Assembly: GCA_016839805.1 (NCBI GenBank) | Contig: JAEOTO010000010.1 | Coordinates: 1 to 36,369, forward strand | Length of the DNA: 36,369 bases | Reading direction: 5' to 3' | From: Candidatus Hermodarchaeota archaeon | GTDB taxonomy: Archaea > Asgardarchaeota > Hermodarchaeia > Hermodarchaeales > Hermodarchaeaceae | Shown here: positions 1-36,369 of the stretch, piece by piece | Layout: each line of letters begins with the position of its first letter | Numbering within the stretch: the first letter of the stretch is position 1 | Notes under the pieces: generated by a model | What the model was told of the DNA's origin: nothing | Database searches by the model: none | The model's input: the letters and a program-made list of their open reading frames with translations, nothing else | Made by a program: the position numbers and the translations under genes

Positions 1-704
1 AGTTCCTTGCGGCTGATTCGACTGTGGTGAGCTATTTCATCTAGTGTCCGTGGGACCTTACGGAGGCGACAGGCTGCGTAGACGCAGGAAGCAATCATTG
101 CTTCAATACTTCGACCTCGAATGAGGTGATGTTCGATTGCACGACGATAAAGGATAGCTGCTGCTTCTTTGACGGGACGTGGTACGCCTAGTTGACTGGT
201 TAACCGATCCAGTTCACTCATGGCATAAGCGAGATTTCGATCTATGCTGGAATGAACTCGTGTTCGGATTTGCCATTTTCGGAGTCTGTAAATTTGCGCC
301 CGACGACTGGGTGCTAATTTCTTTCCATAGGCGTCGCGGTTCCGCCAGTCAATCATTGTACTAAGACCCTTATCATGTACTGTGTAGGTCATGGGACTTC
401 CAACTCGGCTACGCTTATCACGTTCTTCCGAGGTGAAAGCCCGCCATTCAGGTCCTTGATCAACCATGTGCGCATCTAACACAAGACCACAATTACGACA
501 AATAACTTCACCGCGAGTTGCATCGCGGATCACTTCCTGCCCGCTGCAGTCAGGGCAACGGGTAACTTGATGAGGGGTCTCGTGTGGAGTGGCACGTAGC
601 TTGTCTTCCACAAAAGGAGCTTTTTCAACCATTACTCTTTCGACCTTCTTTCTCCGATGAAGAGGGGACGGGGGCGTGGAGAGAGTCTGCTCTTTTTTGA
701 GCAT
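1..704 (-). CDS. tfb: Transcription initiation factor IIB (TFB), 3' end runs off the window
   Basis: Not in the ORF track (no stop in window). Manual minus-strand translation gives the Zn ribbon CPDC..CRNCGLV, then [22 protein letters not shown] and [12 protein letters not shown]. In-frame ATGs at 704 and 632. Confidence 0.96.
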
Positions 705-1011
705 CGTCCCAGTCCATTGGTTATTGTTTCAAGCCTTCCTTTCCGTCATCCGCTGGTTGCGACGGAAAGATGTGCTAAGTTTATCTGATTTAGTGGAATT
801 ATTCCCCGCTTGGAATGGCGAAACCTTTATAAGGTTCGCCTGAAGCACTTCGCGTTCTTCGCTTTTAAACCTTTCTTCAAGCATATGTTCAATTATAGTA
901 CTGTTAATGATAGCTTTACACATATTTACGTATTACCCGACTTAAATCTGGTTTTTGTCTTGGTTTTCACGAATTGTGTGTATTGTACCAAAAAATGATA
1001 AAAAATTGGGA

Positions 1012-1998
1012 TTATTTGGTTGTAATTTCTATGCCGTCTTTGGTGACAAGAAAGGTATGTTCTGTTTGAGCAACCCGGCTTCCTTTGATATCTGCAAGTA
1101 CACTATATTGGCGAAAGACATTCTTGGTTGTAAGTTCTCGAAGTCCTAGGGCTAAGCTAAGCTTGGGAATGTGTTTTGCAATATAACGTCGGCTGAAGGG
1201 AAGGGTTTTGAATTCCTTAGCTACCAGACGGACAATGTCTCGAGCGCCACGGTTGCGGAGGGGAGTGCGCGTGGGATTCAGACTGAAGATGTAATGTTGG
1301 CCGGTCTCATGGACGCTGCCAGAACCAGTGGTCGCAAAAGTTTCAAGGGCATAGGCTTCTCCCTCTTCTAATATTGATCCATGAGGGACTGCAATGTTTG
1401 GTAAATTTTTCGAGCCGTGGAGAAGGTACTCATCGAGTTGATGACCACTTAGGTCACGGATTGGGCGATAACCGTACCCCTTTATTGTATCCTCGATAAT
1501 TTTGCCAAGATCTTTGCTATTTGTTTTAGGTCGAATTAGAACTAAGGCTTTGTTAAGAGCTTCTTGACTTGCCTCAACTAGCTTCTCCAATTCAGGATTA
1601 AAGTTGACTGTTCTTGCGGTATCGGCGATGTATCCATCTATATGAACTCCGAGATCAAATTTTACGATATCACCGTCTTGAATTGTGGTGTCGTCTTGTT
1701 CAGGGCTGGAATAATGAGCAGCGACTTCGTTTATGGAAATGTTGGTGGGAAAGGCTATACCGCCACCTAATTCCAGAATTCGCGTTTCGGCAGCTTCGCA
1801 TAGATCATAGGCACGAGCTCCAATTTTGATTTGGGGAAGAATTTCTTCTCGTACCTGTTTTGCAATTTTACCTGCTTGTCGATACTTTTCTTCCGGAGAT
1901 ACGTCTTTTTCACCTTCAGTAGTTTCGGTTGGTTTTGTTTCTTCTGTTGCTTCTTCTGCTGGTTGCTGTTTTTCCTCCGGTGAATCACGTTTTGCCAT
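1012..1998 (-). CDS. map: Methionine aminopeptidase type II
   Basis: AFPTNISINEVAAHYS, KFDLGVHIDGYIADTA, LSGH, ETFAT and QTEHT motifs. Confidence 0.96.
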   Translation of the reverse strand: MAKRDSPEEKQQPAEEATEETKPTETTEGEKDVSPEEKYRQAGKIAKQVREEILPQIKIGARAYDLCEAAETRILELGGGIAFPTNISINEVAAHYSSPEQDDTTIQDGDIVKFDLGVHIDGYIADTARTVNFNPELEKLVEASQEALNKALVLIRPKTNSKDLGKIIEDTIKGYGYRPIRDLSGHQLDEYLLHGSKNLPNIAVPHGSILEEGEAYALETFATTGSGSVHETGQHYIFSLNPTRTPLRNRGARDIVRLVAKEFKTLPFSRRYIAKHIPKLSLALGLRELTTKNVFRQYSVLADIKGSRVAQTEHTFLVTKDGIEITTK

Positions 1999-2056
1999 GG
2001 ATATCTCAGCCTTTTAGGTAGTTCAATCAATTGAGATGAGATTCTTTAAGGTTTCT

Positions 2057-2136
2057 TTGACACTCTCCACAACTGAAGTTGGGAGATTCGTGGACGTCAT
2101 GCACAAACCTCCACGGGGTGTGCCCCCACACTTCTT
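2057..2136 (-). mobile_element. IS200/IS605-family right-end / reRNA-scaffold remnant (non-autonomous)
   Basis: Minus strand reads GAATC-TCCCAAC-TTCA-GTTGTGGA-GAGTG-TCAA, the subterminal hairpin plus TCAA end typical of ISDra2-type right ends. Upstream hairpins CGTGGA..TCCACG and GGGG-CACA-CCCC. The 2136 boundary is uncertain. Confidence 0.6.
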
Positions 2137-2236
2137 GTAGGATTTTCGCTAAATTAAACATCCTTTTCACGATTAACAAATTAACCAGAACAATTTTAGC
2201 TGTTCTTAATCAATTAACCGAACTGGTGTACCCGAT

Positions 2237-2611
2237 TTGTCAGCTACTGCCAAGAATTTACAGGAACTCCTCCGACAAATGGAAAGCACAACACCTGGAA
2301 TTGAGGCAAGTGCCATTGTCACCGCTCAGGGTTTACCAATTGTGGCTGCAATGCCACAAACTATTAATGAGGCAATTGTCGCTGCAATGACTGCGGCTTT
2401 ATTAGGCGTTGCAGAACGGGCGTTAACTGAGCTTCCGCGGGGGAAACTCCAACAAATTACAATTGAAGCAGAAAACGGCTATATCATTCTAAAGGGAGCA
2501 GGACCCAACGCCATTTTGACTTCGTTGGTGAAAAAAAGTGCCAATCTAGGAATGATCTTCTTGGTGATGAAACGTTATAGTAGCCAAATTGAATCCATTC
2601 TCCAGTCATAA
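2237..2611 (+). CDS. Roadblock/LC7 (MglB-like) domain protein
   Basis: GIEASAIVTAQGLPIVA, AAMTAALLGVAER..EL.RG.LQQITIE..NG and NLGMIFL. TTG start with upstream GGTG. Confidence 0.92.
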   Translation: MSATAKNLQELLRQMESTTPGIEASAIVTAQGLPIVAAMPQTINEAIVAAMTAALLGVAERALTELPRGKLQQITIEAENGYIILKGAGPNAILTSLVKKSANLGMIFLVMKRYSSQIESILQS

Positions 2612-2694
2612 ATTGAACTAATTTTCGTTCTTGTTCAAATTTTATTGGATGCAATTTGCACTTTTTGAGTTCTTTTAGAGAGTAATTAGAAGTG

Positions 2695-2768
2695 TTGGCG
2701 GCTCTGGTCCGCCCGTCGGGAACCTCATCTGGTTATCAGTCCCTATTGCTTTTCCTCATCGCCGCCAA
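2695..2768 (-). ncRNA. Box C/D guide sRNA candidate
   Basis: Terminal stem UUGGCGGC/GCCGCCAA; box C (GC)GAUGA; D' CUGA; C' AGAUGA; D-like CAGA. The D guide contains GACGGGCGG, complementary to the universal SSU rRNA motif CCGCCCGUC. Confidence 0.75.
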
Positions 2769-2787
2769 TTAGAAGAGTGATTGGGCG

Positions 2788-3396
2788 TTACTTAAGGTTT
2801 ACGAGAAGAGGTTCTACGACCCGTTGGATTTTTTGTTGCACTTCATTAATTGGTTTTTCCGCGTTAATAATTTGAAACTTTAGCTCTTTTGCTCGGGATA
2901 AAAAGCATTGTCGGACTCGTTCAAGGAACACAGTGTACTCAAATTTCTCTTTGGGCTTAGGTCGATGTTTCCGACTGAGAGCAATTTCGGGAGGAAGATC
3001 GAGGAGGATGGTGAGGTCGGGGGTTAAAGCATATTGATTTAATTGCTTCACCCATTCAATTTCAAGACCAGATGAGGACTGATAGGTGATAGAGGATTCC
3101 ACATAGCGGTCAGTAACAACAATCGTCCCCTGGTCTAAGGCAGGTTGGATTCGATTCACTGTGTGGTCAATTCGATCTGCCGCAAAAAGCAATGCATCAA
3201 TTGCTGGTGGAATTGAGGAGTCGCGTAGTATCTCACGGAGTAATCGTCCAATTCGTTTGTTAGTGGGTTCATGAGTTTGTACGACCTGCAAGCCCTTTGC
3301 CCTAATCCATTTACTTAACAGCCGAGTATGGGTTGTAGTGCCGCTGCCATCAATCCCTTCAAGGGCAATAAATAGTCCCTTCGCCATCTTATTCAC
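2788..3396 (-). CDS. tmk: Thymidylate kinase
   Basis: FIALEGIDGSGTTT P-loop, THEP, LLFAADR, TDRYVESSITYQ and PDLTILLD. The start may be the ATG at 3387. Confidence 0.95.
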   Translation of the reverse strand: MNKMAKGLFIALEGIDGSGTTTHTRLLSKWIRAKGLQVVQTHEPTNKRIGRLLREILRDSSIPPAIDALLFAADRIDHTVNRIQPALDQGTIVVTDRYVESSITYQSSSGLEIEWVKQLNQYALTPDLTILLDLPPEIALSRKHRPKPKEKFEYTVFLERVRQCFLSRAKELKFQIINAEKPINEVQQKIQRVVEPLLVNLK

Positions 3397-3460
3397 ATCA
3401 GTTCCTACTTTGACAGTTATAATCTTTTGATGGTGTTAAGGCTTATCCAATAAAAAGAGA

Positions 3461-4009
3461 ATGCTGGTGAGTGGTATAAGTATGAATGTTCAACCTCTAT
3501 TTGCTTCTTCGGTGTTTTCAATTTCAGCTAGTTGTGAAGTCTATCAAGTACTAAGCTATGATTATGTAGATCTTAATGGCGTCTATCAGGAACTTCTCAA
3601 CAATCAGATAGAGTTTCAGAAAGAGGTGAAAAAGCTTCGTTTGAACATGGCTGAGTTCCTAGCTGCAGAAAATGTATACATTAATGACCAACGAGTGGAC
3701 CAACGGATTCTTCATATGGATATTGGTCTGCGTGGAAGTGCTGATGTTCCTTATTTCCAGTGGGTGATTCATTTTCAAGGCACACCAAGTCCAGGCGAAA
3801 ATTCTTTGAAAAGTGATGTTGAAACTGAGATTGCAGAATACGATATTGAAGTCCTTTATCTTTTCCCCCAGGGAACCCAAATCCTAGATGTAATCACACC
3901 TATGGAAAATGAGGTTCGGGGCTCTTTGTTATTAGTCTGGGCTCGAAAAGGAGATACTGTTGGAGGACATGAAGAGGTGCGGTTCCGGTTTCCTCACGCC
4001 TTAAAGTAA
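3461..4009 (+). CDS. Hypothetical protein (beta-rich)
   Basis: 182-aa ORF with a TATA-like CTTATCCA upstream, filling the gap divergent from tmk. No family recognised; the start may be 3482. Confidence 0.75.
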   Translation: MLVSGISMNVQPLFASSVFSISASCEVYQVLSYDYVDLNGVYQELLNNQIEFQKEVKKLRLNMAEFLAAENVYINDQRVDQRILHMDIGLRGSADVPYFQWVIHFQGTPSPGENSLKSDVETEIAEYDIEVLYLFPQGTQILDVITPMENEVRGSLLLVWARKGDTVGGHEEVRFRFPHALK

Positions 4010-4909
4010 GCGTCCACATGTAAAACAATACTTGCTGCCAGGAGTTATCTTCGCTTGGCAGTGGGAACATTTATTGATACCCTTTTTTGCACTCGTTTTG
4101 GATGGTGCAGGTTCTGGTAGGCGTTCCATGTCAGGTGTGGGGAGAGGTGGAGCGGAACTGCCCAAAAGTGATCGTATTCCAGTGATGACACTTGTCAGTT
4201 TGTTAATTTCTTCATCAATACTTTTGAGTTGTTTTTTCACATCTCGTTTGGATACCTCATCAATGCGTGCTCGAATTTGCAGGGTTTCTCGGTCAAATTC
4301 GAGTTGTTGTTTACGGTTTTCAAGTTGGGCCAGCCAATGGTTTGTTGTAGAAATTTCTGTTTCAAGTTGTTGATTAACATCGGTCAGTTTTGTGCTGTAC
4401 TCACCTGAAAGTCGCTGATATATTGCTTCATCAACTTCTCTGGATTTTCGAAGTTCTTCTAATCGGTGAATTCGACCTTCTTGTACTTCTTTTTCTTGTT
4501 GGAGGCGTTCTAGGGGAGTTAGGGATTTACTTTCCAATTCTTCGATTTCCTTGGTGATAGGTAAGAGTCTTGTCTTCAATTCGTCGAGTTGTTTCTTCGC
4601 TTCTTCTTCTGTTAATTCTCCAACCAACTGCTTGACCTTTATCGTTTCTTGCTCTTCATCGAGGGCAACTTTTTGGGATCGGAGGGTTTCAAGTGTACCT
4701 CTCATTATGAAAGCCGTTTCAACCTGCGCAGGAATTTCTTCTACGGGCTTAGGCTGTTCTGTTTTGGGAATTGTCGTAGTGCTGGTGGCGGGTGTAGGAA
4801 CCACTGATATTTTTTCTTGTGGCTTTCGCAAAGATACTCCGCAATATGAACAGAACCGCGCATTAGGTTTCAGGTTCCGACCACATTCAGGGCATTGGTT
4901 ACTCGACAT
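4001..4909 (-). CDS. Zinc-ribbon / CdvA-like coiled-coil / zinc-ribbon protein
   Basis: N-terminal CPECG..CSYCG and C-terminal CSHC..CFTCG ribbons flank a long coiled coil with LVGELTEEE, SREVDEAIYQRL and RIDEVSKRD repeats, joined by Pro-rich linkers. Confidence 0.8.
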   Translation of the reverse strand: MSSNQCPECGRNLKPNARFCSYCGVSLRKPQEKISVVPTPATSTTTIPKTEQPKPVEEIPAQVETAFIMRGTLETLRSQKVALDEEQETIKVKQLVGELTEEEAKKQLDELKTRLLPITKEIEELESKSLTPLERLQQEKEVQEGRIHRLEELRKSREVDEAIYQRLSGEYSTKLTDVNQQLETEISTTNHWLAQLENRKQQLEFDRETLQIRARIDEVSKRDVKKQLKSIDEEINKLTSVITGIRSLLGSSAPPLPTPDMERLPEPAPSKTSAKKGINKCSHCQAKITPGSKYCFTCGRLL

Positions 4910-4984
4910 TATCCTCAGTCCTATCTGCTAGTTTGTAAAAGCAGGAACGAACTTATAAAGTCAAGGCATCCGGCGAGTGCTCGA

Positions 4985-6274
4985 TTAGATGAACAAGTAT
5001 AACCCAAGGACTTGCAGGATGGTCAAAATTGTAGTGGTGATAAGAGGAACTGCAAGATTATCATCAAGAGGTAGGGGAAGTAATTCAATAAAAGCTGCTA
5101 TGAAAGCACAAAGAAAAGCCGATAGTGGTGAAACAACTAGTAGAAGTACAAAAAAGGCGATGGAGAATCCAATGAGTGTTCCTTCAATCGTTTTTTGGGG
5201 GTTGAAAGGATAATGATGACGCCCAAAGAAAATTCCTCCAATGGTTGAAAACGCATCACCTGTCAGGAATGCAACTACACTAGCGGCTGCAATTAGAGGA
5301 AAAGGAAGAATCGTCCCAAATATCAGGAGCGGTAGCGCAACTCCCACAGCAAAGTAAATTGGAGAAAGAACATAGCGATCAATTTCATCTTCACGCCCAG
5401 CGGCTAACACCATTTTTGAAATAAGAGGAATTTGAATTCCAAAGCTTCTCAACCCTTCTGAAATCACAAAAAGCAACGTTAAACAACTGATTATCAGATA
5501 GATAAGTAGATGCCAAGAGATATTCCATAACCAGAGAAAAGGGATTATTACTGCACTTGCATGAAGCAATTGCCGAATGACTTCTTGCCCTAATCGACGA
5601 GGAACATGAACACGTACTGATGGAGCTGAAATTGCTGGTAACACAGCGCGCAAGTCCGGGGTTTTCACGACAACTCGAACATGTCGCCGAATCACTTGAT
5701 CTGGTCGAAATCCAACCGCTAATTGAGCAAATTGAAACAGTGGTACGTTATTTCGGTCATTAGCAACAGCAACTATCTCATATCCTTCAAGTTGATGTGT
5801 TTTGATCAACTCTTGTAGGGCGTCGACCTTGCTTTGTCCACGGCAATCAAGTGCTGCAATATGCCCAGTGAGTCGACCTTTGTATATTTCAGCTCGTATC
5901 CCAATAGCGAAGTGTGCACCCAGATTTTGAGCTAAACGTGCAACAGCGAAATCAGGTATACCTGAACTAATTAGAACAATGATATGTCCTTGGTTTCGAA
6001 GAAGTTGAAATGTTTGTTTTACTCCGCGAATCAGATGCACCTGATCTGTCATGCGAATTAACCAATCTTTAGGAGCACCCCTAAGCAATCGGTATGCAAA
6101 CCGCATAAAAGATGCAATTTCCATGATTCTCGCTTCATAGAGAATACCAAGCACTCCAAACGCGAAGGCGTTCTTAAGACCGAGCCGAGCAATGACCTGT
6201 GACAACCAAAATCCATTGATAAGAGTACCATCTACATCAAACGCGAGGATACGTCGTTGCTTTGGCTGAGCCAT
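4985..6274 (-). CDS. HAD-IB (SerB-like) phosphatase fused to a CTP-dependent polyprenol/phytol/DAG kinase (SEC59/VTE5/DGK1-like) membrane domain
   Basis: N-terminal FDVDGTL, ISSG and K motif. C-terminal RQLLH, GDAFSTIGG.FFGRH, KTIEGT and LDDNLAVP, with multiple TM helices. Confidence 0.85.
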   Translation of the reverse strand: MAQPKQRRILAFDVDGTLINGFWLSQVIARLGLKNAFAFGVLGILYEARIMEIASFMRFAYRLLRGAPKDWLIRMTDQVHLIRGVKQTFQLLRNQGHIIVLISSGIPDFAVARLAQNLGAHFAIGIRAEIYKGRLTGHIAALDCRGQSKVDALQELIKTHQLEGYEIVAVANDRNNVPLFQFAQLAVGFRPDQVIRRHVRVVVKTPDLRAVLPAISAPSVRVHVPRRLGQEVIRQLLHASAVIIPFLWLWNISWHLLIYLIISCLTLLFVISEGLRSFGIQIPLISKMVLAAGREDEIDRYVLSPIYFAVGVALPLLIFGTILPFPLIAAASVVAFLTGDAFSTIGGIFFGRHHYPFNPQKTIEGTLIGFSIAFFVLLLVVSPLSAFLCAFIAAFIELLPLPLDDNLAVPLITTTILTILQVLGLYLFI

Positions 6275-6396
6275 AATACCTTTTACACTCTGAAGGTCCT
6301 TTTATCGATAGCTACACATTACTCAACATATAGCATTTTCAACAAAGTTTTACACTATCTAACCACAGAAAGGAACAGAATTTGAAGAGGTGTTAG

Positions 6397-6897
6397 TTGA
6401 TGCGGCGTTTTCTGTATGCAGACCCAACAGTGTGTGTGGGCTGTCGAATTTGTGAAGCGATCTGTAGCTTTCATTGGGAAAAAACTCTTAACCCAAAAAA
6501 AGCGCGGATTCGTGTACGACGAGTAGACCCTGGTTTAGATGTTGTCGTAGCTTGCCGCAACTGTGACCAAGCCTGGTGCATTGAAGCGTGTCCAGAGGAA
6601 GCTTTACGTCGGAACCGTCAAGGAATCATCGTAGTAGATTCGAAGAAATGTCGAGGCTGTGGCGCTTGTGTTGAAGCGTGTCCCTTTGGGGCGATCTTCT
6701 TACATCCGGATACGCAGAAAGCCATCAAATGTGTGGCCTGTGGGTTTTGCACGAATTATTGTCCTGTTAATACACTTCGTATTTTGACTGAAGAAGAACT
6801 TGCAGTATTAAAACAGCAGAAGGTCATTCAGCATGAATGTTCTAATCTCTTGGATGAGTTACGTGTTGAACGAGATATTAAGGAGAGGAAATCATGA
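6397..6897 (+). CDS. 4x[4Fe-4S] polyferredoxin subunit (DmsB-like partner of AOR)
   Basis: CVGCRICEAIC, CRNC..CIEACP, CRGCGACVEACP and CVACGFCTNYCP; overlaps the aor start (ATGA). Confidence 0.92.
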   Translation: MMRRFLYADPTVCVGCRICEAICSFHWEKTLNPKKARIRVRRVDPGLDVVVACRNCDQAWCIEACPEEALRRNRQGIIVVDSKKCRGCGACVEACPFGAIFLHPDTQKAIKCVACGFCTNYCPVNTLRILTEEELAVLKQQKVIQHECSNLLDELRVERDIKERKS

Positions 6898-8819
6898 TGG
6901 TACGGAAAGCTAGGTTAGGTGGATATGCAGGGCAACATTTGTACGTTGACATGACTAAGGAACAATGTAAGACCGTTCCAATAGACCGCAAATTTGCAGT
7001 TACGTATCTCGGAGGACAGGGTTTTTCTTCGCGCATCCTCTACGACGAAGTTGGTCCTCAAACGGATCCACTCGGTCCTGAAAATGTCTTGATTTGGGCT
7101 ACTGGACCCTTTACTGGAACTCTCTGGCCTCAAGCATCGCGTTATGTTGTTGGTGCAAAATCTCCGTTGACCGGTATTTTTGGTGAGGCACATGCAGCAG
7201 GTCACTGGGGTCCCGAACTAAAATTTGCTGGCTTTGATACGATCATCATCACTGGACGTGCAAAAAGACCCCTGTATCTGTTAATTGATAACGGCATCGC
7301 GCAGTTACTTGATGCAAAAGATCTGTGGGGTCATAATACAAATGAAACCGAAGAGATGATTAAGGAAGCTCATAATGACCCCAGTCTCCGAGTCTCCTGT
7401 ATTGGTCAGGCGGGTGAGAATCTTGTCCGCTTTGCAGCGATTATTAATGACTATGACCGAGCTGCGGCACGTTCGGGAATCGGGGCTGTAGCTGGGAGTA
7501 AACGTCTCAAAGCTGTTGCTGTTCGTGGTAGTAAGGATATTCCTATCGCGAAACCCGACCGATATCTTGAGGTTATAGAAGAGTTACACAAAAAAATGTT
7601 GGATAGCCCCTTTACGACAAGCCGGGCGCAATACGGAACTACCAATCTTGTTGAATTGATGCAGGAAATCGGACGTCTTCCAAGTTACAATATGCGGTCT
7701 GGCGTTTTCGCTGAATACAAGAAAATAAGTGGAGAAGCCATCAAGGACCATTACCTCGTCAAACCACGTGCCGATTATGCGTGCTTGCAACGATGTGGAA
7801 GATATACGCTTGTAAGAACAGGACCCTATGCCTATTGTGGCGGAAGCCCTGAATACGAATCTCAATCAGCATTGGGAAGTCGTTGTGGCAATGATAACCT
7901 CGAATCCATCTTATATGGACATCATTTGAGTAACTTGTATGGGCTAGATACAATATCCACCGGTTCCACGATCAGTTGGGCCATGGAGGCTTGGGAAGAG
8001 GGACTTATTACCGCAAAAGACACAGGTGGAATTGATTTGGAATGGGGAAATCATGAGTCAATTATTAAACTCATTCATATGATTGCACATCGTGAAGGAT
8101 TTGGAGATATTCTTGCTGAAGGAAGTTATCGGGCAGCAAAGCGCATTGGGCGAGGAACGGAAAAATTCGTGATGCACTGCAAAAAACAAGAAATTGCCGG
8201 TCAGGAACCTCGGGCTCAAAAGTCGATGGGATTAGCCACCGCCACGGCAGCTCGTGGCGCTGATCACCTATACGCATTTCCAGTTTTGGATGAAGTTGGA
8301 TTTGATGAAGAGATAGGCATTCGATATGGTCAGGAATATTTACCTGAGATTGGAGACCGCTTAAACCCCAAGTTTAAAGGTATTATGGTAAAAGAAAACG
8401 AGGATTTCTGCGCTGTGGTTGAATCGCTTGGTGTCTGCAAATATGGAACACTAATTCCACCAGTTCTTTTCTATGAAGATATTGTTGCTGCATTCGAGGT
8501 TACAGTGGGAATTCACCTTACAGAAGCACAGTTCCGTCAAATTGGAGAACGGATTGTAAACCTAAATCGAGGATTTAATGTTCGCGAAGGAATTCGTCGA
8601 AAGGATGATTCGTTACCACGCCGCCTCACCCACATCCCTGCACCTGAAGGTCCCTCCAAAGGTCAAGTGGTCGAATTAGATCAAATGTTAGATGAATACT
8701 ATGAACAGAGAGGATGGCAATTAAAGACGGGATTACCAAAAACACAAACATTACATCGACTGGATCTTGATGACGTGGCAAACGATCTACTTAAACAAGG
8801 GATAAAATTACCTCAGTGA
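6894..8819 (+). CDS. Aldehyde:ferredoxin oxidoreductase (AOR/WOR) family tungstoenzyme, copy 1
   Basis: KSPLTG, WGPELKFAGFD, IGQAGENLV, GSKRLKAV, PEYES, GLDTISTG, RGADHL and YY..RGW. Confidence 0.95.
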   Translation: MMVRKARLGGYAGQHLYVDMTKEQCKTVPIDRKFAVTYLGGQGFSSRILYDEVGPQTDPLGPENVLIWATGPFTGTLWPQASRYVVGAKSPLTGIFGEAHAAGHWGPELKFAGFDTIIITGRAKRPLYLLIDNGIAQLLDAKDLWGHNTNETEEMIKEAHNDPSLRVSCIGQAGENLVRFAAIINDYDRAAARSGIGAVAGSKRLKAVAVRGSKDIPIAKPDRYLEVIEELHKKMLDSPFTTSRAQYGTTNLVELMQEIGRLPSYNMRSGVFAEYKKISGEAIKDHYLVKPRADYACLQRCGRYTLVRTGPYAYCGGSPEYESQSALGSRCGNDNLESILYGHHLSNLYGLDTISTGSTISWAMEAWEEGLITAKDTGGIDLEWGNHESIIKLIHMIAHREGFGDILAEGSYRAAKRIGRGTEKFVMHCKKQEIAGQEPRAQKSMGLATATAARGADHLYAFPVLDEVGFDEEIGIRYGQEYLPEIGDRLNPKFKGIMVKENEDFCAVVESLGVCKYGTLIPPVLFYEDIVAAFEVTVGIHLTEAQFRQIGERIVNLNRGFNVREGIRRKDDSLPRRLTHIPAPEGPSKGQVVELDQMLDEYYEQRGWQLKTGLPKTQTLHRLDLDDVANDLLKQGIKLPQ

Positions 8820-9037
8820 ACTGCCCCGACCTGAAGGACAGGGCTTCCTGCTTCATGCCATCGACCATTGTCGACTGGTCCACAGGCTCTACTCGCCGTT
8901 CCGGCGATGTTGCCCGGTGATCTAGGACATTGGTTCTCAGTCCCCACTAGGACTTCATCAGTGGATTCCCATTGGAGTATTTAAACTCCCCTTGATTCCT
9001 CCTTGCCCTTAATGACTGGGTCTTCTCAAAACTTTAG
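8816..9037 (-). mobile_element. Non-autonomous IS200/IS605 (TnpB-type) element, 222 bp, retaining LE, TATA box and reRNA-like scaffold
   Basis: Minus strand: TTAT (9041-9038), degenerate LE hairpin, TTTAAATA, hairpins at 8893-8907 and 8858-8878, then GAAGCAGGAAGCCCTGTCCTTCAGGTCGGGGCAGTTCAC (RE). Removing 8816-9037 restores CCT CAA TAA (P-Q-stop) at the aor end. Confidence 0.85.
8978..8985 (-). promoter_or_regulatory. Archaeal TATA box inside the IS605-derived element
   Basis: TTTAAATA with a purine-rich upstream segment. It begins 27 nt upstream of a dead-end ATG AAG TCC TAG at 8958 and points into the reRNA-like scaffold. Confidence 0.5.
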
Positions 9038-9162
9038 ATAAAATGAAGTTATGCGTTAACATAAGCAAGGTTTAAATTGTGACTTAGCTGAGTGAGTCAA
9101 CAGCGGGGCTTTGTACTTTAATGCCCAATACATTCTGAAAAATTTTTGGAGCACGAAGAAGA

Positions 9163-9840
9163 ATGAAAGTCCTTGTGACCGGTCCACACCTCTCAGGGAA
9201 GAGTATGTTAATTGAACACTTAGCTAAAGGCAACGTCATAAATATTCAAGCGAACGGAACCACCGTGGGACTCGATCATGGTGTCTCAAATGTTTTTGGA
9301 ATTCCAATCCGATTATTTGGAACCCCGGGTCTAGCCCGATTCAAAGTATTGCGTAGAATTATTTCGGAGGGCGCAGATGGCATTCTCTTTGTAGTCGATG
9401 CAAGTAACCCTGAAGGAGATGCAGAAGCCCGTTACATTTGGACAGAAATCAGTGATTTGCTACCGAATGTTCCATGTATCGTCGCTGCTAACAAACAAGA
9501 TCTTCGTGTTTCTAGAACTCCCGAAAGGATTCGCCATGACTTGAGTTTCATGGTTGGAGTCCCAGTAATACCAATTAGTTGTAAAACAGACTATAATTTA
9601 GAAAAACTTCTTCCAGCAATGACCATGTTAATTACATACGAATGGAGCCCACTACTTCGAGCTTTCGGAATAAAAGGACAAATTACCTTTTCTGATCTAG
9701 CGACTAACCTTAACACCAATGAGGGAAAAGTTCGAAGTTATTTACGTTGGTTTGAACTACGAAAAATGGTGATTGTGGACTGGGATAAAAAAACAACGCA
9801 GCTAGCCCCTGGAATTATTAAAATCCTTACTCAACAGTAG
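9163..9840 (+). CDS. MglA/CvnD-like small GTPase with C-terminal winged-helix-like domain
   Basis: G1 GPHLSGKS, G2 GTTVGLDHG, G3 GTPGL, G4 NKQD and G5 SCK. The C-terminal ~60 aa (ITFSDLATNLNTNEGKVRSYLRWFE...) look wHTH-like. Confidence 0.85.
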   Translation: MKVLVTGPHLSGKSMLIEHLAKGNVINIQANGTTVGLDHGVSNVFGIPIRLFGTPGLARFKVLRRIISEGADGILFVVDASNPEGDAEARYIWTEISDLLPNVPCIVAANKQDLRVSRTPERIRHDLSFMVGVPVIPISCKTDYNLEKLLPAMTMLITYEWSPLLRAFGIKGQITFSDLATNLNTNEGKVRSYLRWFELRKMVIVDWDKKTTQLAPGIIKILTQQ

Positions 9841-9888
9841 CACACTTTAAAAGTCTCAACATCTCATGCATGAAACCGGGTTGTAAGA

Positions 9889-10662
9889 ATGGCTGATCCA
9901 GGTCCTGCATGGAAATCAATCCTTAAAGTGCTTAAAGAAAACCGAGTTGTTCATCTAACACTAATTGACCCTGACCCCGCCAAACAGTCCTCCACTGTTG
10001 CCGGTAAAATTGCTAAACTTGCTGAAGCAGCCGGAACCAATGGGATAATGGTTGGAGGGTCTACAGCGTTTGGTATAATCGATGAGACACTCCAAAGTAT
10101 CAAAGGGCAGGTTAAAATTCCAGTTCTCTTATTTCCGGGTAACGTTTCAGGGTTGTCACGGTTTGCTGACGCAGTCTTTTTTATGAGCCTCTTAAATTCA
10201 CGGACAACCTATTGGCTAATTGACGCACATACTCTTGCCGCTCGTTATATCAAGGGGTTTAATCTTGAACCTATCTCAATGGCGTATCTTATTGTCCAGC
10301 CAGGGGGTACTGCAGGTTACGTTGGTGATGCACGACTAATACCACGAAATAAACCGGAAATCGCCCTCGGATTTGGTCTAGCGGCACAATACATGGGATT
10401 CCAAATTGTATATCTCGAAGCCGGATCGGGCGCGAAGAACGCAGTTCCGCTCCCAATGATTGAGCTACTTTCCAGTCAGTTAGATGTTCCTATTGCTGTG
10501 GGTGGTGGTATGTCCACACCAGAACAGGCTGCAGCTGTTTCCGCCGCTGGTGCTGAAATTATTGTCCAAGGAACAGCAATTGAACGGACAATTTTAGAGG
10601 ATAACGGAAAACAATTATCAAAGACAATTAAAGCAATTCAACAGGCAAAAAAGCGAGGCTAA
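9889..10662 (+). CDS. Geranylgeranylglyceryl phosphate synthase (group II GGGPS)
   Basis: HLTLIDPD, IMVGGS, LFPGN, FFMSLLNS, VYLEAGSGA and VGGG. Confidence 0.95.
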   Translation: MADPGPAWKSILKVLKENRVVHLTLIDPDPAKQSSTVAGKIAKLAEAAGTNGIMVGGSTAFGIIDETLQSIKGQVKIPVLLFPGNVSGLSRFADAVFFMSLLNSRTTYWLIDAHTLAARYIKGFNLEPISMAYLIVQPGGTAGYVGDARLIPRNKPEIALGFGLAAQYMGFQIVYLEAGSGAKNAVPLPMIELLSSQLDVPIAVGGGMSTPEQAAAVSAAGAEIIVQGTAIERTILEDNGKQLSKTIKAIQQAKKRG

Positions 10663-10952
10663 CTACTCCCACCCCCTATTGGTGGAAACAAGGCTACAAT
10701 GTCTCCATCTGAGAGAGGTGTTTGTAATCCCTGCTGGAGTCGTACATGGCGCCCATTGACCAGGACATGATAATAGGTTTTTAGTGATCCGTCAGGTTCC
10801 AGAATCATCTGATTGAATTTTTCTCCAAATTGTTTGCCGAGTTTGGTTATGACTTCTTGAACGTCTGCAGCCTCTAATTCTATTTCTCTGGTTCCAGTTA
10901 GAGCGCGGAGACTTGTGAACATGCGAACTGTGACTTTAGGCTTTGTGGTCAT
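10659..10952 (-). CDS. MoaD/SAMP ubiquitin-like sulfur carrier with C-terminal extension
   Basis: VLVNGRHV...TPLSDGDIVALFPPIGGGSS. Confidence 0.92.
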   Translation of the reverse strand: MTTKPKVTVRMFTSLRALTGTREIELEAADVQEVITKLGKQFGEKFNQMILEPDGSLKTYYHVLVNGRHVRLQQGLQTPLSDGDIVALFPPIGGGSS

Positions 10953-10967
10953 TTGGTTGTATTCACC

Positions 10968-12155
10968 TTACCCACTTATTTCGAAGGAGAGGGCTCGATG
11001 TGGACAAATACTCACGCAAACCCCACATCCATAGCAGAGATTTGAATCGACTTCAGCCTTTGATGTTCCTGGATTGACAGTTATAGCTGAATATGTACAA
11101 GATTTACTGCAAAGGCCACACCCAGAACATGCCTCTTTGTTAACGATGGGTGGAAGACTTTCAGTTCTTAGAGTTTCGGAGGGGAGGTGGGGTAAAGCAA
11201 TACCGTGGACATCTTGAGGAGAATCATGTCCATGGGATTCAAGGAATTCTGTGATTTCCTGGGCGATACGACCATATACTGAGGGTCCTTCAAGGATGGC
11301 AGCGGTGCAAACTTGTACGGCACTTGCACCACACATAATAAACTCGATGGCATCTTCACCTGTGGTGACACCACCTACACCTATTACAGGTTTCTTTGTT
11401 CCTCGAGCAATATCGGCAACACACCGAACCGCAAGGGGTTTGATGGCAGGACCCGAAAGCCAACCAACGCCACCAGGACCACCAAGTAATGGACGACCTG
11501 TTTCAACATCAATATGCAGGCAGGGACCAAGTGTGTTAATTGCTACGAAACCATCAACGTATCGATCGACTGCCTTTATGAAAACCGTCAGGTCTTTCAC
11601 ATGAGGACTCATTTTTGCGAAGACAGGAATCTCCACAGCTTCCTTCAGTGTTTTTGCTACATCGTTGAAGACTTTGGGATCAGTTTCAATATAATGAGTG
11701 CTAAATTCAATCCCATTAACTCCCGCTTTTTCTACAAGGGGAGCGAGTTTTTGCAATTCTTCCGGCGTATACCCCACTGACGCGATAAGGGAAAGTCCTG
11801 CTTTTAGGGCTTGAGGGTATTCATGTTTCAGCCATTTCTGATAAGGTTTGTCACTCCATAATTCATGGTTTAACAGCCCATAAGCTCCTCTGACCTTAAT
11901 TCGTTCAAAATGAACAATTTGGTTCTGCATCGCTGTAGCAAGCAACCATTGGCTCTTTCCTCGATCCAGCGTTTGCATGTTGGGTCTTGGGACCTCAGCA
12001 GGTTTGACGCTGATGGTCTTGGCTACTAAGCCTCCAACCCCCCCTCGTGCTGCTTTGAGAAGCGTTTCTCCATCTCGACTGGTAGGTCCTGCTGCTGTTA
12101 AAACCGGGTTGCGAAGAGGGATTCCAGCTAAATCAACACTTAAATCGATTGGCAT
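10968..12155 (-). CDS. Dihydropyrimidine dehydrogenase PreA / DHODH-like FMN protein with C-terminal 2x[4Fe-4S] domain
   Basis: LRNPV..AAGP, AKT, AKMSP, AINT, GWLSGPAIKP, IGVGGV and GASAVQVCTA; C-terminal CSGCGLC..C and CYGCGVCVSICP. Confidence 0.88.
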   Translation of the reverse strand: MPIDLSVDLAGIPLRNPVLTAAGPTSRDGETLLKAARGGVGGLVAKTISVKPAEVPRPNMQTLDRGKSQWLLATAMQNQIVHFERIKVRGAYGLLNHELWSDKPYQKWLKHEYPQALKAGLSLIASVGYTPEELQKLAPLVEKAGVNGIEFSTHYIETDPKVFNDVAKTLKEAVEIPVFAKMSPHVKDLTVFIKAVDRYVDGFVAINTLGPCLHIDVETGRPLLGGPGGVGWLSGPAIKPLAVRCVADIARGTKKPVIGVGGVTTGEDAIEFIMCGASAVQVCTAAILEGPSVYGRIAQEITEFLESHGHDSPQDVHGIALPHLPSETLRTESLPPIVNKEACSGCGLCSKSCTYSAITVNPGTSKAEVDSNLCYGCGVCVSICPHRALSFEISG

Positions 12156-14092
12156 TATTTTTCAACCACCTTCCCCATTTTAGCTAATTCATCTGCCACA
12201 TCCTCTAAGCCTAACCGTTTCAATTCAGACCGAGTAGGTAGCCCATCTGAAGTCCAATTTCGTACTTCGTAATATTCATCGAGCATAGGGTCAAGATTAC
12301 ATATTTGCCCTTTTCCTGGTCCATCGGGAATAGGCTCTTCCAAGAATCGCGGGTGTAACTGTTCTCGTTCGCGTGTCACGCCCTCTCGCACATTGAAACA
12401 GCGCCGGAGATTACTGATGCGTTCAGCAACCATTCGAAGTTGTTTAATGTCTCCAAATTCCTTAATGCCTGTTAACGGTTTAAGCATTTCAGCAATGATA
12501 TCAAAGTAATAAACAGGGGGCCACATTGTGCCATATTTGCAGAGGATGACACTATCAACTAGAACGTAGAGATCTTCTTGATCTTTGATGAGATGCCCCT
12601 TGAATTTAGTACTATACAAATCCATAACTTCAGATGCGTGCTCTTCTCCAAACCGTTCGATAGCCACATCAGGAAAACCTAGTTCTTCATAGCAGCTAAG
12701 GCTACGAAGATGATCGGCACCTCGTACATTAGTAGCATAGGTTAATCCCACACTTTGTTGGGGTCGGGGATCTTGCCCGGAGGCTTCCATACCCTTTACA
12801 TGAATGGCAAACCGTTCAGCACCCTTACCAATTTTCTGTGCTGCACGCAACGACCCCTCTGCAAGGAGGTCGCCAATTCCTTCTCGGTAGGCGATTTTTT
12901 CAATGAGTGAAATAATTGTTTGGTCGTTTCCCCATGAGAGATCAAGGTTATCTGCTTCCTTAGATGTAATCAGTCCGTGTTCTACCGCTTCAAGCAGGAA
13001 GGCAATAGTGCAGCCTGTGCTAATTGTATCTAAACCATAGCGGTTGCAAAGTTGATTTGCATAAAGGATAGATTCGACATTACTATTGAGGCAATTACTA
13101 CCGAACGCCATCAGTGTTTCATATTCCGGACCACCGGTCATCACTTGGTATGGTCCAGATTTGACCTGCGATGTGTATTTACATTGGAGCGCACAGCCAA
13201 AGCAGGATTCTCGGCTGGTTCGGTATTTTTGTCGAATGGTTTCAGGTCCAATGGCATCGGCTTCAGGAAATACTCCTGTATTATGATTCTTTGTCGGAAG
13301 CCTACCAATTTCGCCAATGGCTGTTACCAGATTGGTTGTGCCATATTTTCCGAGGGATTCCTCGTTCATTTCCCCCCACTTTCCAGTAGTCATTTGTTCA
13401 TAGCCCTTACGGGCTACAGCCATGAACTTTCCCGGATTGGCTACTTGAACGCCACCAAAGCCCCGTGCAGCAATCGCTTTGAGGTTCTTACTACCCATCA
13501 CTGCGCCTCCGCCTGCTCGACCTGCTGCCCGATAATAAGAGCCAATTATCGCAGCATATCGCACCTTGTTTTCTCCCGCGATACCAATTGATGTGACTTC
13601 AACATCGTTATCTCCTTGCTCTTCCTTGATCATATCTGTCGTTTCGGTAGTATCGCGAGTCCACAGGTGACTTGCATCTTTAATGACCACTTCGTTATCC
13701 TGAACCGTTAGATAGACTGGTTTTGGTGCTCGTCCTTGAATGATTAACATATCAAAGCCAGCATACTTTAGCTGAGGACCCCAATGCCCTCCACAATGCG
13801 CTTCCCCCCACACTCCTGTAAGCGGAGATTTGAAGGCCACCATAAAGCGTCCGGAAGGAGAGAAGAAAGCCCCCGTAACAGGTCCAACCCCAAAGATAAG
13901 GGGATTATCAGGATCTAGGGGTTGAGTGTTAGGTGTAACTCGATCCCAAAGAACACGAGCAGCGAAACCAGTTCCTCCCAGATAATTTCTAGCAAAATTG
14001 CTGTCTAGAGGTTTTATTGTTACTTTCGATTTCGTTAAATCAATGTCAGCAATTTGGCCTGCATACCCATAAAAAATATCTTTCTTAGTCAT
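12155..14092 (-). CDS. AOR/WOR family tungstoenzyme, copy 2
   Basis: KSPLTG, AGRAGGGAVMGSKNLKA, CFGCALQC, GPEYET, GLDTISTG and RGADHL. Confidence 0.95.
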   Translation of the reverse strand: MTKKDIFYGYAGQIADIDLTKSKVTIKPLDSNFARNYLGGTGFAARVLWDRVTPNTQPLDPDNPLIFGVGPVTGAFFSPSGRFMVAFKSPLTGVWGEAHCGGHWGPQLKYAGFDMLIIQGRAPKPVYLTVQDNEVVIKDASHLWTRDTTETTDMIKEEQGDNDVEVTSIGIAGENKVRYAAIIGSYYRAAGRAGGGAVMGSKNLKAIAARGFGGVQVANPGKFMAVARKGYEQMTTGKWGEMNEESLGKYGTTNLVTAIGEIGRLPTKNHNTGVFPEADAIGPETIRQKYRTSRESCFGCALQCKYTSQVKSGPYQVMTGGPEYETLMAFGSNCLNSNVESILYANQLCNRYGLDTISTGCTIAFLLEAVEHGLITSKEADNLDLSWGNDQTIISLIEKIAYREGIGDLLAEGSLRAAQKIGKGAERFAIHVKGMEASGQDPRPQQSVGLTYATNVRGADHLRSLSCYEELGFPDVAIERFGEEHASEVMDLYSTKFKGHLIKDQEDLYVLVDSVILCKYGTMWPPVYYFDIIAEMLKPLTGIKEFGDIKQLRMVAERISNLRRCFNVREGVTREREQLHPRFLEEPIPDGPGKGQICNLDPMLDEYYEVRNWTSDGLPTRSELKRLGLEDVADELAKMGKVVEK

Positions 14093-14594
14093 TTGCTACA
14101 CCCCCAGAAATAATTTGGAGATAATCAGCTGCTTTTCTAACACCCTTTTCCCGAAGCACTTTTGTTAGTTCACTTGGCTCAATATACATCAGAGCCCCTC
14201 GTGGACAAAATTGCGCGCACATTGCATAACCTTCACACAAATCGCATTTGACGGTTCGTCCATCAGCTGGATCAATATGAATCCCGCCAAAAGGACAGGC
14301 AACTAAACATTGGTGACAGCCAATACAATTGTCTTGATTAATACAGACCGCGTTGGTCTTCTCATCACGATATATCGCATCTGCAGGACAACTTTCCATG
14401 CATAAAGGCGTATCACAATGCTGACAGATTACAGGAATATTGATTCCTCGTTTTTCATCGCGAATAATTGTAAGTAAAGCCCGTGCGGGATTATATTCCT
14501 GTTCATGTCGGAAGGAACACACAAGAGTACAAATTTCACACCCTGTACATTTCTCAGGATCCACGACTAGAACCTTATGGGCTGACTGCTTCAT
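14085..14594 (-). CDS. 4x[4Fe-4S] polyferredoxin subunit (partner of AOR copy 2)
   Basis: CTGCEICTLVC, CQHC..PLCMESCP, CIGCHQCLVACP and KCDLC..CAQFCP. Confidence 0.92.
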   Translation of the reverse strand: MKQSAHKVLVVDPEKCTGCEICTLVCSFRHEQEYNPARALLTIIRDEKRGINIPVICQHCDTPLCMESCPADAIYRDEKTNAVCINQDNCIGCHQCLVACPFGGIHIDPADGRTVKCDLCEGYAMCAQFCPRGALMYIEPSELTKVLREKGVRKAADYLQIISGGVAND

Positions 14595-14688
14595 GGGAAT
14601 ACACGCCTAAGAAACTGGGACATGGAAGGCTTAAAGGCTTACTTGACAAACTAAACCAGTGATTTTCGGTTCATTTGGGTGAAAAACC

Positions 14689-16020
14689 ATGCGGATACTG
14701 ATTCGCAATGCGATGATTATAACAATGGATTCACAACGACGGGTATTGAAGAATACAGACCTTCTTCTCGAAGATTCCACTATCGCAGTTATTGGAAAGG
14801 CTATCAAAGAGAAAGCAGATAGAATAATTGATGGAACTGGTCGAATGATTTTACCCGGTTTCATCTGTGGGCATACTCATCTTTATGGAATAATGCTTCG
14901 TGGAGCCCCACTCGATATCAAACCTACCACTGATTTTCTACAAATCCTTGACCGAATCTGGTGGAAAGTCGATTCAGCATTTGTCAACGAAGATGCATAT
15001 GCAAGTGCCCTGGCGTCTTGTTACGAGTTTGTTAAGAGTGGAACAACCTGTTTCGCTGATACTTATTCGGGACCAGGATCAATTGAAGGGGTGCTGGATG
15101 CTATCGCAAAGGGCGTAACTCAAGTGGGTATCCGAGGCATTCTAGCATTTGAAGCTACGGAACGAAACTCCAAGAAAGAGGGGGAACGAGGATTAAATGA
15201 AAATATCCGATTCCTGAAAAAACTGCAACAAAATCCTAATGATCTCCTTCATGGGATGTACAGTCTTCACGCCTCATTTACCATTAGTGATGAACTTATC
15301 CAAAAAACGCGTGAACAGGCTGACCAGTTACCGGCTCCTCTCACCATTCACACCAGTGAAGGTCTAATTGATGTTTATCACAACATTGAGCGATACGATA
15401 AACGGACTGTCGAACGCCTTTTTGATCTCGGTGTGCTAGGATCCGATGTCGTTCTTGCTCATTGTGTTCATGTAAACCATGATGAGTTGGAATTGATTCG
15501 GGGAAGCGGAGCCGTAGTTGCGCATAATCCAATGAGTAATATGAATAACGCAGTAGGGGTAGCTCCCGTAAAGGAAATGCATGAATTGGGAATTCCGGTT
15601 TGTTTAGGCAATGATGGCTTCATTTTTGATGCCATTGAAAACATACGAACTGCCTATCTCATCCATAAGGTACATCACTTGGATACCAGAGTGACAACAC
15701 CACAACAAATTATTGAGATGGCTACAATCAATGGTGCACAAGCCTACGGTCTTGATGAAAAAATCGGATCAATCGAACAAGGAAAACAAGCGGATATTGT
15801 AATTCTACACCCGAATCCGCGGGTTACTCCGATGTTGCCTAATGGGTTATATGGCTATATTGTCTATGGCTGTACTGCACATGATGTTGAGCACGTCTTT
15901 GTTCAAGGAAAACAGCTCGTAGACAATCATCAGGTTATTTCAATACAGCCAGAAGTTGTAGAAAAAGCCCTTACACGGGTAGTACCCACATTATGGGAAA
16001 AACTCGGAATTGCTCTCTAG
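14689..16020 (+). CDS. SsnA-like metal-dependent amidohydrolase
   Basis: PGFICGHTHLY..M.RG, DFLQIL..IWWKVD, LHASFT, HTSE, HNPMSNMNNAVG and LGNDG, closely following SsnA motifs as I recall them. Confidence 0.85.
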   Translation: MRILIRNAMIITMDSQRRVLKNTDLLLEDSTIAVIGKAIKEKADRIIDGTGRMILPGFICGHTHLYGIMLRGAPLDIKPTTDFLQILDRIWWKVDSAFVNEDAYASALASCYEFVKSGTTCFADTYSGPGSIEGVLDAIAKGVTQVGIRGILAFEATERNSKKEGERGLNENIRFLKKLQQNPNDLLHGMYSLHASFTISDELIQKTREQADQLPAPLTIHTSEGLIDVYHNIERYDKRTVERLFDLGVLGSDVVLAHCVHVNHDELELIRGSGAVVAHNPMSNMNNAVGVAPVKEMHELGIPVCLGNDGFIFDAIENIRTAYLIHKVHHLDTRVTTPQQIIEMATINGAQAYGLDEKIGSIEQGKQADIVILHPNPRVTPMLPNGLYGYIVYGCTAHDVEHVFVQGKQLVDNHQVISIQPEVVEKALTRVVPTLWEKLGIAL

Positions 16021-16298
16021 CCACCAGAAACTGGCGGAAATACCGCGATAACATCCCCATCAGAGAGAGGGCTCTTTAAGCCCTGTAAAACATGGATGCC
16101 CCGACCATTCACAAGTATCTTGATATAGCGACGAAGTTCTCCTTCTTCATCAAAAACGGTTTCACAAAAAGTAGGTCCCCGGTCTTCGCAGAGTTGATCA
16201 AGAAGGTCCTGAACAGTACTTCCCTTGAGGTTGATTGTGAGCTGATGAAATCCTAGACGTTCAGTGAATGGTCCAATTGTTCGCACAACAACATGCAT
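16017..16298 (-). CDS. MoaD/SAMP ubiquitin-like sulfur carrier
   Basis: ILVNGRGI...PLSDGDVIAVFPPVSGG, with a free C-terminal GG. Confidence 0.92.
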   Translation of the reverse strand: MHVVVRTIGPFTERLGFHQLTINLKGSTVQDLLDQLCEDRGPTFCETVFDEEGELRRYIKILVNGRGIHVLQGLKSPLSDGDVIAVFPPVSGG

Positions 16299-16417
16299 TA
16301 CCGTGGTTCTCCACAGGCGGAAAATGCTTGGATGCTCAAAAAGCTGCTGGTATTGTAAACATACTACAAAACCTAACCCTTAATAGGAAAAGCGAAACAA
16401 GCCCCATGCTGATTCTT

Positions 16418-17809
16418 ATGGCAGACTTACTGATTGACGGCGCCATGGTTATCACTGTCGATCCTAAACGACGCATCATCTCTGATGGAGCGGTAGTTGT
16501 TGAGAACCAACGAATTATTGCTGTTGGAAAATCTCATGAAATCAAACAGAAATATAGTGCAGATACACGAATTCATGCTAAACAAAAAATCCTAATCCCT
16601 GGACTCATCGACTGCCATGTTCATCTAGCCCAGGCCCTAATCCGTGGAACTGCGGATGATGTTGACCTTATTCCTTGGTTACGCGATTACGTTTGGGTTC
16701 TTCAAGGCAACTTTACTCCTGAAGACGGAAAGGTTAGTGCAGAGCTTTGTATTGCTGAAATGCTCAAATCAGGTACAACGAGTTTCCTCGAAAGTATGAT
16801 TCACAAACGTTATGGCATGGACGGCATTGCGCAAGTGGTTGAAAATACAGGTATCCGAGGTTGTCTTTCTAAACTTTTCATGGATTGGACTGGTTACGCC
16901 GACGAAGAATCCATCATGTATGAGGGAATGATCGAGGATCCAGACGAATGCATTTCTGAGACAATTTCGATGCATAGTAAGTGGGAAGGTGCGGCGGATG
17001 GACGAGTGTTTATCTGGTGGGGTGCCCGGACACCCGGAGCAGTTAGCCCGGAACTATATCGGCGAGTAGCGAATATTGCACGGAAACGTCATATGGGCAT
17101 TACAATGCACTTAGGAGAAGTCAAAGAGGATGTCGAGTACACCAAGACTCAGTTTAATCAACTACCTGCTGAATTTGCACATGATGTAGGGATGATGGGA
17201 AAAAACGTGGTTTTAGTTCATGGTGTTTGGATAAGTCCTAAAGAGTTTCCAATTTACGTGGAAACAGGCACCCATATGTGTCACTGCCCAGCAAGTAACG
17301 CGAAGCTCGCCTCAGGAATTGCATTAATCCCTGAAATGCTCAAAGCTGGAATTAATGTATGTTTGGGCTGTGATGGCGGTCCAAGTAATAACGCTTACGA
17401 CATGTTTCGCGAAATGTTTCTAGCCGCTGTTATACACAAAGCTCGTACTCTCGATCCACTGACTATGCCTGCTGAAACCGTTTTAGAGATGGCAACCATC
17501 AATGGTGCAAAAGCATTAGGCCTTGAAAGAGAAATTGGCAGCATCGAAGTTGGTAAAAAAGCAGATTTAGTTCTCGTAGATACTCACCAATTAAACATCG
17601 CACCTACATATAACCCAGTCAGCAATATTATTTATGCTGCAAATGGCTTCAACGTCTCCACAACTATCGTAAACGGACAAATCCTTGTGCATGAAGGTAA
17701 ACTGTTAACCCTCGATGAAGACCAAGTCATTGAGGAAGCGCGTTCCCGAGGCGAAAAGTTACTCGACCGAGCCGGAGTCAAGATTCAAAGTAGATGGCAA
17801 AGAAATTAA
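16418..17809 (+). CDS. Amidohydrolase/deaminase (MtaD/TRZ-ATZ/8-oxoguanine deaminase-like)
   Basis: PGLIDCHVHL, HLGE, HCPASNAKLASG, LGCDG and MATINGA. Start moved from 16268 to the ATG at 16418, which avoids overlap with moaD and follows a TATA-like CCTTAATA. Confidence 0.9.
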   Translation: MADLLIDGAMVITVDPKRRIISDGAVVVENQRIIAVGKSHEIKQKYSADTRIHAKQKILIPGLIDCHVHLAQALIRGTADDVDLIPWLRDYVWVLQGNFTPEDGKVSAELCIAEMLKSGTTSFLESMIHKRYGMDGIAQVVENTGIRGCLSKLFMDWTGYADEESIMYEGMIEDPDECISETISMHSKWEGAADGRVFIWWGARTPGAVSPELYRRVANIARKRHMGITMHLGEVKEDVEYTKTQFNQLPAEFAHDVGMMGKNVVLVHGVWISPKEFPIYVETGTHMCHCPASNAKLASGIALIPEMLKAGINVCLGCDGGPSNNAYDMFREMFLAAVIHKARTLDPLTMPAETVLEMATINGAKALGLEREIGSIEVGKKADLVLVDTHQLNIAPTYNPVSNIIYAANGFNVSTTIVNGQILVHEGKLLTLDEDQVIEEARSRGEKLLDRAGVKIQSRWQRN

Positions 17810-17853
17810 TAGCGCCTTCAGCGCTTACCCCACAGAATTGAGGTGACTCGACA

Positions 17854-18912
17854 ATGAGCGATAATATTGTAGGAAAATTCCATGGTCGTGATTGGCTGAC
17901 TATTCAAGAATGGTCACAAGAGGATTTGCAGACCCTTATCGATGCCGCTATCAAAATAAAGAAGTTACAAAAGGAGCGGAACCCGCATGACTATCTTCTC
18001 CGACAAACCTTGTTCATGATTTTCTTCAATCGTTCTTTACGAACCCGGAATTCCTTCGAAGCGGGTATGACTCAGATGGGTGGACATGCTCACTTCCTCT
18101 CCCCCCAAGATGTTTACCGACCAGCTTTACCAGATGATGAAGAAGCGTATACCAGTGAACGTATCTCTGATGTTGCCCGTGTCCTTGCACGGATGGGAGA
18201 TGCGATAGCCATTCGAATTTATGGTTCACATGCCAAATGGATTTACGGACGTGGACACCGCATTCTTCGTGAATTCGCGAAATGGTCTGACATTCCCATC
18301 ATCAATATGGAAGATGATGTTTATCATCCCTGTCAGGCCATGGCGGACATGCAAGCTATCCAGGAACACACTCCGAAGGTCCAAGGTAAAAAATTCGTTA
18401 TGAGTTGGGCGTATAGTCCAAGTACGAAGAAACCACTCGCTGTCCCTCAAAGTGGAGTGTTAATGGGAACCAAGTGGGGTATGGATGTCGTGTTAGCCCA
18501 TCCGAAGGGCTTTGAACTCGATCCAAAGATTCTTGAAATGTGTGAAAAAAACGTGGCTCAATATGGTGGTTCCTTTGAGATAACAAATGATATAGAAGAA
18601 GCCTTTGCTGGTGCGCATTTTGTGTATCCCAAGTGTTGGACTAGTAAGCATCACATCCCCCCAATTGCCCCAGCAGAAGATTGGGAAGGTTGTCAGAAAC
18701 TGTTTGATGCCAATAAGAATTGGATCGCTGATGCAGCGAAAATGGATCTTGGAGTAAAAGATGTCAAATACATGCATTGTCTTCCTGCAGATCGTGGTTT
18801 CGAAGTGACTGACGAAGTATTGGATGGAAAATGGAGTATCGCCTTTGATGAGGCCGAAAATCGTTTACACTCACAAAAAGCCATTATGGCGGCTATAATG
18901 GGTCGTCCTTAA
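17854..18912 (+). CDS. Knotted carbamoyltransferase (YgeW / N-acetylornithine carbamoyltransferase-like), copy 1
   Basis: SLRTR, HPCQ and HCLP; WAYSPSTKKPLAVPQ resembles the YgeW WAYSPS.GKPLSVPQ loop. RBS GAGGTGA. Confidence 0.85.
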   Translation: MSDNIVGKFHGRDWLTIQEWSQEDLQTLIDAAIKIKKLQKERNPHDYLLRQTLFMIFFNRSLRTRNSFEAGMTQMGGHAHFLSPQDVYRPALPDDEEAYTSERISDVARVLARMGDAIAIRIYGSHAKWIYGRGHRILREFAKWSDIPIINMEDDVYHPCQAMADMQAIQEHTPKVQGKKFVMSWAYSPSTKKPLAVPQSGVLMGTKWGMDVVLAHPKGFELDPKILEMCEKNVAQYGGSFEITNDIEEAFAGAHFVYPKCWTSKHHIPPIAPAEDWEGCQKLFDANKNWIADAAKMDLGVKDVKYMHCLPADRGFEVTDEVLDGKWSIAFDEAENRLHSQKAIMAAIMGRP

Positions 18913-19950
18913 CTACAATAGGTTCTCATCGCCCATTACAAGGGAAAGGAGTCCTTTTTGGAGGTGCAGCCGGTTTTCAGCTTGATCGAAAATTACGCTT
19001 TGGTCACTATCAACGACTTCATCTGTTGCCTCTTCACCACGAAACACTGGTAAACAATGCATATAGATGGCGTCTTGACTGGCGAGATCCATTAGTTCAG
19101 TGTTGCAAATCCAATTACGATATTTTTCATGGATTTGAGCTTCTTTATCTTCGCCCCATTTGTCAATGCCCATAGCCGCACATTCAGCACTCATCCATGA
19201 ACGAGGGTAGACCACATGAGCTCCTGAGTACCCCTCTTTAACGTCATTTGTGATTGTGAAAGCGCCTCCTGATTCGTTCGCATTCTGATGACACCAATCC
19301 ATGATTTCGGAGTCAAGTTCGAATCCAGGTGGATGAGCAAGTGTGACATCCATACCGAATCGGGTAGCAGTGAGTATGGCGCTTTGAACACTGCACCAGG
19401 ACCTAGAATGACGGCTGTATGCCCATGAAAAGAGAAACTTTTTCCCTTGAATTTTTGGAAAATTTTCTTGGACAGTCATAATATCAGTAAGTGATTGACA
19501 GGGGTGAAATTTATCATCGGCCATATTGATAATTGGCACCTTTGCCCATTTAGCATAATCACGCAGGACCTGGTTTCCTCGTCCATAAACATACCCTACG
19601 GCCTTCTCAAGGATTCGAATGCCTATTCCATGACCGTACCTTGCGAGAGTACATGCTGTGTCCTTAACGCTTTCCCCTTCGCCGAGTCTCATAGCTCCAG
19701 GTTCCAAAAATTGGGCATGGCCTCCAAGTTCAGTTAGTGCTGCTTCAAAGCTAGCACGAGTTCGGGTACTGGTGTTATAGAAAAGCATGAAGAACGTTTT
19801 ATCTGAGAGGAGATGCGGAGATTTTCCAGCCCTGGTTTTTTTCTTGAGCCCTTTAGAAAATTCTAGGACCGCGTCGAGTTCTTCACGGGTCCATTCTTGT
19901 GTTGTGATCATATCTCGTCCACGGAGATCCAGTTTAGCCATTTCGTCCAA
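18913..19950 (-). CDS. Knotted carbamoyltransferase (YgeW-like), copy 2
   Basis: STRTR, HPCQ, WAYS, TRFGMDVTLAHP, VYPRSW, HCLP and QAENR. Lacks the DxxxSMG motif of canonical OTCase. Confidence 0.85.
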   Translation of the reverse strand: MDEMAKLDLRGRDMITTQEWTREELDAVLEFSKGLKKKTRAGKSPHLLSDKTFFMLFYNTSTRTRASFEAALTELGGHAQFLEPGAMRLGEGESVKDTACTLARYGHGIGIRILEKAVGYVYGRGNQVLRDYAKWAKVPIINMADDKFHPCQSLTDIMTVQENFPKIQGKKFLFSWAYSRHSRSWCSVQSAILTATRFGMDVTLAHPPGFELDSEIMDWCHQNANESGGAFTITNDVKEGYSGAHVVYPRSWMSAECAAMGIDKWGEDKEAQIHEKYRNWICNTELMDLASQDAIYMHCLPVFRGEEATDEVVDSDQSVIFDQAENRLHLQKGLLSLVMGDENLL

Positions 19951-20161
19951 CTACCTATTTACGATTTTTTGATGCTGTGGTGACGAAACCTTTTGAAAAT
20001 TTCGTATTTCATACTCTTTGGTATATGTTAACCCTATGTATACATTGGTTCGATTCCCCCATTCATTGTGTTTTACAACCCCCTTAGGTAAATTATCACT
20101 CATTGTTTTTTGCAAAACCTTTTGAGGGTTTTAATGACGCTATCGGCATAGGGATTATAAC

Positions 20162-20956
20162 GTGGAGTTCTTTGATACGCATTCTCATTTAGAAATGCCC
20201 AGGCTCTATCCTAATGTGGATGCGATAGTTCGCCGTGCTAAGGCAGCGGGAGTTATTGGAGTTGTAGTAAGTGCAATCGAGCCGAAATTTTATCCTAAAG
20301 CCCTGGATTTAAAGAACCGATTTCCTGGATTTATTTGGCCTACCTTTGGTTTGCATCCTCCACGAGCAACTCCTGAAATGGTGAAACGTTGTATTCAAAG
20401 CATTCGAAAACACGCTGAGGAAATTGTGGCGATTGGAGAAGTGGGATTAGATTATTACTGGGTTAAGGAGAGAGAACCACGCGAGTATCAGAAGACAGCC
20501 TTTGTTCAGTTTATCCAGCTAGCGAGCGAGTTAGATCTTCCATTAGTAGTCCATTCTCGAGAAGCTGAGGGGGATTCGATACAGATTTTAAAAAGAGAGG
20601 AAGCTGTTCAGGTTCAACTACATTGTTTCAATGACGCTGCGCTTGTGCAAGAAGCCGCCAAACAAGGATGGGTTATGAGTGTTCCTACAAGTGTTGTTTC
20701 CCGCCGTCGCATGCAACGAATCGCTTCAGCGATGCCATTAGCAAATATGCTGTTAGAAACGGATGCACCATATTTGGCGCCAGTCCATGGTCAAACAAAT
20801 GAACCGGCAAATCTTCCCCATGCAGCGGTGAAACTTGCAGAGATTAAAGAAACAACTCCAGAGGTTATCGCAGAAACCACAACAGAAAACGCTCTGAGGT
20901 TTCTTCAGTTAGTCCGTGATGAAACCGGTACCGAAATTTCAAAAAGCAAGGATTAG
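20162..20956 (+). CDS. tatD: TatD family nuclease
   Basis: FDTHSHL, GLHP, AIGEVGLDY, VHSR, HCF and LETDAPYL. Confidence 0.93.
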   Translation: MEFFDTHSHLEMPRLYPNVDAIVRRAKAAGVIGVVVSAIEPKFYPKALDLKNRFPGFIWPTFGLHPPRATPEMVKRCIQSIRKHAEEIVAIGEVGLDYYWVKEREPREYQKTAFVQFIQLASELDLPLVVHSREAEGDSIQILKREEAVQVQLHCFNDAALVQEAAKQGWVMSVPTSVVSRRRMQRIASAMPLANMLLETDAPYLAPVHGQTNEPANLPHAAVKLAEIKETTPEVIAETTTENALRFLQLVRDETGTEISKSKD

Positions 20957-20959
20957 GAA

Positions 20960-22786
20960 TTAGCGCACTGTCAGAGTTTTACTGATATTGCGTGGGTAGT
21001 CGGGATCGATGTTTTTGTATGTGGCGAGATGATAGGCCATGAGTTGTAGAGGAATCGCTTGGAGGATAGGGCTCAAATACTGGTTTGATTCAGGTATCAA
21101 GAAAAAGTCGTCATCTTTTACATATCGTCGAAGTAATGGGTGATCTTCACCGGTTATAATTATCCGTGCACCACGGCACTCTACTTCAGCGAGATGGTTG
21201 ACAAGATGTTCAGAGTCCTTTGGTGCTATTGTAAAGACAATGGGATACCCCTCTTCTACGATGCTGAGGGGACCATGTTTGAATTCACTAGAATACATCC
21301 CATCAGCGACGATATAGCAGACTTCCTTAATTTTTAGAGCGCCCTCCAATGCAACTCCATGAGTGATTCCATAACCAAGGACGTAGAAATGGGAATATTT
21401 AGATAAGTAAGGGGCAAGCGCTCGAGCTTTAATCGTATTCGTTGAAATCGTCTCTTCGATAAGTGCAGGTAAATGGGTCTTTAGATCAGTTATTATCTCT
21501 TCAGCACGAGTGGATTCTAAGACCTCACGTTTTTGCCCACTCAAAGCTGCGAGGTAATTGAAGAGAGTTACTTGGCTCGTGTAAGTTTTTGTTGCAGGGA
21601 CGCTAATTTCAAATCCGGAGCCTAGAGGCAAGTAAAGGTCACTTAGGTGTGTAAGTGTTGAACCTAAGACATTTATAATGCTGAGAATTTTCACATCGCG
21701 ATTTCGACAATGATGAACCACGTCAATAACATCTTTGGTTTCGCCACTTTGACTAACACAAACGACGACATCCCCTTTTCTTACAGCATCGCCGTAATGT
21801 GAAATAAATTGTCCACCAATAACAGGAATGACAGCAACATTCGCTAACTCGTTAAAATAGTAACTGCCAACCACAGCAGCATGATAACTGGATCCACAGG
21901 CAACGAAAAACACCCGGTTCGCATTAATGAGGGAACCTACGAATTGGGAGATGTAAGGTTCACGTATCGCACTGAAGAGTGTGCGGGTGCTGCTAACTTG
22001 TTCGTGAATTTCTTTCAACATGAAATGTGGATAGCCACCCTTTTGAGCGACCCGGATATCAGCATCGGATGTGTAAGGTTTTCTTTCTACGAGCTGACCA
22101 TCGCTGATGCGACGAATTTCAATTGTTGTAGGTGAGAGAATCACTAGTTCTCCGTCATGAATGTTTAAGATTTCACGGGTGATAGGGAGTATACTTGGAA
22201 GATCACTACTTACGCAAGTTTCACCTTTGCCGATACCTGCGAAAAGACTCGAACCCATCTTTACAGCATAGACTTTGTCATCATCTCGATGCATTACAGC
22301 AAAGGCATAATCACCTTTCAGATCATTGCATCCTTTTTGGATGGCTTCGACCATATCGCCAAGCTGGTCATAGTATCGTTCTATTGCGTGAACGCAAATT
22401 TCACCATCATTCATACTGCGTACCGTATGTCCCTCATGGGTATATTGTTCCCTTAGGGGGAGAAAATTCAAAATATTTCCATTATGTGCAGCACACAAAT
22501 CCTCGTCGCAATCAAGGTGCGGTTGAGCGTTGAGTTTACTGGGCGCACCAAATGTTGCCCATCGTAGTTGTGCAATGCCTTTGGAACCCCGCATTTCACT
22601 AAGACGTAATTTCGTAGCTACGATATCGAATTTCCCTTTATCTTTGCGCAGGTGGATTTTGTTCTTGTAAACGGTTGCGCACCCGACTGTATCGTAGCCT
22701 CGATAAGTGAGTTTTTCAGCACATTCTACTAGTGTTTCGCCGATGTTATTTCGTCGATTGCTAGTAATTGCGAATATGCCGCACAC
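20960..22786 (-). CDS. glmS: Glutamine-fructose-6-phosphate transaminase (isomerizing)
   Basis: N-terminal CGI, YRGYD, RWAT, HNGNI, HFMLKEIHEQ, SQSGET, EGALKIKE, KHGP and PRN.SK. Confidence 0.93.
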   Translation of the reverse strand: MCGIFAITSNRRNNIGETLVECAEKLTYRGYDTVGCATVYKNKIHLRKDKGKFDIVATKLRLSEMRGSKGIAQLRWATFGAPSKLNAQPHLDCDEDLCAAHNGNILNFLPLREQYTHEGHTVRSMNDGEICVHAIERYYDQLGDMVEAIQKGCNDLKGDYAFAVMHRDDDKVYAVKMGSSLFAGIGKGETCVSSDLPSILPITREILNIHDGELVILSPTTIEIRRISDGQLVERKPYTSDADIRVAQKGGYPHFMLKEIHEQVSSTRTLFSAIREPYISQFVGSLINANRVFFVACGSSYHAAVVGSYYFNELANVAVIPVIGGQFISHYGDAVRKGDVVVCVSQSGETKDVIDVVHHCRNRDVKILSIINVLGSTLTHLSDLYLPLGSGFEISVPATKTYTSQVTLFNYLAALSGQKREVLESTRAEEIITDLKTHLPALIEETISTNTIKARALAPYLSKYSHFYVLGYGITHGVALEGALKIKEVCYIVADGMYSSEFKHGPLSIVEEGYPIVFTIAPKDSEHLVNHLAEVECRGARIIITGEDHPLLRRYVKDDDFFLIPESNQYLSPILQAIPLQLMAYHLATYKNIDPDYPRNISKTLTVR

Positions 22787-22870
22787 GGATAATAGCTCCT
22801 TATTTCCAGTTTCACAATGTGAAATCGTTTAACTGTGTTTCTATGTTTCATTATTTTGCACTGCGTTTCT

Positions 22871-24133
22871 TCACAAACCTAATGTTTTCTGTAACTGTTT
22901 TAGATCAGGCTCAATCACAGGTGGTGTGGTAATCCTTTGGATTACTATGTCTTGATCTTTTAATCCGCCACCCGTTGCTTCGATAAGGATTGTTTCAGAG
23001 GGATCTTGGTCACCTGATTCGAGCCGATCAATCAGTCCTGCAAGACCAGTGACGCCAGAGGGCTCAGCAAAGATACCCTCATACTTTGCCAGTAATTCTT
23101 GAGCGTGGAGAATTTTATCATCGTTCACTGCAATAGCAGAGCCTTTCGATTCGCGGACGGCCAAGAGAGCTAGATCACCATCCCAGGGAAACGGGTCGCA
23201 TAAGCCTTCTGCAACGCTATGCGGTGAGGCACACGGAATAATGTCAAAGATATCCCGGTTCGTTTCAAAGGCTTGTACGAGGGGAGCACAACCAGAGGCT
23301 TGTACAGCTACCATCCGTGGCTGAGTTTCCACAAGTCCCAGGGTCATGAAATCGGTGAACCCGCGCCATTGACCACCAAGTAGCCCTCCTGCCCCAACTT
23401 GAACATAAGCAACATCAGGAATCTGCCATTCCAACTGCTCAATGATTTCATAAGCCAGAGTTTTGGGACCTTCTGCCTGATAGGGATTGAAGGGCCCAAA
23501 GCTTGGACAGGGGGTCCAACCATAAGTGGAACAAGCCTCACGAAGAAGTCTAACGGTTGGATCATCGCCTTTGTGTAATCCCTTTAGCCGCACAACTTTG
23601 GCACCATAAAGGAGGAGTTGAGCGATTTTTCCCATAGGCGCAATATCGGGGACAAAGCAAAAACATGTGAATCCCGCCCGTGCGCAATAAGCAGCTAAAG
23701 CTGCAGCAGCATTACCACTGCTTGCGGAAGCTAATGTTGTCGTGCCTTGTTCGTTTGCCTTTGAAACGCCTACGGTCATTGGTCGATCTTTAAATGACCA
23801 AGTGGGATTCCGAGTTTCATCTTTAATATACAAATCACGAACGCCCAATGCTTCGGCAAGTCTTTGGCTTTTGACCAGGGGAGTCCCTCCCTCACCAAGG
23901 CTTACTATATTTGCCCGATTAGATACGGGAAGTAGTTCAAAGTAACTCCAAACGCTTAGAGAACGAGCCGATAGGATTTTCTTAGAAAGTACTTCCTGTA
24001 GACGTGAATAATCATAATGCACATCGATTCGCGCCCCACATTCGGGGGTTTCACAAAATTGCGGAGTTTCTAAGGGATTATAGTCAGTATTACACTTTGG
24101 ACAATGAAGACGGGTGACATAAGACATATTCAA
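22871..24133 (-). CDS. Threonine synthase-like PLP enzyme (fold type II)
   Basis: N-terminal Zn-ribbon-like Cys pairs, SLGEGGTPL, NPTWSFKDR, ASSGNAA, EGIFAEP and TGGGLKD. Confidence 0.88.
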   Translation of the reverse strand: MNMSYVTRLHCPKCNTDYNPLETPQFCETPECGARIDVHYDYSRLQEVLSKKILSARSLSVWSYFELLPVSNRANIVSLGEGGTPLVKSQRLAEALGVRDLYIKDETRNPTWSFKDRPMTVGVSKANEQGTTTLASASSGNAAAALAAYCARAGFTCFCFVPDIAPMGKIAQLLLYGAKVVRLKGLHKGDDPTVRLLREACSTYGWTPCPSFGPFNPYQAEGPKTLAYEIIEQLEWQIPDVAYVQVGAGGLLGGQWRGFTDFMTLGLVETQPRMVAVQASGCAPLVQAFETNRDIFDIIPCASPHSVAEGLCDPFPWDGDLALLAVRESKGSAIAVNDDKILHAQELLAKYEGIFAEPSGVTGLAGLIDRLESGDQDPSETILIEATGGGLKDQDIVIQRITTPPVIEPDLKQLQKTLGL

Positions 24134-24756
24134 AGATCCTCCTGTTGGGTTTCTCGGCGTAATGCGATTAGCCCTTCACGAATCAAGACATATCTTTCTG
24201 CAAATCCCTTCAGATGCTCATAAAGGGTTGCGTATTCTGATCGACTTCGCAGGGTAGTTTTTGTATCCAAATCATCTATTGGAGACAAGGAATGGCGCTG
24301 AACTGCTCGACGTATCGCGAGAGCGACACGATATCCGTCCTCGCGCCTCACCTGTGCTTGTTGTTTTTTAGAGAGCGTATTTCGAAGTGCATTAAGCCCT
24401 TGATTGATGGAGGAGGGAGTTTCTAGAAGGGTTAGAAAGGCGGTTAAAAGAAATATTGTTCCAAGAAACTCATTTTCCCACCAGTCTAAACCAGGTTTTT
24501 TGGTGATAAGGTCCAAAGCAGCGGTTAAACATTGTCGGCTTGTTACTAGGTTTTGGATGGTATAGAAGAGATCGCTGGCTTCTAACAGGAGTCCTGCGGC
24601 GCGTGTAAGTTGATGTTTTCGCCAGTAAAACTCGCTGCTAACTAAGACTAACACAAGTGCCATTTTAGGTTGATTTTTTTCGCGAAGACGAGACGCTTCA
24701 TGGAGATATCGTCCTAGTTTTTCTTTGGCCACTTCGGGACTGGGTGAGGACATCAA
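24130..24756 (-). CDS. Hypothetical all-helical protein
   Basis: 208-aa ORF overlapping the thrC-like start by 4 nt; TPR/SNAP-like helical pattern, family not recognised. Confidence 0.7.
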   Translation of the reverse strand: MMSSPSPEVAKEKLGRYLHEASRLREKNQPKMALVLVLVSSEFYWRKHQLTRAAGLLLEASDLFYTIQNLVTSRQCLTAALDLITKKPGLDWWENEFLGTIFLLTAFLTLLETPSSINQGLNALRNTLSKKQQAQVRREDGYRVALAIRRAVQRHSLSPIDDLDTKTTLRSRSEYATLYEHLKGFAERYVLIREGLIALRRETQQEDL

Positions 24757-25007
24757 GCCAGTGAGGCGTAATTTAGCATCAGTTACTAGTGAACGTTGGT
24801 GATGGTCAATCGCGTGATAGAGATCATGCCATAAAGTTTGCAGAATTACACCCCATAGATAATACTCGGGTTTCCTACGTCAAGCTGTGGGTCTAATGAG
24901 TAGAAAAAGATTCGGTGACCGTTAAATCTGCAAGAATTTCAGGGCTTTTTAGTACCAGTCAGCAAAGTTTTTGTTAGCCAAACGTTTGTGTCAGTTGGTG
25001 GCATTCA

Positions 25008-28000
25008 GTGGTTTCCAAGCGGTCAATAGTGGCAGCTATCTCCCTAACCATCATCATATTACTCATTCTAAGTTTTTTATGGCCACTCCTCTTCCAACCA
25101 CCAATTCCTCGCCAGGAAGAGTATGACGACGTTCCTGATTGGGGTACTGGAGTCACGGTGGGAACCGATGACAGTTTTTTAGATAACATCACCCTCGACG
25201 ACGTACCTCTAGATTTGAACTGGTCTCTTGATCCATCTTTCACAGTTGCTGTAATTTCACCAGTTGACCCCCCACGCTATTGGCGAAGCACTGCTTATGA
25301 TAGATATATGGGAACCGATTGGGAAAAAAGCAGTAACGCTACCCAATTGCTTGGTTCAGTAACTCCTGGTTCTGAAATTGTGTATACCATCGTCCAGAAC
25401 ATTACTCACCAAGTGGCTGGATCGTTCCCGTTGTTATCTTTATGGCCGGACCCAATGATCATTAGTAATTCCATTCAATGCCCCCATCTTCCATACCCTG
25501 ATTCTTATGATCTTGAAACAGATCAGTATGGCACAGCTATTCTGAATGCACGGTTCAGCAGCACAGGAAACACCACATTACAATACCAGGTAACCTATGA
25601 TCCACTAAACTGGACGACAATACGCCCTCTTGCCCAATCTGCGAGTTCAACACCTGGCGCCATATTGACGCAATATCAGCAACAGGGGCTCAACCACCTA
25701 AGTCCGGCAACCCGTACCTACATTCAAACAGAGTTGAGCTCAATTCTTACCGGAGTCCCGGATAACGCCTTTGAAGAAGCCTTTGCCATCCTAAATTATT
25801 TCAAAGGGACTTTTACCTTCGACCCCTTTCTACCACGTCCAGGAGCTAGTGACGAGCATGTAGCGTGGTTTCTCGCACAGGGTGCAGGCATCGGTCTTGA
25901 TTTTGCCACTGCGTACACTATGTTTCTCCGTGAAAGTGGTATTGCCGCTCGTCCTGTAGTTGGCGCAGTTTTGGGCACAAACAATGGCTCCCATAGGATA
26001 ATGTATCTTATGCATGTGCATTTTTGGGTAGAAGTGTACATTCCCACAAGTGGTGAAGGCTATTGGTTACAGTTTGATCCTACTCCTTTACCCAGTTTTA
26101 TCACTGATGGAAGTCCCCCACCAACTCCTTCCATTAAGAAGCCACCTGACCCAGGGGCCATGGATCAGGATCCCTATGTAATTAGTACCTACTATGACCT
26201 CTCAGTAAGCGTGACAGCAACGGTTGTTGACCGTTTTGAGCTTTTTCAGATCATAGCGATTCTTACTCGAGATGGTGTTCCGGAGCCCGGAGAACCACTT
26301 CTGTTCTACGATGAAACTGAGCATTGGTTGATTGGAAGTAATGTGACGACAGCAACCGGGGAAGCGCGTACTACCTTCCAATACAATAACTCGGCGATAG
26401 TAGGTTTTCATTTTCTTCGTGTTGCCTTTCATGCTCTAAGCGAGATTGCAGTTATTGCCCTTCATGGCGCTGCGAATTTGTCTCTTTCAGTAACTCCCCA
26501 AGAAGTGAATCGAACTAGATCTGTTCATTTTAATGGTACTCTGATAGACGCTGTTAACGGTAGAGGGCTTTCATATAATGAAACAAGGAACTCAGGCGTC
26601 AGTATTTTACTAAATAATATTCTAGCCACTGCATCACTTACTGACGCCTTTGGTCGCTATGCGGTGGATTGCATCATCAACGCTTCTCAAACGCCTTTAG
26701 GTCCCACACTGGTAAATGCAACCTTCTTCATTCCCAGCGTAATTGACCCTACATCAAGTACGATACAGGCACTCAATATAACAGCTACCTCACAGCTTAC
26801 AGTACAAGCTGTTCCTAATTCTATCCGTTCAAATAGTACTGCCACCTTGCAAGGGCAGTTGCAGTATGAAAATGGCACTGGAATTGCTGGTCAATCCATC
26901 CAACTCCTCTGGAATGGAACACCCCTTGGATCAGCTATAACAGATAGTGCCGGTTATTACGCGTTGAATCATACCCCCATTCCCATAGGATATGTCACTA
27001 TTGAGGCACGATTTATGGGGGCTCCTTTAGTTTACGGTTCCAATGCTAGAAATACGGCGCGTGTGCATGAAGAAGGAGCCATTATCATCTTTGTTGATGA
27101 CGAAGATGGTGATGATCTTACTCAACGTGGAGGAAACGTCTATTTTTCAGGTTGGGTTGAAAACCAAAATGGCACACGTCAAGGATTCGTGACCGTTCGG
27201 ATTTTCATAAACGGATCAGAAGTTGCACAGACAATAACTCTTGCTAATGGTTCATTCTTCTATACCTACCAATTAGATCCTTCCCAACCTGTTGGCGCAA
27301 AGGAAGTTACTGGGGATATTATTCATGGAACCTTAGTCGTCATAAGCAGCTTTGACTATTTTGCGATTAATTCAACGACTCGAATTCAGAATCTTTCCTT
27401 TGATATGACTCCTGCAATGTTAGGAGAATCAGTTACGTTGACTGGTCAAGTAATTGATGACCAAGACATAGGTCTTTCAGGACAGATTCTTAGCGTGTCT
27501 CTCTCTTACCTAACCACGTCGATTCCACTAGGCACGACATTCAGCCAACCAGATGGTTCATTTTCTTATTCTTTCGTCATTCCAGGGAGTATTCCAGGAA
27601 GTATCTCAACGGTCTCTTTTGATGTTAGCTATCTAGGAACGCCTTTTCTAGGACCTAGTAGTGGTTCAGAGCCCCTTGGTGTGTTTTCCAATGCCACCCT
27701 ATTGATTGATGTTTCATCTGGTCCCTTCGCATGGAACGCAAGTATTCCAATAAATGGGACACTCGAGGACAGTTTTGGTCGTACCCTTACCAATCGAGAT
27801 ATTCAGCTCTTCATTGACAATACTTACAATTTCACTGCTGCATCGAATCAATATGGACAGGTATATTTTGTGTTGAGATTGAGGCCATCGGGAAATACTG
27901 ATGTAAATTATACTCTTCAGCTTCGACACGAAACGATAATTACTGTTAATTCTACTGTTAGAATCATAACTGTGGAGGCTCAGGAACAAATGCAAACCCC

Positions 28001-28505
28001 ACCACCTCTATACCTTCCAATAGAATGGATTATCGCGATAATCGTAGTTGTAGTCATAATCGTAGTAGCGATTCTTGGGTATCGCTACTGGAAACGCCGT
28101 CCCCGGCAACCAACAGCACCTTCAATCGATGCAGCAGCGATGCTCACAGCGCTTCGACAATTGCTTACTCAACAGAAATACCGGGATTCTATCATCTATG
28201 CTTTTAGAATGTTTGAAGCGATTGTCCAGGCTAAACTAGGACTCTACAGAGATCCTAGCATTACCGTCCGAGAGTTTGCGAATTTAACGGTCGCTCAAGG
28301 GCGACTTGATACCAGAAACATGGAAGTCTTCATTCGAGGTGTAGAGGAAGCCCGGTATAGTGACCATCCTATAAGTTACAATACTGCCCTTTCAACACTT
28401 AATGCCTTTGCAAAAATGTATAATTCCTTAACCGGAGGCAATTTACGGTTTGTCACGCAGGAACAACAACCAACAACCGAGCCCGAACGGACCGAGAGCG
28501 GCTGA
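25008..28505 (+). CDS. Membrane-anchored transglutaminase-like protein with Ig-like repeats and C-terminal DUF4129-like domain
   Basis: N-terminal TM, YWR..AYD.Y.G..W, TGase core (FATA..MFLR..GIAARPV.G, HFWVEVY, WLQFDPTP), repeated G.L.D..G.GL.G beta modules with many N-x-S/T sequons, TM at ~aa 1005-1025 and a T.REFA..EEARYS tail. Confidence 0.88.
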   Translation: MVSKRSIVAAISLTIIILLILSFLWPLLFQPPIPRQEEYDDVPDWGTGVTVGTDDSFLDNITLDDVPLDLNWSLDPSFTVAVISPVDPPRYWRSTAYDRYMGTDWEKSSNATQLLGSVTPGSEIVYTIVQNITHQVAGSFPLLSLWPDPMIISNSIQCPHLPYPDSYDLETDQYGTAILNARFSSTGNTTLQYQVTYDPLNWTTIRPLAQSASSTPGAILTQYQQQGLNHLSPATRTYIQTELSSILTGVPDNAFEEAFAILNYFKGTFTFDPFLPRPGASDEHVAWFLAQGAGIGLDFATAYTMFLRESGIAARPVVGAVLGTNNGSHRIMYLMHVHFWVEVYIPTSGEGYWLQFDPTPLPSFITDGSPPPTPSIKKPPDPGAMDQDPYVISTYYDLSVSVTATVVDRFELFQIIAILTRDGVPEPGEPLLFYDETEHWLIGSNVTTATGEARTTFQYNNSAIVGFHFLRVAFHALSEIAVIALHGAANLSLSVTPQEVNRTRSVHFNGTLIDAVNGRGLSYNETRNSGVSILLNNILATASLTDAFGRYAVDCIINASQTPLGPTLVNATFFIPSVIDPTSSTIQALNITATSQLTVQAVPNSIRSNSTATLQGQLQYENGTGIAGQSIQLLWNGTPLGSAITDSAGYYALNHTPIPIGYVTIEARFMGAPLVYGSNARNTARVHEEGAIIIFVDDEDGDDLTQRGGNVYFSGWVENQNGTRQGFVTVRIFINGSEVAQTITLANGSFFYTYQLDPSQPVGAKEVTGDIIHGTLVVISSFDYFAINSTTRIQNLSFDMTPAMLGESVTLTGQVIDDQDIGLSGQILSVSLSYLTTSIPLGTTFSQPDGSFSYSFVIPGSIPGSISTVSFDVSYLGTPFLGPSSGSEPLGVFSNATLLIDVSSGPFAWNASIPINGTLEDSFGRTLTNRDIQLFIDNTYNFTAASNQYGQVYFVLRLRPSGNTDVNYTLQLRHETIITVNSTVRIITVEAQEQMQTPPPLYLPIEWIIAIIVVVVIIVVAILGYRYWKRRPRQPTAPSIDAAAMLTALRQLLTQQKYRDSIIYAFRMFEAIVQAKLGLYRDPSITVREFANLTVAQGRLDTRNMEVFIRGVEEARYSDHPISYNTALSTLNAFAKMYNSLTGGNLRFVTQEQQPTTEPERTESG

Positions 28506-29898
28506 GGCGAAGAATCGAGGCAAATTTGTCACAATCGTCGTGTTTTGCTTCGTGTTCACCATAGCTTGGCTTCCACTTCTCCTCAGCGTGACAGGTGTAG
28601 GTGGAGTTGATGTCCTGCCCTTTTCGATTTACAACGATGGCACTGATCCAGGAGATGGGTGTTCTGAACTGGCTAACGAGCTTACAAGTAACGGTTTCGA
28701 AGTAAGCCCATTAATCAGTTCATTAAGTGTGGTTAATGGGATTCCACAAAATAGCGTCCTTTGTATCCTTGGCCCCACTCATTTTTTCTCCATAACTGAT
28801 AGTGCAGCGTTGATTGGGTTCTTTCAGGATGGGGGAAGTTTACTAATTGCCGATGATTTTGGCTCTGGAAACACCCTGTTAGACGGATTGGCGCTAATAC
28901 TTCAAAATTGGCCTAGCCAACCGGTCGGTTTCATGCAAGTTTCACAAATAAGATTTGATCGAGGCCTCCTCCTGGATGCTGATAATAACGATGGGGGCAA
29001 ACCATTGCTCCCTGCCATCAGCACGTTTACCGATGGGGGACGAATATTCTCAGGATTACACCATGTTGTGATGAATTTTGCCACTGGAATCCAGGGAATT
29101 CCTGCGAATGCCTCTCTAGCATCATCTGGAACGAATTCATGGATTGTGGCAGGTGATGTGTATACGCATATTCAACATGGGTTGGACCCAAGTTATATCG
29201 CCTTTAATTCTTCAAGAGGAGATCAACCCGGACCGTTTTCGTTGTTAACAGAGATACAGGTTGGTAATGGGCGAATAATGCTTCTTAGTGACCCAAGTAT
29301 TTTTATCAACAATATGATTGACCGCGGAACAAATCGACGATTTGCGTTGGAACTCTTTACATATTTGGCAAATCAAGCAAATGCCTCTACAATAATTATT
29401 GACCATAATCATCTGGGATGGTCCCCTTCGGCTCCTGTTCTCTATGTGGGATTAATGTTGGGACAGATTACCTATGTTTCCACTAATTGGTTATTGGCAC
29501 CCTTAGCCCCCCTTCTTGCAATTTGGATGGTTCGAAGGTATCTACCCTATGGTCGCCCCGAAAAACAGAAGCCAATGGAATTGTATCGGCTCCGAGGACA
29601 GACCCTGTTTACAAAGACGTTATATGATTACATAAACAAGCAACGGTATGATGAAGCGTTACAAGTTATTTATGGGCAACTTAAGCGCGATTTACGTCGT
29701 CGGCACGGGTTACGTGTTTTTGATGTGCCAAGACTTTTAGTCAGCGTTTCACGTACACGGCAACCAGATGACATTGCGCTATTAACGGATGATTTTGAAG
29801 CCCTAGAAAAAGCCGTCCATGAATCACGGCGAATTAACCGTGAACAGTTTCTTGACCTCTTTTTCAAGATCGAACGTATTAGAGAAAATATTGGGTGA
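28450..29898 (+). CDS. DUF4350-like membrane protein
   Basis: FSIYN..G.S, GGSLLIADDFGSGN.LL and G.GRI.LLSDPSIFIN.MI, with TMs near both ends. TTG start uncertain (56-nt overlap; GGAGG upstream). Confidence 0.8.
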   Translation: MSRRNNNQQPSPNGPRAAEAKNRGKFVTIVVFCFVFTIAWLPLLLSVTGVGGVDVLPFSIYNDGTDPGDGCSELANELTSNGFEVSPLISSLSVVNGIPQNSVLCILGPTHFFSITDSAALIGFFQDGGSLLIADDFGSGNTLLDGLALILQNWPSQPVGFMQVSQIRFDRGLLLDADNNDGGKPLLPAISTFTDGGRIFSGLHHVVMNFATGIQGIPANASLASSGTNSWIVAGDVYTHIQHGLDPSYIAFNSSRGDQPGPFSLLTEIQVGNGRIMLLSDPSIFINNMIDRGTNRRFALELFTYLANQANASTIIIDHNHLGWSPSAPVLYVGLMLGQITYVSTNWLLAPLAPLLAIWMVRRYLPYGRPEKQKPMELYRLRGQTLFTKTLYDYINKQRYDEALQVIYGQLKRDLRRRHGLRVFDVPRLLVSVSRTRQPDDIALLTDDFEALEKAVHESRRINREQFLDLFFKIERIRENIG

Positions 29899-29935
29899 AT
29901 AACAAATGAGTAGAAGAAGAAGACGTGGTGATGGA

Positions 29936-30877
29936 ATGTCCATCACAGAAGTCCGAAGTCAAGCATCCACCATTCTCGATGAAGTGGGGAAAGTGATCGT
30001 TGGAAAACGAGCGATTCTCCAAAATATCCTGATTGGTTTACTGGCAGAGGGACACATTCTATTGGAAGGTGTACCAGGAATAGCAAAGACTTACATGGCG
30101 AATTCCTTCGCACAAGCGATTGGATGTGAATTTAAGCGCATTCAATTTACACCGGATATGCTTCCCGCTGATATTGTAGGAACGAATGTCTACGACCCGA
30201 ATACAGGCGAATTTCGCTTACGGAAAGGTCCGGTCTTTTCTAACCTAGTTTTAGCTGATGAAGTGAATCGGTCTCCACCGAAAACACAGTCAGCGCTCCT
30301 TGAAGCGATGCAAGAAAAACAGGTCACCATAGAAGGGTCAACCTTACCACTTCCGGCACCCTTTATGGTGCTAGCTACGCAAAACCCCATTGAGCTCGAA
30401 GGGACCTATCCTCTTCCTGAAGCTCAAGTTGACCGTTTTCTCTTCAAACTCCATGTTGATTATCCTTCGGATGCCGAAGAGGTTGAAATCCTCCGCCGAA
30501 GGCACCAACCAGAAGACGTGGAAATTGGACCTGTAGTTGATCCACCCACATTACTCCAAATGCAAGCGACTACCAGACGTGTTTTCATTGAACCATACAT
30601 CATGTCATATATTCGAGATATTGTAGTCCGAACACGAAACGACCCACAAATTTTGATCGGCGGTTCACCACGAGCCTCTATCGTCTTATTAGAAACTTCC
30701 AAAGTTCATGCGGCTTTCAGTGGTCGCGACTATGTCACACCTGACGATGTAAAGTCGCTCGCCTTTCATACATTAAACCACCGTTTAATTCTCAAGCCTG
30801 AAGCAGAATTAGAAGGAACCTCTGTTCATAGTGTTATTGACCGAATTTTAAGACAAATTAGTGCACCAGGAGCGTAA
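29936..30877 (+). CDS. MoxR family AAA+ ATPase
   Basis: GHILLEGVPGIAKT, RIQFTPDMLPAD, LADEVNR, ATQNPIELEGTYPLPEAQVDRF and SPRA. Start placed at the ATG at 29936 (GGTGA RBS). Confidence 0.95.
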   Translation: MSITEVRSQASTILDEVGKVIVGKRAILQNILIGLLAEGHILLEGVPGIAKTYMANSFAQAIGCEFKRIQFTPDMLPADIVGTNVYDPNTGEFRLRKGPVFSNLVLADEVNRSPPKTQSALLEAMQEKQVTIEGSTLPLPAPFMVLATQNPIELEGTYPLPEAQVDRFLFKLHVDYPSDAEEVEILRRRHQPEDVEIGPVVDPPTLLQMQATTRRVFIEPYIMSYIRDIVVRTRNDPQILIGGSPRASIVLLETSKVHAAFSGRDYVTPDDVKSLAFHTLNHRLILKPEAELEGTSVHSVIDRILRQISAPGA

Positions 30878-30881
30878 TCTT

Positions 30882-32207
30882 TTGGTGTTTTCTGAGCGGG
30901 GCCGAGCAGTTCTCCTCATGGGTATATTCATACTCGTTGCAGGCTTCGCTTTCACTAATTACATTCTTACTCTCCTCGGGATCTTTCTCATTGCCGGCTC
31001 AGTCGCTAGTTCTCCATATTTTCAAGCCACAATGCCCGTAGAAACCTTAGAAGTGACCCGGGAAATTGATAAGCGTAACATCTTCCAAGATGATTTCATC
31101 CACGTGAAACTTACAGTTAAAAATTCTGGGTCTCATCGTATCGATTCGGTTGACATCTTTGATGTGTATCCTGAAATTTTCAGGTTAGTTTTGGGAAAAA
31201 ATAGCATTCGAACTCGAATAGACGCAAACCAGGAAGTCAAATTCTCATACATTCTCCAAGCCCCCTTACGTGGGAAATTCACTTTTGGTCCAACCAAGTT
31301 TCAAATCTATGACCGCCTCGAGTTTCGCTTTGAAGAGCTATCAGGAGAGAATTACGAAGACCTTCTCATTTACCCAAATGTGGAAGAAGTACGGATAATG
31401 GAAAGTTTAGCGCAAAAACGCCGTCTTGGCCATATGTTTGGGATACACAAAACTCGTCAGATGAGTATGGGCACTGATTTCACAGGTATTCGGAGGTATG
31501 AAGCGGGTGATGAGTATCGGCGAATTGACTGGAAATCGTCAGCGCGAACACGGAAATTAATGATGCGCCAATATGAAACTGAACGCAATATTCGAATGTT
31601 TATGGTTCTTGATACTGGCGCGACAATGGGAGCAGGACGTCCTGAGTACAGTAAACTTGAAGCAGCGATTCGTGCAGCATTGATGTTAGCAAAAATGGCT
31701 ATGGAACGCAAAGATCATGTAGGTCTGCTCACCTGGTCGACAAAACAGCATTCTTTCCTTAAACCTGGACTCGGGGAAGCCCATTATCATCGATTACTCG
31801 ATCAACTTGCAGAAATCGAAGCCGGAGGAACGTTTGATTTAACTGCAGTTGTAGAATATTTAGCTCCTCGAGTATCACAACAAAGTTTCTTCATCATCTT
31901 AACAGATCTTGAGTCAAATCGTAAGCGTCTTGAAAAGGGAATCAGGCTTATTCGTGGTTACAAGCATAATGCTCTAATTATCACGCCTTTTGGACCATGG
32001 TTTGAAATAGAAGAGATTTATCTATCGCCAGTTGAACGCGCTATCGGAGAGGCGATTGTCCATCGACTTCTTGAAGAGCAATCAGCGCTAGCAAAGAGTC
32101 TTCGCCGTGTTGGAGTCTCAGTTGTCCCTGTTGGGCCTGGTGACTTTCTCCCAACTGTACTTAGTGAATATTTGAAGGCGAAGAAACGGAGCATTGCAGT
32201 CATTTAG
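30882..32207 (+). CDS. DUF58 / vWA-domain protein (MoxR partner)
   Basis: RG.F.FGP, GTDF.GIR.Y..GD..RRIDWK.SAR, LD.GATM and LTD. Start approximate (TTG 30882 or GTG 30885 after AGGAG). Confidence 0.92.
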   Translation: MVFSERGRAVLLMGIFILVAGFAFTNYILTLLGIFLIAGSVASSPYFQATMPVETLEVTREIDKRNIFQDDFIHVKLTVKNSGSHRIDSVDIFDVYPEIFRLVLGKNSIRTRIDANQEVKFSYILQAPLRGKFTFGPTKFQIYDRLEFRFEELSGENYEDLLIYPNVEEVRIMESLAQKRRLGHMFGIHKTRQMSMGTDFTGIRRYEAGDEYRRIDWKSSARTRKLMMRQYETERNIRMFMVLDTGATMGAGRPEYSKLEAAIRAALMLAKMAMERKDHVGLLTWSTKQHSFLKPGLGEAHYHRLLDQLAEIEAGGTFDLTAVVEYLAPRVSQQSFFIILTDLESNRKRLEKGIRLIRGYKHNALIITPFGPWFEIEEIYLSPVERAIGEAIVHRLLEEQSALAKSLRRVGVSVVPVGPGDFLPTVLSEYLKAKKRSIAVI

Positions 32208-32234
32208 GAAAGGAAAATAGGAGATGAGGGTGAA

Positions 32235-33491
32235 GTGACACGTAATATTCTCTGGGTTCTGCGAGGAGTCGCTGTTGCCACCTTCATCATTTTTGCTGCA
32301 ATAATTCTGTCAAGTCTTAATCCGGTGGTTTGGCGCTTGGGTGGAGCTGCAGGACCCTTTACTGCGTTAACAGAATTTTCTGTTGAACTTCGAAATGGCC
32401 TTACCTTACTTGTGAGTCTTTTCATAGAAATTGCTGCAACGATAGGAGCTTTAGTTGGAGCTTATTTCACTAATCAACCGCCTCTTATTCTCATCCAAGC
32501 ACACCGTGAAGCAATTGGAGCCTATTTTCAGGCACTTGGGTTCACATTCACACGAGCGCCTGAAGAGATTGTGCCGGCATTAATTATTAGCCTCTATTTT
32601 CTCGGTTTTCAGATACTACTCATTATCGGTCTGATTGCAGGAATCCTCTCCTTTCTTCGAATCAGTGGTCGTTTAGCCTCTCTCTGTTTTATTTCCATGA
32701 TAGCCCTAGCCATTTTGGGTGCTGCGGGCATACTGTTGAATTTTTCACAGTTTCCTTATGGTTTTTTCTTTGCTCCAGATAGCTCTTTTCCACCTCCACC
32801 AAACGCTGCATTATTCTTAGCGTCTCAAGTGTTCCTTATCGCTCTAATGGGCTACATTTACTTGGAAGTCTCCTACCAGGTTGTCTACTTCTATTCACTC
32901 CTTGAACCTCCCACAATTCGTGAAGAGCAATTACGCCGGCAAATCCAGCAGTTACAATCTGATGCTCAGAGTGAGATTCCCACACGCAGACAAGATATAC
33001 CAGTTCCTAAAGCCCTTCAGCGTATGTTAGGTTCGGATGCATTTCGGTTGATGCGTCAAGTCATTGAGCGTAAACTTTTACGCCGTGAATGGTTGGTTGA
33101 ACTAAAAGATGCGCATGAAGTCAGAAGATTAAACACGTTTGTCACTCGGCTATTTCGAGAAGATCCCGAAGCAGAGGCTTCGTTGACAGCTCAGGCAGCT
33201 AGCCCCTCATTGATTCGAATGACGGGACTTTCAATTGGCTCATCAATTATTCGCTTTGCTTTCGTCATCCTCATTGCATACATTTGCATTCACCCCATAG
33301 CACTTCTCTTATTGTTCAACGCACCTCCCATTATCCTCTATTCAGTTGAGTTCCTCTACTTGCCTGAAAAGACACTAATGTTTCTCCTTCCGCTTTCGCT
33401 TCTCTTTCCGCTAGCCGCGACAATTATTGGTTATATCCGCCAGCGAAGGGCTCAACCGTTTGATCAGACTACACCAACATTGTCACAATAG
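32235..33491 (+). CDS. Hypothetical multi-pass membrane protein
   Basis: About 7 hydrophobic segments with a charged ~110-aa loop; last gene of the co-directional moxR operon. Confidence 0.8.
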   Translation: MTRNILWVLRGVAVATFIIFAAIILSSLNPVVWRLGGAAGPFTALTEFSVELRNGLTLLVSLFIEIAATIGALVGAYFTNQPPLILIQAHREAIGAYFQALGFTFTRAPEEIVPALIISLYFLGFQILLIIGLIAGILSFLRISGRLASLCFISMIALAILGAAGILLNFSQFPYGFFFAPDSSFPPPPNAALFLASQVFLIALMGYIYLEVSYQVVYFYSLLEPPTIREEQLRRQIQQLQSDAQSEIPTRRQDIPVPKALQRMLGSDAFRLMRQVIERKLLRREWLVELKDAHEVRRLNTFVTRLFREDPEAEASLTAQAASPSLIRMTGLSIGSSIIRFAFVILIAYICIHPIALLLLFNAPPIILYSVEFLYLPEKTLMFLLPLSLLFPLAATIIGYIRQRRAQPFDQTTPTLSQ

Positions 33492-33945
33492 CCCGTGATG
33501 TAGAGCTTTCGGCAAGCTCAACGTCTACTTTTGATATATTGGAATGGTCTTTGGTGAGATTCTCCATTAGTTGATTACAAAGAATGCGTGCTAGTTCTTC
33601 AGCTGTGGTCTCAACTATGTCAAGAATCTTCACATTTTTTGAAGGAAAAGAGTATGTTCCCTCTGATGTTTTGACTTTGGTCTGGTTATCCTGTTGGTCG
33701 ACCTCGATGAGTTTTGATTTGGCAGGTAATAAAATCAGATGATCCCATTGCTTACACAACTCTCGAAGATGCCCTTTGAGTACACGAAAATCGATGACCA
33801 TTCCCAGAGGATTGAGTTCCCCCCATATTGTTGCTGTTATGTGGTAATTATGACCATGAAGGAGTTCACATTTACCTCCTTCGCTGACGAAGTGTGCAGC
33901 TGCAAAGTCAATACCCGAAACCTCAACTGCGACTTGCTTACCCAT
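33469..33945 (-). CDS. queD: 6-carboxy-5,6,7,8-tetrahydropterin synthase (QueD/PTPS family)
   Basis: FAAAH, CELLHGHNY, GMVIDF, DH and TTAEELA. Confidence 0.9.
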   Translation of the reverse strand: MGKQVAVEVSGIDFAAAHFVSEGGKCELLHGHNYHITATIWGELNPLGMVIDFRVLKGHLRELCKQWDHLILLPAKSKLIEVDQQDNQTKVKTSEGTYSFPSKNVKILDIVETTAEELARILCNQLMENLTKDHSNISKVDVELAESSTSRAIVTMLV

Positions 33946-33993
33946 GATACAAACCCAGTTGTATATTGTGTCTTAGAGTAGATAAAGAATGGG

Positions 33994-34029
33994 AAAAAAG
34001 AGGAGAGAAGCGCCCGCAGACGCGGACGC
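33994..34029 (-). terminator. Putative terminator of the thermosome gene
   Basis: GC hairpin GCGUCCGC-GUCU-GCGGGCGC directly after the stop, followed by a pyrimidine/U6 tract. Confidence 0.5.
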
Positions 34030-34033
34030 GAGA

Positions 34034-35698
34034 TTACATCATACCTGGCGGCATACCACCCATTCCGCCCATACCTGGCGGCATGCCACCCATGCCAGGT
34101 CCACCAGGTGGTGCTGCACTTCGTTTTGATGCGATGACATCGTCAATGCGGAGAATGAGTGATGCGGCTTCGGTAGCTGAGCGAATTGCATGTGTTTTGA
34201 CGCGAAGTGGTTCAAGAACGCCTGATTTCATCATTTCTTTTGCTTTCCCTGATAGGATATCAACACCCATGGTGTTTTTACCTAAGCCGTGCTCTGAGCG
34301 GAGTGCGACAAGGACATCGATGGGATCGTGACCAGCGTTCTCAGCTAGGGTTTTCGGAATGATTTCGATCGCATCAGCAAATTTGTTAACTGCAATTTGT
34401 TCTCGACCCTTTAATGAGGAAGCAAATTCTCGAAGTTGGGAAGCAACTTCGATTTCCGGTGCGCCACCGCCAGCAACTACTTTGCCATCTTCGACGGCAT
34501 CTCGTACAACCGAGACAGCATCATGAAAAGCCCGATCAGCTTCATCTACGACGCGTTCTGTACCTCCACGGATGAGGACACTGACTGTCTTTGGATCCTT
34601 GCAACCTTCGACGAAGACCATCTTATCATTCCCGACTTTGCGTTCTTCAACAAGGTCGCAGATACCGAGATCTTGTTCAGTGAGATGGTCGATAGATGAG
34701 ACTACTCGTCCTCCCGTCGCACGGGCGAGAGCTTCCATATCACTCTTTTTAATTCGGCGAACAGCGATGATGTTTTCCTTCGCAAGATAATGTTGAACTT
34801 TATCGTCGATTCCTTTTTGGGCAAAGACGACATTAGCACCAATTGTTTTCACTTTATCAGAGATCTTTTTCAGCATCCGTTGTTCTTCATCAAGAAAGGC
34901 CTTCATCTGTTCAGGATCAGTAATGCGGATCTCCGCGTCCATCTCAGTTTTTTCAACTTCCATTGACGCATTGATAAGAGCAATTTTCGCACCTGACATG
35001 CGACGGGGCATTTCGGAATGGACAATTTCCTTATCTATTATTACACCGCGAACTAGTTTGGTATCCCGAACTGAACCGCCCTCTTTCTTTTCAACCTTAA
35101 TGTGATCAATGTCAGCTACAATTCCACCAGAGGTCTCTTCAGTAATTTGTAAAACTGCATCCACAGCTATGGGAGAGAGGAAGTCTTTAGCTTCAGCAAT
35201 TAGCTTGCTAGCCATTGAAGTACTACAAACCTTGAGGAGCTTATCACGATCGCCAAGTGTACAATCAATGGACATACCGTTGAGAACATCACTTGCCTTG
35301 TCTACGGCTTTTCGATAACCAGATATAATAACTGTCGGATGGACACCGGACGAAATTAGACCCATTGCTTGCTTGAGCAATTCACCACATAGAACGACTG
35401 CGGTTGTTGTTCCATCACCGGTTTCAGCATCTTGAGCTTTTGCTACCTGAACAAGCATTTTGGCAGCAGGATGCTGAACTTCGATTTCATCGAGGATAGT
35501 GGCACCATCATTTGTGATGGTTACATCGCCCAGGCTATCCACCAGCATTTTATCTTGACCACGCGGGCCCAGGGACGTGCGAACTGCATCCGCTAATGCT
35601 CGCACTGCCATGATGTTATTTTCGCGAGCGTCACGACCTCGGGCGCGTTCTGTACCTTCTTTAAGTATTAATACCGGCACGCCTTGCATTTGTGCCAT
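34034..35698 (-). CDS. Thermosome (group II chaperonin) subunit
   Basis: LGPRGQDKMLVD, TNDGATIL, GDGTTT, GGGAPE and GGM-rich tail. True start is the ATG at 35698 (GGAGG RBS), not 35803. Confidence 0.97.
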   Translation of the reverse strand: MAQMQGVPVLILKEGTERARGRDARENNIMAVRALADAVRTSLGPRGQDKMLVDSLGDVTITNDGATILDEIEVQHPAAKMLVQVAKAQDAETGDGTTTAVVLCGELLKQAMGLISSGVHPTVIISGYRKAVDKASDVLNGMSIDCTLGDRDKLLKVCSTSMASKLIAEAKDFLSPIAVDAVLQITEETSGGIVADIDHIKVEKKEGGSVRDTKLVRGVIIDKEIVHSEMPRRMSGAKIALINASMEVEKTEMDAEIRITDPEQMKAFLDEEQRMLKKISDKVKTIGANVVFAQKGIDDKVQHYLAKENIIAVRRIKKSDMEALARATGGRVVSSIDHLTEQDLGICDLVEERKVGNDKMVFVEGCKDPKTVSVLIRGGTERVVDEADRAFHDAVSVVRDAVEDGKVVAGGGAPEIEVASQLREFASSLKGREQIAVNKFADAIEIIPKTLAENAGHDPIDVLVALRSEHGLGKNTMGVDILSGKAKEMMKSGVLEPLRVKTHAIRSATEAASLILRIDDVIASKRSAAPPGGPGMGGMPPGMGGMGGMPPGMM

Positions 35699-35817
35699 TA
35701 CATTGTTCCTCCTTTGAGATAATTGGTTTCCAAAGTAGGATGAACTGCTCCGGCAATCCTTGCACTGACATAAAAATCTTACGCCGTTTCTGGAAGTAAT
35801 CAAAGTTAATGAGTATC

Positions 35818-36369
35818 TCAGAGTTCAGTGAGTGGAGTGTAGTCCCATTCAGTGAATATTGTTCGAAGCATGCTCACAATGCCACGAGATAGGAAGATTG
35901 TTTCCATGACAAAGGCCATGAAGAGGATTTCAATCCAGGCTTTAGCTACAATGCCAAGGGCAATTATGAGGACAAATTCTGCGGGAATTGGTGTCATGAA
36001 GGGTACGATGAATACGAAAAGCCAAATAGTGAAAATACATTCAGGAACATAGCCAAGGATGGTGGAGAGAAATGGGCGTTTGAAGGTCTTCTGTACAACC
36101 CCGCTGGTAAACCCTGTCATCGCCTTTCCTGCTGGTAGACCTAATAGTCCGACTATTCCTAGAGATCCCCAGATATACCCAAAGGCAATTCCAGGATAAA
36201 CCCCCACAATGGCACCTGTTATTGCACCAAGAATTGCGCCACCGGGAATTGCTACCATAAAGGTTCCAAGATGACTCAAATCTAGAGCGATTTGTGCACC
36301 GCCAAGGTGTACCATGTTAATAGTAAGAATGGATACTGCTGTACCTAAGGCCGCCATTACTGCTGCATA
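35818..36369 (-). CDS. ECF transporter S-component-like membrane protein, 5' end outside the window
   Basis: AALG...LDLSHL...GGA.LGAITG pattern and ~6 TMs; the frame stays open to the window edge. Confidence 0.7.
   Translation of the reverse strand, partial: YAAVMAALGTAVSILTINMVHLGGAQIALDLSHLGTFMVAIPGGAILGAITGAIVGVYPGIAFGYIWGSLGIVGLLGLPAGKAMTGFTSGVVQKTFKRPFLSTILGYVPECIFTIWLFVFIVPFMTPIPAEFVLIIALGIVAKAWIEILFMAFVMETIFLSRGIVSMLRTIFTEWDYTPLTEL

Follow-up and report, generated by a model that had tools for sequence, protein, structure and literature searches.

A candidate archaeal module for anaerobic breakdown of purine-type N-heterocycles built around AOR-family enzymes

Does a hermodarchaeon break down purine-type N-heterocycles anaerobically, with AOR-family enzymes in the role that Xdh has in bacteria? 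The C. difficile-type reductive uric-acid (2,8-dioxopurine) pathway employs XdhD, UacX, SsnA, HyuA, UacY or YgeW together with YqeA, YgeY and YgeX, and surveys of it concern bacteria only (PMC12507026; bioRxiv 10.1101/2025.04.24.650524). The question is raised by a 36,369-nt stretch from Candidatus Hermodarchaeota archaeon (GCA_016839805.1, contig JAEOTO010000010.1, positions 1 to 36,369), referred to here as the window. Based on gene content and conservation, we tentatively propose, with a probability of roughly 0.42, that the locus represents, in Hermodarchaeia, a module for anaerobic purine-type N-heterocycle breakdown that is widespread in archaea, with AORs in an Xdh-type role.

Gene layout and redox core

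Genes were assigned using ORFs and Pfam/NCBIfam profile scans of the window, which recovered every gene named in the original prediction at the position given there (Table 1), including the two AOR plus polyferredoxin pairs, confirmed by domain scans. Genes for a GTPase, GGGPS, TatD and GlmS are interspersed, as had been noted, and are passengers with conservation limited to close relatives; hydantoinase and carbamate kinase genes are indeed absent from the window by the same scans.

Table 1. Features of the cluster in the window
Feature	Position	Strand	Basis
polyFd1, AorA/WorS-type multi-[4Fe-4S] small subunit	6397..6897	+	Pfam Fer4 families
AOR1, AOR-family, cluster subclade A	6894..8819	+	PF02730+PF01314
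MoaD1, MoaD/SAMP-type small sulfur carrier	10659..10952	-	TIGR01687 77.5 > 49.5
PreA/DPD-like FMN barrel with C-terminal 2x[4Fe-4S] domain	10968..12155	-	PF01180+Fer4
AOR2, AOR-family, cluster subclade C	12155..14092	-	domain scan, tree, solved relatives
polyFd2, AorA/WorS-type polyferredoxin	14085..14594	-	matches to solved AOR small subunits
Divergent intergenic region, 94 bp	14595..14688	.	between polyFd2 operon and SsnA-like gene
SsnA-like COG0402 amidohydrolase	14689..16020	+	SsnA models best, below cut-off
MoaD2, MoaD/SAMP-type protein	16017..16298	-	TIGR01687 70.5 > 49.5
Amh2, deaminase-type COG0402 amidohydrolase	about 16418..17809	+	DadD/TRZ-ATZ models best
CT1, non-canonical carbamoyltransferase	17854..18912	+	YgeW-like at motif level
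CT2, second carbamoyltransferase, CT1 paralogue	18913..19950	-	profile scans, orthologues
Threonine synthase family PLP enzyme	22871..24133	-	NF006050 343 > 303

The operon starting with polyFd2 continues with AOR2 and the PreA-like gene and ends with MoaD1. Overlaps of 4 nt (polyFd1/AOR1), 8 nt (polyFd2/AOR2) and 1 nt (AOR2 stop/PreA-like start) are present, and the polyferredoxin, AOR and PreA-like genes are translationally coupled. The translation of MoaD1 has a C-terminal GG followed by GSS, and that of MoaD2 ends in a free Gly-Gly. The cluster genes of this genome occupy at least five transcription units on three contigs, and no common upstream or operator motif was detected among them, the divergent region included.

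Phylogenetically, the cluster AORs group in a single clade (support 98), which consists of three orthologous subclades (A, B and C) with conserved operon positions. Five of the eight AORs of this genome lie outside it (on contigs C41, C23 and C27, and two on C21). Subclades A and C are represented in the window and subclade B on contig C26. AOR1 groups with subclade A (support 99), which is the distal cluster AOR in other lineages, and carries an Asp in place of the first [4Fe-4S] cysteine as well as D-x-x-C-x-x-x-C and GADH motifs; the Asp-His signature is clade-wide among cluster AORs. Subclade C enzymes, the AOR2 type, are always encoded directly upstream of the PreA-like gene. The closest solved relatives of AOR2 are 9mqx_D (449 bits) and PfAOR 1aor (424 bits), and it keeps Glu313, His448 and four Fe-S cysteines. 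Indeed, the classical aldehyde-oxidising Glu313/His448 pair is conserved in all 106 cluster AORs, as are the Fe-S ligands, and on sequence grounds nothing in these enzymes demands a new substrate class. Among solved structures, polyFd2 matches AOR small subunits best, with 126 bits to 8c0z_C and 122 bits to 9mqx_E.

The PreA-like protein scores 192 against a PreA model with a cut-off of 335 and resembles PydAc of Clostridium chromiireducens (PMC7332683) and E. coli PreA in combining a PF01180 FMN barrel with a ferredoxin-type domain carrying two [4Fe-4S] motifs; as for PydAc, no gene for an NAD(P)H-binding PreT partner is adjacent. Unlike these proteins, it has an 8-residue loop deletion, seen in an alignment with E. 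coli PreA and the PyrD of this genome, and an insertion of ~20 residues near the N-terminus. The deletion takes out the Asn-x-Ser-Cys-Pro catalytic loop, where the sequence reads IEFSTHY, and residues E150, S152, H154 and Y155 are invariant across the PreA-like family. A genuine PreA paralogue with the catalytic loop is encoded on contig C45.

Multi-subunit AORs offer a close precedent for this arrangement. In AorABC of Aromatoleum aromaticum (PDB 8c0z), as in the related enzyme in PDB 9mqx, a catalytic AOR is combined with a four-cluster polyferredoxin small subunit, a MoaD-like gene and a third redox subunit in the operon. However, their third subunit is an FAD/NAD(H) module, whereas that of the putative complex here would be an FMN/Fe-S protein of DPD/DHOD fold whose barrel is of substrate type, and the operon lies amid genes for ring-opening amidohydrolases. 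BamB-BamC of class II benzoyl-CoA reductase (PDB 4z3w) likewise pairs an AOR-family enzyme with a polyferredoxin and is a precedent for aromatic-ring chemistry rather than aldehyde oxidation in the family, but its relationship is far more remote (260 bits, partial-length alignment), the cluster AORs keep the classical Glu/His pair and CoA-ester logic is absent here.

The original prediction assigned the Xdh step to the AORs and suggested testing for anti-correlation with xdh. No Xdh was found in this genome, nor a credible one among the ~36 cluster-bearing genomes of Asgard or Thor-like archaea, but the anti-correlation holds within Asgard only: Xdh and the AOR cluster occur together in nine of 14 Thermoproteota genomes sampled, and Xdh accompanies cluster AORs in two Hadarchaeota genomes. 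Hence, the AORs are not a simple Xdh substitute, and given the retained Glu/His pair we only infer that they replace Xdh here. An AOR-less archaeon encodes a carbamoyltransferase, carbamate kinase, SsnA-like and PreA-like cluster together with three XdhABC sets (two flanking a hydantoinase), and has a GltD-like protein and a polyferredoxin adjoining its Xdh genes (genome G007).

The strongest alternative, which we nevertheless consider unlikely, is that the same N-heterocycle module contains conventional aldehyde:ferredoxin oxidoreductases that never touch the heterocycle, aldehyde oxidation or acid reduction serving via the polyferredoxins as a low-potential electron source or sink for the PreA-like ring reductase. 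The conserved active-site residues and the fact that the nearest structures are true aldehyde oxidoreductases agree with this, as do the electron-wire (AorA/WorS) type of the polyferredoxins, their translational coupling with AOR and PreA-like genes, the co-occurrence of Xdh and the cluster in many Thermoproteota, which fits a non-Xdh role, and the GltD-like protein and polyferredoxin next to Xdh in G007. However, none of the conserved neighbours points to a step that forms an aldehyde, three subclades with fixed positions and an Asp-His signature exceed the needs of a generic electron donor, and the five non-clade AORs could cover general aldehyde oxidation. We rate action of the AORs on the ring itself as somewhat less than an even prospect.

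Hydrolases, carbamoyltransferases and the nature of the substrate

The SsnA-like label holds insofar as SsnA models match best, but with scores below their cut-offs (380/444 and 360/455). The protein is 29% identical to E. coli SsnA (194 bits, compared with 88 bits for GuaD) and has SsnA-specific motifs and a 4-residue deletion in common with this biochemically validated enzyme. Orthologues adjoin the PreA-like gene in five other loci (L003, L062, L066, L076 and L089), and the protein is a candidate for the hydrolase that opens the ring in concert with the PreA-like reductase. The Amh2 ORF is open from 16268, with homology beginning at about residue 51; its best models are DadD/TRZ-ATZ (420, below the cut-off of 522), it has the deaminase motifs HxHxxQ, HxxE and HCPxSN, and clusters of Thor and Heimdall contain orthologues with 53-55% identity. 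Since the Thor clusters have partner hydrolases of deaminase and hydantoinase type rather than SsnA type, substrates may differ between lineages. Hydantoinase is missing from this MAG; sister genomes encode it in a canonical pyrimidine cluster.

CT1 and CT2, 46% identical paralogues, had been called YgeW-like, which applies to their motifs but not to the curated YgeW model: AOTC/OTC models score best (293/276 bits) and YgeW models reach 148-167 bits against cut-offs of 453-500. CT1 is missing the SMG (ornithine) motif of OTC and has WAYSP..PQS and YPKxW motifs as in YgeW; the ornithine motif is absent from the CT2 type as well. CT1 orthologues (63-65% identity) lie within the clusters of loci L024, L027 and L028 and adjoin carbamate kinase in L089, and those of CT2 (47-60%) within the same three clusters and L062, and directly downstream of polyferredoxin-AOR genes in Hadarchaeota-type genomes. 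A genome search, as had been suggested, located a carbamate kinase on contig C31. The PLP enzyme, originally described as an atypical ThrC-like protein, passes a threonine synthase equivalog; it is the only ThrC of the genome above cut-off and, by this measure, its only bona fide threonine synthase. Its role as a YgeX counterpart is therefore weak and its membership of the pathway doubtful, although homologues (50-54% identity) are embedded as second copies in the clusters of loci L024, L027 and L028, and Nitrososphaeria clusters contain a ThrC-like second copy.

The substrate could be an N-heterocycle or ureide other than a standard purine or pyrimidine, such as a modified or oxidised base, a pterin, a hydantoin or a compound of the creatinine type, whose route only resembles that of 2,8-dioxopurine. 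The sub-threshold scores of the SsnA-like, CT1, CT2 and PreA-like proteins against the nearest characterised families, the rebuilt PreA-like active-site loop and the lineage-dependent accessory genes (M24 peptidase and PfkB in Thor; SsnA-type versus hydantoinase-type hydrolases elsewhere) are in line with this, but the SsnA-specific motifs, twin carbamoyltransferases fitting a di-ureido intermediate and adjacent PnrA/Bmp transporter genes make it improbable.

Still less probable is a ferredoxin-dependent variant of the reductive pyrimidine (uracil, thymine or cytosine) pathway, in which Amh2 would be a cytosine deaminase, the PreA-like protein would act as PydA and an amidohydrolase would take the place of PydB, with a carbamoyltransferase and carbamate kinase replacing PydC. 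While the architecture is PydAc-like (PMC7332683) and Thor clusters pair the PreA-like gene with deaminase- and dihydropyrimidinase-type hydrolases, the PreA-like protein in the window is without the catalytic Cys loop that DPDs use, the hydrolase adjoining it is of SsnA type, and two carbamoyltransferases are conserved although a pyrimidine gives one ureido group. Moreover, a canonical pyrimidine cluster exists separately in the Hermod lineage, encoding a PreA above cut-off with an NVSCP loop, a dihydropyrimidinase above cut-off, a CN-hydrolase (amidase) and an aminotransferase, which favours a non-pyrimidine, purine-type substrate. A purine-type substrate is thus probable, as suggested by the SsnA models, motifs and indel, the UacX-type architecture, the PnrA/PfkB neighbours and the loss of the DPD loop.

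Conservation across archaea and a proposed pathway

Conservation was assessed in 42 distant loci from Asgard, Bathyarchaeia, Nitrososphaeria, Korarchaeia-type and other archaea, all with flanks of 5 kb or more on either side. AOR and polyferredoxin genes lie beside the Cys-less PreA/DPD-like gene in 39 of them, an arrangement that recurs far beyond chance; two to three AORs are present in 36, COG0402 and HyuA-type amidohydrolases in 32 each and MoaD in 28. PreA-like homologues in the polyferredoxin-AOR-PreA-like operons of these lineages and of Geothermarchaeota are 50-62% identical. In eight loci the cluster is flanked by PnrA-type (Bmp, purine-nucleoside-type) ABC transporter genes, and in those of Thor by PfkB kinase genes; in Thor, M24 peptidase and PfkB are the accessory genes; accessory content varies by lineage. 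AOR, PreA-like, SsnA-like and both carbamoyltransferase genes occur together as orthologues in distant archaeal phyla, so that the lack of AOR/ssnA/ygeW co-occurrence that was to speak against the original prediction is not what is found. A chance assembly of aldehyde-detoxifying AORs, arginine- or pyrimidine-making carbamoyltransferases and salvage amidohydrolases is strongly disfavoured: passenger genes, several strand switches and the lack of a common upstream motif could suggest it, but these orthologues cluster together in three or more archaeal phyla, frequently in single-strand operons, and this genome has canonical OTC, ATC, PyrC and PyrD genes at other sites. A conserved N-heterocycle catabolic module is likely.

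The module is most likely related to the bacterial reductive urate/2,8-dioxopurine pathway, with ferredoxin-type wiring. As in the C. difficile type, an FMN and 2x[4Fe-4S] PF01180 reductase without an FAD/NAD domain, matching UacX as described in PMC12507026, adjoins an SsnA-type hydrolase, OTCase-fold carbamoyltransferases with YgeW motifs accompany a carbamate kinase, distant archaeal members have a hydantoinase-type second hydrolase, and the logic is anaerobic and ferredoxin-linked. In contrast, an Xdh-family enzyme is absent here and two to three AORs with AorA-type polyferredoxins and MoaD are translationally coupled to the reductase, two carbamoyltransferase paralogues are found rather than YgeW plus YgeY, YgeX is lacking, and the archaeal SsnA-like, CT1 and CT2 proteins fall below curated family cut-offs.

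From the observed gene content and conservation we infer the following reactions. Amh2 would convert an aminopurine or aminopurine nucleoside into an oxopurine, whose ring-carbon hydroxylation state would be adjusted by AOR1, AOR2 and the subclade B AOR, each with its own AorA-type polyferredoxin, as XdhA/XdhD do in bacteria. Via the polyferredoxins the AORs would exchange electrons with the PreT-less, Cys-less PreA-like flavoprotein, which is predicted to reduce (dearomatise) the ring, pulled by ring opening through the SsnA-like hydrolase. The second ring would be opened by a hydantoinase-type enzyme encoded elsewhere. CT1 and CT2 may then release the two ureido groups by phosphorolysis as carbamoyl phosphate, from which carbamate kinase would form ATP, and the MoaD proteins would act in pterin-cofactor maturation.

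A literature search found no paper describing the archaeal cluster, which appears to be a hitherto undescribed form of reductive purine breakdown with putative AOR chemistry. Tying AOR-family (tungsten-type) enzymes to ring reduction, in place of the bacterial Mo-containing Xdh relative, would be an undescribed role for this family.

Gene content and conservation of the AOR/PreA-like module

The original prediction proposed a tungsten-based anaerobic purine or urate pathway in which enzymes of the aldehyde-oxidoreductase family (AORs) stand in place of Xdh. ORF listing and Pfam/NCBIfam scans found all of the genes that it named where it had placed them and, as it had noted, neither a hydantoinase nor a carbamate kinase within the window. 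The closest homologues are named Hermod-, Hod-, Thor- and Promethearchaeota, and the source genome is a 2.31-Mb MAG, 86.7% complete, with eight AOR paralogues. GTPase, GGGPS, TatD and GlmS genes are interspersed among the cluster genes; they were rejected as pathway members on the ground that their synteny is limited to close relatives.

Coordinates of the features discussed (window unless a contig or locus is named)
Feature	Position	Strand	Remarks
polyFd1-AOR1 unit	6397-8819	+	
polyFd2-AOR2-PreA-like-MoaD1 operon	14594 down to 10659	-	tightly coupled; overlaps of 8 nt and 1 nt
PreA-like	10968-12155	-	Cys-less FMN/2x[4Fe-4S] flavoprotein
MoaD1	10659-10952	-	
SsnA-like gene	14689-16020		divergent to the polyFd2 operon
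MoaD2	16017-16298	-	
Amh2	~16418-17809		second COG0402 amidohydrolase; DadD/TRZ-ATZ-like by curated models
CT1	17854-18912	+	carbamoyltransferase; convergent with CT2 (pair 17854-19950)
CT2	18913-19950	-	carbamoyltransferase
CT2/TatD intergenic region	19951-20161		
PLP enzyme (ThrC-like)	22871-24133		passes the threonine synthase equivalog
208-aa ORF	24130-24756		4-nt overlap with the ThrC start
TgpA_N protein, 482-aa ORF and AAA ATPase	25008-30877		TgpA_N protein of 1165 aa
Carbamate kinase	C31:7808-8767		
Carbamate kinase and PLP enzyme (L093)	C31:6710-8767		divergent genes
PreA2 and aminotransferase	C45:1-2183		very start of contig
Operon of a distant short-loop PreA-like protein	L095:4287-13515		
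Thorarchaeota loci with accessory genes (examples)	L043:18381-18971; L061:18811-19731; L058:10391-11707		

A one-genome-per-species scan for relatives of the PreA-like flavoprotein returned 206, from which 80 loci were kept, and every ORF of these loci was classed by BLAST against the proteins of the window and those of the urate cluster in E. coli K-12. Among the 42 distant loci (<75% identity, at least 5 kb of flank on either side), an AOR and an AorA/WorS-type polyferredoxin (polyFd) are present in 39, and two or three AORs in 36. A COG0402 amidohydrolase is found in 32, a HyuA-type amidohydrolase, inside the clusters, likewise in 32, and MoaD in 28. Carbamoyltransferases occur in 5 of the 42, M20 peptidase in 4, ThrC-like proteins in 3, carbamate kinase in 2 and Xdh in none. 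The expected association of this AOR clade with ssnA/ygeW-type homologues is borne out by the neighbourhood comparison in several archaeal phyla. Among the lineages represented are Hermod, Baldr, Thor, Heimdall, Bathyarchaeia, Nitrososphaeria, Korarchaeia-type genomes, Geothermarchaeota, Hadarchaeota and Desulfurococcaceae. Homologues 54-62% identical to the PreA-like protein lie in single-strand polyFd-AOR-PreA-like operons accompanied by extra polyFd-AOR pairs, ThiS/MoaD and amidohydrolases; one such neighbourhood contains a PNP_UDP-like gene and another a Bmp/PnrA-type ABC transporter together with an OTCase-fold gene.

Several accessory features were also recorded. Immediately downstream of the AOR/PreA-like cluster, ~8-10 Thorarchaeota loci carry MvhD-like genes and genes for the small and large subunits of [NiFe]-hydrogenase; in Thorarchaeota, M24 peptidase and PfkB kinase genes are placed between PreA-like and MoaD. 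PreA-like/SsnA-like clusters without a neighbouring AOR (L062, L066) contain MoaD genes as well. Both MoaDs of the window exceed the TIGR01687 cut-off and are of the archaeal MoaD/SAMP type; MoaD2 ends in a free Gly-Gly, and in MoaD1 the GG is followed by GSS, a tail that would need trimming, as in ubiquitin-like SAMPs. Seven promoter regions from the window, C26 and C31 yielded no common upstream operator motif above shuffled controls; this test is weak, so the result is no evidence against a regulon. The CT2/TatD intergenic region carries two copies of a AAACCTTTTGA element, which are likely to be the two divergent promoters. Further along the window, the 1165-aa protein combines a transglutaminase-core/TgpA_N architecture with Ig-like domains; after it come a 482-aa ORF that matches no NCBIfam model and a MoxR/ChlI-like AAA ATPase.

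Three AOR subclades and a Cys-less flavoprotein

Both AOR domains, PF02730 and PF01314, are present in the window AORs. A phylogeny of 112 AORs, with E. coli YdhV as the root, unites all cluster-linked AORs in one clade (support 98), which leaves out five AOR paralogues of the source genome and divides into three subclades, each with a conserved place in the operon. Subclade C, to which window AOR2 belongs, lies directly upstream of PreA-like; subclade B follows PreA-like and a polyFd; and subclade A, with window AOR1, is distal. The subclade-B member of the source genome is a paralogue on contig C26, where it forms an isolated polyFd-AOR pair amid unrelated genes. The nearest solved structures of AOR2 are true aldehyde oxidoreductases (9mqx_D, 449 bits; PfAOR, 424 bits), and AOR2 keeps Glu313, His448 and the four [4Fe-4S] cluster cysteines of PfAOR; polyFd2 corresponds to the small subunit, of AorA/WorS type, seen in solved AOR complexes. 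The catalytic Glu and His are invariant in all 106 cluster AORs, and the residue preceding the catalytic His, a Cys in PfAOR, is Asp in 106/106, a position at which most paralogues differ. In AOR1 (residue 294) and in 34 of the 36 subclade-A AORs, the first [4Fe-4S] cysteine is replaced by Asp (D-x-x-C-x-x-x-C), which suggests an Asp-ligated or otherwise altered [4Fe-4S] cluster specific to that subclade.

With the curated PreA model, the PreA-like protein reaches a score of 192 (cut-off 335). Compared with E. coli PreA and the PyrD of its own genome, an 8-residue deletion takes out the Asn-x-Ser-Cys-Pro catalytic loop, the site being occupied by the family-invariant sequence IEFSTHY, and there is an N-terminal insertion too. 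An exhaustive representative search found the short, Cys-less loop in 66 of 115 full-length relatives; DPD-type proteins that carry the loop are the more distant ones. In the search for an Xdh-linked bacterial counterpart of the UacX kind, two contexts were sampled, one being another AOR operon (L095) and the other an unrelated F420-biosynthesis neighbourhood (L097). The L095 operon, of the order AOR-ThiS-Fer4-amidohydrolase-PreA-like-AOR-amidohydrolase, encodes a distant short-loop protein (35% identity, loop IELVSY), and an HTH/cupin regulator and a methenyl-H4MPT cyclohydrolase gene are located nearby. Homology of PreA-like to YgfK was rejected, as the alignment is confined to Fe-S motifs. 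In Clostridioides difficile, UacX, an FMN/Fe-S protein of the PF01180 family with no FAD domain, reduces 2,8-dioxopurine only if coupled to SsnA, and its gene is usually found beside that of SsnA (Li et al., PMC12507026). By this published description, the PreA-like protein has a UacX-like architecture and gene adjacency and may be a reductase of that type: it combines PF01180 with 2x[4Fe-4S], lacks an FAD domain and is encoded divergently to the SsnA-like gene.

Hydrolases, carbamoyltransferases and PLP enzymes

The SsnA-like protein falls below the SsnA cut-offs (379.6 vs 444 for NF005540, 359.7 vs 455.5 for TIGR03314), although SsnA is still its best family. With E. coli SsnA, a validated enzyme, it has in common several signatures absent from GuaD and Amh2, namely no Gln after HxH, the motifs P..DF...L...WW..D, HA.FT and HN..SNMNN.VG, and a 4-residue deletion after LG.DG. 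Its orthologues (47-55% identity) adjoin PreA-like in several phyla and are ~31% identical to E. coli SsnA, with ~200 bits to SsnA vs ~90 bits to GuaD. Amh2-type proteins have the reverse score pattern, and Amh2 carries the deaminase signatures HxHxxQ and HCPxSN.

The designation of CT1 and CT2 as YgeW-like holds for their motifs but not for their scores. WAYSP..PQS, GMDV.LAHP and YP(K/R)xW are common to CT1, CT2 and YgeW, whereas the curated YgeW cut-offs of 500 (TIGR03316) and 453 (NF005538) lie far above the scores of CT1 (142/148) and CT2 (155/167), the best models being AOTC/OTC and identity to E. coli YgeW 31-33%. Both keep the carbamoyl-phosphate motifs and lack the ornithine motif DxxxSMG, while SMG is retained in the OTC of the source genome. 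C13 and C6 encode canonical OTC-like and ATC-like proteins, and CT1 and CT2 are thus extra paralogues. CT1-type (63-65% identity) and CT2-type (47-60%) orthologues flank a hydantoinase within Nitrososphaeria clusters; orthologues also occur beside carbamate kinase (L062, L089) and, in Hadarchaeota-type genomes, directly after polyFd-AOR.

A genome-wide search located a genuine carbamate kinase outside the window, on C31 (TIGR00746, 371 > 358; NF009007, 410 > 266), and the kinase is present in all five sister genomes. Divergent to it is a gene for a 324-aa PLP enzyme of the threo-3-hydroxyaspartate ammonia-lyase/serine-threonine dehydratase type, which reaches 426 bits against a cut-off of 452 for its own type and only 69 with the DAP ammonia-lyase model (276), and is possibly the terminal ammonia-lyase of the pathway. 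Neither this protein nor the PLP enzyme of the window qualifies as the 2,3-diaminopropionate ammonia-lyase YgeX. The window enzyme, 22% identical to YgeX over 205 residues and listed in the original prediction as an atypical ThrC-like PLP enzyme, is a threonine synthase (NF006050, 343 > 303), the sole ThrC above cut-off in the genome. TatD and GlmS stand between it and CT2, and homologues (50-54% identity) are embedded as second copies in three Nitrososphaeria clusters (L024, L027, L028); that the window ThrC belongs to the pathway appears doubtful. The 208-aa ORF overlapping its start has no Pfam/NCBIfam match and appears to be co-transcribed with it.

Substrate and relation to Xdh

The genome-wide search for hyuA gave a single hydantoinase-like match in the MAG, on C6, which was rejected as HyuA since it is PyrC within a pyrD-pyrC-pyrK operon. 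True dihydropyrimidinases (487-503 bits) are encoded in 5/5 sister Hermod genomes, together with a PreA paralogue, an N-carbamoyl amidase-type CN-hydrolase and a class-III aminotransferase. The PreA paralogue of this lineage, PreA2, scores 440, above the PreA cut-off, and has the NVSCP loop; this separate locus is the canonical reductive pyrimidine cluster. The source MAG keeps PreA2 and the aminotransferase at the start of C45, which truncates the cluster; an assembly gap is thus the probable reason for the missing hydantoinase. In sister loci L119-L121 the four-gene pyrimidine block lies between genes that adjoin on C32 of the source genome, and it may be a movable insertion. That the AOR cluster acts on a purine-type substrate is the favoured reading, in view of the separate pyrimidine route, the hydrolase of SsnA type, the pair of carbamoyltransferases and the genes for PnrA-type transporters.

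A strict anti-correlation between the AOR clade and Xdh was rejected, the two coexisting in Thermoproteota and Hadarchaeota. The anticipated exclusion stands within Asgard and fails outside it, where 9 of 14 Thermoproteota genomes and both Hadarchaeota genomes have Xdh together with the AOR cluster; AOR/Xdh exclusion is limited to Asgard. There is no match to Xdh-type PF02738 in the source genome (86.7% complete), no Xdh homologue in the 80 related loci and no credible Xdh in ~36 cluster-bearing Asgard or Thor-like genomes. A Desulfurococcaceae genome (G007) contains a CTase-CK-SsnA-like-PreA-like cluster but lacks any AOR of the cluster clade (best match 36% identity); two of its three XdhABC sets flank a hydantoinase. 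The Xdh-less Asgard genomes and G007 speak for a replacement of Xdh by the AORs, and the coexistence of both enzymes and the classical-looking AOR catalysis against it. As the Xdh evidence points both ways, the conserved fact is the functional coupling of three specialised AORs to a ring reductase. Ring chemistry and mere electron transfer are both candidate roles for the cluster AORs.

We tentatively hypothesize, with a probability of about 0.35, that the three clades of AOR (tungsto)enzymes hydroxylate or dehydroxylate purine ring carbons and are wired by polyferredoxins to a Cys-less DPD-like ring reductase, in a widespread, Xdh-independent purine fermentation. Electrons from the AORs would pass via AorA-type polyferredoxins directly to the DPD-like flavoprotein, which would dearomatise the ring. 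Such a self-contained, nearly redox-balanced machine would yield ATP through the two carbamoyltransferases and carbamate kinase, and would be common in Asgard and other sediment archaea.

To our knowledge, the anaerobic purine route was not elucidated until 2025, and in bacteria only. Full-text literature searches returned no paper linking AOR-family enzymes to SsnA or to purine or urate breakdown, and AORs are treated as aldehyde oxidisers in the Asgard AOR literature. New here are the division of the AORs into three subclades, with an Asp-His signature, the subclade-B copy displaced to C26, a canonical Pyd cluster at a separate locus, the comparison genome with three Xdh sets and the restriction of Xdh/AOR exclusion to Asgard. 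Concrete targets for expression and assay are offered by the three orthologous AOR clades, by the reductase without the Cys loop and by the two carbamoyltransferases. If the system is the archaeal counterpart of the bacterial route, it would explain how abundant sediment archaea (Asgard, Bathyarchaeia and others) obtain ATP from the fermentation of nucleic-acid bases, and would assign a function to some of the AOR paralogues that these archaea express highly and that are, in large number, unclassified. Should the AORs act on the ring, the tungsten AOR family would reach past aldehydes and benzoyl-CoA to a new substrate class, and purine hydroxylation/dehydroxylation would have a second, evolutionarily independent solution.

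What the first reader, a model, noticed from the sequence alone, without database searches (positions are those of the whole stretch)
8796..9041. Guide-only IS605/TnpB mini-element inserted in an aor stop codon without changing the protein
A 222-bp element (8816-9037, minus strand) has a TTAT target motif, LE hairpin, TATA box, a 3-codon dead ORF start and an apparently intact reRNA-like scaffold ending GTTCAC, but no tnpA or tnpB. The reconstructed empty site reads CCT CAA TAA; the filled site reads CCT CAG TGA. Both encode P-Q-stop, because the element's TCAC end supplies the new stop. If transcribed, the ~140-nt scaffold would carry the guide UGAGGUAAUUUUAUCCCUUG, antisense to the aor 3' end. 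It could program a TnpB in trans against the empty allele, or act as an antisense regulator.
Basis: partly seen in the sequence, partly recalled or inferred. Interest (0 to 1): 0.72.

Follow-up and report, generated by a model that had tools for sequence, protein, structure and literature searches.

The report
Guide-RNA mini-transposon inside aor stop codon
A 222-base jumping element with no genes sits exactly inside the stop codon of an aldehyde oxidoreductase gene of an Asgard archaeon without changing the protein, and carries only its two ends, a promoter box and the guide-RNA scaffold of a TnpB nuclease encoded elsewhere; this is a well-documented example of a kind already described, not a new system.

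Summary
Window 8816-9037 (minus strand) is a 222-bp protein-less IS200/IS605-family element.

- **Empty site:** a same-genus genome (G013) carries the predicted empty site, CCT CAA TAA. Four other congeners are also empty there.
- **Insertion:** it lies 3' of TTAT and makes no target duplication. The terminal TCAC rebuilds the stop, giving CAG TGA.
- **Family:** the element has 216-225-nt copies, about 10 in this genome and more in 7 of 14 congeners. An exact 21-mer occurs only in Ca. Hermodarchaeum / Promethearchaeota MAGs.
- **What is conserved:** the TTTAAAT box, a spacer of fixed length (21-22 nt) but free sequence, and a 142-nt scaffold with supported base-pairing.
- **Link to tnpB:** the same scaffold ends two intact tnpB genes in this genome and at least 10 in the genus.
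- **Not supported:** the "dead ORF start".
- **Not shown:** transcription, and any TnpB action in trans. No cognate TnpA was found.

Such elements are already described (omegaRNA-encoding PATEs; Meers et al. 2023). This scan has also reported other copies, in this genome and in another one.

The added point is that 6 of 33 copies sit in stop codons of real genes the same way, against about 6% expected.

The parts
6894..8819 (+). aor gene (aldehyde:ferredoxin oxidoreductase, 641 aa). Its last base of the Gln codon (8816) and its stop TGA (8817-8819) are supplied by the element.
   Evidence: ORF list. Pfam AFOR_N 6e-75 and AFOR_C 4e-129.
9038..9041 (-). Target / transposon-adjacent motif TTAT. 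On the + strand it reads ATAA, i.e. the old TAA stop plus the third base of the Gln codon.
   Evidence: Most family copies are preceded by (T)TTAT. The empty site in G013 reads CA|ATAA.
8816..9037 (-). Whole 222-bp protein-less IS200/IS605-family mini-element (PATE-like).
   Evidence: Absent from the otherwise collinear G013 locus, with both junctions exact and no duplication. Family copies are 216-225 nt.
9021..9024 (-). Putative left DNA guide AAGA, directly 5' of the LE hairpin. It can pair with TTAT as the IS608 GL pairs with its CL.
Evidence: GAGAAGA is conserved in LE across copies.
9001..9020 (-). LE subterminal palindrome, degraded in this copy.
   Evidence: DNA fold -1.3 kcal/mol here against up to -6.7 in other copies.
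8979..8985 (-). TTTAAAT, an archaeal TATA-like box. It is homologous to the TTCAAAT box about 25 nt upstream of the tnpB ATG in the full-length element.
   Evidence: 88% pairwise identity across 25 copies. C41 full element LE.
8958..8978 (-). Spacer of free sequence and fixed length (21 nt). It puts the predicted transcription start at about 8957-8955.
   Evidence: 35% identity, but length 21-22 nt in all 25 copies. The start site itself is inferred.
8816..8957 (-). 142-nt omegaRNA-like scaffold with six helices, ending at the RE boundary.
   Evidence: Model R1 scores 152.5 bits here. Consensus fold and pair counts. The same helices, with compensatory changes, occur at tnpB 3' ends.
8844..8847 (-). 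Putative right DNA guide GAAG, 5' of the RE hairpin. It can pair with TCAC.
   Evidence: AGGAAG is invariant in 25 copies.
8822..8843 (-). RE subterminal palindrome with a UUCA loop. It is also the last helix of the scaffold.
   Evidence: -5.1 kcal/mol as DNA. Helix 6 has 4 pairs with changes on both sides.
8816..8819 (-). Right cleavage motif TCAC, the last bases of the element. On the + strand it reads G TGA, which is the new stop.
   Evidence: All copies end GTTCAC or ATTCAC.
8796..8815 (-). Would-be guide TGAGGTAATTTTATCCCTTG, antisense to the last aor codons.
   Evidence: Position directly 3' of RE. The first 15 nt match the TTAT-flanked empty site of G013. There is no TTAT-flanked second target in this genome.

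Best explanation
This is a non-autonomous, protein-less derivative of a tnpB-only IS200/IS605 (IS1341-type) element of Hermodarchaeum-like Asgard archaea.

**What it keeps.** An internal deletion removed the tnpB reading frame and left three parts:
- the left end, with DNA guide AAGA, hairpin and the tnpB promoter box;
- the right end, with DNA guide GAAG, hairpin and TCAC;
- the whole guide-RNA (omegaRNA) scaffold, which in the parent lies inside the 3' end of tnpB.

**Shown.**
- The element entered 3' of TTAT on the minus strand, which is the ATAA that holds the aor TAA stop.
- It made no duplication.
- Its last bases read G TGA on the coding strand, so CAA TAA became CAG TGA and the protein is unchanged.

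**Inferred.**
- A Y1 TnpA supplied in trans did the insertion.
- The TATA box starts a transcript of about 160 nt at about 8957. This transcript is the scaffold plus a guide copied from the aor 3' end.
- A TnpB from a related full-length element (C41:9293-10495 or C22) binds the transcript. It then cuts TTAT-flanked empty alleles, so that recombination restores or spreads the element.

**Why the site is tolerated.** The stop-codon position is a neutral landing site that this pair of end motifs makes silent.
For: - **Exact empty site:** found in G013 and in four more congeners.
- **Copies:** about 10 in this genome and copies in 7 of 14 congeners, all ending GTTCAC and preceded by TTAT.
- **Homology to a full-length element:** the C41 element has homologous LE (TTAT|...GAGAAGACCC-hairpin...TTCAAAT, then ATG about 25 nt later) and RE. 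Its tnpB stop lies in GGGGTAGTTCAC.
- **TnpB domains:** the C41 TnpB has all three Pfam domains.
- **Shared scaffold:** model R1 finds two tnpB 3' ends here, at 87 and 73 bits. It also finds more than 10 in the genus that carry TnpB 66-80% identical to the C41 protein, plus deletion intermediates. Helices 3-6 are kept through compensatory changes.
- **Base-pairing:** 96% of cells are paired, against 23-45% in slid controls. There are 33 double-change cells, against 13 +/- 3 in shuffles.
- **Conservation pattern:** TATA 0.88, spacer 0.35 with fixed length, scaffold 0.79, LE 0.58.
[quoted passage not shown] PATEs arise by core deletion (PMC3119063). A PATE RNA is expressed in Halobacterium (PMC4615843).
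Against: - **No proof of transcription.** Only contigs were available. One wetland RNA library holds relatives' scaffold pieces, which may be DNA carry-over.
- **No Y1 TnpA.** None was found in this 87%-complete genome. The only one in 15 genus genomes belongs to an IS605 with other ends.
- **Scaffold differs from the tnpB-linked form.** The mini scaffold is about 18 nt longer and carries a conserved loop (CCGAGAACCAAGG) that the tnpB-linked form lacks, so compatibility with the resident TnpBs is unproven.
- **Some hosts lack the nuclease.** Three mini-bearing congeners (G002, G005, G012) show no intact TnpB of this clade in their incomplete assemblies.
- **This copy may be stuck.** Its LE hairpin is degraded, so it may no longer move.
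- **Possible short guide.** A TTTT run at guide positions 9-12 might end transcription early.
Confidence: 0.78

Rival explanations
1. Inert fossil. The element is a dead deletion remnant of a tnpB transposon. It makes no functional RNA and persists only because its position in the stop codon is harmless.
For: - The LE hairpin of this copy is degraded.
- No cognate TnpA was found.
- Transcription is not shown.
- Copies are only 74-92% alike, so the family is old.
Against: - Decay is uneven. The TATA box, the spacer length and the scaffold are kept, while the spacer sequence and LE drift.
- Stems are kept by compensatory changes.
- This copy scores 152.5 bits, inside the 120-163-bit range of the intact minis.
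- Conservation across copies could, however, reflect selection on master copies only.
Confidence: 0.17
2. Cis-antisense regulator. The transcript reads from the element into the aor 3' end and lowers aor mRNA stability or translation, independently of TnpB.
For: - The geometry allows it, since the RNA would be complementary to the last aor codons.
- One tnpB-derived RNA in Halobacterium showed anticorrelated expression with a convergent gene (PMC4615843).
Against: - Copies lie beside unrelated genes, and most are not at gene ends.
- What is conserved is the scaffold, not the flank.
- Nothing links aor to the family.
- There are no expression data.
Confidence: 0.04
3. Assembly artefact or chance similarity. 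The 222 bp were placed there by mis-assembly of a repeat.
For: - The scaffold part is a high-copy repeat in the source metagenome, with depth up to about 1700 against about 15 in the flanks.
- Contigs break inside it.
Against: - Run X1 contigs join aor to the element's RE side (8400-8870) and the LE side to the GTPase gene (8949-9400) with no differences.
- Both junctions obey the family rule exactly and reconstruct the relative's sequence.
Confidence: 0.01

Closest known systems
PATE-like, protein-less IS200/IS605 elements that encode omegaRNAs (Geobacillus stearothermophilus; Meers et al. 2023, PMC10055086)
   Same: - LE and RE without any gene.
- omegaRNA retained at the RE.
- Proposed to rely on TnpA and TnpB supplied in trans.
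- The guide is the flank next to RE and matches the donor joint.
   Different: - Archaeal (Asgard) host.
- The retained tnpB TATA box sits at a fixed distance directly in front of the scaffold.
- The scaffold carries a mini-specific conserved loop.
- No cognate TnpA was seen.
- This copy lies in a stop codon.
PATEs of haloarchaea (Haloquadratum walsbyi HqIRS families, PMC3119063; the expressed PATE RNA VNG_R0052 of Halobacterium, PMC4615843)
   Same: - No inverted terminal repeats and no target duplication.
- Near-terminal palindromes related to IS605 ends.
- A conserved short target oligonucleotide.
- Origin by core deletion.
- Terminal-only versions of about 50 bp also exist. Here three copies of about 45 nt are at C19, C45 and C39.
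- UUCA-loop RE hairpin.
   Different: - Those PATEs were described before guide RNAs were known.
- Most are fused ends without a full scaffold, whereas here 142 nt of scaffold are kept and conserved.
IS608 / ISDra2, the model IS200/IS605 transposons
   Same: - Insertion 3' of a tetranucleotide, without duplication.
- Asymmetric ends: the cleavage site is 17 nt before the LE hairpin and a few nt after the RE hairpin.
- 4-nt DNA guides lie 5' of each hairpin and can pair with the cleavage sites.
- The omegaRNA ends at RE.
   Different: - No tnpA and no tnpB.
- TTAT/TCAC instead of TTAC/TCAA (IS608).
REP / REPIN elements mobilised by RAYT transposases
   Same: Short, gene-less, hairpin-bearing repeats derived from the IS200/IS605 world and scattered near gene ends.
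   Different: - REPINs are hairpin dimers served by a domesticated single-copy RAYT and carry no guide-RNA scaffold.
- No Y1 or RAYT gene was found here.

Membership tests
IS200/IS605-family element (PATE type) | Inserts 3' of a short conserved target motif and makes no target-site duplication | tested here: met
   Filled against empty site: CCTCA[222 bp]ATAAAATG against CCTCAATAAAATG in G013. TTAT precedes most copies.
IS200/IS605-family element (PATE type) | No terminal inverted repeats; subterminal imperfect palindromes at both ends | tested here: met
   The ends CTAAAG... and ...GTTCAC are not inverted repeats. The RE hairpin is intact. The LE hairpin is clear in the family but weak in this copy.
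IS200/IS605-family element (PATE type) | 4-nt DNA guides 5' of each hairpin complementary to the cleavage sites (IS608 rule) | tested here: met
   AAGA with TTAT, and GAAG with TCAC. Position 4 co-varies (A:T at LE, G:C at RE). The rule is from PMC3201880. The exact pairing register is from memory and not verified here.
IS200/IS605-family element (PATE type) | Too short to encode a transposase; related to full-length IS605-type elements | tested here: met
   222 bp. LE and RE are homologous to the C41 tnpB element. Deletion intermediates are L069, L074 and L075.
IS200/IS605-family element (PATE type) | Mobilised by a Y1 (HUH) TnpA | tested here: inconclusive
   No PF01797 match in this genome (87% complete). 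One match in 15 genus genomes, in an element with other ends. Mobility itself is shown by the filled/empty polymorphism.
TnpB omegaRNA (reRNA) | Lies at the 3' end of the element, ends at the RE boundary, and takes its guide from the flank | tested here: met
   Scaffold 8957-8816 ends at the last element base.
TnpB omegaRNA (reRNA) | Homologous in sequence and structure to the RNA overlapping the 3' end of a tnpB gene | tested here: met
   R1 hits tnpB 3' ends at 73-97 bits over the full model. Helices 3-6 are kept with compensatory changes.
TnpB omegaRNA (reRNA) | Is transcribed, and is bound and used by TnpB for TAM-dependent DNA cleavage | not testable with these tools
   Only contig-level RNA data. 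No biochemistry.
Rfam-curated RNA family | Reaches a family's gathering score | tested here: not met
   No match on the element, even at E<=10.

The most novel reading that the evidence does not exclude
The TTAT/TCAC end pair of this family may work as a stop-codon swap. Antisense insertion at any ...xyA TAA gene end gives xyG TGA, which is almost always silent.

This would let the family colonise the stop codons of housekeeping genes as preferred safe sites. It would also place its guide inside conserved coding sequence, where it keeps matching empty alleles of diverged strains. Here the guide matches 15 of 16 nt against a relative that is about 90% identical.

Six of 33 copies do this, including one full-length tnpB element. 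The genes are aor, an EF-Tu-like GTPase, a dCMP deaminase, UppP, an NTPase and RpiA. About 6% would be expected from available sites.
Probability: 0.3. Interest if true: 0.55.

Novelty: new member of a known kind. Interest (0 to 1): 0.38.

Why it matters
This is a clean natural example, resolved to the base, of the TnpA, TnpB and guide RNA parts of an IS605 transposon coming apart. The element is reduced to its ends, a promoter and a guide.

It occurs in Asgard archaea, where such elements are little described. The family, its covariance model and its candidate TnpB partners offer a compact archaeal TnpB/omegaRNA pair with a probable TTAT TAM for testing.

The recurrent silent stop-codon insertions suggest how peel-and-paste elements find neutral sites in dense genomes. 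They are also a caution for annotation, because the stop codon of aor is transposon DNA.

It does not change what is known about how these systems work.

Tried and rejected
- **Rfam** (E<=10) found nothing on the element.
- **Remnant peptide.** The 44-aa minus-strand ORF 8947-8813 was compared with TnpB and showed no similarity. By eye, a different frame starting at 8886 (PVDQSTMVDGMKQEALSFRSG) matches the C41 TnpB C-terminus (PVELSALAEASKQEAPSFRAG) at 11 of 21 positions. This is a remnant and not a gene.
- **'Dead ORF start'.** Rejected, because the ATG lies in the unconserved spacer.
- **Second targets of the guide.** 12-nt seeds of the 14 guides have a few other matches in the genome. None is flanked by TTAT, and the number is about what chance gives.
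- **Expression.**
  - One RNA library (X11, wetland) has short contigs over 8816-8915 with 2-10 differences. These are relatives' copies and possibly DNA, so they are not counted as evidence.
  - No contig joins across the element, so the reads gave no empty-allele evidence in the source sample.
  - The small word shares of runs X2-X20 are not used to name habitats.
- **Cognate TnpA.** The only Y1 gene in the genus (G013:C208) sits beside a different tnpB and lacks the GTTCAC / GAGAAG ends.
- **A tnpB with the longer mini-type scaffold.** None was found in 19 family genomes.
- **Literature.** Searches for stop-codon regeneration by IS605-family elements found no description in the held library. 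That is not proof that none exists.
Full report
**1. The observation**

The + strand reads ...AAA TTA CCT CAG TGA at 8805-8819, and this closes a 641-aa ORF (6894..8819). The ORF has full AFOR_N and AFOR_C domains, so it is an aldehyde:ferredoxin oxidoreductase.

Read on the minus strand, the region is:
- TTAT (9041-9038);
- then CTAAAGTTTTGAGAAGACCC... ;
- then TTTAAAT (8985-8979);
- then ...AGGAAGCCCTGTCCTTCAGGTCGGGGCAGTTCAC, ending at 8816;
- then TGAGGTAATTTTATCCCTTG.

A search of the window's own assembly found 11 further matches. The assembly is G000, 2.31 Mb in 50 contigs, 86.7% complete. Every match stops at window base 8816. Aligned, ten of the copies are full elements of about 220 nt. 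They are preceded by (T)TTAT and end GTTCAC.

**2. The empty site**

The closest congener, G013, is 90-92% identical over this locus. It matches the window on both sides but lacks 8816-9037. Its sequence reads ...GATAAAATTACCTCAATAAAATGAAGG..., i.e. CCT CAA TAA.
- There is no duplicated target.
- G009, G014, G006 and G012 also lack the element. Their aor genes end CCT GAA TGA, CCT GAA TAA, CCT AAT TGA and CCT GAA TAA.
- The insertion is therefore derived and specific to the window's lineage.
- The protein end, Pro-Gln-stop, is unchanged. The element's last four bases, TCAC, read G TGA on the coding strand.

**3. The family**

With copies from congeners, 25 full elements align over their whole length, and sizes are 216-225 nt. 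The element occurs in 7 of the 14 other genomes of the genus searched and in none of 4 genomes of the sister genus. G006 holds more than 15 copies.

An exact 21-mer of the scaffold was scanned across one genome from each of 185,579 species. It occurs only in Candidatus Hermodarchaeum yapensis and three 'Promethearchaeota archaeon' MAGs.

In the probable source metagenome (marine sediment), summed contig depth over the scaffold reaches about 1700, against about 15 for the flanks. Many contigs break exactly at 8816.

**4. Anatomy and what is conserved**

Mean pairwise identity among the 25 copies, by region:

| Region | Identity |
|---|---|
| TATA-like box | 0.88 |
| Spacer after the box | 0.35 (about random), but always 21-22 nt long |
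| 142-nt scaffold | 0.79, with 46 invariant columns |
| LE part | 0.58 |
| Flanks | 0.18 |

- A box of fixed sequence, followed by a spacer of fixed length and free sequence, is what an archaeal promoter needs. It places the predicted start about 25-26 nt from the box centre. That is the first conserved scaffold base (about 8957). This is inference from general knowledge of archaeal promoters, and no start site was measured.
- RNAalifold gives six helices.
- On that structure, 96.1% of cells are paired, against 23-45% when partners are slid.
- Ten pairs show changes on both sides.
- There are 33 such cells, against 13.2 +/- 3.2 in shuffles (0 of 500 reach the observed value).
- The controls have known limits for related sequences, but the slid control is clear.

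**5. Link to tnpB**

*TnpB genes in this genome.* The genome has 13 matches to the TnpB zinc-ribbon domain above the cut-off.

*The two tnpB-linked scaffolds.*
- A covariance model of the mini scaffold (R1) finds the ten minis at 149-163 bits.
- It also finds exactly two tnpB 3' ends: C41:9285-9408 at 87 bits and C22:21756-21864 at 73 bits.
- The C41 gene (401 aa from its ATG) has HTH_OrfB, OrfB_IS605 and Cas12f1-like TNB domains.
- The C22 gene is a 404-aa homologue.

*The C41 full-length element.*
- It starts TTAT|CGAAAACTGCGAGAAGACCCTGTCCTTTAGGGTGGGGATGAATTGCGGACTTCAAAT. The tnpB ATG follows about 25 nt later.
- It ends ...GGGGTAGTTCAC, where TAG is the tnpB stop.
- The mini's LE, promoter box and RE are therefore those of a tnpB-only element, and the whole scaffold corresponds to the 3' coding part of tnpB.

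*Which helices are shared.*
- The model alignment shows helices 3-6 kept in the tnpB-linked form through compensatory changes. For example, CGCCGG/CGGCG becomes CCGAGG/CCUCGG.
- Helix 1 is a short hairpin there. In the minis it encloses a 27-nt insert with the nearly invariant CCGAGAACCAAGG.

*In the genus.*
- Hits of 73-97 bits and 123-124 nt are attached to full TnpB genes 66-80% identical to the C41 protein.
- Three loci are deletion intermediates.

**6. Transposase mechanism**

The family shows the hallmarks of Y1-TnpA ('peel and paste') elements:
- a tetranucleotide target;
- no duplication;
- no inverted terminal repeats;
- subterminal hairpins placed asymmetrically, with the cleavage site 17 nt before the LE hairpin foot and a few nt after the RE hairpin.

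IS608 has the same layout: TTAC lies 19 nt before IPL, TCAA lies 10 nt after IPR, and 4-nt guides sit 5' of each hairpin (PMC3201880).

Here the four bases 5' of the hairpins are AAGA (LE) and GAAG (RE). They can pair with TTAT and TCAC as the IS608 guides pair with their sites.

No Y1 transposase gene was found in this genome. One was found among 15 genus genomes, in an IS605 with different ends. All of these are incomplete MAGs, so this does not show absence.

**7. State of this copy**

- It scores 152.5 bits, inside the 120-163-bit range of intact minis, and its RE hairpin is intact (-5.1 kcal/mol).
- Its LE hairpin has lost most pairs (-1.3 kcal/mol, against up to -6.7 elsewhere). It may therefore no longer be excisable, while its RNA part looks intact.
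- The four-codon ATG...TGA lies in the variable spacer and is not a remnant of tnpB.
- The guide's first 15 nt match the TTAT-flanked empty site of G013.
- In this genome the same sequence is preceded by TCAC, so the filled site would not be a target.
- No other TTAT-flanked match exists in the genome.

**8. Stop codons as landing sites**

I read the opposite strand from the RE flank into the element.
- Six of 33 copies close a long ORF (153 to more than 500 codons) with the element's TGA.
- None of the other two frames does so (0 of 66; Fisher p = 0.001).

All six ORFs are real genes whose domains run to the end:
- AOR;
- an EF-Tu-like GTPase, where the element is the full-length C41 tnpB element;
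- a cytidine/dCMP deaminase;
- BacA/UppP;
- NTPase_1;
- ribose-5-phosphate isomerase.

Five of the swaps are silent (CAA, TTA, CGA, CTA and CGA become the corresponding ..G codon). In uppP, TGA TAA becomes TGG TGA, which adds one Trp.

A crude gene call gives 279 such A|TAA sites against 4266 intergenic TTAT/ATAA sites. The expectation is therefore about 6%, against the observed 4 of 14 copies in this genome (p about 0.009) and 6 of 33 overall (p about 0.014).

The caveats are that the copies are not independent, the gene calls are rough, and many intergenic insertions are probably not neutral. I read this as a moderate excess that selection for harmless sites can explain. I did not find it described in the held literature. 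First-stage notes of this scan have seen two other cases.

**9. Comparison with what is known**

- Protein-less IS605 derivatives (PATEs) were defined in Haloquadratum, including 52-bp terminal-only forms made by deletion between the two palindromes (PMC3119063). Here, three copies of about 45 nt at C19, C45 and C39 are the same thing.
- A PATE RNA is expressed in Halobacterium (PMC4615843).

This scan has also reported other copies of this same family, in this genome and in another genome.

**10. Verdict**

The element is a new, well-documented member of a known kind.

Its function as a trans guide for TnpB is likely but unproven. I put it at roughly even odds for this particular copy and higher for the family. 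The antisense-regulator idea has no support.

The recurrent silent stop-codon insertion is the only part that may add something new, and the evidence for it is modest.

Noticed in passing
G000 C19:8531-8576(+), C45:7766-7723(-), C39:4233-4280(+): Three terminal-only copies of about 45 nt. They have an LE start, a single hairpin and GTAGTTCAC, as if the core had been deleted between the LE and RE palindromes. This parallels the 52-bp forms described in Haloquadratum.
   Followed up: partly
window 8910-8935 (minus strand); alignment A3 columns 14-43: The mini elements carry a nearly invariant loop, CCGAGAACCAAGG, inside helix 1. It is absent from the tnpB-linked version of the scaffold. Its GAAC could pair with the terminal GUUC. 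Its role is unexplained.
   Followed up: partly
G000 C41:9285-10590(-) (L013): A full-length tnpB-only element of the same family also sits in a stop codon. Its RE TCAC supplies CGG TGA for a convergent EF-Tu-like GTPase gene of 500 codons or more.
   Followed up: partly
L069 (G006:C14:14800-16500), L074 (G005:C13), L075 (G002:C85): Deletion intermediates. TnpB residues 149-322 are missing in L069. Only the last 65 and 39 residues are left in L074 and L075, each still followed by the scaffold and RE.
   Followed up: partly
G000 C22:21700-23200(-) (L014): The second tnpB with a related scaffold ends GTAGCTCAC and follows directly on a tRNA-like sequence. It has no recognisable LE hairpin. Earlier notes of this scan describe tnpB cassettes among the tRNA genes of this genome.
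   Followed up: no
L059 (G013:C208:1-2307): The only Y1 TnpA in 15 genus genomes. It lies divergently beside a 381-aa TnpB of another clade, and the ends do not resemble TTAT...GTTCAC.
   Followed up: partly
window 9163-9840 (+): The gene downstream of the element encodes a 225-aa Ras/Arf-like small GTPase. Its own GGTTTAAAT box at about 9070-9078 is conserved in G013, lies outside the element, and should be unaffected by it.
   Followed up: no
L055 (G006:C14:111631-111772) and L046 (G005:C26:9565-9738): The same insertion appears to be shared by two species, since the flanks are alike. Between them the scaffold is 92% identical, against 80-81% for the LE and the spacer. This hints at constraint on the RNA part after insertion.
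   Followed up: partly
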